Shown in pieces: positions 1 through 42,957 of a DNA stretch of 42,957 bases (the stretch's first letter is position 1; each line of letters starts with the position of its first letter). The stretch comes from a virus (Duplodnaviria > Caudoviricetes). Location of the stretch: IMG/VR virus record IMGVR_UViG_3300028586_000339, positions 1 to 42,957 of that record. One strand, written 5' to 3'. The translations under genes were made by a program, and so were the position numbers. The notes below the pieces were generated by a model that saw only the letters and a program-made list of their open reading frames with translations, was not told the origin of the DNA and did not search any database.

Positions 1-648
1 CTGCGCGATGTCCGGCCGCGCCAGCACGATCCGGTAGTGGCTTTCGTACAGGCTACCCGGCTGCACGATCGCGGTCGCGTCCAGACCGGCGAGATCGACC
101 AGCACCGGCGGGCCGAGCGCGAAGCCCGCGCCGAGCCGATCAGGCTCGGTGGCGATGATGCCGATCACGCGCAGCGGCGCCATGCCGATCCGCAACGTAT
201 CACCGACCTTCACCCCAAGCCGATCCGCCAGCGCGGACGCGATCGCGATCTCACGCCCATGCGGGCGCGCGCTGATCGCTCCTGCCGCCAGGCGAAACCG
301 CCCGACCAGCGGCCAGGCGGTATCGACGCCGCGCAGGTCGACCAGCACCGGCCCCGCCGCGCCGCCGAACTCCGCCATCGCACGCGTGGAAACGACTTCG
401 GACACCCACCCGGCGGCCCCAAACGCCGCCAGCTCGGCGACGGTGGCGCGCCGCTGCGAGACGGTCAACTCGACGTCGCCGCCGGCGATCTCCCGACCGT
501 TCGCGTCGAGCGCGGCGAGGATGCTGGCGGACAGGCTGCCGATCCCGGCCAGCGCCGCGGTGCCGAGGAACAGGCACAGCGCGAGCAGCAACAGGCCACG
601 CCCGCCCCGCCGCAGATCGCGCAACGCCAGCCGCCAGGCGATGCTCAA
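1..648 (-). CDS. ABC transporter permease, YbbP/FtsX-like (5' part; runs off the left edge)
   Basis: Manual translation from TTG at 648, which overlaps the ATPase stop: LSIAWRLALRDLRRGGRGLLLLALCLFLGTAALAGIGSLSAS...GGDVEL. This is the typical YbbP N-terminus. Confidence 0.85.
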   Translation of the reverse strand, partial: MSIAWRLALRDLRRGGRGLLLLALCLFLGTAALAGIGSLSASILAALDANGREIAGGDVELTVSQRRATVAELAAFGAAGWVSEVVSTRAMAEFGGAAGPVLVDLRGVDTAWPLVGRFRLAAGAISARPHGREIAIASALADRLGVKVGDTLRIGMAPLRVIGIIATEPDRLGAGFALGPPVLVDLAGLDATAIVQPGSLYESHYRIVLARPDIAQ

Positions 649-1364
649 GAGATCGGCCGATCCGCACGCCGGTCGGCGACGATGCGGCCATCGGCCAGTT
701 CGATCACCCGCGCGCACCGCGCCGCCAGCGCGGGATCGTGGGTGATGACGAACAATGTCGCACCGCTCTCCGCATGGCGGGCAAACAGCATGTCCATGAT
801 CGCGGTGCCGGTCGCGGTATCGAGATTGCCGGTCGGCTCGTCCGCGAACAGCAGCGCCGGCCGCGCCACCAGCGCACGCGCGATCGCCACCCGCTGCTGC
901 TCGCCACCGGAAAGCTGCGCGGGATAATGCGTGATGCGGTGGGCGAGGCCCACACCGGCCAGCTCCGTCTCCGCACGCGCGAACGCATCCCGCACGCCGG
1001 CGAGTTCGAGCGGCACCGCGACATTCTCCAGCGCGGTCATCGTCGGCAGCAGATGGAACGCCTGCAACACGATGCCGATCCGCCCGCGCCGTGCGACTGC
1101 CAGCGCATCCTCGTCCAGCCCGACGAAATCCAGCCCGGCCACGCGCACCGTGCCGCCGCTGGGCCGCTCCAGCCCCGCGAGCACCGCCATCAGCGAGGAT
1201 TTGCCGGACCCCGACGGCCCGAGCAACGCCACGCTTTCACCCGCCTCCACCCGCAGGTCGATGCCGCGCAGGATGTCGACGCGCGCGGGCGGGCGGCCCA
1301 GCGACAGCGAGATGTTGCGCGCGGCGATCAGCGCGCTATCGGCGGGGGATGCAGAAATGGTCAC
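645..1364 (-). CDS. ABC transporter ATP-binding protein (YbbA/LolD-like)
   Basis: Walker A GPSGSGKS, signature LSGGEQQRVAIARA, Walker B LLFADEPTGNLD, H-loop ITHD. Start placed at GTG 1364 (approximate). Confidence 0.93.
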   Translation of the reverse strand: MTISASPADSALIAARNISLSLGRPPARVDILRGIDLRVEAGESVALLGPSGSGKSSLMAVLAGLERPSGGTVRVAGLDFVGLDEDALAVARRGRIGIVLQAFHLLPTMTALENVAVPLELAGVRDAFARAETELAGVGLAHRITHYPAQLSGGEQQRVAIARALVARPALLFADEPTGNLDTATGTAIMDMLFARHAESGATLFVITHDPALAARCARVIELADGRIVADRRADRPIS

Positions 1365-2011
1365 AGACGTTGCGATATGGGTGGCGGCGGGCGGTTGTCC
1401 ATCTCGCACTGGCGATTGTCGCGACGCCCGCCGCCGCCAGCCCCGGGGCGCCGATGATCTGGGCGTTCGGCGACAGCCTCACCGCCGGCTACGGCCTGCC
1501 GCCCGAACAGGGTTTCACCACCCGGCTTCAGGCGGCATTGCGCCGTTCAGGAGTCGCGGCGACGGTGCGCAACGGCGGTGTCGCCGGCGATACCGCCGCG
1601 CAGGCGCGGGCACGGCTGCGCTGGGGGCTGCGGGGGCTGGGTGCGCCGCCCGATCTCGTCATCGTCGAACTCGGCGCGAACGACATGCTGCGCGGGCTGC
1701 CGGTAGCGCAGGCACGCGCCAATCTCGACGCGATCCTCACCGAGTTGCAGGCGCGCCACATCCCGGTGCTGATCGCCGGCATGCGTGCGGCGCCCAACCT
1801 CGGCGCGCACTACGTCACCAGGTTCGAGGCGATGTACCCGGCGCTTGCAAAGGCGCACCACGCGCCGCTCTACCCGTTCTTCCTCGCCGGCGTGGCGGGC
1901 AACCGCGCGCTGATCCAGGCGGACGGGCTGCATCCCAACGCTCGCGGCGTCGATATCATCGTCGGAAGGATGGTGCCGGTCGTGCGGTCAGCACTCCGGT
2001 CACGTCGCTAA
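1349..2011 (+). CDS. tesA: Arylesterase / acyl-CoA thioesterase I (TesA-like SGNH hydrolase)
   Basis: FGDSLTAGYG, GVAGDT, ELGAND and DGLHPN blocks after a signal-peptide-like N-terminus. Divergent and overlapping with the ATPase, as in the ybbA-tesA arrangement. Confidence 0.88.
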   Translation: MQKWSQTLRYGWRRAVVHLALAIVATPAAASPGAPMIWAFGDSLTAGYGLPPEQGFTTRLQAALRRSGVAATVRNGGVAGDTAAQARARLRWGLRGLGAPPDLVIVELGANDMLRGLPVAQARANLDAILTELQARHIPVLIAGMRAAPNLGAHYVTRFEAMYPALAKAHHAPLYPFFLAGVAGNRALIQADGLHPNARGVDIIVGRMVPVVRSALRSRR

Positions 2012-2049
2012 GGTCGACGTGGCTTCGTTCACCGGCTGATTCCGCAGGT

Positions 2050-2068
2050 CCGCCGGAGCCCCCGGCGG
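2050..2068. terminator. GC hairpin, probable terminator between tesA and the tRNA 3' end
   Basis: CCGCCGG-agccc-CCGGCGG inverted repeat; no clear U tract. Confidence 0.4.
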
Positions 2069-2074
2069 GAAGGT

Positions 2075-2088
2075 TGGTGGACAGGGCT
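2075..2088 (-). repeat. Prophage att core: duplicated tRNA 3' end (probably tRNA-Tyr)
   Basis: Minus strand reads AGCCCTGTCCACCA, ending in CCA. It matches my recollection of the sphingomonad tRNA-Tyr(GTA) 3' end (...GAATCCAGCCCTGTCCACCA). The rest of the tRNA is absent, and it sits at the host/phage boundary. Confidence 0.72.
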
Positions 2089-2153
2089 ACTGCTGGCGTA
2101 ATCATAATAACTTCCCCGAATTACTCAACTTTTTCTGATGCGGTTTCCGCCGG

Positions 2154-2172
2154 TGCCCCCAAGGGTGCCCCC
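2154..2172 (-). repeat. Integrase arm-type direct repeat pair of the left att site
   Basis: Minus strand GGGGGCA-ccctt-GGGGGCA (12 bp period), between the att core and alpA. Confidence 0.7.
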
Positions 2173-2191
2173 TTCCGGCGAGGCCTTGATC

Positions 2192-2434
2192 CTAGGCAGC
2201 GTTGCGGTGACGGCTCTCCAACCACGCGGAGACGTCAGCCTCCCACCAGCCGATTGACCGCTTGGTAAGCTGATGCTGACGCGGAAACTCGTCGGCCTCG
2301 ATCAGCCGGTAAATTGTCGTGCGGCTCAGCCCGGTCGTGGCAATCACGTCGTTGATGCGGAGGAAGCGGCCGCGCGCAGAAGGTACCCCCCTGCTCTTCG
2401 CCTGGCTTAGCGTTGGTTTTGGCGCTCGGCTCAT
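2192..2434 (-). CDS. alpA: AlpA-family regulator / probable excisionase (RDF)
   Basis: RFLRINDVIATTGLSRTTIYRLIEADEFPRQHQLTKRSIGWWEADVSAWL; adjacent to the att site. Confidence 0.88.
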   Translation of the reverse strand: MSRAPKPTLSQAKSRGVPSARGRFLRINDVIATTGLSRTTIYRLIEADEFPRQHQLTKRSIGWWEADVSAWLESRHRNAA

Positions 2435-2652
2435 GAAGGCACCGACAAGCTGACAGCGATCGCTTGCAGATCGCAGATAAATCCCGCGAGCCCGTCGAAG
2501 GTCAGGAAGACAGCGGCACCGTCGCGTGTCTCGTCGCCATCGGGTGCGCCGCCCCGCACCTCGAGCAGCATGCCACCAGCTTCGAGCATCGGCGCCCACT
2601 GCAAGGTCATGCCCGCGTGGAGCTGACACCAGACTTTCTTGGTTTCAAACAT
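2431..2652 (-). CDS. Hypothetical phage protein
   Basis: 73 aa ORF whose stop overlaps the alpA start (ATGA coupling). Confidence 0.55.
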   Translation of the reverse strand: MFETKKVWCQLHAGMTLQWAPMLEAGGMLLEVRGGAPDGDETRDGAAVFLTFDGLAGFICDLQAIAVSLSVPS

Positions 2653-2661
2653 CGAGCGCAG

Positions 2662-2841
2662 CTAGCGAACAAGGTCGGGTTGCGCGGCCGGATGGTTTGG
2701 AACCGGCAGTAGCACGCGGCCATGAGCATCAAGCAGCAACGGCTCACCGATCGGCGGAGGCGCCGATCGCCCGTTAATGTCCGACGACAGTTTCCCAAGC
2801 GCTGCAACGCATGCTTGATCGAAGGGAACGGCGGCGCTCAT
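2662..2841 (-). CDS. Hypothetical phage protein (59 aa)
   Basis: Manual translation MSAAVPFDQACVAALGK...PDLVR*. The start overlaps the stop of the upstream gene, and it is in frame with 2431-2652. Confidence 0.4.
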   Translation of the reverse strand: MSAAVPFDQACVAALGKLSSDINGRSAPPPIGEPLLLDAHGRVLLPVPNHPAAQPDLVR

Positions 2842-3566
2842 CGTCCTGCCCCCATTCGGATTGGTTCAAACGGCCGCTGGTGAGCGCAGCCAAGGTCACC
2901 TCTTACAGCGCAGCGGGAGCACGGATCTCGCGACCAGGCGGGCGGCCTCGGATCCGCATCGTAAGGCGCGACCGCAGCCTGCGGCCGTACAAGCGGGATA
3001 AGCACCGCCGCTGGCAGAGACGGCGGTACTGCAATCTCCGCTAGGAGGGCACGCTCCTCCTCGGTGCCAGCTTCCGCTGTTCGCGCGCCGGTAGCTACGA
3101 TCGTCACGTCGCGCGAGTTCTTGAAGCGCCGAACAGAGATCAGGCCGCGCATTTCAAGCCGCCGCAGCACCTCCCCGCCCGACCAGTTCAGATCGCACCC
3201 GAGCAGCTTCGCCACCTCTGTGTTCGTGGGGCAGCGCACACCGCTTTCTGCGGCATCGATCAGTGCCTGAAGCACAATCTTCTCAGGATCACCACGAGGC
3301 GCTGATATGACCGCACTTTCGTCCAGCTTGTCAGGTATGGGCCTGCCTGCGATTAGCGCGCGGACTCGCTGGATTGTAAGCGGCTTTGGCTGTGCTGCTG
3401 CTGCGATCTGGCGCAGCCAGGCAGACGGGAACGGCGTGAGGGGACGAACCAAGTCCAGTGGCGTTGTTCCGCGCGCAACGGCTTCGGTCCGGATAGCTTC
3501 GAAAAGCTCGGCACCGGTAGGGTAGACTTCCTCGCTTGTCTTCTGAATCGTCGCAAACGCGTTCAT
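2838..3566 (-). CDS. Phage protein with LexA-like winged-helix domain and C-terminal Cys/His motif
   Basis: VLQALIDAAESGVRCPTNTEVAKLLG...VLRRLEMRGLISVRR resembles the LexA DNA-binding domain. C-terminal RDPCSRCAVRGDLGCAH; GGAGG RBS before ATG 3566. Confidence 0.65.
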   Translation of the reverse strand: MNAFATIQKTSEEVYPTGAELFEAIRTEAVARGTTPLDLVRPLTPFPSAWLRQIAAAAQPKPLTIQRVRALIAGRPIPDKLDESAVISAPRGDPEKIVLQALIDAAESGVRCPTNTEVAKLLGCDLNWSGGEVLRRLEMRGLISVRRFKNSRDVTIVATGARTAEAGTEEERALLAEIAVPPSLPAAVLIPLVRPQAAVAPYDADPRPPAWSRDPCSRCAVRGDLGCAHQRPFEPIRMGAGR

Positions 3567-3784
3567 GACAATGATCCTCCTGATTTGAGGGCCGCAACAG
3601 CGCTTTTCTGCGCGGTTTTGGATTTGCGGACCGCTGCGCTTGGCTGGGATCGCGAGCTGGGCAACAGGCACAGCTGGACTCCTTCACGTGGATGCGCGCG
3701 GTCGAGTGCGCGGCACTCCACGCAGCTGCAAGGCTCGGCCTGCATGCGGGTCTTCCCCGCGCGTATGCGCGCACCCTTGGGCAT
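3563..3784 (-). CDS. Hypothetical phage protein (CxCxxC)
   Basis: Translationally coupled to both neighbours in the leftward operon. Confidence 0.5.
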   Translation of the reverse strand: MPKGARIRAGKTRMQAEPCSCVECRALDRAHPREGVQLCLLPSSRSQPSAAVRKSKTAQKSAVAALKSGGSLS

Positions 3785-4059
3785 CAGCCCTGCTCCGGCT
3801 GGATTGCAGCGCCTGCAGCGCGAGCAGCCCTCCACACTTTGAAGGCCTTGCCGTGCTCCGGACAAAGATCCTTGTCCTTCGCCGGCGACGTGCTGCACAT
3901 TCGACAGATCGGCGCGTCGCAGGTCTTGCTACGCTTGGTCGGCACCTTCCAATCGCACAGGCGATTTGCCACGCGGCCGCACGCGCACCGCTGCCGGCGG
4001 TGCGAGGAGCAGACGATCGCGGTTCCTCCGCCTGGCATGGTGACGTGCTCGCAGGGCAT
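3784..4059 (-). CDS. Cys-rich hypothetical phage protein (probable Zn binder)
   Basis: CACG...LCDW...TCDAPICRMC...DLCPEH; coupled in the operon. Confidence 0.7.
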   Translation of the reverse strand: MPCEHVTMPGGGTAIVCSSHRRQRCACGRVANRLCDWKVPTKRSKTCDAPICRMCSTSPAKDKDLCPEHGKAFKVWRAARAAGAAIQPEQG

Positions 4060-4311
4060 TTAGAAGCTTGGTGGTGCGATGAGCACCTTTGGCGGCATCG
4101 GCATCCAAGCAGTCGGCACTTCCGCGCGACTTTCGCTTATGCGCCAAGGCGAGTGGTTCCAGAACGGCCGCGGCTTCTGGGAATTGCGATCGTCGTTCCA
4201 GCTGCCGATTTTCCAAGCGGCTGATCGTGGGCACCAGAGCAGGATGTTCGTGCCATCCTGTGGTGCAGTGTCCATCGGCTTTGGGGGCGGAAAAAGCTCG
4301 CTCGCCATCAC
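4060..4311 (-). CDS. Phage protein, DUF551-like
   Basis: [15 protein letters not shown]...PTAWMPMP pattern. Confidence 0.65.
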
Positions 4312-4547
4312 GCCAGCCCCAGCGCTTGCTTATAGGTCTCGAGCAGCGCCTCCGCCTCGTCGCGGTGATGCTTCTCCAGCTTGCGCAGGCGGACGATCGT
4401 GCGGATCGTCTTCACGTCGAAGCCGGTCGATTTAGCCTCGCCGTAGACATCCTTGATGTCGTCAGCGATGCCCTTCTTCTCTTCCTCGAGACGCTCGATG
4501 CGCTCGATCAGGAGGCGCAGCTGGTCGGCGGCGATGTTCTCGCTCAC
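4308..4547 (-). CDS. gapR: GapR / DUF2312-family nucleoid-associated protein
   Basis: [50 protein letters not shown]; start GTG 4547. Confidence 0.92.
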
Positions 4548-4747
4548 AGGCCGAACAGCGCGCGGAGCGCTGCCTCCAGATTGCCCTGGACCGCGACGAT
4601 TGCGAAGCCGAGCGCCATGCCGCCGGCGAACAGCGCCGAGCTGCGCGTCACCTGGTTCATTGGACGCCGACACTTAGGGCAGCGGCAATCCTGGCGGTGG
4701 ATGATATGCGCCTCATGGCGCTCAAGCAGCATTAGGTTGGGCTTCAC
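4544..4747 (-). CDS. Hypothetical protein (HxxxCxCxxC plus one TM segment)
   Basis: Coupled ORF; [10 protein letters not shown] followed by a hydrophobic stretch. Confidence 0.6.
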
Positions 4748-4941
4748 CGGGCGAACTCCCTTAAGAGAATAATGAAAGCGGTGACCGCGATCACGACGAC
4801 GATCGTGAGGGCGACCAAAGCAGGCGTGAGGTGGCTGCTCAGGGCAAAGGCGAGCGCGACGCCTGCGAGGCCTGTCGCAACGTCGAGGGCGAGGCGCGCG
4901 CCGCGCACCGCGCGGGGGGATGGTGGTGGAAAGTCGTTCAC
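4744..4941 (-). CDS. Small membrane protein (2 TM)
   Basis: Two hydrophobic stretches; GTG start overlaps the upstream stop. Confidence 0.55.
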   Translation of the reverse strand: MNDFPPPSPRAVRGARLALDVATGLAGVALAFALSSHLTPALVALTIVVVIAVTAFIILLREFAR

Positions 4942-5324
4942 GCGACCGTGCCTAGGCTGGCGCATCGCGTGCAGAGATCGGGCCGGGCCCAGCCGCATGG
5001 ATGCGCACCGAAGAAGTCGGTTGCCGCTACGCAACGGTCGAAGTCGCTGCACGCGCAGATGCGGCATAGCTGCGGCGCCGGGAGATCTCCGCCCATGCTG
5101 ATGCGCACCAAGGTGGCGAGCACGTCGAAGTCGAACGGGTAGACGTTGTTAAACGCGACGATCGCATCGAAGCTCGCCGGCGTCGCATCTGCCTCGATGA
5201 ACTCGATCAGCTCGGCGCGCATGTGTTCGGCAATACGCGGCATGGTGCCGATTTTTGCGGCAACATCAGCGACAGATTTCCCGGCCGCGCAGCGACGCAT
5301 CTTAAGATATGCGCCCGGGGTCAT
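4938..5324 (-). CDS. XRE-type HTH protein with Cys-rich C-terminus
   Basis: MTPGAYLKMRRCAAGKSVADVAAKI...; C-terminal CRICACS...C...CGW...DLCTRC. Confidence 0.7.
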   Translation of the reverse strand: MTPGAYLKMRRCAAGKSVADVAAKIGTMPRIAEHMRAELIEFIEADATPASFDAIVAFNNVYPFDFDVLATLVRISMGGDLPAPQLCRICACSDFDRCVAATDFFGAHPCGWARPDLCTRCASLGTVA

Positions 5325-5545
5325 GCCGGCAGCTTGGCGACTTGAGGAAACACCAAGAACGCTTCGAACAGACGCGCTTCCGCCGCTGCCAGACCGTCAT
5401 AGACCGCCGCTTCACGCGTGCTGGGCGAACGCGTTTTGTCACTGTCGCGCGCAGTCAGGCGATGCTTGCCGACTGTCGAAAGCAACTGCAGCAGTTCAGC
5501 GCGGACACGCTCAAGCTCGACGTCATTCGGGACGAACACTGGCAT
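5321..5545 (-). CDS. Hypothetical phage protein
   Basis: AGGA RBS before ATG; coupled to the downstream gene. Confidence 0.55.
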   Translation of the reverse strand: MPVFVPNDVELERVRAELLQLLSTVGKHRLTARDSDKTRSPSTREAAVYDGLAAAEARLFEAFLVFPQVAKLPA

Positions 5546-5639
5546 TCCTTCAGGCAGCAGAAAGCCGCGCCCGAAATCGCGTGATTGCGACGGGCTCGGC
5601 AGAGACGATGGTGGTGTTGGTCAGGTCAGCGCTGGACGA

Positions 5640-6122
5640 TCAGGGCGGCTGCTCGATCGCGGGCTCGGTCGGCAGGTCCAGCAGCGCGATCGCAGAAGTC
5701 GCTTCGCGGATCACGTCCTGCAACTCTTTGATCGCTGTCACACGATCGCGAGGCGTAGCGAACGGCAAACTTGCGAGCACAACGGCTTCGTTAGCCTGCG
5801 CCCCTTCCCGGATCAGTACGCACGCTCGTTGCGCCAAGGCAGTCTCGCTGGCGAAAGCCTTCTCGCGTTCTACCTCGACCTGCAGCGCATACGTTTCAAA
5901 AAGGGGCCGGCCTTGGCCCCCTTCGCGCATGTAGGCGATGTCCAGCATGATCGCCGCCGGGAGCGGCATCTGCTGATCGGGCTTGTCGGCGTCTCCCCAC
6001 GCTCTGACCGTCGCCTCGTGTCTGTCCACGACGCGCGCGAGATCCTTGTAGCCGTTGGGAAACTGGCCAGCGATCCGCGCTAGGGCAGTGTCGATCGACA
6101 TAGGCGCTTTGGGCTTCGTCAT
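5640..6122 (-). CDS. CII-like phage regulatory protein
   Basis: Position downstream of cro; HTH-like DLARVVDRHEATVRAWGDAD and helical C-terminus (REGAQA...IKELQDV). Start ATG 6122. Confidence 0.6.
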   Translation of the reverse strand: MTKPKAPMSIDTALARIAGQFPNGYKDLARVVDRHEATVRAWGDADKPDQQMPLPAAIMLDIAYMREGGQGRPLFETYALQVEVEREKAFASETALAQRACVLIREGAQANEAVVLASLPFATPRDRVTAIKELQDVIREATSAIALLDLPTEPAIEQPP

Positions 6123-6308
6123 GCCGTCACCGCGAAAACGGACGGCCGATCTGTGGGGACGATACTGCGCAGAATGTGCAATCCGACAGCGATCAAACGA
6201 GCTGAAAGGCAGAGTGCAGATGGTGAGCGTCCTTCCGGGGCCGGGCTGGACGCCCGACCCCATCCGGCTATCGTGCAATGTTCCACCAACGCACGAAGGA
6301 GAAAGCTG

Positions 6309-6671
6309 TTGTCCGAGAAACCGTTTGGCTGGCGGCCGTTTACCGATGAGCACCGCCAGAACTTGGTCGAGCAAGGCTTTTCGCTTGAAGACATCGCCAC
6401 GATGGAAGACAGTAACGTGTACGCACCGGCCAATAACGCGGTGTGGGCGATGGAACTCGGCGTTGCCATTCTGCACGCAGCCGGCAAGCGTTTTGGCCCC
6501 GAGTTCGCGCGGGATGTTAAAACAACGCTGGAGCGAAGGGCAGCCAAGTTGCACGCCAGTGACCACGTCGAGGATAATGTGGAGGGACCGATCCTCGATA
6601 CCCTCATCGAAGAACTGGATTGGGAAGCCGTCATCGCCCGAGCTTCCGACCCGAACTGGGAGCCGCAGTAA
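6309..6671 (+). CDS. Acidic hypothetical protein, oriented against the early operon
   Basis: AAGGAG RBS before TTG 6309; protein-like 120 aa product. Confidence 0.6.
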   Translation: MSEKPFGWRPFTDEHRQNLVEQGFSLEDIATMEDSNVYAPANNAVWAMELGVAILHAAGKRFGPEFARDVKTTLERRAAKLHASDHVEDNVEGPILDTLIEELDWEAVIARASDPNWEPQ

Positions 6672-6765
6672 CCTTCGCGCCGAAGCGGTGAACAGCCGCT
6701 TCGGCTTCCTCTCGCGCGATCTCGCGAATGCGCGCTTCCTGCTCTGGCGTGAACGGCGCGCTCAT
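6631..6765 (-). CDS. Small hypothetical protein (44 aa)
   Basis: Manual translation MSAPFTPEQEARIREIAREEAEAAVHRF...; ATG overlaps the cro stop. Confidence 0.5.
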   Translation of the reverse strand: MSAPFTPEQEARIREIAREEAEAAVHRFGAKVTAAPSSGRKLGR

Positions 6766-7040
6766 CGTGCCGGCTCCATGCCGGTGACGTCGTGAATAGG
6801 CGCCGCAGGCGGCTTGCCGATTCCTTCGAGCGGGTAGAGGTCGGGTCGCAGCTCGTGGCGAGAGATGCCGGTTTCCGCTTCGACCTTAAGGACGTGCATG
6901 TGCGGCAACGGCTTGCTGTCGGCCGTCCATTTGCTGACCGCCTGTTGAGTTACACCAATCAGCCGCGCGAACGCCGCCTGCGATCCAGCATGGCTGACCG
7001 CCCGAGCCAGAGCTACAACGGGAGTTGATTCGTGTTCCAT
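6762..7040 (-). CDS. cro: Cro/YdaS-family repressor
   Basis: AVSHAGSQAAFARLIGVTQQAVSKW...TGISRHELRPDLY; divergent from the cI-like gene. Confidence 0.88.
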   Translation of the reverse strand: MEHESTPVVALARAVSHAGSQAAFARLIGVTQQAVSKWTADSKPLPHMHVLKVEAETGISRHELRPDLYPLEGIGKPPAAPIHDVTGMEPAR

Positions 7041-7112
7041 CCACTAACGGATACAACGTGCGTTGTTGGTACGTCAATCCGACAACGGTTGTCGCATAAC
7101 AATATTATTTGT
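7015..7112. promoter_or_regulatory. Immunity operators, ACAA-N6-TTGT type
   Basis: ACAACGGGAGTTGA (7015-7028), ACAACGTGCGTTGT (7053-7066) and ACAATATTATTTGT (7099-7112), at the cro start and in the cro/cI intergenic region. Confidence 0.7.
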
Positions 7113-7127
7113 GTACCTACCTTGCCG

Positions 7128-7709
7128 GTGTTCAATGGGGAGCGCCTTCGCGCGCAGATGGCGCAAGCCGGCATTTCGCAGGCTGAGCTGGCACGACGTG
7201 TAGGCGTCAGCCAGCAAGCGATCGCTCGCTTGGCATCCGGGAACAGCCAAGGCAGCCGCCACATCCACCGTATTGCACGGGAGATCGGTACGACGCCAGC
7301 GTACCTGAGCTGCGAGACAGACGACCCGAGCTCGGAAGGTCCGGAACAGCGTTCGCTCAGTTCCGAATCGCGCGAGTTACTAGACTGCTTTGATGCTTTA
7401 GAACAGGACGAGCGTCGGTCACTACTGCGCGTTGCTCAGTCGATGTCCGGCCGAAAGGTTTCAGGCAAACCTGTCACCCTTCCGAGCACAGCAGCTCTCG
7501 AGGATGCGCTGTCTGGGTTTTTCCAGGCGTCTCCAGGATTGGTTGGGGACGAGCTCGTTCATGAGCTCGCCAAGAGCTTCCCCATAATTCTTCGCGCCGC
7601 TTCAGACGAGATCGAAGAAGCTCAGTCGGATCAGAACGATAATCAGCCCTCGCATCGATCAGTTCCCGATGCCGGTCATCGCGCAGCTCAGCCAAGGCGG
7701 CGCAGCTGA
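7128..7709 (+). CDS. cI: CI-like XRE repressor lacking an S24 autopeptidase domain
   Basis: GERLRAQMAQAGISQAELARRVGVSQQAIARLASG HTH. No Ser/Lys peptidase motifs are visible in the C-terminal half. Start GTG 7128. Confidence 0.82.
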   Translation: MFNGERLRAQMAQAGISQAELARRVGVSQQAIARLASGNSQGSRHIHRIAREIGTTPAYLSCETDDPSSEGPEQRSLSSESRELLDCFDALEQDERRSLLRVAQSMSGRKVSGKPVTLPSTAALEDALSGFFQASPGLVGDELVHELAKSFPIILRAASDEIEEAQSDQNDNQPSHRSVPDAGHRAAQPRRRS

Positions 7710-7770
7710 TGCGGCAATGGGTGCAGCCCTGCTCACAGCCTGGTGTCGATCGATATACCGCGCGCGCCAA
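7474..7770 (-). CDS. Putative SOS-controlled Cys-motif protein antisense to the repressor (possible antirepressor)
   Basis: AGGAGG RBS, then TTG 7770 directly downstream of a LexA box. Contains CEQGCTHCRISC and overlaps the cI 3' end. Confidence 0.45.
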   Translation of the reverse strand: MARAVYRSTPGCEQGCTHCRISCAALAELRDDRHRELIDARADYRSDPTELLRSRLKRREELWGSSWRAHERARPQPILETPGKTQTAHPRELLCSEG

Positions 7771-7786
7771 CTCGACTCGGCCTCCT

Positions 7787-7801
7787 GTTCTTTTTTTGTT
7801 C
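7787..7801. promoter_or_regulatory. Alphaproteobacterial LexA (SOS) box
   Basis: GTTC-TTTTTTT-GTTC, an exact GTTC-N7-GTTC. Confidence 0.8.
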
Positions 7802-7865
7802 TTAACATGAATTTCAGCAAACGTTGAGGGGCTTGGCATGCGAACCTCGCATTATCGTCAGCGTT

Positions 7866-7963
7866 GGGGGTAACGCGGGGGTAAACGTCTAAGCCTCACC
7901 GGCCGCAGCCCGCGCAATTCCGCAGCTTTGGCTCCGACGCGGCGGAGGGGTTGTCCGCCGCTA
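7866..7963 (+). repeat. att-like site A (arm pair plus palindromic core)
   Basis: GGGGGTA at 7866 and 7877; core ACGCGGCGGA-GGGGTTG-TCCGCCGCTA at 7937-7963. Confidence 0.8.
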
Positions 7964-8023
7964 TGGGTTCAACGATAAACATAAGCGGTAAAGATACGGA
8001 TCAGCCGGGGGGAAGCACATCCG

Positions 8024-9127
8024 ATGATTACAACGCCAAGGCTGCGAGACGCGCGAATCGACATCATTCGCGGGGCCGCGATGCTAACGATCGTGATCAA
8101 CCACATAACGGAGGCGTTCAAACTTTACGGTTTCACGGGTCTCGAAATCGTAACGCCTACGGCTCTTGGCTATTCTTCGTCGGCGTCTCTTTTTGTAATC
8201 ATGTCTGGATACATGGTTGGACTAGTTTACATAAAGAAGCCCAAACCCTCTCAGGCGTTATTAAGACGGGCCCTGTCACTGTACTGGCATAATGCCCTGC
8301 TTCTAACTGCTTTATTTCCAATTATTATTTTAATGAGTGAAATAGAAGCAGCTAAATGGCGCGCTGATCTTATAATTACCGCTCCAATGACAGCGCTGAT
8401 TACATTTTTTGGCTTATTGAAGGCTCCGGTCCTTCTTGACGTGCTTCAAATGTACGTAATCTTCATGCTTCTCACACCTGCCGCCTTGTGGGTGCATCGT
8501 AAGTCGCCATTGGCTCTAGCAGCCGTTTCTATAACGCTATGGATACTCTGTCAGCTCGCAACGGCGACGCACCTGCTTGATCCAGATCGCGTTCGGTCAA
8601 CCTTCAATCCTGTCGCATGGCAGCTATTATTCTTTATCCCACTAATCCTCGGCGCAAAGCGCATCCATGAAAGTATTTTTGATTTACTGGAGAACCGAAA
8701 ATGGATCACATTCGTCATCATGTCTATTGCAGCCATTTTTGCGATGGCTAAGATTTACCATGTCGAAGAAGCAATTCATGGAAGCAGAATACTTATGAGC
8801 AAGGGAAACCTTGGCGCACTCCGCATAGTGCACGCTGTGGTGATTATTACACTCTACTGTGGACTTCTAACGCTTAGCAAACGTATCCCGAAGCTTCCTC
8901 CGATTCGAGCATTGGCCTGTTTGGGACGGCAAACTTTAAAGTGCTATGTTTTTAGTGCTTTCCTAACGTACCTACTGGCGGTGGCTTGGGACCGCCTGGA
9001 TGGTGGGAACGAGGTCTACTATGCGACGGTAGCTTTGGCGGTGATGGTGACCTTTATAGCTGCAGCGATCTTCGATGCGCGATCTGCACGGCAAGTAAAA
9101 CCTGCGCTTTCCTTAGTGGCACATTGA
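8024..9127 (+). CDS. opgC: OpgC-family membrane acyltransferase (acyltransferase-3 superfamily), cargo gene
   Basis: RDARIDIIRG...INHI...TPTALGYSSSASLFVIMSGYMVGLVY, LDVLQMY, FNPVAWQLLF, LGRQTL; multi-TM; visibly AT-richer than its flanks. Confidence 0.85.
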   Translation: MITTPRLRDARIDIIRGAAMLTIVINHITEAFKLYGFTGLEIVTPTALGYSSSASLFVIMSGYMVGLVYIKKPKPSQALLRRALSLYWHNALLLTALFPIIILMSEIEAAKWRADLIITAPMTALITFFGLLKAPVLLDVLQMYVIFMLLTPAALWVHRKSPLALAAVSITLWILCQLATATHLLDPDRVRSTFNPVAWQLLFFIPLILGAKRIHESIFDLLENRKWITFVIMSIAAIFAMAKIYHVEEAIHGSRILMSKGNLGALRIVHAVVIITLYCGLLTLSKRIPKLPPIRALACLGRQTLKCYVFSAFLTYLLAVAWDRLDGGNEVYYATVALAVMVTFIAAAIFDARSARQVKPALSLVAH

Positions 9128-9203
9128 CTCCGTCGCGGTCTCTAGGACAAGAAGGACCGCCGGCTGCCCGTGGCGTTCAGACGCTCCGACTTTCCGAAAC
9201 CAG

Positions 9204-9302
9204 GGGGGTAAGATGGGGGTACGGGTGCGGCGTCCCACTTTGACCTTCTGGCGATTTCGCCCGAGAAACTTATAAAAACGGCAGAGGGTATCTCCGTCGC
9301 GC
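9204..9302 (+). repeat. att-like site B (arm pair plus core)
   Basis: GGGGGTA at 9204 and 9215; core AAACGGCAGA-GGGTATC-TCCGTCGCGC at 9276-9302. Confidence 0.72.
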
Positions 9303-9375
9303 GGCTGCACAGTAGCCCGCCGCATCTCGGTCCTCTTTCTAAACTTTGGCGCGGTGAGGACGTCATCTCACATCC

Positions 9376-9645
9376 CTATTGTGATGCCGTTCCGGACAGC
9401 CTCCGTTCGATCTGAGTGAGCAGGTGACTACCGGCTTGCGTCAATGCAATCAGACACGGATCGTCCCATCCATATTTGAACGGAAAGGTCTCCCCGCTAA
9501 ACGCTGCCCGGGCGTAGGATGCGCGCGTCTCGCAGGTCGCCTCGCCGAATAGGTGGGTAATTGCCTGCCGCACAGCCTCGATATCATCGGCTGCAAATTC
9601 CAACGATGATTTGCCATCAGGAGACAAGAGCAGGCTCACAGCCAT
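9376..9645 (-). CDS. Hypothetical cargo protein (89 aa)
   Basis: Protein-like ORF (…GETFPFKYGWDDPCLIALTQAGSHLL…) between site B and mucR. Confidence 0.6.
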   Translation of the reverse strand: MAVSLLLSPDGKSSLEFAADDIEAVRQAITHLFGEATCETRASYARAAFSGETFPFKYGWDDPCLIALTQAGSHLLTQIERRLSGTASQ

Positions 9646-9741
9646 AATTGCTTACGAAATGTATCTGAACATGATCATGGGCTTGTTTTGTACCTTATTA
9701 TCCGCCACTTGAGCACACTACGCTGCTTTGGAGAATAATGA

Positions 9742-10284
9742 ATGCCTGATCAGATCGACAATGTCGAGCTTGCGACAGAACTTACTATTGCTTGGCTTGG
9801 AAATAATAATACTCGCGTATCGGCTGATGATGTGCCTGTATTCCTTAGGCAGATGCATAGCGCCCTTAGCCAGTTGTCGCAGCCGGAACCTCTTACTGGG
9901 GCTGCCGAGGCACCTTCCGTAGATTACACTCCGGCAGTATCCGCTAAAAAGTCTCTGTCGAACCCTGATTTCATTATTTCGCTGATCGACGGCAAACCCT
10001 ATAAGGCGCTTCGTCGTCACCTATCGACCAACGGCTTGACCGAGGCCGAGTATCGCAAGCGCTACAACCTCAAGGCTGACTACCCGATGGTCGCTCCAGC
10101 GTATTCGGAAGTCCGACGCGCAATGGCTCATAAAATCGGTCTCGGGCGTAAAGCCAAAACGGCCGTGGAAGCCGTGGCCAAACCCGTTAAGGCGGTTGTC
10201 AAGAAAGCCGGCAAGACGGTCAGCGAAGCGAAAAGCATGGTACAAGATCATCTTGGCGGGCATTCGGAAGAAGGCGCAAACTGA
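9742..10284 (+). CDS. mucR: Ros/MucR-family regulator (H-NS-like silencer), cargo gene
   Basis: ELATELTIAWLGN, PAVSAKKSL, IISLIDGKPYKALRRHL, YRKRYNLKADYPMVAPAYSEVRRAMAHKIGLGRK. Confidence 0.92.
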   Translation: MPDQIDNVELATELTIAWLGNNNTRVSADDVPVFLRQMHSALSQLSQPEPLTGAAEAPSVDYTPAVSAKKSLSNPDFIISLIDGKPYKALRRHLSTNGLTEAEYRKRYNLKADYPMVAPAYSEVRRAMAHKIGLGRKAKTAVEAVAKPVKAVVKKAGKTVSEAKSMVQDHLGGHSEEGAN

Positions 10285-10318
10285 TCCGCTTAGCGCCTGC
10301 TGAATTCGGCAGTACACA

Positions 10319-10416
10319 AGGGGTACCCCGGGGGTATGGACGAAATCGCTGTAGTGAGGTGCAGCGGTAAATCTCAGCTGATTGATCGAACGCGGCGGAG
10401 GGGTTCTCCGCCGTGT
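10319..10416 (+). repeat. att-like site C (arm pair plus core)
   Basis: AGGGGTA at 10319 and GGGGGTA at 10330; core ACGCGGCGGA-GGGGTTC-TCCGCCGTGT at 10390-10416. Confidence 0.8.
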
Positions 10417-10570
10417 TTGAAGCCCAAAGACCGCAGCGAGCGAGCCGGGCGGTTAACGACTCCGCCCGGCTCTGACTGCCCACCTTCGGAGGGGATCGGC
10501 AGCTGCCCCTTCATAGCCCATCCTCGTGCTTTCAGTTACCGAAACAGGCGCCGGCGTGCGCTTTCCTACT

Positions 10571-10585
10571 GTTCCTGCTTCGTTC
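10571..10585. promoter_or_regulatory. Alphaproteobacterial LexA (SOS) box
   Basis: GTTC-CTGCTTC-GTTC, just upstream of ATG 10598. Confidence 0.75.
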
Positions 10586-10597
10586 TACATCGCCGGC

Positions 10598-10900
10598 ATG
10601 GGCATGAACCAGCGATTCGAGACGCTTTGGGACGTCACCAGACGCGATGCGAATTTGCATGTTCAGTGCTCTTTCCATTGCGCGAACGAAAGCGTGGTGG
10701 ACGCAAAGCGCCTGGAGCGCTGGTATCGCATGCACCTCTGGGACACCCACATTTCGCGGCTCAGTAAGCATCTGCGCTGCTCCAAATGCCTCGGCCGGCC
10801 TGAGCGCATCAAGGTCACGCATCAGACGCCGAATGGGCCGAGCTGGGGACCGCAGACGGAAAAAGACTGGGTTCTGGCCGTGCGAAGGCTGCGCGGATGA
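10598..10900 (+). CDS. SOS-box-preceded Zn-ribbon-like phage protein
   Basis: LHVQCSFHC...HLRCSKC Cys pairs; start ATG 10598 or 10604. Confidence 0.7.
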   Translation: MGMNQRFETLWDVTRRDANLHVQCSFHCANESVVDAKRLERWYRMHLWDTHISRLSKHLRCSKCLGRPERIKVTHQTPNGPSWGPQTEKDWVLAVRRLRG

Positions 10901-11319
10901 ACCGTGGCACAGTGGCGGCAGGCCGAAATATTTGGTACGATCCGGCCATGCAGGGGGCCGCTCCAGCGCCACTCCGCCGAGTGGAAGCGCTGGCCTATAT
11001 CGTAGAACGGATTTCACGATCCGGTACCGCTCCGTCGTATGGCGAGATTGCGGACGCTATGCGTCCGACCGTACATATCTCGCGGGCCAGGCAGTTCGTC
11101 GACCAGCTCGTTCGAGAAGGATACCTAGAGCGCCGGCCGGCTTCACGCCGCGGTATTGCCATCAGAGATGTAGTCCGGTGTCGTCACGCGATCGAACAAG
11201 CGCTCGGCATGCTTGGCTATAAGCACGCTGCCCCGCTGGGTGAACTTATACAGGCCCCCTCTACATTTGGTCAGCTGCACGCCATCCCTCCGTTTGAGTA
11301 CCTCCCCGACGTAGATTAG
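10897..11319 (+). CDS. LexA DNA-binding-domain protein without peptidase domain
   Basis: RRVEALAYIVERISRSGTAPSYGEIADAM...VDQLVREGYLERRPASRRGI; start may be ATG 10948. Confidence 0.75.
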   Translation: MNRGTVAAGRNIWYDPAMQGAAPAPLRRVEALAYIVERISRSGTAPSYGEIADAMRPTVHISRARQFVDQLVREGYLERRPASRRGIAIRDVVRCRHAIEQALGMLGYKHAAPLGELIQAPSTFGQLHAIPPFEYLPDVD

Positions 11320-11330
11320 CCGGGGGTGAC

Positions 11331-11513
11331 ATGATCAACGTTCCAAGGGCGCTCGCCGCGCTCCACGCTATCGAGGGCGAGCAGGTGGTGCTCTCCAAGG
11401 CGCAGTACAGCGAGATCATGACAGAGGTCGCTCGCGGCAATGCAGCGCGCATGACCCTGACCAACGCCCGCTCGATTATGAGCGCCGGCGCGCTTGCGGC
11501 AGGAATTAGCTGA
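11331..11513 (+). CDS. Hypothetical phage protein
   Basis: GGGGTG RBS; coupled to the next gene. Confidence 0.55.
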   Translation: MINVPRALAALHAIEGEQVVLSKAQYSEIMTEVARGNAARMTLTNARSIMSAGALAAGIS

Positions 11514-12151
11514 TGGGCGCCGCTTCACATCCCGCTGCGATCGACGTCGGCGGCCAGCCGTACCTCCGCGACGCCAAGGGCGCGCTCGTGCCGATCGGCG
11601 CGATCAAGGCGGCCGACCTCCTCATGGATGAGCTGGTTCGGAATCTCACCGCGGAAGCCGACGATCTATCGGCGCAAATCGCTGCTTTCAAGCGAAGGGT
11701 CTATGAGCAGGTCGGCGCGCACCAGGCGCTGATCGCGCAGGAGTACGGAGCAAAGATCGGCGGCAGCAAAGGCAACATCACGCTCAGCGCCTTCGACGCC
11801 ACCATGCGCGTATCGGTTTCGGTGGCCGACCAGATTGAGTTCGGGCCCGAGATCCAGGCTGCGAAGTCGCTCATCGATGAGTGCCTGAACGAGTGGGCCG
11901 CAACAAGTGGCGTGCAATTGCGGGCGTTGGTGAACCGCGTCTTCTCGGTCGATCAGGAAGGTACGATCAATCGTGCCGAGGTTTTCATGTTGCTACGCGT
12001 GGCGATCGAAGACCCGAAGTGGCTGAGGGCTATGGAAGCGATCCGCGAAAGCATGCGCGTGACCGGTTCTCGATCCTACGTGCGATTTCATCGCCGCAAC
12101 GCCAGCGATGCACCGTGGCAGGCGGTCACGCTGGACATGGCCTCGGCATGA
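11513..12151 (+). CDS. DUF3164-family phage protein
   Basis: YLRDAKGALVP...DLLMDELV...EYGAKIGGSKGNITL...FGPEIQAAKSLIDECL...SYVRF. Confidence 0.85.
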   Translation: MGAASHPAAIDVGGQPYLRDAKGALVPIGAIKAADLLMDELVRNLTAEADDLSAQIAAFKRRVYEQVGAHQALIAQEYGAKIGGSKGNITLSAFDATMRVSVSVADQIEFGPEIQAAKSLIDECLNEWAATSGVQLRALVNRVFSVDQEGTINRAEVFMLLRVAIEDPKWLRAMEAIRESMRVTGSRSYVRFHRRNASDAPWQAVTLDMASA

Positions 12152-12825
12152 GTCGCTGGATCATCCTGCGGACGAGCGGCGGTCACACGCTGCCGCTGGC
12201 TCAATCGCTCAACGATGTCGGGCTTGAGGCTTGGACTCCCGCGCGAACGTTGCGCCGTTACGTTCGGGCGAACACACCTTCGGGCAAGCGCGCCCTTGAA
12301 AGCCAGATCCCGATCCTGCCTACCTTCGTCTTCGCTCGCGAGACGTTCCTGAGCGATTTGATCAACGCCTCAAACTCGGATCGCACTCCGCATCCAAAGT
12401 TCACCGTCTTCATCGTCGACGGTCGCGTGCCGCAAATCCATGAAACGGAGATCTCCGGCCTGCGAGCCGAGGAGGCTGAAGCGGCCGCAACGATCGACGC
12501 TATGCATGCGGCCGAAAGCCACGCAGCCGCTGAGAAGATCCGGATCGCGGCCATTAAGCATGCAGATGCTCGCCGACGAGCCGAGCGGGAGCACGAGCGC
12601 GAACAGCGGGCCGCGTTGCGGCGAGCGCCTATCGGACTGGCGGGCGGCACTGAGGTCGAGGTGACCGACATGCCCGCGTTGGTCGGCATCCGTGGCGTGT
12701 TCGAACGCTCCAACGGTCCGTACGCGCACGTGCGCTTCGGCACCCGTTCATGGAAAATTGAGGGTTGGCGGGTACTGCCAGCTCCTCTAAACGACAACGG
12801 CGCTCTTCGGAGCTCCGCCGCCTAA
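12148..12825 (+). CDS. NusG-like (NGN plus KOW) late antiterminator
   Basis: MSRWIILRT...GLEAWTP...PILPTFVF and C-terminal KOW-like GTEVEVTDMPALVGIRGVF; lies before the packaging genes. Confidence 0.75.
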   Translation: MSRWIILRTSGGHTLPLAQSLNDVGLEAWTPARTLRRYVRANTPSGKRALESQIPILPTFVFARETFLSDLINASNSDRTPHPKFTVFIVDGRVPQIHETEISGLRAEEAEAAATIDAMHAAESHAAAEKIRIAAIKHADARRRAEREHEREQRAALRRAPIGLAGGTEVEVTDMPALVGIRGVFERSNGPYAHVRFGTRSWKIEGWRVLPAPLNDNGALRSSAA

Positions 12826-12934
12826 GCGGCTTTCGGGAAAGACGATCTGGAGCCTCGGCTCTTGCGCGCCCGTTACTAGTCCACGCGATGCGTCGCGGAG
12901 GATGTCGTAAGCATATCCAGCATCGGAGGTGGCG

Positions 12935-13171
12935 ATGGCCGCACCAACCGCCCCCTCGCATGGCACGCGCCTGCGCGACCTTGGCGATTACCTGTTTGTG
13001 CTCGCCGAACGCTATGAAACCTCGGAGCGTGATCTGACAGTGCGCCGGGGCGTGCATGACGACCTCGAGCGTACCGCCGGCGAGATCCGCGCGATCGTAC
13101 GCGGCACAGCAGCCAAGGCAGTAAATCCCCCGCTCGAGACCAGCAAGGACGGTCGCCGGTGCGTCTGGTGA
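12935..13171 (+). CDS. Hypothetical phage protein
   Basis: GGAGG RBS; helical 78 aa ORF. Confidence 0.55.
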   Translation: MAAPTAPSHGTRLRDLGDYLFVLAERYETSERDLTVRRGVHDDLERTAGEIRAIVRGTAAKAVNPPLETSKDGRRCVW

Positions 13172-13439
13172 GATCCTTCTCAGCCGAGACCAATCACCCG
13201 AACCCTGTTCCTAAGACCGCACTCGTGTTCGCCGCTACCCTGTTACTCGCTGCCTGCACGCAGCCTGTCGACCGTTGCGCCAGCACAGCCAACCCGGCCG
13301 AGTGCCGAGCCGGGCTTCAACCGAAAGTGACTGCGTTCTGATTCGAGCGCGACGCAACTACGAAGCGAAGTGATCGCCGCCATCGAGAATGCGACGATCC
13401 GAGTGCCGAAGGGCCGATCGAGTGCCTTCTGACCTCGAA

Positions 13440-13545
13440 ATGGCACGCGGGTTGCCACGGCCCGGCCCGACCCCCCCCCTACCTTTGGGTCCTCCGCCGA
13501 AAGATCCGTATGCGGGGGGCAAAGGCGCCACGGTCCGCTAGCTAC
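13440..13545. other. Probable cos/packaging initiation region
   Basis: Non-coding stretch with a C run and GGGTCCTCC...TGCGGGGGGC immediately upstream of the small terminase, where lambda-like phages carry cos. Confidence 0.4.
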
Positions 13546-13585
13546 AGGCATTTTGCGTACTTCATCATCATTGGGGCAAAAACCC

Positions 13586-14227
13586 ATGGATTTGGCGGGT
13601 TACACGCCCACACTCAGTGAAGTGGCGGGCCTGTTCGGCAAGTCCAGCCGCTGGATTTCGGATCTCCGCGCCAAAGGCGAGATGCCAGGCGATGGCGCCA
13701 CGCTCGGCGAATTTGTCGCCGCGCTTTCCAGCTACAGCGCCGCCCAGGCGGGCGGGCTCGGCGGCAAGAAGATCGATCAGCACAAGGCGCGCCTCGCCGA
13801 GGCGAAGGCCGAAGAAGCTGAAATGAAAAACGCGCAGACGCGGCGCGAACTTCTGCCTCGGCCGCTGGTCACCCTTGCGGTGCAGGGCGCGTTCGCCCGC
13901 GTCCGCGCCAAGTTGCTCGCGATGCCGAGCAAGTGCGCGCCGGCGATCGCCGGCATGAAGTCAGCGGTGGCGATCCAGGAGCGGTTGACGGAGCTCGTGC
14001 ATGAAGCGCTCGCCGAGCTCGCCACGACCATCGTCAACGCCGAGCCGGCAAGCGACGATCGCGATTCATCTGGTAGCGAGCCAGGAGCTGGCGGAGACAG
14101 CGCGGGAATGGTGGCCGGTGTTCACGCCGCCGCCGCGCCTGACGGTGAGCCAGTGGGCGGACCAGCACCGGAAGCTAAGCCCCGAAGCAAGCGCCGAGCC
14201 CGGGCAGTGGAACACAAGTCGGGCTGA
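13586..14227 (+). CDS. Terminase small subunit (Nu1-like)
   Basis: N-terminal wHTH TLSEVAGLFGKSSRWISDL; coiled coil HKARLAEAKAEEAEMKNAQTRRELL; overlaps the large subunit. Confidence 0.8.
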   Translation: MDLAGYTPTLSEVAGLFGKSSRWISDLRAKGEMPGDGATLGEFVAALSSYSAAQAGGLGGKKIDQHKARLAEAKAEEAEMKNAQTRRELLPRPLVTLAVQGAFARVRAKLLAMPSKCAPAIAGMKSAVAIQERLTELVHEALAELATTIVNAEPASDDRDSSGSEPGAGGDSAGMVAGVHAAAAPDGEPVGGPAPEAKPRSKRRARAVEHKSG

Positions 14228-16085
14228 GTTCCAGCGCGGCATCATGGACGCCGTCAGCGACCCGTCGATCGACGAGGTCGTTGTGATGAAGTCCGCCCAG
14301 GTCGGGTGGACGGAGATCATCAACAACATCGCCGGGTACTTCATCGACCAGGACCCGGCGCCGATCATGGTGATGCAGCCGACGCTGGAGATGGCGAACG
14401 GCTGGTCGACCGATCGCTTGGCACCTATGGTGCGGGACACGCCCAGGCTGACCGCGAAAATCGCCGACGCGAAGAGCCGGGACAGCGGTAACAAGCTGCT
14501 GCAGAAGCGCTTCCCTGGCGGGCAGCTGGTCGTCGTCGGCGCGAACAGCCCAGCGAGCCTGGCATCCCGTCCTATGCGGGTTATCCTAGCCGACGAGGTC
14601 GACCGCTACCCCGCGTCGGCCGGCGTCGAAGGCGACCCGCTCACGCTGGCGTACAAGCGGACGAACAACTTCTGGAACCGGCGCAAGCTCGCTGGCTCCA
14701 CCCCGACGATCGCCGGCGTTAGCCGCATCGAGGCCAAGTTCGAGGAGTCCGACAAGCGCTACTACCATGTGCCTTGCCCGCACTGTGGAGAGGAGCAGAT
14801 CCTCAAGTGGGAACAGGTGCGCTGGGACAAGACGAAGACCGGCAAGCACCAGCCCGCGACGGCGCATTACGTTTGCGAGCATAACGGCTGCATCTGGGAC
14901 GACGCCGATCGCTGGGAGGCGGTCCGCACCGCGCCCGCCAAGGGCGCAGGCTGGCGCGCGACGGCGCCGTTCACCGGCGTCGCAGGGTTCCACATCTGGG
15001 AAGCCTATTCCTCCTGGGTGAAGCTCGAGGCGACGGTCACCGCCTTCCTCGAGGCGCGGAAGCAGCCGGACACGTACAAGGTCTGGACCAATACCGCGCT
15101 GGGCGAGACGTGGATCGAGAAGGGCGAGGCGCCCGACTGGCAGCGGCTGTACGAGCGGCGATCGAAGGAGCTGCGCTTGGGCGAGGTTCCCGACTGGGTC
15201 GGCCGCATCACCGTCGGCGCCGACGTGCAGCGCAGCCCGCCGCGTGTCGAGGCAAGTGTCTGGGGCTGGGGCGAAGGCCTGCGCTCAGTACTGATCGACC
15301 ACCGCGTCTTTCACGGCGATGCTGCCGGCAAGGAAGTCTGGAAAGAGCTCGACGCCTTCCTGCTCGAGGAGTGGGAGGCACCATCCGGTCGCCGCATGCG
15401 CATGTCACGCCTGGCGATCGACACCGGCGACGGCATGTCGACCACGCACGTCTACAACTGGGCGCGCAAGCATCCCCGCGAGGTGATGGCGATCAAGGGC
15501 GTGGGCAGCTTCAATGCCTCCGTGCCGGTGATGGGCCCAACCTGGACGGACATCACGGTGCGCGGCCGCAAGGTCATGCGGGGCGTGCAACTCTGGACGA
15601 TCGCCGTCTCGTTGTTCAAGTCGGAGACCTACAGCTGGCTCCGCCTGGACCAGCCGCTCGACGGTGAAGAGTACCCGGAGGGGTACATGCACCTGCCGCA
15701 AGGTGTCGACGCGGAGTGGCTACAGCAGCTCGTCGCCGAGCAGCTCGTGCCGAAGAAAAACAAGCGGACCGGCCGAACCACTCAGGAGTGGCAGAAGACC
15801 CGAGATCGCAACGAGGCGATCGACTGCCGCGTGTACGCCCGCGGCGCTGCCTACGCGCTCGGGATCGACCGCTGGAGCACTGCGAAATGGGCAAGGATCC
15901 TCGGCCGAGCGGCACCGAAGCCTAAGCCGGCGCGATCGGAGCCTTCCGAGCTGCCAAGCGCCGGCGCTGAGCCACCGGTCGAAACCACTGCCGAGGCCGA
16001 ACGGCCTGCGGCGAAGCCGAAGGCCCGCAAGGTCAATCCGCTCACCGGCCGCGCCCGGGGCAGCTATTTCGGAGGGAGACGCTGA
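14001..16085 (+). CDS. Terminase large subunit, GpA family
   Basis: PPPRLTVSQWAD, VVVMKSAQVGWTE, ILADEVDRYP, STPT, VPCPHCG, GADVQ, IDTG, RNEAIDCRVYA. Exact start uncertain. Confidence 0.95.
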   Translation: MKRSPSSPRPSSTPSRQATIAIHLVASQELAETAREWWPVFTPPPRLTVSQWADQHRKLSPEASAEPGQWNTSRAEFQRGIMDAVSDPSIDEVVVMKSAQVGWTEIINNIAGYFIDQDPAPIMVMQPTLEMANGWSTDRLAPMVRDTPRLTAKIADAKSRDSGNKLLQKRFPGGQLVVVGANSPASLASRPMRVILADEVDRYPASAGVEGDPLTLAYKRTNNFWNRRKLAGSTPTIAGVSRIEAKFEESDKRYYHVPCPHCGEEQILKWEQVRWDKTKTGKHQPATAHYVCEHNGCIWDDADRWEAVRTAPAKGAGWRATAPFTGVAGFHIWEAYSSWVKLEATVTAFLEARKQPDTYKVWTNTALGETWIEKGEAPDWQRLYERRSKELRLGEVPDWVGRITVGADVQRSPPRVEASVWGWGEGLRSVLIDHRVFHGDAAGKEVWKELDAFLLEEWEAPSGRRMRMSRLAIDTGDGMSTTHVYNWARKHPREVMAIKGVGSFNASVPVMGPTWTDITVRGRKVMRGVQLWTIAVSLFKSETYSWLRLDQPLDGEEYPEGYMHLPQGVDAEWLQQLVAEQLVPKKNKRTGRTTQEWQKTRDRNEAIDCRVYARGAAYALGIDRWSTAKWARILGRAAPKPKPARSEPSELPSAGAEPPVETTAEAERPAAKPKARKVNPLTGRARGSYFGGRR

Positions 16086-16537
16086 TGTCCGACCTAGACG
16101 ATCGCATTGCCGCACGGCCGGCGCCGAAGGTGACACCTGACCAGGTTGAGAACGTCATCGTCGGTACTTCCTACCACCGCCTCACGGGCACGCTGACCGT
16201 CTGCGTGCTGACGTTGCTGAACGGCTTCACTGTGACGGGCGAGAGCGCGTGCGCTTCGGCGGAGAACTATGATCAGGCGATCGGCGAGGAACTCGCCTTC
16301 AAGGACGCTAATCGCAAGATCTGGACGCTGGAAGGCTATGCGCTCCGAGATACGCTACGCGCTCAGGCGAAGGCCGAGCGTATGGATCACATGCTGCGAT
16401 ACGCCAGCACCTCGCAAGGCCCGCTGGAACGTCTGCTCGAAAGCAGGCTGCTGACCTACGACGACCAGGCCTTGGTCCCGATCTGCGCCGGCACCATCCG
16501 CATGGCGCTCGCGGCAGCTCGAGGCGACTTGGTCTGA
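16085..16537 (+). CDS. Phage protein, N4 gp49 / Sf6 gp66-like
   Basis: APKVTPDQVE...LTVCVLTLLNGFTVTGESACASAENYDQAIGEELA...IWTLEGYALR. Confidence 0.8.
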   Translation: MSDLDDRIAARPAPKVTPDQVENVIVGTSYHRLTGTLTVCVLTLLNGFTVTGESACASAENYDQAIGEELAFKDANRKIWTLEGYALRDTLRAQAKAERMDHMLRYASTSQGPLERLLESRLLTYDDQALVPICAGTIRMALAAARGDLV

Positions 16538-16740
16538 TGGCCTTCACCTCGGCCGATCTCGTGAATATCCGCCAGTGCATTGCCAGCGGCGTGCTGCGGA
16601 CCAAGTTCGCGGACGGCAGCGAGGTCATGTACCAGTCGATCGCCGACATGCTGACCGCCGAGCAGCGCATCGCTGATGCGGTTGCATCGGGCAGCGGCCG
16701 ACGTCGCAGCCGCACCCCAGCCTATCGGAACGGTCTGTGA
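16537..16740 (+). CDS. Head-tail joining protein (gpW-like)
   Basis: MAFTSADLVNIRQCIASGVLRTKFADGSEVMYQSIADM; between terminase and portal. Confidence 0.8.
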   Translation: MAFTSADLVNIRQCIASGVLRTKFADGSEVMYQSIADMLTAEQRIADAVASGSGRRRSRTPAYRNGL

Positions 16741-18275
16741 AGCAACCCGGCCTGCTATCCCGCACCTTCGCCGCGATCGCGCCAATGCGTGCCGCTGCTC
16801 GTGCCGAGGCGCGGGTTCGCCTTGAGCGGGCGGAGGTGCGCCGCGCCGCGCTGAGCGGCGTTCGCAACCAGTATGACGGCGCCAGCCACAGCCGGCGTAC
16901 GCAAGGCTGGCGGCGTACCGGGAAGGACGCGAACTACGAGCTGATGGGCGCCGCCCAGGTCCTCGCGCAGACCGCGCGGGACATGGTGCGCAACAACCCT
17001 TACGCCGAACGGGCCGTGTCGGCGATCGCGACCGACGTCGTCGGCACCGGCATCACCTTCCAGGTGCTCCGCAACGGCCAGCCCGACGAGCAGCTGCAGG
17101 CGCTCGCCAAGGCGCACTTCGAAACGACTGCCTGCGATGCCGACGGTCGGCAGAACCTCTATGGTTTGCAGCTGCAGGCGATGCGCACGATCGTCGAGAG
17201 TGGCGCAATCCTATTCCGCAACCGCCCGCGTTTCGCGCGTGACGGTCTGCCGGTCCCGTTCCAGCTGCAGGCGCTCGAGCCCGACTATCTGGACGCGAAC
17301 CGCAACGGACTGCTCGACAAGTTCGGCTCCTCGATCAGCGGCATCCAGTTCGACGTGATCGGCAATCGGGTAGCCTACTGGCTGTACCCGAACCATCCAG
17401 GGGCGATCGCGTCGCGCAGCCTGCTCGCGAGCCCGATCCCAGCCGACCAGGTGATCCACGTCTTCCGGCAGGATCGCCCGGGGCAGCAGCATGGCGCCAG
17501 CTGGTTTGCGCCCGTTGTGATGGCGATGCGCGAGTTCGCTGAGTACCAGGACGGCCAGCTGCTTCGCCAGAAGATCGCCGGCGCCTATGCCGTGTTCCGG
17601 ATCGGCTACGCCGGCGACGATGGCGAGGATCCGTCGCCTGAGGATGCCAGCGACTTCATCGAGCCCGGCATGATCGAGGATCTGCCCGCCGGTGGCGATG
17701 TGAAGTTCGCGTCGCCCCCGGGCGTCGAGGGCTATGCCGACTTCGCCAAGATCTCGGTGCGTACCTTCGCGACTGGCCTCAACCTGCCGTATGACATCTT
17801 CGGCGACCTCGAAGGCGTCAACTTCAGCTCCGGTCGGATCGGCCGCATCCAGTACAATCGCCAGCTCGACGGCTGGACCTGGAACATGCTGATCCCGCAG
17901 TTCTGTGAACCTGCAGCCGCCTGGTTCTTCCGCGCGGCGTCGCTGCTCGGCATTGACGTCGAGGGTTGCACGATGCTTTGGACGCCGCCAGCGCGTCCAA
18001 TGCTCGATATCGCCACCGAAGGCCCGGCGATCCGCGACATGGTCCGCGCCGGCTTGATGGATCCCGAGACCGCGATCCGCGAGCGTGGCGAGGATCCCGA
18101 CATGCTGCTCGCCGCCTGGAAGCGCTGGGCCGACAAGGTCGACAAGGCAGGCCTGGTCTTCGACTGCGACCCGCGCCGCGTGACGCAGGTCGGCAATGCG
18201 CTTCAGCCGTCCAACGGCGGCGACACCAAGCCTGGCGCGACCGTGCCGGCCGCCACCAAGCCCGCGAAAGGCTGA
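16737..18275 (+). CDS. Portal protein, lambda family
   Basis: YDGAS...ARDMVRNNPYA, LQALEPDYL, RPGQQHG, GDLEGVNFSSGR. Confidence 0.93.
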   Translation: MKQPGLLSRTFAAIAPMRAAARAEARVRLERAEVRRAALSGVRNQYDGASHSRRTQGWRRTGKDANYELMGAAQVLAQTARDMVRNNPYAERAVSAIATDVVGTGITFQVLRNGQPDEQLQALAKAHFETTACDADGRQNLYGLQLQAMRTIVESGAILFRNRPRFARDGLPVPFQLQALEPDYLDANRNGLLDKFGSSISGIQFDVIGNRVAYWLYPNHPGAIASRSLLASPIPADQVIHVFRQDRPGQQHGASWFAPVVMAMREFAEYQDGQLLRQKIAGAYAVFRIGYAGDDGEDPSPEDASDFIEPGMIEDLPAGGDVKFASPPGVEGYADFAKISVRTFATGLNLPYDIFGDLEGVNFSSGRIGRIQYNRQLDGWTWNMLIPQFCEPAAAWFFRAASLLGIDVEGCTMLWTPPARPMLDIATEGPAIRDMVRAGLMDPETAIRERGEDPDMLLAAWKRWADKVDKAGLVFDCDPRRVTQVGNALQPSNGGDTKPGATVPAATKPAKG

Positions 18276-18280
18276 TCCCC

Positions 18281-20299
18281 ATGGAAATTCTGCTCTACGG
18301 CATCATCGGCGACCCCGATGACGGCCTCGACGCGGGCTGGCTAGTCACCCGGATCAGCTCCGCCCCCGACGACATCACGGTGCGCATTAATTCGCTCGGC
18401 GGCCTGCTGTTCGACGGCTTCGCGATCTACAATGCGCTGAAGCAGTCGCCGCGCAAGGTCACCGTGCTGATCGACGGCGTCGCCGGCTCGATCGCCAGCG
18501 TGATCGCCATGGCCGGTGACCGCATCGTCATGGCCGAAAGCTCGGTGATGATGATCCACAAGCCGAGCGATGGCACCTATGCGACAGCCCCGGAGCTGCG
18601 CGCCGTCGCGGACCGCCTCGACCTGCTCCAGAACCAGCTGGTGCAGATCTACGCGGCGCGCACCGGCATGTCGGCCGAGGAGCTTAACCCGCTGCTCGAT
18701 GCCGAGACCTGGCTGACCGCCCAAGAGGCGCTCGACCTCCACTTCATCGACGAGATCGCCGGCAACGCGACCGCGACCAACATGCTCGACCCGAGCAAGT
18801 TCAAGTTCCGCGCGCTGCCGTCCCACCCGCTCATCGCGAACGCGACGAGTACCCCGGCGCCAGCCGCCATTCCAGACCTGGAGAACCCGATGCCCGATCA
18901 GATCGTGCCGGCGCCGACCCCGACGCCCAGCCTTACGCCGACCCCGACTCCTGCACCGGTCGTTGTGCCCGAGCAGCCGACCAACGTTGGCGATGCCGTC
19001 GCCTTGGCTCTGGCAGCCGAACGCACCCGCGTTGCCACCATCCGAAACGAGGTCAGCCGCGCTCGCCTGCCGCGTGAGTTCGGTGATACGCTCGTCGATA
19101 CCGGCGTCAGCGTCGATGCGGCGCGCACCAGCATCATCGACCATATCGCTACGAACGCGCCCACCATCACCAACCTCTCGCCGGCGATGATCCCGACCGC
19201 CCAGTTCGCTGCGCGCGCGGATGCCATGTCGATCGCGATTGCGCACCGCGCCAACCCGCGCAACCAGCTGACCGACGAGGCCAAGCCCTTCGCCGGCCGT
19301 CGCCTGATCGTGCTCGCCCGCGACTTTATGGACTCGACCGGCGTCAGCACCCGCAACATGAGCGACGTCGAAGTCGCCCAGGCGGTGTTCCGCTATCGCC
19401 AGCCGATGAACGCCGGCCAGCACACCACGGCCGACTTCCCGGCGCTGATGGGTAACACCGTCGGCCGCACGCTTCGTCGCGGCTACGAGCTCGCCCCGCA
19501 GACGTTCAAGCCGTTCTGCCGCCAGGGCAGCGTGCCCGACTTCCGCCCGGTCAGCCGCGTTGCGCTCTCCGACATCTCGCCGATGAAGGCGGTCGCCGAG
19601 GGTGCCGAGTACCAGTACGCCACGGTCGGTGACTCGGCCGAGCAGTATGCGGTCGGCAAGTGGGGCCAGATCATCTCGCTGAGCTGGGAAACCATCATTA
19701 ACGACGACCTCAACGCCTTCGATCGTATCCCGATGGCGATGGGTCAGGAAGCCGCTCAGGTCGAGAGCGACGTCGTGTGGGCGATCCTGCTCGCCAATCC
19801 CGCGCCGAATATGTCGGACGGTCTGCCGGTGTTCGAGGCCAACACGCACAAGAACCTCGCGGCAGCCGGCGCAGCCATCGCGATCGCGTCGCTTCAGGCC
19901 GGCCGCACCCGCATGCGCACGCAGAAGTCGCCGAAGGGCCGCTTCCTCAACAACGCGCCAGCTTTCCTGATCGCCGGCCCGACCAGCGAGCAGGCCGCCA
20001 ACCAGTTCACCTCGGCGAACTACGTCGCGACCAAGAACGGCGACATCAATCCGGAATATAACCGGACGCTGACGCCGATCATCGAGCCGCGCATCATCGA
20101 CACGACCTGGTTCCTGTCGGCCGATCCCAACGCGCAGTCGATCGACACGATCGAGTACTCGTACCTGGCCGGCCACGAAGGCCTCCAGACCGAGCAGCGC
20201 AACGGCTTCGAAGTCGACGGCGTCGACATCAAGGCGCGCCTGGTCGTCGGCGCGAAGGCGATCGACCATCGGGGCATGGACAAGAACCCAGGCGCGTAA
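18281..20299 (+). CDS. ClpP-like prohead protease fused to the major capsid protein
   Basis: N-terminal VRINSLGG...DGVAGSIASVIAMAGD...MMIHKP...ETWLTAQEA; Pro-rich linker; capsid part HTTADFP...PDFRP...IINDDL...FEVDGV. Confidence 0.92.
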   Translation: MEILLYGIIGDPDDGLDAGWLVTRISSAPDDITVRINSLGGLLFDGFAIYNALKQSPRKVTVLIDGVAGSIASVIAMAGDRIVMAESSVMMIHKPSDGTYATAPELRAVADRLDLLQNQLVQIYAARTGMSAEELNPLLDAETWLTAQEALDLHFIDEIAGNATATNMLDPSKFKFRALPSHPLIANATSTPAPAAIPDLENPMPDQIVPAPTPTPSLTPTPTPAPVVVPEQPTNVGDAVALALAAERTRVATIRNEVSRARLPREFGDTLVDTGVSVDAARTSIIDHIATNAPTITNLSPAMIPTAQFAARADAMSIAIAHRANPRNQLTDEAKPFAGRRLIVLARDFMDSTGVSTRNMSDVEVAQAVFRYRQPMNAGQHTTADFPALMGNTVGRTLRRGYELAPQTFKPFCRQGSVPDFRPVSRVALSDISPMKAVAEGAEYQYATVGDSAEQYAVGKWGQIISLSWETIINDDLNAFDRIPMAMGQEAAQVESDVVWAILLANPAPNMSDGLPVFEANTHKNLAAAGAAIAIASLQAGRTRMRTQKSPKGRFLNNAPAFLIAGPTSEQAANQFTSANYVATKNGDINPEYNRTLTPIIEPRIIDTTWFLSADPNAQSIDTIEYSYLAGHEGLQTEQRNGFEVDGVDIKARLVVGAKAIDHRGMDKNPGA

Positions 20300-20386
20300 G
20301 CCGACCGGCTCCCCTGCCTACCACCATCGCTATGCAGATCGGGCGGCCCTTGTGCTGCCCGGTCCCGCGTCATCCGGAGAACCACG

Positions 20387-20713
20387 ATGAAGAACTTCCT
20401 CGGTCATGCCAATGACCAGATGCTCACCGCACCGGCCGCAGTCGCCGCCGGCGGCGGTGCGCTGATCGGCGCCATCTTCGGCGTCGCCAAGATCGCGATC
20501 GCTCAGGGCGTGCGCGGCCCGTTCTGCCTAACCGGCAAGTTCGAAATGCCGAAGGACGCCAACGCCATCAACGAGGGCGCGCGGGTCTATTGGGACAACA
20601 CCAACAAGGTCGTGACTGCGACCTCGGCCGGCAACACGCTGATCGGCGCCTGCACCCAGGCGGCGCTCGCCGGCGATACCACGGCGCATGTCCGCCTCAA
20701 CGCCAGCTTCTAA
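20387..20713 (+). CDS. DUF2190-family capsid cement/decoration protein
   Basis: MKNF...LTAPAAVAAGG...FGVA...GARVYWD...NTLIG...VRLN. Confidence 0.85.
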   Translation: MKNFLGHANDQMLTAPAAVAAGGGALIGAIFGVAKIAIAQGVRGPFCLTGKFEMPKDANAINEGARVYWDNTNKVVTATSAGNTLIGACTQAALAGDTTAHVRLNASF

Positions 20714-20715
20714 GC

Positions 20716-21036
20716 ATGTATGACCCGTTCGCCATGGCGCTGGGAGTGCTTCACCGCGCTGCCGGCTCCGTGGCGGCGGTCTACACGCCGGCCGGCGGCG
20801 ATCCGCTGCCCGAACCGATCAGGGTCATTCGGAAAGCCCACCAGGCCGATCTCGCCTTTGGCGACACTACCATCCCGACCAGGGCAACGACCTGGAGCAT
20901 CATGCGCGCGGATGTTGATCAGCCGACCGCCGGCGCATCACTAACGGTAGACGGGCAAATCTTCGAGATCATCGGCGAGCCCCGGCTGTCGGCCGAGGGC
21001 CTCGCCTGGATCGTCGAAGCCCCCGGCGACGAGTGA
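20716..21036 (+). CDS. Head-tail joining protein (gpFII-like)
   Basis: Position and size; AVYTPAGG...PTAGASLTVDGQIFEIIGEP. Confidence 0.7.
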   Translation: MYDPFAMALGVLHRAAGSVAAVYTPAGGDPLPEPIRVIRKAHQADLAFGDTTIPTRATTWSIMRADVDQPTAGASLTVDGQIFEIIGEPRLSAEGLAWIVEAPGDE

Positions 21037-21037
21037 C

Positions 21038-21745
21038 ATGCTCCGCACCAGCTTGAAGGGCCCGGACTTCGACAAAATCTTTACCGGTGCCGAGGATGAG
21101 GTCGCCGGCTTCGTCACCGCAGCGATGCGCGACACCACCGACGAGGTGAAAGAGGCGTTCCGCGACCAGGTGCGTGCGGCCGGCCTCGGCGATCGCCTGG
21201 CGAACGCGGTGCGCGGCGTCACCTACCCGAACCGCTCCGGCCGGATCAGCCTCGAGCCGACCGGCTGGATCTACGCGCAGCCCTCGAAGGATGGACGCGG
21301 CGCCGCCGCGATCATCGACAGCTATGCGAACGGCCGCACCATCTACCGGCGCGGCGGCAAGGGGTTGTTGGCGATCCCGACCGACGATGTGCCGCGCAAC
21401 CGCAGCGGTGATGCTTTGACGGTAAGCGAAGTCGAGGGTCATTTTGGGCGACGCCTCATCTTCATTTCACCGGGTGATAAGGGGTTTCACACGCCGAGCA
21501 TTCGCCGCGGTAGCGTCGGCTACTTGGTGATGAAGGGCTTGGTTACGCGCAAGAGCACCGGCCGCTGGCGCAATGCCACCGACAACGAGCGTGCTGGCAA
21601 GACCCGCAATCCACGCCCGGTGCAGATGGTCATCATGTTTTCGCTCGTGCGGATGGTGAAGAAGCCGAAGACCGTCGACCTGTCGGCGCCGGCGGCACTC
21701 GCCGAGCAGCGCTTCCCTGCCAACCTTGACGCTCGCTGGAGATAG
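21038..21745 (+). CDS. Neck/minor tail protein (DUF6441-like)
   Basis: RDQVRAAGLGDRLANAVRGVTYP...SL...LAIPT; position in the neck module. Confidence 0.65.
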   Translation: MLRTSLKGPDFDKIFTGAEDEVAGFVTAAMRDTTDEVKEAFRDQVRAAGLGDRLANAVRGVTYPNRSGRISLEPTGWIYAQPSKDGRGAAAIIDSYANGRTIYRRGGKGLLAIPTDDVPRNRSGDALTVSEVEGHFGRRLIFISPGDKGFHTPSIRRGSVGYLVMKGLVTRKSTGRWRNATDNERAGKTRNPRPVQMVIMFSLVRMVKKPKTVDLSAPAALAEQRFPANLDARWR

Positions 21746-21747
21746 TT

Positions 21748-22170
21748 ATGTCCAAGCGGTTCGATGTTGGCGTCGCGGTGAAGGCGCTGGTTAAGGCGGC
21801 TTTGCCGAACAGCAAAGTGCTGGGCATGGAGCCCGATGAGGCCAAGCCGTCCAACGTCGACGATTTCGGTCTCGTGATCGTCCGCTCGGGCGACCCCGGC
21901 ACCCCCGACGTCGACCTTTCCCCTCCGACCTACTGGTACGAGCATCAATTCCCGATCGAGATCGCGGCGCGCTCGCGCGAGCAGCTCGACACGATGATGA
22001 CCGCGATCGGCGATGCGATCGTCGCGGACCGTTTCCTTGGCGGCCTCTGCATCTACCTCGATGCGCAGGCGCCGGTGGACGGCGAGACGCAATCGGTCGG
22101 CGTGGCGGCGATGAGCTGGGCCGATTTCCCGATCATCGCGACCTATTCGACCACCAGCCCGCTCGGCTGA
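21748..22170 (+). CDS. Tail terminator-like protein
   Basis: GLVIVRSGDPGTPDVDLSPPTYWYEH...ADRFLGGLC...YSTTSPL; directly before the tail tube. Confidence 0.65.
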   Translation: MSKRFDVGVAVKALVKAALPNSKVLGMEPDEAKPSNVDDFGLVIVRSGDPGTPDVDLSPPTYWYEHQFPIEIAARSREQLDTMMTAIGDAIVADRFLGGLCIYLDAQAPVDGETQSVGVAAMSWADFPIIATYSTTSPLG

Positions 22171-22193
22171 CCTTCAACAGACAGGAGACACCC

Positions 22194-23138
22194 ATGGGCC
22201 GACCCCTTGGTATTAACGCGGTCATGGCGGCCGCGAGTGAGACGGTTTACGGCCAGGTGCCGGCGTCGACGTTCTTCAAGCTGCCGCTGATCAGCCATGG
22301 CCTTGGCGAAGAGCAGGCGCTGATCGAGGATGACCAGCTCGGCTTCGGCCGTGAGGGTCTCGACCCGACCTATGACGTCATCACCGCCGACGGCGACCTG
22401 ATGGTGCCGGTCGAGCAGCGCGGCATCGGCTTCTGGCTGCGCCAGACCTTCGGCCCGCCCGTCACCACCGGTCCGACCGGCGGCAAGTACACGCACGTCT
22501 TCACCTCGGGGGCGCAGGCGCTGCCCTCGACTTCGATCGAGATCGGCCAGCCCGACGAGCCGAGCTACAGCGTGCATTACGGCCTGGTGCTCAACACCAT
22601 CAAGATCGCGCTCGCGCGTTCGGGCATGCTCAACGCCACGCTGTCGATGATCGGCCAGGGCGAGGTAGATCCGACAGTTGCCAGCGTCGCCGGCTCGCCG
22701 ACCCCGCTGCGCGGCTTGCGCTTTGCCCAGGCGACCGGCTCGATCATGGTCGACGGCGTTGTTGCCGGCGATATCGTCTCGGCCGACGTCGCCTATTCGA
22801 ACCAGCTCGACAAGGTCGAGGTCATCCGCGCCGATGGCCGTATCGCCGGCGTCGATCCCGGTAAGGCAATGTCGAACGGCTCGATCGTCGTGCGCGGCCC
22901 GCGTGGCACGCTGTTCAACAAGTCGCGCGGCAAGATCTCGGCCGCGCTCAGCTTCGGCTGGGCGCTGGGCGATGGCACCAGCCTGACCTTCGCGCTGCCG
23001 CGCGTCTGGCTGCCCAAGCCCAAACGCCCGATCAGCGGCCCGAAGGGCGTCACCAGCACGTTCAACTATCAGGCCTCGGGTGCGGCAGCCGCGCAGATGA
23101 CGGTCACGCTAGTGACCGACGTCGCCAGCTACGCTTGA
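22194..23138 (+). CDS. Major tail tube protein
   Basis: ETVYGQVP...LGEEQALIEDDQLGFGRE...HVFTSG..ALPSTSIEIG...PKRPISGPKG. Confidence 0.85.
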   Translation: MGRPLGINAVMAAASETVYGQVPASTFFKLPLISHGLGEEQALIEDDQLGFGREGLDPTYDVITADGDLMVPVEQRGIGFWLRQTFGPPVTTGPTGGKYTHVFTSGAQALPSTSIEIGQPDEPSYSVHYGLVLNTIKIALARSGMLNATLSMIGQGEVDPTVASVAGSPTPLRGLRFAQATGSIMVDGVVAGDIVSADVAYSNQLDKVEVIRADGRIAGVDPGKAMSNGSIVVRGPRGTLFNKSRGKISAALSFGWALGDGTSLTFALPRVWLPKPKRPISGPKGVTSTFNYQASGAAAAQMTVTLVTDVASYA

Positions 23139-23160
23139 TCCTTCAGACCCGGAGAACACC

Positions 23161-23484
23161 ATGGGCACTTTGACACTGACAGCGGTCGCCGCTGTTCTCG
23201 CCGCTGGACATGTGAAGGTCGGCGTCACGCCGCCCGACGTGCTGGCGAACATTCGCGTCGTCGACGCCAAGACCGGCGAAACGATCGAGCAGATCCTCGA
23301 AGCCGATGTCGCGAGCAGCACGGTCAGCCGCTACGCGGTCGAGGCCGGCAACTTCGTTCGCGTGGACAATGCCTTCCAGATCATTGACGAGGATCGCGAA
23401 ATCCGCCTCGAGGCGATCGAGACGCCGGCAGCCGAAGCAGCCGATGCGGTCGACGCCGTCGACGCCGACGAGCACACCGCCTGA
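23161..23484 (+). CDS. Hypothetical tail-module protein
   Basis: GGAG RBS; coupled to the chaperone gene. Confidence 0.6.
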   Translation: MGTLTLTAVAAVLAAGHVKVGVTPPDVLANIRVVDAKTGETIEQILEADVASSTVSRYAVEAGNFVRVDNAFQIIDEDREIRLEAIETPAAEAADAVDAVDADEHTA

Positions 23485-24113
23485 TGTTTGCTCTCGGCGC
23501 GCCCCAGCCAGTCACCAAGACGCTGATCGCCGCCTATGGCGATCGGCCGGCGGTGAAGGTCACCTTCAACCCGCAGCCGTCGCCGCTCTCGCTCCGCGCC
23601 GCGCGCCGCGCGGTTGCCGAGGTCTTGCAGCGCGATCGCGGTGCGATCGAGGAGGCAGGTGACGCCTTCTCGCGCGCAATTCTGCGCTTCAACATCATCG
23701 GATGGGACGGCATCGGCGACCAGGACGACCAGCCGGTCGCGCCGACGCCCGACGTCGAGATCCGCGATGACGCCGGCGCGATCGTGCGGGTCGAGCCTGG
23801 CACGATCTCGGCATTCATCGCCGAGCCGCGCCTGTTCGAAGCGGCCGACCGCGAATACGTCCTGCCCTGGACCAAGTTGGACGCGGAAAAAAACGGCTTT
23901 GCGCCCTTGCCGGCTGGCACTTCGGCGGGGGCGATGCCGGCGGACGATACTGCCACAACGCCTGCGATGCCGAAAAGCTCGGGCGCTGTGACGAATGCCC
24001 CTACCGCAAACACGAAGCCCAAACCGAAGCGGGCGAAGCCGTCTGGCAAGTCGTCGCCGGCGCGGGCTCGCAGATCCGCCCCGCGATCGTCCCGACTGCA
24101 GAAGGCTTCGTAA
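23484..24113 (+). CDS. Tail assembly chaperone (G-like, unshifted product)
   Basis: IIGWDGIGD motif; slippery A AAA AAC at 23888-23894 (…DAEKN). Confidence 0.75.
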   Translation: MFALGAPQPVTKTLIAAYGDRPAVKVTFNPQPSPLSLRAARRAVAEVLQRDRGAIEEAGDAFSRAILRFNIIGWDGIGDQDDQPVAPTPDVEIRDDAGAIVRVEPGTISAFIAEPRLFEAADREYVLPWTKLDAEKNGFAPLPAGTSAGAMPADDTATTPAMPKSSGAVTNAPTANTKPKPKRAKPSGKSSPARARRSAPRSSRLQKAS

Positions 24114-24274
24114 CCCGGCCGATCGGCCTCGACTTCACCGCGATCATGAGGGTCGGCGCCGCGCGCGGCGCTGACCTCCGTCTGCTCGCCGAGATCCTGC
24201 CGCGCATCGAAGCGGCCGTGATCAACCCGCCCGACACGTTTGAAGAGGAGGCCGACGACGATGACAATTCGTAG
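23888..24274 (+). CDS. Tail assembly chaperone -1 frameshift extension (GT-like)
   Basis: The -1 frame after the slippery site reads KRLCALAGWHFGGG...YCHNAC...CDECPY...AVWQVV...GLDF...EILPRIEA to TAG at 24274, overlapping the tape-measure start. Confidence 0.75.
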   Translation, partial: KKRLCALAGWHFGGGDAGGRYCHNACDAEKLGRCDECPYRKHEAQTEAGEAVWQVVAGAGSQIRPAIVPTAEGFVTRPIGLDFTAIMRVGAARGADLRLLAEILPRIEAAVINPPDTFEEEADDDDNS

Positions 24275-27200
24275 CGTTGGCTTCCAGCTGAAGACGGACG
24301 GCAAGGCCGAGGTGAAGAACGACTTCGCCGAGGTGAAGAAGGCCGGCGTCGATGCCATGGACGGCATCGCGTCGGCGGCCGAGCAATCCGCCGATCGCGC
24401 TTCGAAGGCGACCGACGAATATACCGACCGGCAGGTCGCCGCCTTCCAGAAGCAAGCGGCAGCGGCGAAGATCGCGGCCGCCAACGCATCGGCCAACGCT
24501 TCCTTCGACACGGCAGCAGCGCAGCCTGGCAACGCCGGTCAGTTCGCGACCGTCAACCTCGATCGCACGAGCGGGTCCGCCAAGGAAGCCGCTTCCGCGT
24601 TCCAGCCGTTGCTCGAGGCTGAGGATGCGGCTGCTCGTGCCGAGGCCGACCGCGCGGCTGCCGCGAACAAGCTGCGCGCCTCGCTCGATCCGTTGTACGC
24701 TTCGCAGCAGCGCTACGACAACGAGCTGAAGACCTACAAGTCGCTGCTCGACAGCGGCAACATCACCGAGGAAGAACACCGCAAAGCCGTCGGCATGGCC
24801 GGCGAGACCTTCCTCGATGCGGCCGAGAAGACTCGGAAGCTCGGCGATAGTACCGGCTTCACCTTCATGCAGATGCAGATGCTGAAGTCGGCTGCGTTCA
24901 ACTCCTATCAGTCGCTCGCGGCCGGCATGCCGATCCTGCGCGTGCTTGCCGAGCAAGGCGCGGAAGTTGCGCAGGCCTTCGTCGGCGAGGGCGGCGTGAG
25001 CGGCGCCATCCGTGAGACCGGCCACGCGTCGCATGACGCTGGCGAGGCGATCGGCGGATCGAGCGGCGCCAACCCCGCGCTCGAGGAGCTGAAGGCAAAA
25101 GCCGAAGAGGCCGCCAAGAAGCTTGCCGAGGAAACGGCGTCTCGGGCTCGCTGAAGAAGGTTATGTCGGTGCTCACGCCGACGCGGCTGCTCATCGGCGG
25201 CACCGCGATTGCCGTGATCGCCGGCACCAAGGCCTGGTACGACTATGCATCGAGCGTGGCGAAGCTCGGCGCGCTATCGCAGGGCATGGGCGCGCAGCTC
25301 GGCGAAAGCGGCGCGCAGCTCGAGGCGAACGCGGAAGCCGCAGCCGACGCGGCGAAGATCAGCGTCTCGGCCGCGCGCGACCTCGAACAGGGCTATATCG
25401 CCGTCGCCTCCTCGGGCGACGTGCTCGTCGGCCTGACTGCCATCACCAAGGATTTTGCCGCAGCGACCGGGCAGGATGCCAAGGGCGCGCAGCAAGAGCT
25501 CAACGCCACATTCGGCGATACCATCGCCGGCGCGCAAGCGATGGCCGAGAAGTACGGCGCGGTCACGCAGGCGCAGATCGAGCACATCGCCAAGCTCGTC
25601 GAGGAAGGCGACCAGACCAATGCCCAGATCGCGCTGCTGAACGCGCTTGGGCCGGCCTTCGATGGCGCGGCCGCGCACGCCAGCGTGCTCGAGCGCGGTT
25701 GGAGCGGAATCGCCACAGCCGCTTCCGACGCCTGGAACTGGATGGGCAAGGCGCTCGATCGCATGGCGACCGGCGGCACCCTCGCGGACCAGATCAAGTC
25801 GCTCGAGATGAAGCGTGACAGCACGCCGACTGGCTTCGAAAGCGATCGCAAAGCGATTCAGTCGCAAATCGACGGACTGCGCGTGCAGCTCAACCAGGAG
25901 GCTGCCCAGGCCAGCCGGCGCGCGGAGGTCTCCACGGTCGCGCAGGGCCGCAAGATCGTCGACTCCTACACCGGCGAGAGCGCGCTCTCCGGCTACAAGG
26001 ATGCGGCCGGCAAGCTCAAGGCCGCGCTGAACACGACGTCCCAGCTCGATCCCTCGCAGCGCAAGGCGATGACCGACACGTTGGACGCGTACAATCACGC
26101 GATCACGACCTTCATCCCGCAGCAGCAGAAAGCCAACGAGCTCGCCGCGATCGACGCGAAGATCGCCGCGACCAAGGCGCCGGCGGCAAAGGCCGCGCTG
26201 GCAGCCCAGCGCGAGGAGATCGCCGCCAAGGGGCAGGTCATCACCTCGGCCAACGTCGAGGCGCTGGCGCACTCGAAAGCCGATGCGGCAGCTGCTCACG
26301 CCACCAAGACGCACGATGGCCATGCCAAGGCGCTCGCACGCGACGCCGCATCGATGGAAGTTTCAGCGGCAGCCGCGATCGACGTCGCCAACGCCTACTT
26401 GAAGTCGGCAGCTGCTGGCGAGGAGGCGGAAGCCCGTCGCAAGGCGGCAACCGATGCCACCAAGAAGGGCATCGACGTCGAGGAGCAGGCACGGCGTCAG
26501 CTGGCGCTCAGCGCGGCCGAGGCGGTGGCGAACGGTGCCAAGGCCGTGTCGCAGATGAACGATGAGGCGGCCGCGCGTGAGGCGGTGATGGCGAAAGTCA
26601 CCGCCGGCACCGTGTCGGTCAACGACATGGCGACCGCGCTCCAGGCCGAGTCGACGCTCCGACCGCTGGTCGCACTGCGCGCCCGCCTCCAGGGCGAGGC
26701 CCTAGCGACGCTCAACCGCGAGATCGACGCGCAAACGGCCGCACTCGGCCGCCGCAATGCCGCTGATGCCGCCTGGGATGCAGAGCAGAGCATCGCCAAG
26801 CTGAAGGCCTCGACAGCGCTGTCGCGCGGCAGCATCAACTATGCTGGGCTCCAGGCCGACGCTCGTGCGGTTGCGGAGGCGCGGGCTCGCGCCGAGCAGG
26901 AAGCGGACGAGAAGCGCTACACCCCGGAGGATCGCACCAGCTACGTCGACGCCGCTGTTGATGAGGCGCAGACCAAGAACGCAGCCGATCGTGCGCAATA
27001 CCTCGCCGATGCCAACCGCAGCCAAACCCAGAACCTGACGCTGGGCGCGGCCGAGCTGCGCCTGGTCACCGCGAACGACGACGTCCGCAGCGAGAGCCTC
27101 GACAAGCTCCGCACCATGCTCGATCTGCAATCGCGCGGCGTCGACCTCTACGGCGCCGAAGCCAAGCAGCTCCTCGCCGGCGTGGCGGCGATGGATCAGC

Positions 27201-27793
27201 AGCAGGTACGGCTGAAAGGGCTCCAGGACGCGTGGGCGGAAGTAAAGGGCACCGGCGAGCAGTTCCTGGACGATCTGCTCAACCCGGATGGCTCCGGCTT
27301 GAAGAGCTTGCTGAAGGACGTCGAAAACGAGTTCATCAAGCTTGCCGCGCTCAATCCGCTGAAGAACCTCCTGTTCGGCGAGAAGCTACCGACGCTCAGC
27401 AGCGTGTTCGGCCTGTTCGGTGGCGGCAGAAGCGCGATCTCCAATCCTACGGTCGACCTGTCATGGGTGACCGCACACAACGCCACGGGCACGCAGAACT
27501 GGTCGGGTGGTGCGACCTACGTCAATGAGAACGGCGGCGAGATCATGGATCTACCCGGCGGCACGCGGATCTATCCGGCCGCGGAAAGCCGGCGGATGAT
27601 GTCGGCCGCCAACGAGAACGGCGGCGGTGGGGCGGTTCACTTCCATCTGGCGGGCGCCGTGGTAACGCAGGACCTGCTTGACCAGGTGAATGCGATCGGC
27701 GCAGCGGCGGCTACGCAGGGTGCGGCCGGCGGCGCGCGCTTGGCTGCCAGCAATGCCACGCGAGCGGCGCGCAGCAACCTGGCGAGGCGCTGA
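24261..27793 (+). CDS. Tail tape measure protein, split by a frameshift near 25130 (ORFs 24261-25154 and 25163-27793)
   Basis: Ala-rich helical sequence; QSLAAGMPILRVLAEQG motif in part 1 and C-terminal ATGT...YVNENGGE in part 2. Confidence 0.85.
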
Positions 27794-27795
27794 CC

Positions 27796-28398
27796 ATGTC
27801 GATTCTGCTTCCCCAGCCGCGCCTGCCCAGCAAGGCCGTGCCGAAGTACCTCGACTTCGGCGCTGACCAGAAGAGTGGGATGGGCGGCGCCTATCAGCGC
27901 CTCAACCGGCTCGGCAACCGCTTCGCACTCGACATCACCTATGCGCGCCTGGTGCCGGATCCGGATGGGCGTATTCTCGGTGCCGCGCTCAGACGAGCGA
28001 AGACCGAAGGTGCGCTGTTCCCGTTCCCGCAGCCGGGCCTCGCGATCGGCGCGCCGGGCTCGCCCGTCGTCGATGGTCCCGGGATCCTCGGCGCATTGCT
28101 GCCGCTACGCGGGCTCAACCCGGGCTATGTTGTACGGGCTGGTCAGTTCTTCAGCATCATCAACGGCGGACGCCGCTACCTGCACTGTGTCAACGAAGAT
28201 GCGGACCATGTGGTGGACGTCAGCGGTCGCGTCACCCTGCCGATCCACCCAATGCTCCGGGTCGTGCCAGCAAGTGGCGCTGTTTGCGAGTTCGCGCAGC
28301 CCTACATCGAGGGCATCGTTTCCGGCGCCTCGATCGACATCGAGCTGACCATCGCCAAGTCGCAGATGCCGGTTATCACGATTATCGAACAGGCCTGA
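27796..28398 (+). CDS. Distal-tail-like protein
   Basis: First gene after the tape measure; GGAYQRLNRLGNRF. Confidence 0.6.
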   Translation: MSILLPQPRLPSKAVPKYLDFGADQKSGMGGAYQRLNRLGNRFALDITYARLVPDPDGRILGAALRRAKTEGALFPFPQPGLAIGAPGSPVVDGPGILGALLPLRGLNPGYVVRAGQFFSIINGGRRYLHCVNEDADHVVDVSGRVTLPIHPMLRVVPASGAVCEFAQPYIEGIVSGASIDIELTIAKSQMPVITIIEQA

Positions 28399-28401
28399 TC
28401 C

Positions 28402-29049
28402 ATGTCGCAGCTCACGCCCCAGCTGGATGCCGCACTGCGCAGCCCGGCACCGCTCGTGTTCGGCGCCGTGTCGATCGACCTGCCCGGCGTGTCGGTCAAC
28501 CTGCTCGACGGCGCCGGCATTCTGTCGTTCGGCGGCCGCACCTTCGTCGGCAAGGACGAGACCTTCGGCGCGATCTCCGACGTCGAGGACCTGACCGACG
28601 GCACCGGCGACAGCGCGCCGACCTTCAGCATGACGCTCATCCCGAGCGGCGATGCCGCAGCGGCAGTGCTATCCGGCCCGACGATGCAGGGTTCGCCCGT
28701 TTCGGTGTGGATGGGTGCGGTCGATAAGCAGACCGGCATCCCGATCCCGGATCCGCTGCTCGTGTTTGTCGGCGAGCTCGACGTGCCGACGCTGAAGTCG
28801 GACGAGCAAGGCCGGCTGCTCGACTACGAAGTCGTCAGCGTCTTCGAGCGCTTGTTCGAAGATGACGAAAGCGCGCGCCTTTCGGACGGCTTCCACCAGA
28901 GCATCTTCCCGGGCGAGCTCGGGATGAAGTTCGTCACCGGCGTCGCACAGACGATCTACTGGGGCGTTGCCGGCACCAATCAGGCGGTCACCAGTTACGC
29001 GGGCGGCAGCTACAGCACGCCCTACAAGGCGCAGAAGACCTCCTCATGA
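28402..29049 (+). CDS. Tail tip assembly protein
   Basis: Position; ...FHQSIFPGELGMKFVTG...IYWG. Confidence 0.6.
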   Translation: MSQLTPQLDAALRSPAPLVFGAVSIDLPGVSVNLLDGAGILSFGGRTFVGKDETFGAISDVEDLTDGTGDSAPTFSMTLIPSGDAAAAVLSGPTMQGSPVSVWMGAVDKQTGIPIPDPLLVFVGELDVPTLKSDEQGRLLDYEVVSVFERLFEDDESARLSDGFHQSIFPGELGMKFVTGVAQTIYWGVAGTNQAVTSYAGGSYSTPYKAQKTSS

Positions 29050-29483
29050 CCGCTGCACCAACGCCGCTCGAGCTGCGCGCGGCCGCAGCGCAGAAGACCC
29101 TCGATACCTGGAAGCAGCGCCCGCTGAAGCTCGGCACCTCGGATTGCGTGCGGATGTGTGCTTTCCACCTCCGCCTGCTGGGCGAAAAGGTGAAACTGCC
29201 GCCCTCGGGTTCATACCGGACGGTCAATAGCGCGCTGAGGGCGCTACGCGCGGCCGGACATCACACGCTCGGTGACGCGCTGGACGCAATGGGGCTGGAG
29301 CGGATCGCGCCGGCGGCGGCGATCGTCGGCGACATCATCGCCATGCCGGCCGAAGATCGCCTCGGAGCTCTCTCGATCTGCCTCGGGAATGGTCGGGTGC
29401 TCGGCTACCATGGCGATGTCGACGGCGCTGTGGTGCTGCAACCGCTTCAGTTCGAAGCCGCCTGGCGCGTCCGGACCCGCTGA
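29046..29483 (+). CDS. NlpC/P60-like (DUF6950-like) tail protein
   Basis: LGTSDCVRM...AIVGDII...ALSICLG...AAWRV. Confidence 0.6.
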   Translation: MTAAPTPLELRAAAAQKTLDTWKQRPLKLGTSDCVRMCAFHLRLLGEKVKLPPSGSYRTVNSALRALRAAGHHTLGDALDAMGLERIAPAAAIVGDIIAMPAEDRLGALSICLGNGRVLGYHGDVDGAVVLQPLQFEAAWRVRTR

Positions 29484-29526
29484 GCGGGCGGAACTAGATT
29501 CATTCCAATTTTCGGGAGGTCCTGCG

Positions 29527-32451
29527 ATGAGCAAGATCCTCAAAACCGCTGCGCTGGTTGTCGGCGCGGTCGCCCTGGTTGCGACCGGCATCGGCGCGGC
29601 AGCGGGTGCGGGCCTGATCGGCGCCGGCATCGGCAGTGCTGCGACCGTCGCCGGTGTTGCCGCGTCCACGCTGACGACGATCGGCGCGCTTGCCGGCGCG
29701 GCGGCCGGTCTCCTGTCGATTGGTGCATCGCTCACCGCCAAGAAACCAACCGCGCAGGCAACTGGGTCGCCGACCGACTTCAGCGCGGATCCCGATGCGG
29801 GTATCCCGCTCGCGATCGGCCGCACCGGCACCGCCGGCGACATCACCGCGCGCTTTGGCTATGACACCAAGGACAAGGGCGACAACGACCGCCAGTCGTT
29901 CGTCGCTACGCTGTCGCTCGGCCCGATCGACGCGGTCGAGGGCATGACGGTCGACAAGGTCGGCGTCAGCTACAGCTCGGTTGGCGCCGCGATCGGCACC
30001 TTCGCCGGCTTCATGTGGTCGATGACCCAGCTCGGCGCGATGCCCGAGGCAAACGCGCTGAGCTTCGGCGCCGGCGCGGGCTCGCCCCCGGGTTGGACCG
30101 CGCAGCACAAGATGTCGGGCAAGGCTGCGGCGACCTGGACGCTGCGCTTCGACCCGAATGGCAAGGTCTACACCAACGGCGTTCCGGCGCCGATGTGGAC
30201 CGTTCGCGGAGCCAAATGCTACGACCCGACCAAGGATAGCACCTATCCCGGCGGCTCCGGTCCGCATCGCATGGCCGACCCGGCCGACACCGCCGCATAT
30301 GATGCGGCGAGCGACACCTGGGAGTGGACCGAGAACCCGTACCTGCTCGGCCTGCGCTGGGCGCACGGCTTCTGGCAGCGCGACCGCTCGAACGCGAACG
30401 CCAAGTACCAGCGCGTGATGGGCATGGGCGCGACCTGGTCGGGCATCGATGTGGCCGCGTTCGTCGAGGGTCGCAACGTTGCCTTGGCGAACGGCTGGAA
30501 GGTCGGCGGGATGATCTATTCCGGTGACGACAAGTGGGACACGATGAAGAAGATCCTGCAGGCCGGGATGGGCGAACCGCTCGCCCTCGGCGCGCGGATC
30601 AGCTGCCTGGTCAACGCGCCCAAGGTCTCGCTTGCCTATGTCACCGTCGACGATGTGATCGGCACCGCCAGCGTCGCTGGAACCCAGCCGCGCCGCAACC
30701 GCATCAACACCATCACGCCGCGCTACCGGCTCGAGGCGAACAATTGGCAGCTGCTGCCCGGCGCGCCGATCGGCGTGGCCGATTATGTCACCGCCGATCG
30801 CGGCAAGCGCTCGAAGGTGCAGGATTATCCCTTCATCCAGCAGACGCCGCAGGTCGCCACGGCAGTTCGCTACGATATCGAGAACGCGCGCGAGTTCGGC
30901 CCGATCACGCTGCCACTGAAGCTGGTGTGGATGGGCTACAAGCCCGGCGACTGCGTCACGGTGACACTGCCGGAAGTCGGCCTCAACAGCCAGCCGGTGC
31001 TTCTGCTCAATCGCGAGCTGGATCCGGGCTCGGGCATCGTGACCATGACGGCGCGCAGCGAGACAGCGGGCAAGCACCCGTTCGCGCTCGGGCAGACGTC
31101 AGTACCACCGCCCACCCCGGGCCTGACCGGACCGCCGTTGATTCCCGTTCCAGGCCCGAATGCCTGGGCGATCACGGCAACCTCGATCCAGTCCGCGTCG
31201 GGCACGGTGCCCGCGATCGTCGTCGAAGGCGCGCGCGATGCCGCGACGATCGACGGCATCATCTTCGACTATCGCAAGTTCGAGACCGGTCTGGATGACG
31301 ATGCCGGCTGGCGCGGAGCCGGCATCGAGGCACCGACGACGGAGACCAAGGTCATCACCGGCGTCGAGGCCGAGGTCCCGTACCAGGTGAGCGTCCGCTA
31401 CAGCCGCGCCGGCACGCGCGGCGATCGGCTCATAATCGGCCCGGTCGGCACAGACAGCTTCGCTGTGCCATGGCCGGCTGTCACCGGACCGAACCGGCCG
31501 GAGGATAACGCTACCTATGGCGCGCCTGGTGACAGTCCGGTCGGCGATCGCACCGCGTTCGAGCTGCTGAAGGACATTCAGGACAACATCACATCGGTCT
31601 CGCAGTTGCTCGGCAAAAACGCCGATCTCACGCGCCTGATCAACGAAGTCGGCTTCGTAAAAGGTCAGTCGGCAGCGACCTATACCGAGCACCTCGAGAC
31701 CAACTTCAACGACAGCGTCAGTGCCATCAACGGATTCCTCGACATTCTCGCGTCGAAGAGCTCGGACGGCACATCGGCCATTCTCAACAGCAACGTCACT
31801 TTTTCCGGGCCTGACGGCACCGGCGCGAGGAGCCTCCAGGAACTATCGGCACAGTCCGACAAGTCCAAACTCGACGTCCAGTTTCTTCGCGAGACGGTCC
31901 TCGGGCCGGATGGCACCGACGAAGCTCGCGGCATGTTCCAGGTCAAAGATGGCGACACGATCGCCGGCATCAATTTGACCGCCGGCGGCACCTTGTCAGT
32001 GATCAAGTTCCTGGCGAGCATCTTCCAGTTCACTGACCCGAACGGCGGCGATCCGATCACGCCGTTCTACTACGCGGACAAGAAGCTCTACCTCGGCGAC
32101 GTCATCGCGCAGCACCTGACCGTCGATGGTGTGGCGAGCACGTTCGAATTGACCGTCACGGCAGACGGCTTCTCGATCACGATCCCGGGCGGCCTGATCT
32201 TCAAGGGCGGCAAGATCCGTGGCTCGATCAGCCAGGAAGCTCAGTTCAACATCGTATTTCCAGAGCCGTTCCCGACGGCTTGCGTGTTCGGCCTGCCGCT
32301 CGCCTGGATCGCTGCGGCCAACAATGCGCGTGACCTCTACATGCAGGCGCTCGGCGATCCGACGCAGCAGGGCTTCATGGCCTTCGCTCAGGCGTCGACC
32401 GGCAATGCGCAGAGCCTCGACGGCATCAATTGGTTCGCGATCGGCTTTTAA
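29527..32451 (+). CDS. Tail tip / host-specificity protein (gpJ-like) with C-terminal fibre domain
   Basis: Gly/Ala N-terminus, VRGAKCYDP, WTENP, KPGDCVTV; C-terminal IPGGLIFKGG...FPEPFPTAC...WFAIGF. Confidence 0.8.
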   Translation: MSKILKTAALVVGAVALVATGIGAAAGAGLIGAGIGSAATVAGVAASTLTTIGALAGAAAGLLSIGASLTAKKPTAQATGSPTDFSADPDAGIPLAIGRTGTAGDITARFGYDTKDKGDNDRQSFVATLSLGPIDAVEGMTVDKVGVSYSSVGAAIGTFAGFMWSMTQLGAMPEANALSFGAGAGSPPGWTAQHKMSGKAAATWTLRFDPNGKVYTNGVPAPMWTVRGAKCYDPTKDSTYPGGSGPHRMADPADTAAYDAASDTWEWTENPYLLGLRWAHGFWQRDRSNANAKYQRVMGMGATWSGIDVAAFVEGRNVALANGWKVGGMIYSGDDKWDTMKKILQAGMGEPLALGARISCLVNAPKVSLAYVTVDDVIGTASVAGTQPRRNRINTITPRYRLEANNWQLLPGAPIGVADYVTADRGKRSKVQDYPFIQQTPQVATAVRYDIENAREFGPITLPLKLVWMGYKPGDCVTVTLPEVGLNSQPVLLLNRELDPGSGIVTMTARSETAGKHPFALGQTSVPPPTPGLTGPPLIPVPGPNAWAITATSIQSASGTVPAIVVEGARDAATIDGIIFDYRKFETGLDDDAGWRGAGIEAPTTETKVITGVEAEVPYQVSVRYSRAGTRGDRLIIGPVGTDSFAVPWPAVTGPNRPEDNATYGAPGDSPVGDRTAFELLKDIQDNITSVSQLLGKNADLTRLINEVGFVKGQSAATYTEHLETNFNDSVSAINGFLDILASKSSDGTSAILNSNVTFSGPDGTGARSLQELSAQSDKSKLDVQFLRETVLGPDGTDEARGMFQVKDGDTIAGINLTAGGTLSVIKFLASIFQFTDPNGGDPITPFYYADKKLYLGDVIAQHLTVDGVASTFELTVTADGFSITIPGGLIFKGGKIRGSISQEAQFNIVFPEPFPTACVFGLPLAWIAAANNARDLYMQALGDPTQQGFMAFAQASTGNAQSLDGINWFAIGF

Positions 32452-32460
32452 GGAAACCAC

Positions 32461-32997
32461 ATGGCAGATCCGACGAACGCAGCGCTGGCGCTGCGGCAGG
32501 TAGCGCTCGAAGATCAGATGAGCGCCTGGCTCGATCAGGAATACGCCTTCGCCTTCGGCACCGTGAACGGTGGCCCGAACGGCGACGGCACCTTTCCCTT
32601 CACCAACCTCAAGACCGGCGAGACGGTGCTGCGCAAGTGCGCGGCGCAGGTGCAATATGAAGCATCGACGCCGAAGATGCTCAAGAAGACCGGCCTCGGC
32701 CCGTTCACGATGCTGGCATCGGAAATCAACATCGTCTGGCTGATCGGCAACGGCACCGCGCCGGCGAACATCAGCGTGCGCCTTCCAGATGCGCCGTTCG
32801 GGTCGCAGTACATGTTCATCCAGTACGGCAGCGGCCGGCTGATCTTCTCGGCCGTCGCCGGCACGATCGTCAACCGGCAGGGCTTTACGCGATCGGCCGG
32901 TAAGAGCGCGCTCACTCTCGCGATCTGCACGGCCGTCGATGCAAACGGCCACTCCGAATGGACGCTGGGGGGCGACATGTCGCTGACCAACACATGA
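32461..32997 (+). CDS. Tail fibre-associated protein
   Basis: AAGGA RBS; GTVNGGPNGDGTFPFT and C-terminal WTLGGD. Confidence 0.6.
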   Translation: MADPTNAALALRQVALEDQMSAWLDQEYAFAFGTVNGGPNGDGTFPFTNLKTGETVLRKCAAQVQYEASTPKMLKKTGLGPFTMLASEINIVWLIGNGTAPANISVRLPDAPFGSQYMFIQYGSGRLIFSAVAGTIVNRQGFTRSAGKSALTLAICTAVDANGHSEWTLGGDMSLTNT

Positions 32998-35318
32998 CCT
33001 TCGTTCCGGCAATCCTCGCCGCGCTCAAGCCGATCGACACCACCTATTCGATCTGGAACTTCACGGCGCCGCGCGGCACCTTCGACGAAGGTTCGACAAT
33101 GTCGTTCCAGATGACCTGCGGCAACGCGCTACCCGGCGTGTCGAAGATCGTCTGGAAGCTCGCGGGCGGCAAGGCCGGCGATGGTGCCTGGGCGTTCCCG
33201 TGGTCGTTCTTGTGGACGCAGGCGGTGCAGGGTCGCGGTATCACCATCACCAGCCTCAAAGGCAGCGACTACGGCGCTACGATCGCGCTGCTGTTCGAGA
33301 TCGGCGACGGCTATGATGGTCTGCCCGTCGTCATCACCAACACGGTGCTCAACAACAAGGTGACGGAAGTTCAGGGCGGCACGCCGGGGCAGTTGCAGAT
33401 CACGCAGCAGCTGGTGTTTCCCGCCGGCGCGTCTGGGCCTACGCCACTTGGCAACGGCTCGCCGTTCTTTATCCGCGACACCAGCAAGACGCCGCCCGGA
33501 ACGCCGACCTATCACCTGATGTCGGTCGCGGCCGATGGCGTGACAGCGGTTCTCTCCGTCAACGAAGGCGACACTTTCTACCTGAAGCCCGTCACCGAAA
33601 ACATGATCCCGGGCACGATCTTCGAGATCGCCGCGGTGAACGTCGGCCAGTACGCGATCGCCGGCGGGTTTCAGGCGGCGATCAAGGCCGCTGCCGAGGC
33701 GGCAGGATGCAAGTGTTCGACCGCCTATGCCGATCGCGGCAACTACAATGGCGGCGTCATCACCACCACGGCCGCCTATTCAGATGCGAAACCGATCCTC
33801 ATTCCGATCACCATTACCAAGGATCATGTGACGACCGGCGCGCGCCAGCTCGACTTCCTGACCTTCATGAAGGCGGACGGCGATCCCAACAACAAGACCG
33901 TCAACTACGGCGGCACCATTACTATCCAGATCGCCGACACGTCGGTCGAGCCGACGCCGAGCTACTGGCGGCTGACCGCGACGCTCGCCAACGGGCAAGC
34001 GACCTACGGCGTCAATAGCCCAACCGGAGCCTCGGTCGCGTCTGTCACGCTGGCATCCACCGGCACCGTGCCAGCAGGGTTCGAGGCTGCGCTGGCCGCT
34101 GCTGTCGCTGCTACGCCGGGTCTGACCTATTCGAACGGCGTCATCACCTCGGACGCGACCTGGAGCGGCGTGCTCAACTGGTCGGTCGCCGCGCCAGCGA
34201 CGGGCAAGCATAGCCTGCGGCTCATCAACCCGACCAACGACAGCTTTATTCTGGTCGGCGATGCGGCGATCTACTTCGCTGCGCCAGCGCTGCCGGCACG
34301 GCCGGCGTTTGTCACCGGCGTCAACATGTCGGGCGGTGACTTCGGCGGCACCGTTCGGCCTGGCGCGTATGGCACGAATTACCGCTACCCGGCCTATCCA
34401 GACAATCCCGACCCTGCGCTACAGCATCAGGAGATCGACTACTACGTGAGCAAGAAGGCCGGCATCATCCGGCTGCCGGTGCTGTGGGAGCGTATTCAGG
34501 ACGCATTGTTCGGCCCGCTCTCGTCACCCGGCACGCTTGCCACCTGGTACGGCCGGCTCGACATGGATCGCATCGACGACTTCATCAACTATGCGACTTC
34601 ACGCGGCCTGATCGTCCTGCTCGACGTCCACAACTACATCTACGGCTTCGGTTCGCGTGTCGGCTTCAACAGCAACACGCCGACCACCGCCCTTGTCGAT
34701 CTCTGGGAGAAGCTCGCCAACCGCTACGCCGGCAACCCGCGCGTGTGGTTCGGGATCATGAACGAGCCGAACGGGATCGCGGCGAACGAGATCCGCGACA
34801 TCATGGAGTGGGTGCTCAACTCCATTCGTGGCCGCACCAATGCGCTCAACCATGTGCTCGTCACCGGCGGTCTATATTCGCGCGCCAGTGCATGGGTGAC
34901 CAACGGTTTCGCGGCGGCTTTCGAAGGCTTTGCCGATCCGGCCAAGAACTTCGGCATTGAGCTGCACTCGTACCTCGACTCCGATCAAAAGGGTGAGGCT
35001 GGCACGTGCGACCTCAACTCCTACGCACGCGCTCAAGCTGCAATCACTTGGGCACGAGCGCGCGGCATTGAGCTCCACATCGGCGAGTTCAATGGCGGCG
35101 ACCCGAGCGTTGCTGGTCAGGGGCAATGCGGCATCGAAGTGCCGAAGATGTGCCAGTTCCTGTTCGACAACCGCGACGTGGTGAAAAGCTGGACCGCATG
35201 GGGTGGCGGCGCCGGCTGGAAGCAGGATTACATCTTCCGGCTCACCCCGCTCGATCTGAACCACCCGGTCGACACGCCGCAGCTGGCGGCCCTGCTGCCG
35301 TACTTCACGACGATCTGA
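32994..35318 (+). CDS. Putative tail spike with C-terminal GH5 endoglucanase domain
   Basis: From about 34311: GVNMSGGDFG, IRLPVLWERIQ, LLDVHNY, FGIMNEP (acid/base Glu), ELHSYLDSD, HIGEF (nucleophile Glu), WTAWGGG. Confidence 0.85.
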   Translation: MTFVPAILAALKPIDTTYSIWNFTAPRGTFDEGSTMSFQMTCGNALPGVSKIVWKLAGGKAGDGAWAFPWSFLWTQAVQGRGITITSLKGSDYGATIALLFEIGDGYDGLPVVITNTVLNNKVTEVQGGTPGQLQITQQLVFPAGASGPTPLGNGSPFFIRDTSKTPPGTPTYHLMSVAADGVTAVLSVNEGDTFYLKPVTENMIPGTIFEIAAVNVGQYAIAGGFQAAIKAAAEAAGCKCSTAYADRGNYNGGVITTTAAYSDAKPILIPITITKDHVTTGARQLDFLTFMKADGDPNNKTVNYGGTITIQIADTSVEPTPSYWRLTATLANGQATYGVNSPTGASVASVTLASTGTVPAGFEAALAAAVAATPGLTYSNGVITSDATWSGVLNWSVAAPATGKHSLRLINPTNDSFILVGDAAIYFAAPALPARPAFVTGVNMSGGDFGGTVRPGAYGTNYRYPAYPDNPDPALQHQEIDYYVSKKAGIIRLPVLWERIQDALFGPLSSPGTLATWYGRLDMDRIDDFINYATSRGLIVLLDVHNYIYGFGSRVGFNSNTPTTALVDLWEKLANRYAGNPRVWFGIMNEPNGIAANEIRDIMEWVLNSIRGRTNALNHVLVTGGLYSRASAWVTNGFAAAFEGFADPAKNFGIELHSYLDSDQKGEAGTCDLNSYARAQAAITWARARGIELHIGEFNGGDPSVAGQGQCGIEVPKMCQFLFDNRDVVKSWTAWGGGAGWKQDYIFRLTPLDLNHPVDTPQLAALLPYFTTI

Positions 35319-35350
35319 GCACCGCCGCGACAGCGGCCGGAGACCACCAC

Positions 35351-35632
35351 ATGCGCGATATTGATTACACCGGCTCGTCGGGCGGGTTGCTGGCGCTTGC
35401 CTTCGGCGCGGGCTGGGCAACCGCCACGACCATGTGGCTGGCTGTCGCTGGCATGGTGTGGCGGTTCTTCCTCGAGCCACGAATTTCGCAGCTCCAGTCG
35501 GAGGTGCAGGCTAATCGCGAGCAGATCATGCGCCTCGAGACCGCGCTGCTGATCCACGGCTCGGCCAAGGTCCAGGCATTCATCCGCGCGACGGAAACCG
35601 AGCGTCCCGTCGAAGAGGCGGTCACCTCCTAG
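35351..35632 (+). CDS. Putative holin
   Basis: Hydrophobic N-terminal half plus coiled coil; directly upstream of the lysozyme. Confidence 0.5.
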   Translation: MRDIDYTGSSGGLLALAFGAGWATATTMWLAVAGMVWRFFLEPRISQLQSEVQANREQIMRLETALLIHGSAKVQAFIRATETERPVEEAVTS

Positions 35633-35642
35633 GAGAAACACG

Positions 35643-36155
35643 ATGGCGTCGAACAACACGCCGGGGATCGCACGCGCGATCGCCGGCGCCCTTAGTGCTG
35701 TCTCGGTGGCGGCGCTTGCCCTGGCAACGCCGGCGCTCGAGCAGGACGAGGGCAAGCGCAACACCGGTTACCTCGATATCGCCCGCATCCCGACCGAATG
35801 CTTCGGCCACACCGGGCCCGAGGTCCGCGTCGGTGTCACCAGGTCGGATGCATATTGCCAGGCCAAGCTCGCCGGCGACGCCGAGACGCATCTGCGCGGC
35901 GTGCTCGCCTGTACCCCAACACTCACCGATCGCCGCTACCAGCTCGCGGCCGCGACCCGCACCGCCTTTAACATCGGCGTGTCTGCCTTCTGCGGCTCGA
36001 CGATCGCGAAGCGCTTCAACTCCCGCGACTGGCGCGGCGGCTGCGACGCGATGCTCGCCTGGAACAAGGCCCGCGTGAACGGCCGCCCGGTCGTCGTCAC
36101 CGGCCTCGCCAAACGGCGCGAGCGCGAGCGCGCGATGTGCCTCACCGACCTCTGA
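35643..36155 (+). CDS. Endolysin, GH24 lysozyme (SAR-like N-terminus)
   Basis: EG.....YLDIARIPTECFGHT (E-x8-D-x5-T), FNIGVSAFCGST, GLAKRRERE...C. Confidence 0.92.
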   Translation: MASNNTPGIARAIAGALSAVSVAALALATPALEQDEGKRNTGYLDIARIPTECFGHTGPEVRVGVTRSDAYCQAKLAGDAETHLRGVLACTPTLTDRRYQLAAATRTAFNIGVSAFCGSTIAKRFNSRDWRGGCDAMLAWNKARVNGRPVVVTGLAKRRERERAMCLTDL

Positions 36156-36167
36156 AGGAGAACACCT

Positions 36168-36629
36168 ATGAACGACCTCGCCAACATCGTCCCGATCGCC
36201 GCCTCGGCCCTCGGCATCGCGTCGCCCACGCTGGTGCTCGCGGTCGGCCTGCTCCACCTTGCGGCCAAGGCTGTTTCGCGCCTCATCCCGGACACCAAGA
36301 CCGGTGTGCTCGGCACGATCCGCAAAGCCGCCAAGGTCTTCGGCGTCGAGCCGACCAATCGCGTGTTCGACGACCGCTCGATCGTAGGCATCGCCTCAGC
36401 CGGCGCGCCGGCCATTACAGACCTGATCGATCTGGTCGGTGCAAAGGCCGCGACAGGTACGGTTGCTGTGTTGAATGCGGCCACGATCGCGCCCGCAACC
36501 TCGACCGCCGACGCGATCGTCGCTGATCTGGCCACGAACGCCCAGGCTGCCGCTTCCTCGATCAGCGCTGCCGAGAAGCTGAAAACGCTGATCAATCTCA
36601 AGTCGCTGCTCGGCAAGCTCAAGAGCTGA
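36168..36629 (+). CDS. Membrane protein in the lysis cassette
   Basis: AAGGAG RBS; hydrophobic N-terminus; RLIPD..TGVLG. Confidence 0.6.
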   Translation: MNDLANIVPIAASALGIASPTLVLAVGLLHLAAKAVSRLIPDTKTGVLGTIRKAAKVFGVEPTNRVFDDRSIVGIASAGAPAITDLIDLVGAKAATGTVAVLNAATIAPATSTADAIVADLATNAQAAASSISAAEKLKTLINLKSLLGKLKS

Positions 36630-36685
36630 TCGCCGTCGAGCGCTCGCGCCTGCTGCTGCCATGCTGAAAACCTCCGGAGAATACC

Positions 36686-38734
36686 ATGAAGAAGATCCTG
36701 CTCTGGGATATGCGCTTTCCGAAGCGTGATCCGATCCGCCTCAACGTCGCCGACACCATCGCATCGGCAATCGTGCGCTCGGGCGTAGGCGCGGCAGCAG
36801 ATCCGGCGGACGCCGGCGCGCTATCCACTGGTAGCGCGCTCGATCCGACCATGTTGACCGAGGTCGTCCTTCAGCATGGTGCGGCCAACAATATGACCGC
36901 CCGGGTTTTCCTGCCCTACAGCGTGGTGCTGGTCGGCGCGGCTGCGGGCATGCTCGCGTCCATCGGCACGCCTATCGCCGGGCTGCCGGCCCCGTTGCCG
37001 ACGGTTACGCTCTCCGCGTCGATCTCGAAGGCCGAAGGCAATAGCGGCGCGAACCTCTACACCTATACAGTCACGCGATCGGCAACCGCCGGCGCGATCT
37101 CGGTGCCTTGGTCGTTCGCAGCTGGCACCACCAGCGCTGACGACTTCACCGGTGGTTCCTACCCGGCCGGCAGTGCGGTCGCCCTCGCAGATGGCCAAGC
37201 CAGCGGCACGTTCGCGGTGAGCGTCAACGGCGACACCGTCGTCGAGGCGGACGAGCTGTTCACCGTGACGATCTCGCCGCCGGCTGGCTACTCGGCCGGT
37301 GCGAGCTTGAGTGCGACGGGCACCATCCTGAATGACGATGCAGCTGCCACGCCACAGCTGACGGCTACGCCAGCATCGAAGACGATCGCCGCTAACTCCC
37401 CCTCCGGCACGCTCCTGTTCGCGATCGGCAACGTACCCGCAGGCGTAACGCCGACTGTCAGCCCGAACGATGGTCGCTTTGCCGTCGCGGGCGACGCCAC
37501 GAACGGCTGGAAAGTTGTTACGGGTCTTTCGGCGCTATCAGCCGGGTCTGTGAGCGTAACAGCCGTAGCTGCAGGAGCAACGAGCGTCGCCGTGGCCGTG
37601 ACCATCTCGGCCGTGACGTTGCCGAAGCTGTCGGCGGGCATCGCCCGCGTCAAAGCCGGCACCGGTCGTGCCGTCGTCGCCATGATCGGCGACAGCGTAA
37701 CGGATGGATGGGGCGGCGGTGCAACAACCGGCACAGCGACCGGCACGACACCAAGCGTCAGCCCGAACTTCAAGCGTGCCAATAGCTATCCATCGCAGCT
37801 TGCCGCTTCGTATACTGCGGCAGGCGTCCCTTCGCGATCTGATGCGTTTATCTCAGGAGTCACGAAGTCCGAGGCAATCGCTGATTTGCTTTCGGCTTAT
37901 CCGAACATGACCGCAGGAACCGGTTGGTCCGTTTCCAACATCGCCAGCCTTGGTGGAGGACTGTTGACTTGTTCCAGTTCAGGAACCGGAGCGCTGACTT
38001 TCCAGCCGCTGTTCACTGCTGATACCTTCGACATTATCGTTACGGGCTTCTCAGGCTTAGGACAGTTCACAGTAACCGATGTTGCCAGCGGCACTATATT
38101 AGCAACAATCGATGAAACGGATGTTACGCAAGGTATCAAGCAAGGTACGAGTGCGGCACGTATCGTCCCTGTAACACGATCCGCTCACACGACCGATCCA
38201 ATTTCGATCCAGCGCATTTCGGGTGGGGCGCTATTCATCATCGCAATCATTCCGCGCGACAGCACGTCTCCGCGCCTTGAATTTCTTAACATGGGTTATC
38301 CCGGATCGAAAACTAACGATTGGGTTACGACCGCTGATAATTCCGCATGGGCACCGATTTTTGCGCTTGGCCTGCTCAACGGGTATATTGATGCGTTCCA
38401 GATTGAACTAGGCCCGAATGATGCAAACGGGTCTGTTGCAGCTTCGACCTATCAGACTAATCTTCAAACTCTCGCTACTAAGCTATCCAGCTACGGTGAC
38501 GGCACGTTAGTAAAGACACACCCGGCGAATCCAACCACAAACAGTTACAACTTACCATCAGCATATCTGTCTGCGATTGATACCGTGCAGGCGTCGCTAA
38601 ACAGCAACCCGGCGCTCGATTTTAACTCACTGTCTTACGTTACCAGCGACTATTACGATAGCATCCATTTGGCACAGCCGGGATATGGTAAGGAAGCATC
38701 AGCATGGAAGGCGTACACAGACGCCAAGGTCTAA
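36686..38734 (+). CDS. Calx-beta plus SGNH/GDSL esterase protein, probably virion-associated
   Basis: Calx-beta (AEGNSG...YTVTRS...VNGDTVVEADELFTVTIS...ATGTILNDD); SGNH blocks IGDSVTDG, NMGYPG, LGPND, DSIH. Confidence 0.8.
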   Translation: MKKILLWDMRFPKRDPIRLNVADTIASAIVRSGVGAAADPADAGALSTGSALDPTMLTEVVLQHGAANNMTARVFLPYSVVLVGAAAGMLASIGTPIAGLPAPLPTVTLSASISKAEGNSGANLYTYTVTRSATAGAISVPWSFAAGTTSADDFTGGSYPAGSAVALADGQASGTFAVSVNGDTVVEADELFTVTISPPAGYSAGASLSATGTILNDDAAATPQLTATPASKTIAANSPSGTLLFAIGNVPAGVTPTVSPNDGRFAVAGDATNGWKVVTGLSALSAGSVSVTAVAAGATSVAVAVTISAVTLPKLSAGIARVKAGTGRAVVAMIGDSVTDGWGGGATTGTATGTTPSVSPNFKRANSYPSQLAASYTAAGVPSRSDAFISGVTKSEAIADLLSAYPNMTAGTGWSVSNIASLGGGLLTCSSSGTGALTFQPLFTADTFDIIVTGFSGLGQFTVTDVASGTILATIDETDVTQGIKQGTSAARIVPVTRSAHTTDPISIQRISGGALFIIAIIPRDSTSPRLEFLNMGYPGSKTNDWVTTADNSAWAPIFALGLLNGYIDAFQIELGPNDANGSVAASTYQTNLQTLATKLSSYGDGTLVKTHPANPTTNSYNLPSAYLSAIDTVQASLNSNPALDFNSLSYVTSDYYDSIHLAQPGYGKEASAWKAYTDAKV

Positions 38735-38737
38735 TGG

Positions 38738-38944
38738 TCAGGGTACGGCCTTGTTACCCGCGCAGTCGCAGCAGATCCACGACCACTCTGGTTCGGCCGC
38801 AGCGGCGTGAACGCCAACTACAGGGACGCCGCACTCACTGCAGCGTCCCTCGGCGCGCCACGCCTCCCGTTGCACATCACCGGCTCGCATTTTGTCGAGC
38901 ATAGTTCGAAACGGGAGCAGCAGGGCCTCTAGGAATGCTTTCAT
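38738..38944 (-). CDS. Small Cys-motif hypothetical protein
   Basis: CSECG...CCDC. Confidence 0.45.
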   Translation of the reverse strand: MKAFLEALLLPFRTMLDKMRAGDVQREAWRAEGRCSECGVPVVGVHAAAAEPEWSWICCDCAGNKAVP

Positions 38945-39104
38945 GACGCATCGACCTTAGATCGGTGGTTCCGGGATCCGAACGGTGCCCGCAGCCACGT
39001 GCGGACCCGCGTAGCTCGCGGTAAGTCGAGAGCCGCGCAGACCTATGCAGTAGCGGTTCAATGCTCGCAAGGTCGAGCCGCATCCTCAATCTTTGAAACA
39101 GCCA

Positions 39105-39125
39105 CCCTGCTTCGGCGGGGCTTTT
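39105..39125 (+). terminator. Rho-independent terminator
   Basis: CCCTGC-TTCG-GCGGGG followed by CTTTT. Confidence 0.55.
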
Positions 39126-39142
39126 AGCGTGAGGTCATTCTG

Positions 39143-39436
39143 ATGCGAACCATCTACTTCGATGACCTGCGCCTCGTCGCCACGCCGATCCTTCCCGGAT
39201 CTGTCGCCGTTCGCATGCATCGAAAAGACGAGGCTGCCTACTTCGCCAACATCATCGCATCACCGCTTGCTGAGGGTCGCGAGCTCTACCTATCAAGCCA
39301 CCTGTCAACGGTGGGTACACTGTCCCACCGCAAGTGGCTTACTGCCGCTGCCGAGTTCTACCCCGACTTGACAGCGGTGCTGTTCGAACGTCACGGTGCA
39401 GACGGTAAATTTACGAACCACAGGCTGGAATTATGA
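39143..39436 (+). CDS. Hypothetical protein
   Basis: GAGG RBS; 97 aa protein-like ORF. Confidence 0.6.
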   Translation: MRTIYFDDLRLVATPILPGSVAVRMHRKDEAAYFANIIASPLAEGRELYLSSHLSTVGTLSHRKWLTAAAEFYPDLTAVLFERHGADGKFTNHRLEL

Positions 39437-39570
39437 ACCGTCGCCGGTCCGATCTCGGCCTTCTTTTGATTGCAGCTACGATGGTGGTCGGCTCGCTTAT
39501 CTGGGCCTGGCACGAGAGGCGCGTCGAGAACCGCCGGCCGCCGGTTGAGCACATCAACACCGCACATTGA
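39433..39570 (+). CDS. Small single-TM protein (45 aa)
   Basis: Manual translation MNRRRSDLGLLLIAATMVVGSLIWAWHERR...; ATGA coupling to the upstream ORF. Confidence 0.45.
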   Translation: MNRRRSDLGLLLIAATMVVGSLIWAWHERRVENRRPPVEHINTAH

Positions 39571-39939
39571 AGACGCTCTCGACGGGCGGTTCGGTCGCTG
39601 GCATAGCTAAGCCGTTCGGTCATCCCTAGCCGGAAGGTTGAACCCCCGCGCGCGCGGTTATCGAGGTCACCGGTTCGCCGGGTGGCCTGCGAAATAGAAG
39701 ACCCTTCGGGGGAATACGCGGGGCGCAGTCGCCTCGATCTGCGCGGCTAGCCGCCCGGTACCAGGCGGCGAAGCTGCCTGGGTACTGACCCCGATATTCC
39801 CCCGAAGCCACTCCCCAGTTCAGCGCCGCTGGCGCCCCAAAGATCCCGCGATCACTTGGTCGCGGCACCGCCGATCACATCGATCGGCGGCCATACCGCG
39901 CGTTCTAGTCGGCGCGCCTTCCCTCCACAGAAGGACATT

Positions 39940-40731
39940 ATGACCGGCTCCATCGTCGTTAGAACCCCTGCGCCTTATCTCGGCGGCAAGCGCAACCTGT
40001 CCCGCCATCTGGTCGGCCTGATCGGCGAGACCCCGCACCGTACCTATGTCGAGCCGTTCGTCGGCATGGGTGGCATCTTCCTTAAACGTCCGGCCGCCGC
40101 GCCCGTCGAGGTCATCAACGATCTGTCGCGCGACGTCGCGACCTTGTTCCGGATCCTCCAGCGCCACTACGAGGCGTTCATGGACACGCTGAAGTGGCAG
40201 CTCAGCAGCCGCGCGGACTTCGAACGGCTGCTCGCCACCAACGCCGATACGCTGACGGACCTCGAACGCGCTGCGCGCTTCCTGTACCTTCAGCAGCTGT
40301 CGTTCGGAGGCAAGGTCACCGGCCGTAACTTCGGCGTCGACAAGCGGGCGCCAGCGCGCTTCGACGTCGCCAAGCTTCGCGAGAAGCTACCGGAGATCCA
40401 CGAACGCCTCGCCGGTGTGACGATCGAGTGCCTGTCCTACGCTGACGTGATCCGCCGCTATGACTCGGCCGAGACGCTGTTCTACCTCGATCCGCCATAT
40501 TGGAACTGCGAGAAGGACTATGGCGACGGCTTCGAGCGTGCCGACTTCGAGCGCCTGGCTGACCAGCTGGGGGGGATCGCCGGCAAGTTCATCCTGTCGA
40601 TCAACGATACGCCTGGCGCCCGAGCTGTGTTTGGCCGCTTTAACCTTTCGGACATCGAGACGAGCTATACAGTCGGCTCGGCAAGCGCCGGCGCGGGGAA
40701 GCGCGTCGGCGAACTCATCGTCCGAAATTGA
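39940..40731 (+). CDS. Orphan DNA adenine methyltransferase (D12/Dam class)
   Basis: PYLGGKRNL, YVEPFVGMGGI, EVIND, FYLDPPY; AAGGA RBS. Confidence 0.93.
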   Translation: MTGSIVVRTPAPYLGGKRNLSRHLVGLIGETPHRTYVEPFVGMGGIFLKRPAAAPVEVINDLSRDVATLFRILQRHYEAFMDTLKWQLSSRADFERLLATNADTLTDLERAARFLYLQQLSFGGKVTGRNFGVDKRAPARFDVAKLREKLPEIHERLAGVTIECLSYADVIRRYDSAETLFYLDPPYWNCEKDYGDGFERADFERLADQLGGIAGKFILSINDTPGARAVFGRFNLSDIETSYTVGSASAGAGKRVGELIVRN

Positions 40732-40739
40732 GGAGCGGT

Positions 40740-40838
40740 GGGGGTATCGGCTGGGGTAAGCCCCTGGCCGATACCGCTGGAATACCGCACAAAAGCGCCA
40801 TTTTCGACAACACGCGGCGGAGCAGTCCTCCGCCGCGC
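40740..40838 (+). repeat. att-like site D (arm pair plus core)
   Basis: GGGGGTA at 40740 and TGGGGTA at 40752; core ACGCGGCGGA-GCAGTCC-TCCGCCGCGC at 40812-40838. Confidence 0.8.
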
Positions 40839-40934
40839 CCACCAGTTGATTCCTCTACGCATCCCCGTCAAACAGAACCGACGAAGGGGCATCTCATTAC
40901 AGCAGCAGCCTCGCCGCTAGATTGGAGATGGACG

Positions 40935-41171
40935 ATGTCCCACGCATGGAATGACGCAATCCAGGAGTTCGCGGCGACGTCAGCCGCGCTAAACGCCCGC
41001 GCGTTGGCACGGGCGGGCTTGCTCACCGAAGCTGAGCGGAACAACATGCTAGTTCTGCTTGCCGCAGCTGAGAAGGCTGCACGCACTCCCGATCAAATTG
41101 CGATCGCCTTTTCAATCCGTCACATACTCAGCGCTTTGGTAACTTCGAAGGAACACTCGCCCACCTCGTGA
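40935..41171 (+). CDS. Small helical protein between cores D and E
   Basis: GGAG RBS; 78 aa; its stop abuts core E. Confidence 0.6.
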   Translation: MSHAWNDAIQEFAATSAALNARALARAGLLTEAERNNMLVLLAAAEKAARTPDQIAIAFSIRHILSALVTSKEHSPTS

Positions 41172-41198
41172 ACGCGGCGGAGCATTCCTCCGCCGCGT
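41172..41198. repeat. Core-only site E
   Basis: ACGCGGCGGA-GCATTCC-TCCGCCGCGT, perfect inverted repeat; 24 of 25 bp identical to core D over 40813-40837. Confidence 0.8.
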
Positions 41199-41435
41199 GA
41201 CTGCGGGATTTCGGCCGTGGCTGGCATCAAACAGAACGGCGTGGCATCATGCTGTCGCAGAAATCCTGCCAAATTTCCTCCATCCATGCCTCCAGCTCGC
41301 TGCCCGAATTCTGCTCGGTTGGGCGGTGGTTATGTTGGGTGGCACTTCCACAGATCGGACAAGTCGAAGCGCGTTGCTCCTCAGGCTCGCTGCCTTCCTC
41401 GGTATCGGCCACTCGGCTTGCCCCCCCAGGCAGTG

Positions 41436-41461
41436 ACGCAGCGAGGGGTTCATCGCCGCGT
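41436..41461. repeat. Degenerate core-only site F
   Basis: ACGCAGCGA-GGGGTTC-ATCGCCGCGT; centre identical to core C. Confidence 0.55.
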
Positions 41462-41653
41462 ACGAATCGCAAACTACAAATTCTGGTAACTCGCAGCGAC
41501 TAGGGAGAATCCCCTAGCCGCGAACGCTTCCGACGTAGATCTCGGTTCCGATCACGGCGGCGATCCGCACCCACTTCATCGGCTTTTGTCGATCGTCCAC
41601 GATACGCAAACACCGTTGTCGATCGCCGATTGCCGTTCCACGATACACAAAGC

Positions 41654-41680
41654 ACGCGGCGGAGACTTCCTCCGTCGCGT
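41654..41680. repeat. Core-only site G
   Basis: ACGCGGCGGA-GACTTCC-TCCGTCGCGT. Confidence 0.78.
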
Positions 41681-41686
41681 CTGCTG

Positions 41687-41872
41687 CTATCCCACAAATG
41701 GCATTTCAACGTGACCCAGCGTCTCTCGCTTCAGCGCGACCATGCGCGCAGCGTGATATGCTGCTTTCCGAAAATGCATTTCGCGCCCGGCGTCGTTCGT
41801 CTCCGTGGCAGCCAATTCGCATTCGTACGCTTCAAGAAAGCGCAGGCGATCGATCAGTTCTTTGTTCGGCAT
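41687..41872 (-). CDS. Small hypothetical protein ending beside core G
   Basis: GAGGGGG RBS; MPNKELIDRLRFLEAYECELAA...; its stop is 6 bp from core G. Confidence 0.55.
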   Translation of the reverse strand: MPNKELIDRLRFLEAYECELAATETNDAGREMHFRKAAYHAARMVALKRETLGHVEMPFVG

Positions 41873-42029
41873 GATATTGGCCCCCTCTGGGTCGATAGCA
41901 TTGAACCTAGTATCTACTTGATTTCAGATAATTCTAACTGCTTCGCCGCTTCGCTGCGACTCTCATCACTTACAACTTACCGAGCTTCGGTAGCTGGTTT
42001 CACCGATCTATTCTTTAACAGAGGTTTGT

Positions 42030-42957
42030 ATGCTGACAAACGCTGCGGTGAAAGCCGCGCGGTCGCGTTCGCGCGCCTACAAGATGTTCGACGAGCGGGG
42101 ACTGCACCTGCACGTTGCCACCAGCGGCCGCGCCACGTGGCGGATCAAGTATCGGCTGGCCGGTGCCGAGCAGCTGCTGACGATCGGCTGTTATCCCGAG
42201 ATCTCGCTCAATGCCGCGCGCCAGCACCTTGACCAGGCGCGCGAGCAGATCGCGCGGGGCATAAAGCCCGCATCGCCGGCGGCGGCCAAGGCAGCGCTGA
42301 TGACCTTCGAACAGGTCGCGCGCTCCTGGCATGCGCGGAAGCAGTCGGGCTGGGCCCAGGCGCATGCGGCCGACGTTCTCGCCAGCCTTGAGCGCGACGT
42401 GTTCGCGCCGATCGGCGCGTTCCCCTGCGACGAGATCAGCGCATCCGACGTGCGCGAGCTCCTGGAAGTCGTCGAGGGGCGTGGTCGGGTCGAGACGGCC
42501 CGCCGGCTGCGCCAGCGCATAGAGGCGATCTTCGCATTCGCGATCTCGCACGATCAGGCCACCGCCAACCCGGCAAAGCCGGTCGCGGCCGCGCTCGCCG
42601 CGGCACCGCGCAAGCGGCGCCAGCCGGCGCTGCTGACGATCGCTGACGCGCGCGAGCTGCTCGCGGCATGCGATCGCGCGGCCGGCCGGCCGATCGTGCG
42701 CCTGGCGTCGCGCTTTCTCGCTTTGACGGCCGTCCGCCTGGACGCGCTGCGCGGCGCGCGCTGGTCGGAGATCGAGGATCTCGACGGGCCGGCGCCGCTG
42801 TGGCGCGTGCCGGCCGCGCGCATGAAGCTCGCCCGGGTGAAGAAGGACGACGCCGCGTTCGATCATCAGGTGCCGCTCGCGCCGGCGGCCGTGGTGATCC
42901 TGCACGCCGCGCGCGCGATCGCCGGCGGCGGCGAGCTGATCTTCCCCGGCGCGCGCG
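42030..42957 (+). CDS. int: P4-family tyrosine integrase with N-terminal arm-binding domain (runs off the right edge; absent from the ORF track)
   Basis: Manual translation MLTNAAVKAARSRSRAYKMFDERGLHLHVATSGRATWRIKYRLAGAEQLLTIGCYPEISLNAAR...TFEQVARSWH...SLERDVF...LALTAVRLDALRGARWSEI...WRVPAARMK...HQVPL. Confidence 0.93.
   Translation, partial: MLTNAAVKAARSRSRAYKMFDERGLHLHVATSGRATWRIKYRLAGAEQLLTIGCYPEISLNAARQHLDQAREQIARGIKPASPAAAKAALMTFEQVARSWHARKQSGWAQAHAADVLASLERDVFAPIGAFPCDEISASDVRELLEVVEGRGRVETARRLRQRIEAIFAFAISHDQATANPAKPVAAALAAAPRKRRQPALLTIADARELLAACDRAAGRPIVRLASRFLALTAVRLDALRGARWSEIEDLDGPAPLWRVPAARMKLARVKKDDAAFDHQVPLAPAAVVILHAARAIAGGGELIFPGAR

Follow-up and report, generated by a model that had tools for sequence, protein, structure and literature searches.

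An internal P4-type integrase and one-armed att-like sites at which accessory genes change in Sphingomonas-group prophages

The window analysed here is the whole 42,957-nucleotide stretch of the virus record IMGVR_UViG_3300028586_000339 (Duplodnaviria; Caudoviricetes). Its right end is occupied by the gene of a P4-type tyrosine integrase with an arm-binding domain (int1, 42030..42957, plus strand; PF13356, PF22022), which is cut by the contig end. The left end of the prophage (2072..2172, minus strand) comprises a GGGGGCA arm pair (2154-2172), an A-tract spacer and, after 74 bp, a core with AGCCCTG-TCCACCA, the layout that an earlier note on this DNA had described. An AlpA-family excisionase/regulator (2192..2629, minus strand; PF05930 and PHROG excisionase families) is encoded next to it.

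Four armed sites, all on the plus strand, lie inside the prophage: A (7866..7963, arms at 7866 and 7877, core at 7937, spacer GGGGTTG), B (9204..9302, a partly degenerate core at 9276, spacer GGGTATC), C (10319..10416, core at 10390, spacer GGGGTTC, one mismatch from that of A) and D (40740..40838, core at 40812, spacer GCAGTCC). Two further cores are armless, namely E (41172..41198), a perfect palindrome whose spacer GCATTCC is one mismatch from that of D, and G (41654..41680, spacer GACTTCC). The earlier note had listed these six cores and a seventh; all six are found in the sequence at the positions claimed for them. The seventh, core F (41436..41461), is present but doubtful, being degenerate, with a left arm 1 bp short, and missing from the homologous stretch of the relative L230. 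The arm pairs start at 7866, 9204, 10319 and 40740, that is 71, 72, 71 and 72 bp ahead of cores A–D as had been claimed, with a period of 11-12 bp and one mismatch each in the first arm repeat of site C and the second arm repeat of site D. The consensus site consists of a GGGGTA pair, about 54 bp with phased A-tracts, and GGCGGA-N7-TCCGCC, so that each site is laid out as one arm of a P4-type attachment site, with an arm pair, phased A-tracts and a 10-7-10 core. The core halves are symmetric and GC-rich, and nearly all sites share one orientation. Ten strand-matches (five sites) were observed where 0.09 were expected from 100 shuffles, and the arm-plus-core composite occurs four times in the window and not at all in the reversed sequence. 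We take GGGGGTA to be a P4-family arm site on the empirical pattern across integrase loci; no literature source for this assignment was found. Neither a tRNA nor an Rfam family was significant at the sites or at the left end.

The sites are interspersed with accessory genes. Between A and B lies an OpgC-family acyltransferase (8024..9127, plus strand; PF10129) in a module of 49% GC, and the module between B and C (9376..10284, 53% GC) carries an 89-aa ORF of unknown function (9376-9645, minus strand) and a Ros/MucR regulator (9742-10284, plus strand; PF05443). The usual left neighbour of site D is a Dam-type DNA adenine methyltransferase (39856..40731, plus strand; PF02086), a gene type located upstream of int1 in 39 of 105 int1 loci and downstream in 25. 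Three small cargo ORFs follow. The first, of about 78 aa (40935..41171, plus strand), has a stop codon that abuts core E, and a homologue from run X6 has a degenerate core behind it. The second (61 aa, 41227..41412, minus strand) ends 28 bp from core E and has a homologue in L230, whereas the third (61 aa, 41687..41872, minus strand) ends 6 bp from core G and is divergent from int1. A search of 401 genomes of the genus Sphingomonas for a donor of the cargo returned as best matches partial or distant ones (64-80%, and one 100-bp match of 88% to the right of core C).

The integrase int1 belongs to a single clade that includes 105 of the 220 integrases compared (FastTree support 0.99). It has the N-terminal arm-binding and central core-binding domains of the P4 type together with the catalytic R-K-H-R-H-Y set, and its PDB matches are to domains of CP4-like and CPS-53 integrases. 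These six catalytic residues do not vary among the 103 full-length members; by its sequence, int1 has an intact active site. In other P4-type integrases, a GGGG(C/T)A pair lies directly 5' of the ATG in 68 of 85 cases, compared with 1 of 105 for int1, which therefore departs from the canonical prophage integration module in this proximal arm pair. A second, convergent integrase (int2) accompanies int1 in 60 of 105 loci, and in 31 of the 47 that extend at least 4.5 kb downstream. The chromosomal integrase of the phage is not int1; relatives carry int2 beside the tRNA/att end. The left end of the prophage most likely belongs to int2, which in relatives lies beyond the contig end, rather than to the 42030 integrase; this end is likely the chromosomal att half of int2, the int2 gene itself being missing from the window contig. 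The same geometry of arm and core recurs at the chromosomal end of L177, where this layout has a 20-bp direct repeat in common with the end that adjoins int2 and tRNA-Asn. The possibility that int1 is an alternative chromosomal integrase was also considered and rejected for the 92 of 105 loci that have phage marker genes nearby, no clear split site being seen. At strict thresholds, int1 had no match in annotated phage and plasmid collections.

The association of the motif with the clade of the 42030 integrase, as predicted in the earlier note, is borne out beyond the window, and the observation was confirmed to extend to a family of Sphingomonas-group prophages. Upstream of int1, 80 of 105 loci have a core within 3 kb, and 100 of 105 a core or an arm pair, whereas no core was found in 52 control integrase loci (868 kb). 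Among 301 genomes of the family, the armed motif occurs in nine, int1 in 13, and both in eight. The number of cores before int1 is one in 66 of the 80 loci and two or three in the other 14. A second hotspot, in the early region, holds arrays in which as many as eight armed sites, repeated in direct orientation, alternate with modules of low GC.

Comparison of related prophages reveals that gene content changes exactly at the cores, in agreement with what had been foreseen. Of 59 alignments that end near a core, 57 stop at its right edge, at positions +21 to +30. In the window, homology of site D to L001, L011, L213, L214 and L215 stops at 40837, and that of L230 stops at the right edge of core G. 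The right flank differs in 22 of 24 close pairs, identity being 0.84 on the left, 0.74 at spacer positions 3-7 and 0.28 past the core, although the pairs compared are not phylogenetically independent; in such pairs int1 is frequently more diverged than the left flank. In L003, L024 and L025, left flanks are 99-100% identical, and differences fall within the spacer or the right half-site. Site pairs that share the left flank also share the right one in 8 of 61 cases, compared with 68 of 95 at a control position, and the right flank alone is shared in 14 site pairs. Reassorted combinations are seen as well: L200 joins an L203-type left flank to an L199-type right flank, and in a relative from run X6 an A-like core is followed by the right flank of C, with short sides. 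Within the spacer, conservation is limited to the first two bases, the remainder being variable. Within a phage, none of 166 spacer pairs is identical (3.5 expected, P=0.03), whereas 27 of 166 are one base apart (13.1 expected, P=0.0002). C-by-D deletion products were rejected as an explanation of four shortened or rearranged prophage records, whose breaks are not at cores.

Across the family the cargo is low in GC and highly diverse, with defence and anti-defence genes among it; 94 cargo ORFs fall into 86 families, the majority without a Pfam match. Next to int1 the cargo is mostly one ORF divergent from the integrase, the first ORF being on the minus strand in 44 of 60 cases, with the stop of the cargo ORF at most 20 bp from a core in 26 of 44 and its start at most 50 bp from the int1 ATG in 36 of 51. 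A single weak promoter-like match (42039-42010) is at chance level. The right boundary of this cargo is the int1 ATG, and there is no site there. A second recombination site at the start of int1 was rejected, the minus-strand similarity CCGCGGCG being a consequence of the conserved protein start and unchanged in clades with other cores.

Because accessory genes change abruptly at att-like sites beside an internal integrase, int1 likely swaps defence genes and other cargo. The reading that we favour, with some confidence, is that int1 recombines the one to eight internal one-armed sites, exchanging the DNA to the right of the core and so reassorting accessory genes between related phages. The site would then be a repurposed one-armed attP, likely driving pdif-like module exchange between phage genomes, and the former attP may have lost its second arm after int2 took over chromosomal integration. 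The arm domain of int1 would bind the GGGGTA pair, with cuts at the edges of the 7-bp spacer, and the reaction would require a G-rich start and a near-matching spacer. A crossover would join sites on two phage DNAs within one cell. Resolution at a second site would move or add a whole module, by which the early-region arrays could build up, and resolution by ordinary homologous recombination in or beyond int1 would replace the one cargo that separates site D from the start of int1. New genes would enter when a cryptic sequence resembling a core is occasionally used. Recombination between two sites of identical spacer would remove the DNA lying between them, and a module would therefore be kept only after a mutation in one of the spacers.

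It is rather unlikely, in our judgement, that int1 and one site constitute instead a multimer-resolution or regulatory system of the replicating phage, with cargo swapped passively, by homologous or illegitimate recombination, between the conserved site and the int1 gene. Such a role would suit the single strict armed site in 27 of 37 further records, several lineages that lack cargo and have a constant spacer in a perfect palindrome (L052, L144, L146, L147, L168), the replication-initiator-like gene directly downstream in relatives (weak PHROG hits), and the int1 ATG as the plain right boundary. Swapping next to int1 alone is not diagnostic, because P2/P4 hotspots swap cargo rapidly and wholesale, within flanks that are conserved, with no recombinase or site-specific step known from the available text (PMC13586616). 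A resolution system nevertheless leaves unexplained the arrays of up to eight armed sites at the second hotspot, the right flanks found behind unrelated left flanks, the spacer differences within 99-100% identical DNA, and the surplus of spacer pairs with one mismatch. The proposal of the earlier note, that the sites are substrates on which the 42030 integrase moves cargo, stands in that they are att-like, linked to its clade and coincident with changes of gene content; a strict integron-like version, in which circular cassettes cycle between sites, is at odds with the hotspot next to int1. In a true integron analogue, free circles with one site each would reinsert at another core under relaxed spacer homology, as for IntDOT. 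The early-region modules, each trailed by its own armed site, the loci with two or three cores, the compact divergent cargo with stops close to cores, and the two conserved spacer bases, recalling the 2-bp requirement of IntDOT in the accessible part of PMC2817482, are all consistent with such a cycle. We nonetheless consider it improbable: 66 of 80 loci have a single core, and most of these carry cargo, assembled contigs contained neither circle junctions nor same-strain empty sites, no two phages were found to share, at high identity, a module with a site at each end, and none of 30 loci with cargo homologues has a site or cryptic core beside it.

There is very little to suggest that int2 or a host recombinase acts on the sites, with int1 a bystander. 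The int2 arm motif is similar (usually GGGGGCA, sometimes GGGGTA), and core type is not clearly closer to int1 (rho 0.29) than to int2 (rho 0.24); yet the control integrase loci have no sites, the sites are nearly confined to genomes with int1, and the int1 active site is invariant despite the lack of a proximal att arm of its own. Hardly credible, and already largely refuted, is the view that the palindromes represent REP-like repeats or, between convergent genes, RNA hairpins (terminators), even though strong hairpins (z about -4.3 to -5.4) are formed by four of the five cores that were folded, outer base pairs covary, and convergent ORFs flank cores D and E. Host genomes of 3.9-7.2 Mb contain just 2-11 exact cores, so that the genome-wide repeat considered in the earlier note does not apply; no U-tract terminator was called at D, E or G, and the fixed distance to an integrase-type arm pair, the helically phased A-tracts and the strict 7-bp spacer are left unaccounted for.

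The exchange by int1 favoured here most resembles that of pdif modules in Acinetobacter Rep_3 plasmids, where, in the available text of PMC13141974, many tyrosine-recombinase sites likewise bracket diverse accessory modules, spacer identity or near-identity sets which sites react, and modules are moved as cointegrates form and resolve. In both systems the sites fall at the boundaries of modules. However, pdif relies on host XerC/XerD, with XerC/XerD boxes around 6-bp spacers in alternating orientation, whereas in the phage system the spacers measure 7 bp, the arm pair stands 72 bp away, nearly all sites point the same way, and they lie in a prophage with a linked integrase that the phage encodes and that has an arm domain. 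Integrons, including phage-borne ones, share, so far as PMC9892861 and PMC8138268 are available, an integrase gene that diverges from its cargo, which is compact and low in GC, consists of single ORFs that are mostly unknown, has its stops by the recombination site and includes defence-related genes; int1, in turn, is of the P4 type with an arm-binding domain, not a simple IntI (PMC8138268, same extent), its sites are, by their anatomy, short armed perfect 10-7-10 palindromes rather than attC or attI, and a single site accompanies most of the cargo next to int1. P4/CP4-type attP, attL and attR sites have similar arm-binding, core-binding and catalytic domains in their integrase, paired arm repeats and a core with a 7-bp centre (KplE1 IntS, PMC2951348, accessible part), and the true end of the prophage has a geometry identical to that of the internal sites. 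Unlike these, the sites described here are internal, multiple and one-armed, int1 has no arm pair before its ATG, and int2 apparently performs chromosomal integration. P2/P4 defence hotspots also show wholly different cargo at fixed loci of near-identical phages; homologous or illegitimate recombination are the only candidates proposed in the available text, which describes neither a dedicated recombinase nor a repeated att-like site (PMC13586616). IntDOT of CTnDOT is an arm-domain tyrosine integrase needing overlap identity only at the first exchange, but it moves a whole conjugative transposon (PMC2817482, accessible part), and the one-mismatch surplus here suggests that near-identity matters. 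GInts combine a tyrosine-recombinase element with diverse cargo and variable attachment-site sequences, but need the four-gene gin operon and move as whole islands (PMC5385486, accessible part); here ginABCD has no counterpart, there being one integrase with many internal sites and, as the sole other integrase nearby, the convergent int2. No description of this system was found in the literature searched.

To our knowledge, phage hotspots usually have no known dedicated enzyme for cargo swapping. The sites may serve as markers for mining new defence and anti-defence genes, and an integrase that uses one-armed sites whose 7-bp spacers can be programmed would be a potential engineering tool. The open question of how temperate phages acquire and exchange accessory genes at fixed hotspots, for which the available account of P2/P4 names just homologous or illegitimate recombination (PMC13586616), becomes directly testable here, since the enzyme can be named, the site is defined to about 100 bp and the breakpoints are resolved to the base. 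We can speculate, more tentatively, that a phage lineage domesticated an old integrase and one attP arm as a machine for gene acquisition and shuffling, one that would capture defence, anti-defence and regulatory genes at core-like sequences, build arrays at two hotspots and lock them in by single-base spacer changes, and which might thereby add to integrons and pdif modules a third cassette system that evolved independently.

The window spans an entire record of 42,957 bp. Its prophage is of the lambda-like tailed type, with genes for terminase, portal, ClpP-capsid, tail and lysozyme, and sphingomonads are the main hosts of the relatives of its integrase. The P4-type integrase at 42030 (+ strand), a member of the int1 clade, is the second, internal integrase of the prophage. 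Of the seven related palindromes claimed in the earlier note, six are clear (cores A, B, C, D, E and G at 7937, 9276, 10390, 40812, 41172 and 41654) and F, at 41436, is weak; the arm pairs before A–D lie where that note placed them, at 71, 72, 71 and 72 bp. With one mismatch allowed, the core pattern is matched on both strands by five cores (10 matches, compared with 0.09 expected), and the inter-site stretches have a GC content of 49%, 53% and 57%, against 66% in the phage body. Two GTTC-N7-GTTC boxes (7787–7801 and 10571–10585), of the form of the alphaproteobacterial LexA box, lie upstream of small divergent ORFs that flank the A–C array, so that this early hotspot is placed between two likely SOS-controlled genes. 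A direct repeat, CCACGATAC(G/A)CAAA, with copies 41 bp apart, is found immediately left of core G (41590–41650) and is partly retained in the related locus L230. The window also encodes a GapR-like DNA-binding protein (4308–4673), a GH5 cellulase domain within a tail-region protein (32958–35318) and, after the lysis genes, a GDSL-like protein (36686–38734). At 39677–39767, upstream of the methyltransferase gene, a stretch that relatives conserve gives a weak Rfam match to sRNA-Xcc1 (E 0.003, under the gathering score).

The integrase at 42030 has arm-binding and core-binding domains. In a tree of 220 non-identical integrases taken from the fetched loci, it belongs to a single clade of 105 (int1; FastTree support 0.99), and the catalytic residues are retained in all 103 full-length members. 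Of the 105 int1 genes, 80 have a scored core in the 3 kb upstream, and 100 have a core or an arm pair, compared with no core in 52 control integrase loci (868 kb). In most of the 25 int1 loci lacking a scored core, the arms are accompanied at unchanged spacing by a variant palindrome (GACGGA/TCCGTC, TCCGGA/TCCGGA or CGCGGA/TCCGCG). In the profile of 80 sites, A/T peaks recur every ~10–11 bp between arms and core, with no conservation right of the core. The lineage of L003, L023, L024 and L025 has an arm-to-core distance of ~49 bp rather than the usual 71–73, a difference of two helical turns that would fit a need for phasing. Of 50 whole prophage records, 48 contain the exact core (reversed control, 0), and its 2–11 copies in each of five host genomes speak against a genome-wide REP element. 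In 301 family genomes, int1 was found in 13, the armed motif in 9 and both in 8, one of the eight being the centre genome, picked for having int1; the link between motif and integrase clade, which the earlier note proposed to check, is supported. The layout with two hotspots, near int1 and in the early region, is recurrent, with nearly all sites in the same orientation and at most eight per record; by contrast, a single strict armed site is present in 27 of 37 further records, largely from other lineages.

A second P4-type integrase, int2, converges on int1 a few kb downstream in 60 of the 105 loci (31 of the 47 having at least 4.5 kb of downstream sequence) and adjoins a tRNA in five. A GGGG(C/T)A pair directly precedes the start codon in 68 of 85 other P4-type integrases versus 1 of 105 int1. 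From this pattern we infer that these repeats are arm-type sites; the open-access literature yielded no published statement of the motif. Both prophage ends could be paired up in one of 36 records only, L177; its far end carries a GGGGGCA pair and A-tracts, and repeats 20 bp of the sequence next to int2 and tRNA-Asn. The window left end has the identical layout and therefore likely belongs to an int2 placed beyond the contig end; the earlier note had described this layout correctly and had assigned it to the integrase at 42030, an assignment that probably does not hold. Core type does not clearly track int1 over int2. An adenine methyltransferase gene lies upstream of int1 in 39 of 105 loci and downstream in 25 (e.g., L137, L039, L130, L018, L135). 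Another conserved palindrome, likewise with a 7-bp centre, CCGACAGCC-N7-GGC(G/T)GTCGG (L001, 11299–11323), occurs 50–750 bp downstream of int1 in 31 of 91 loci. It lies in a hairpin-rich region at the end of a replication-initiator-like gene and is possibly an origin or a structured RNA.

Comparative evidence argues strongly for site-specific exchange at the core. Gene content changes there: among pairwise alignments reaching the core from the left and ending near it, 57 of 59 stop at +21 to +30, the compared pairs here and in the counts that follow having common ancestry and hence not being independent. Sixteen alignments continue past the core; 13 of these concern a single intragenic match that has no arms, and the other 3 real sites. 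Of 24 close pairs, 22 differ wholly in their right flanks. Identity averages 0.84 for the left flank, 0.94 for the left half-site, 0.95 for positions 1–2 and 0.74 for positions 3–7 of the 7-bp spacer, 0.94 for the inner six bases of the right half-site and 0.28 past the core. L003, L024 and L025 are 99–100% identical over the left 400 bp, differ by one spacer or right-half base and show no relationship from position 23 onward, and the homology of the window with L001, L011, L213, L214 and L215 stops at 40837. Across 195 sites, pairs with a common left 52 bp also have the right 52 bp in common in only 8 of 61 cases (including one duplicate record and one false site), whereas a control point placed 250 bp upstream gives 68 of 95; the right flank alone is common to 14 pairs. 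Flanks are reassorted at site 3904 of L200, which is like L203 on its left and like L199 on its right, and in L230, which combines an A-type spacer with the right half and right flank of C. In a contig of a relative from sequencing run X6, 7961 is joined directly to 10443, which makes an early site without cargo, the shorter side being 25 bases only. Right flanks at L199 7934, L203 13666 and 15004, L050 7454, L153 7609 and the early sites of L119 open with a common repeat (AATGTCC...GGAAAGCGG), presumably the widespread alphaproteobacterial one, which may mark a second cassette family feeding the arrays.

A set of 186 sites has 89 different spacers, with G at position 1 in 163 and at position 2 in 158. 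Within a phage, none of 166 spacer pairs matches fully (3.5 expected, P=0.03); 27, among them A/C and D/E in the window, are one base apart (13.1 expected, P=0.0002). This fits site duplication followed by a locking mutation; the one-base excess could also be plain shared ancestry. L161 compared with L165 and L158 has flipped spacers with both flanks in unchanged orientation. The outer paired bases of the core show covariation, also among sites of a single phage (2.60 versus 2.41 of 4, P=0.0005), which could also arise from template switching in the palindrome.

An ORF lies between the first site and int1 in 60 of 87 int1 loci, cargo ORFs being longest-ORF calls made without a null model. In 44 loci the first ORF is encoded on the minus strand, and in 26 of these it stops no more than 20 bp from the core; the start of the last ORF is at most 50 bp from the int1 ATG in 36 of 51. 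Cargo has a GC content of 0.57 versus 0.71 for int1, and 94 ORFs fall into 86 families. The majority have no Pfam match; the matches include the CAP12 TIR domain, RelA/SpoT, HicAB, Acb2/Tad1, Lar, PadR and response regulators, and 2 of 59 tested proteins strongly matched PADLOC candidate systems. In L012, an Acb2/Tad1-hairpin anti-defence gene (9742–9972) directly precedes int1, and L125 has a similar stretch. A cargo stretch of the L205 early hotspot also appears, in opposite orientation, in the int1-proximal hotspot of L125 and L126.

The integron-like cassettes proposed in the earlier note are retained in part: the sites are linked to int1 and content changes at the core, while a simple integron or circle cycle fits poorly with the single core before int1 in 66 of 80 loci. 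The right cargo boundary is the int1 ATG, where no site was found and upstream of which the sequence differs even in close relatives. In several close pairs int1 is more diverged (~86–97%) than the left flank (95–100%), as expected if cargo and int1 arrive jointly, with crossovers at the core and further right. Free circular cassettes are improbable: no circles were seen at contig level in the sequencing-run data, no highly identical whole module with sites at both ends was found in two phages, none of 30 loci with homologues of the window cargo carries a site, and shortened prophages have no breaks at cores. It is somewhat less doubtful, and still unlikely, that the core is a resolvase or regulatory site with cargo swapped passively around it; in lineages with a single site, such a function may be the original one.

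The site anatomy, the int1 linkage, the intact active site, the core breakpoints, the flank reassortment and the spacer statistics are established. On these sequence comparisons, we consider it fairly probable that the present site would be a former attP with one arm kept, and that int1 would recombine such one-armed sites between phage DNAs. Modules would then be moved or replaced when the exchange is resolved, either at a second site or through homologous recombination, cryptic cores would let new DNA in, and arrays would be stabilised by spacer mutation. In the available excerpts of the respective sources, pdif modules (PMC13141974) are the closest in way of working and integrons (PMC9892861, PMC8138268) have a similar cargo layout, but by the defining tests of each the int1 system is neither; IntDOT (PMC2817482), GInts (PMC5385486) and KplE1 (PMC2951348) are partial analogues. 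P2/P4 hotspots swap equally rapidly, the excerpt naming no recombinase (PMC13586616). A description of int1 with one-armed sites was not found in the open-access literature. The feature is real and widespread in sphingomonad prophages, and the int1/site system is apparently new to the literature.
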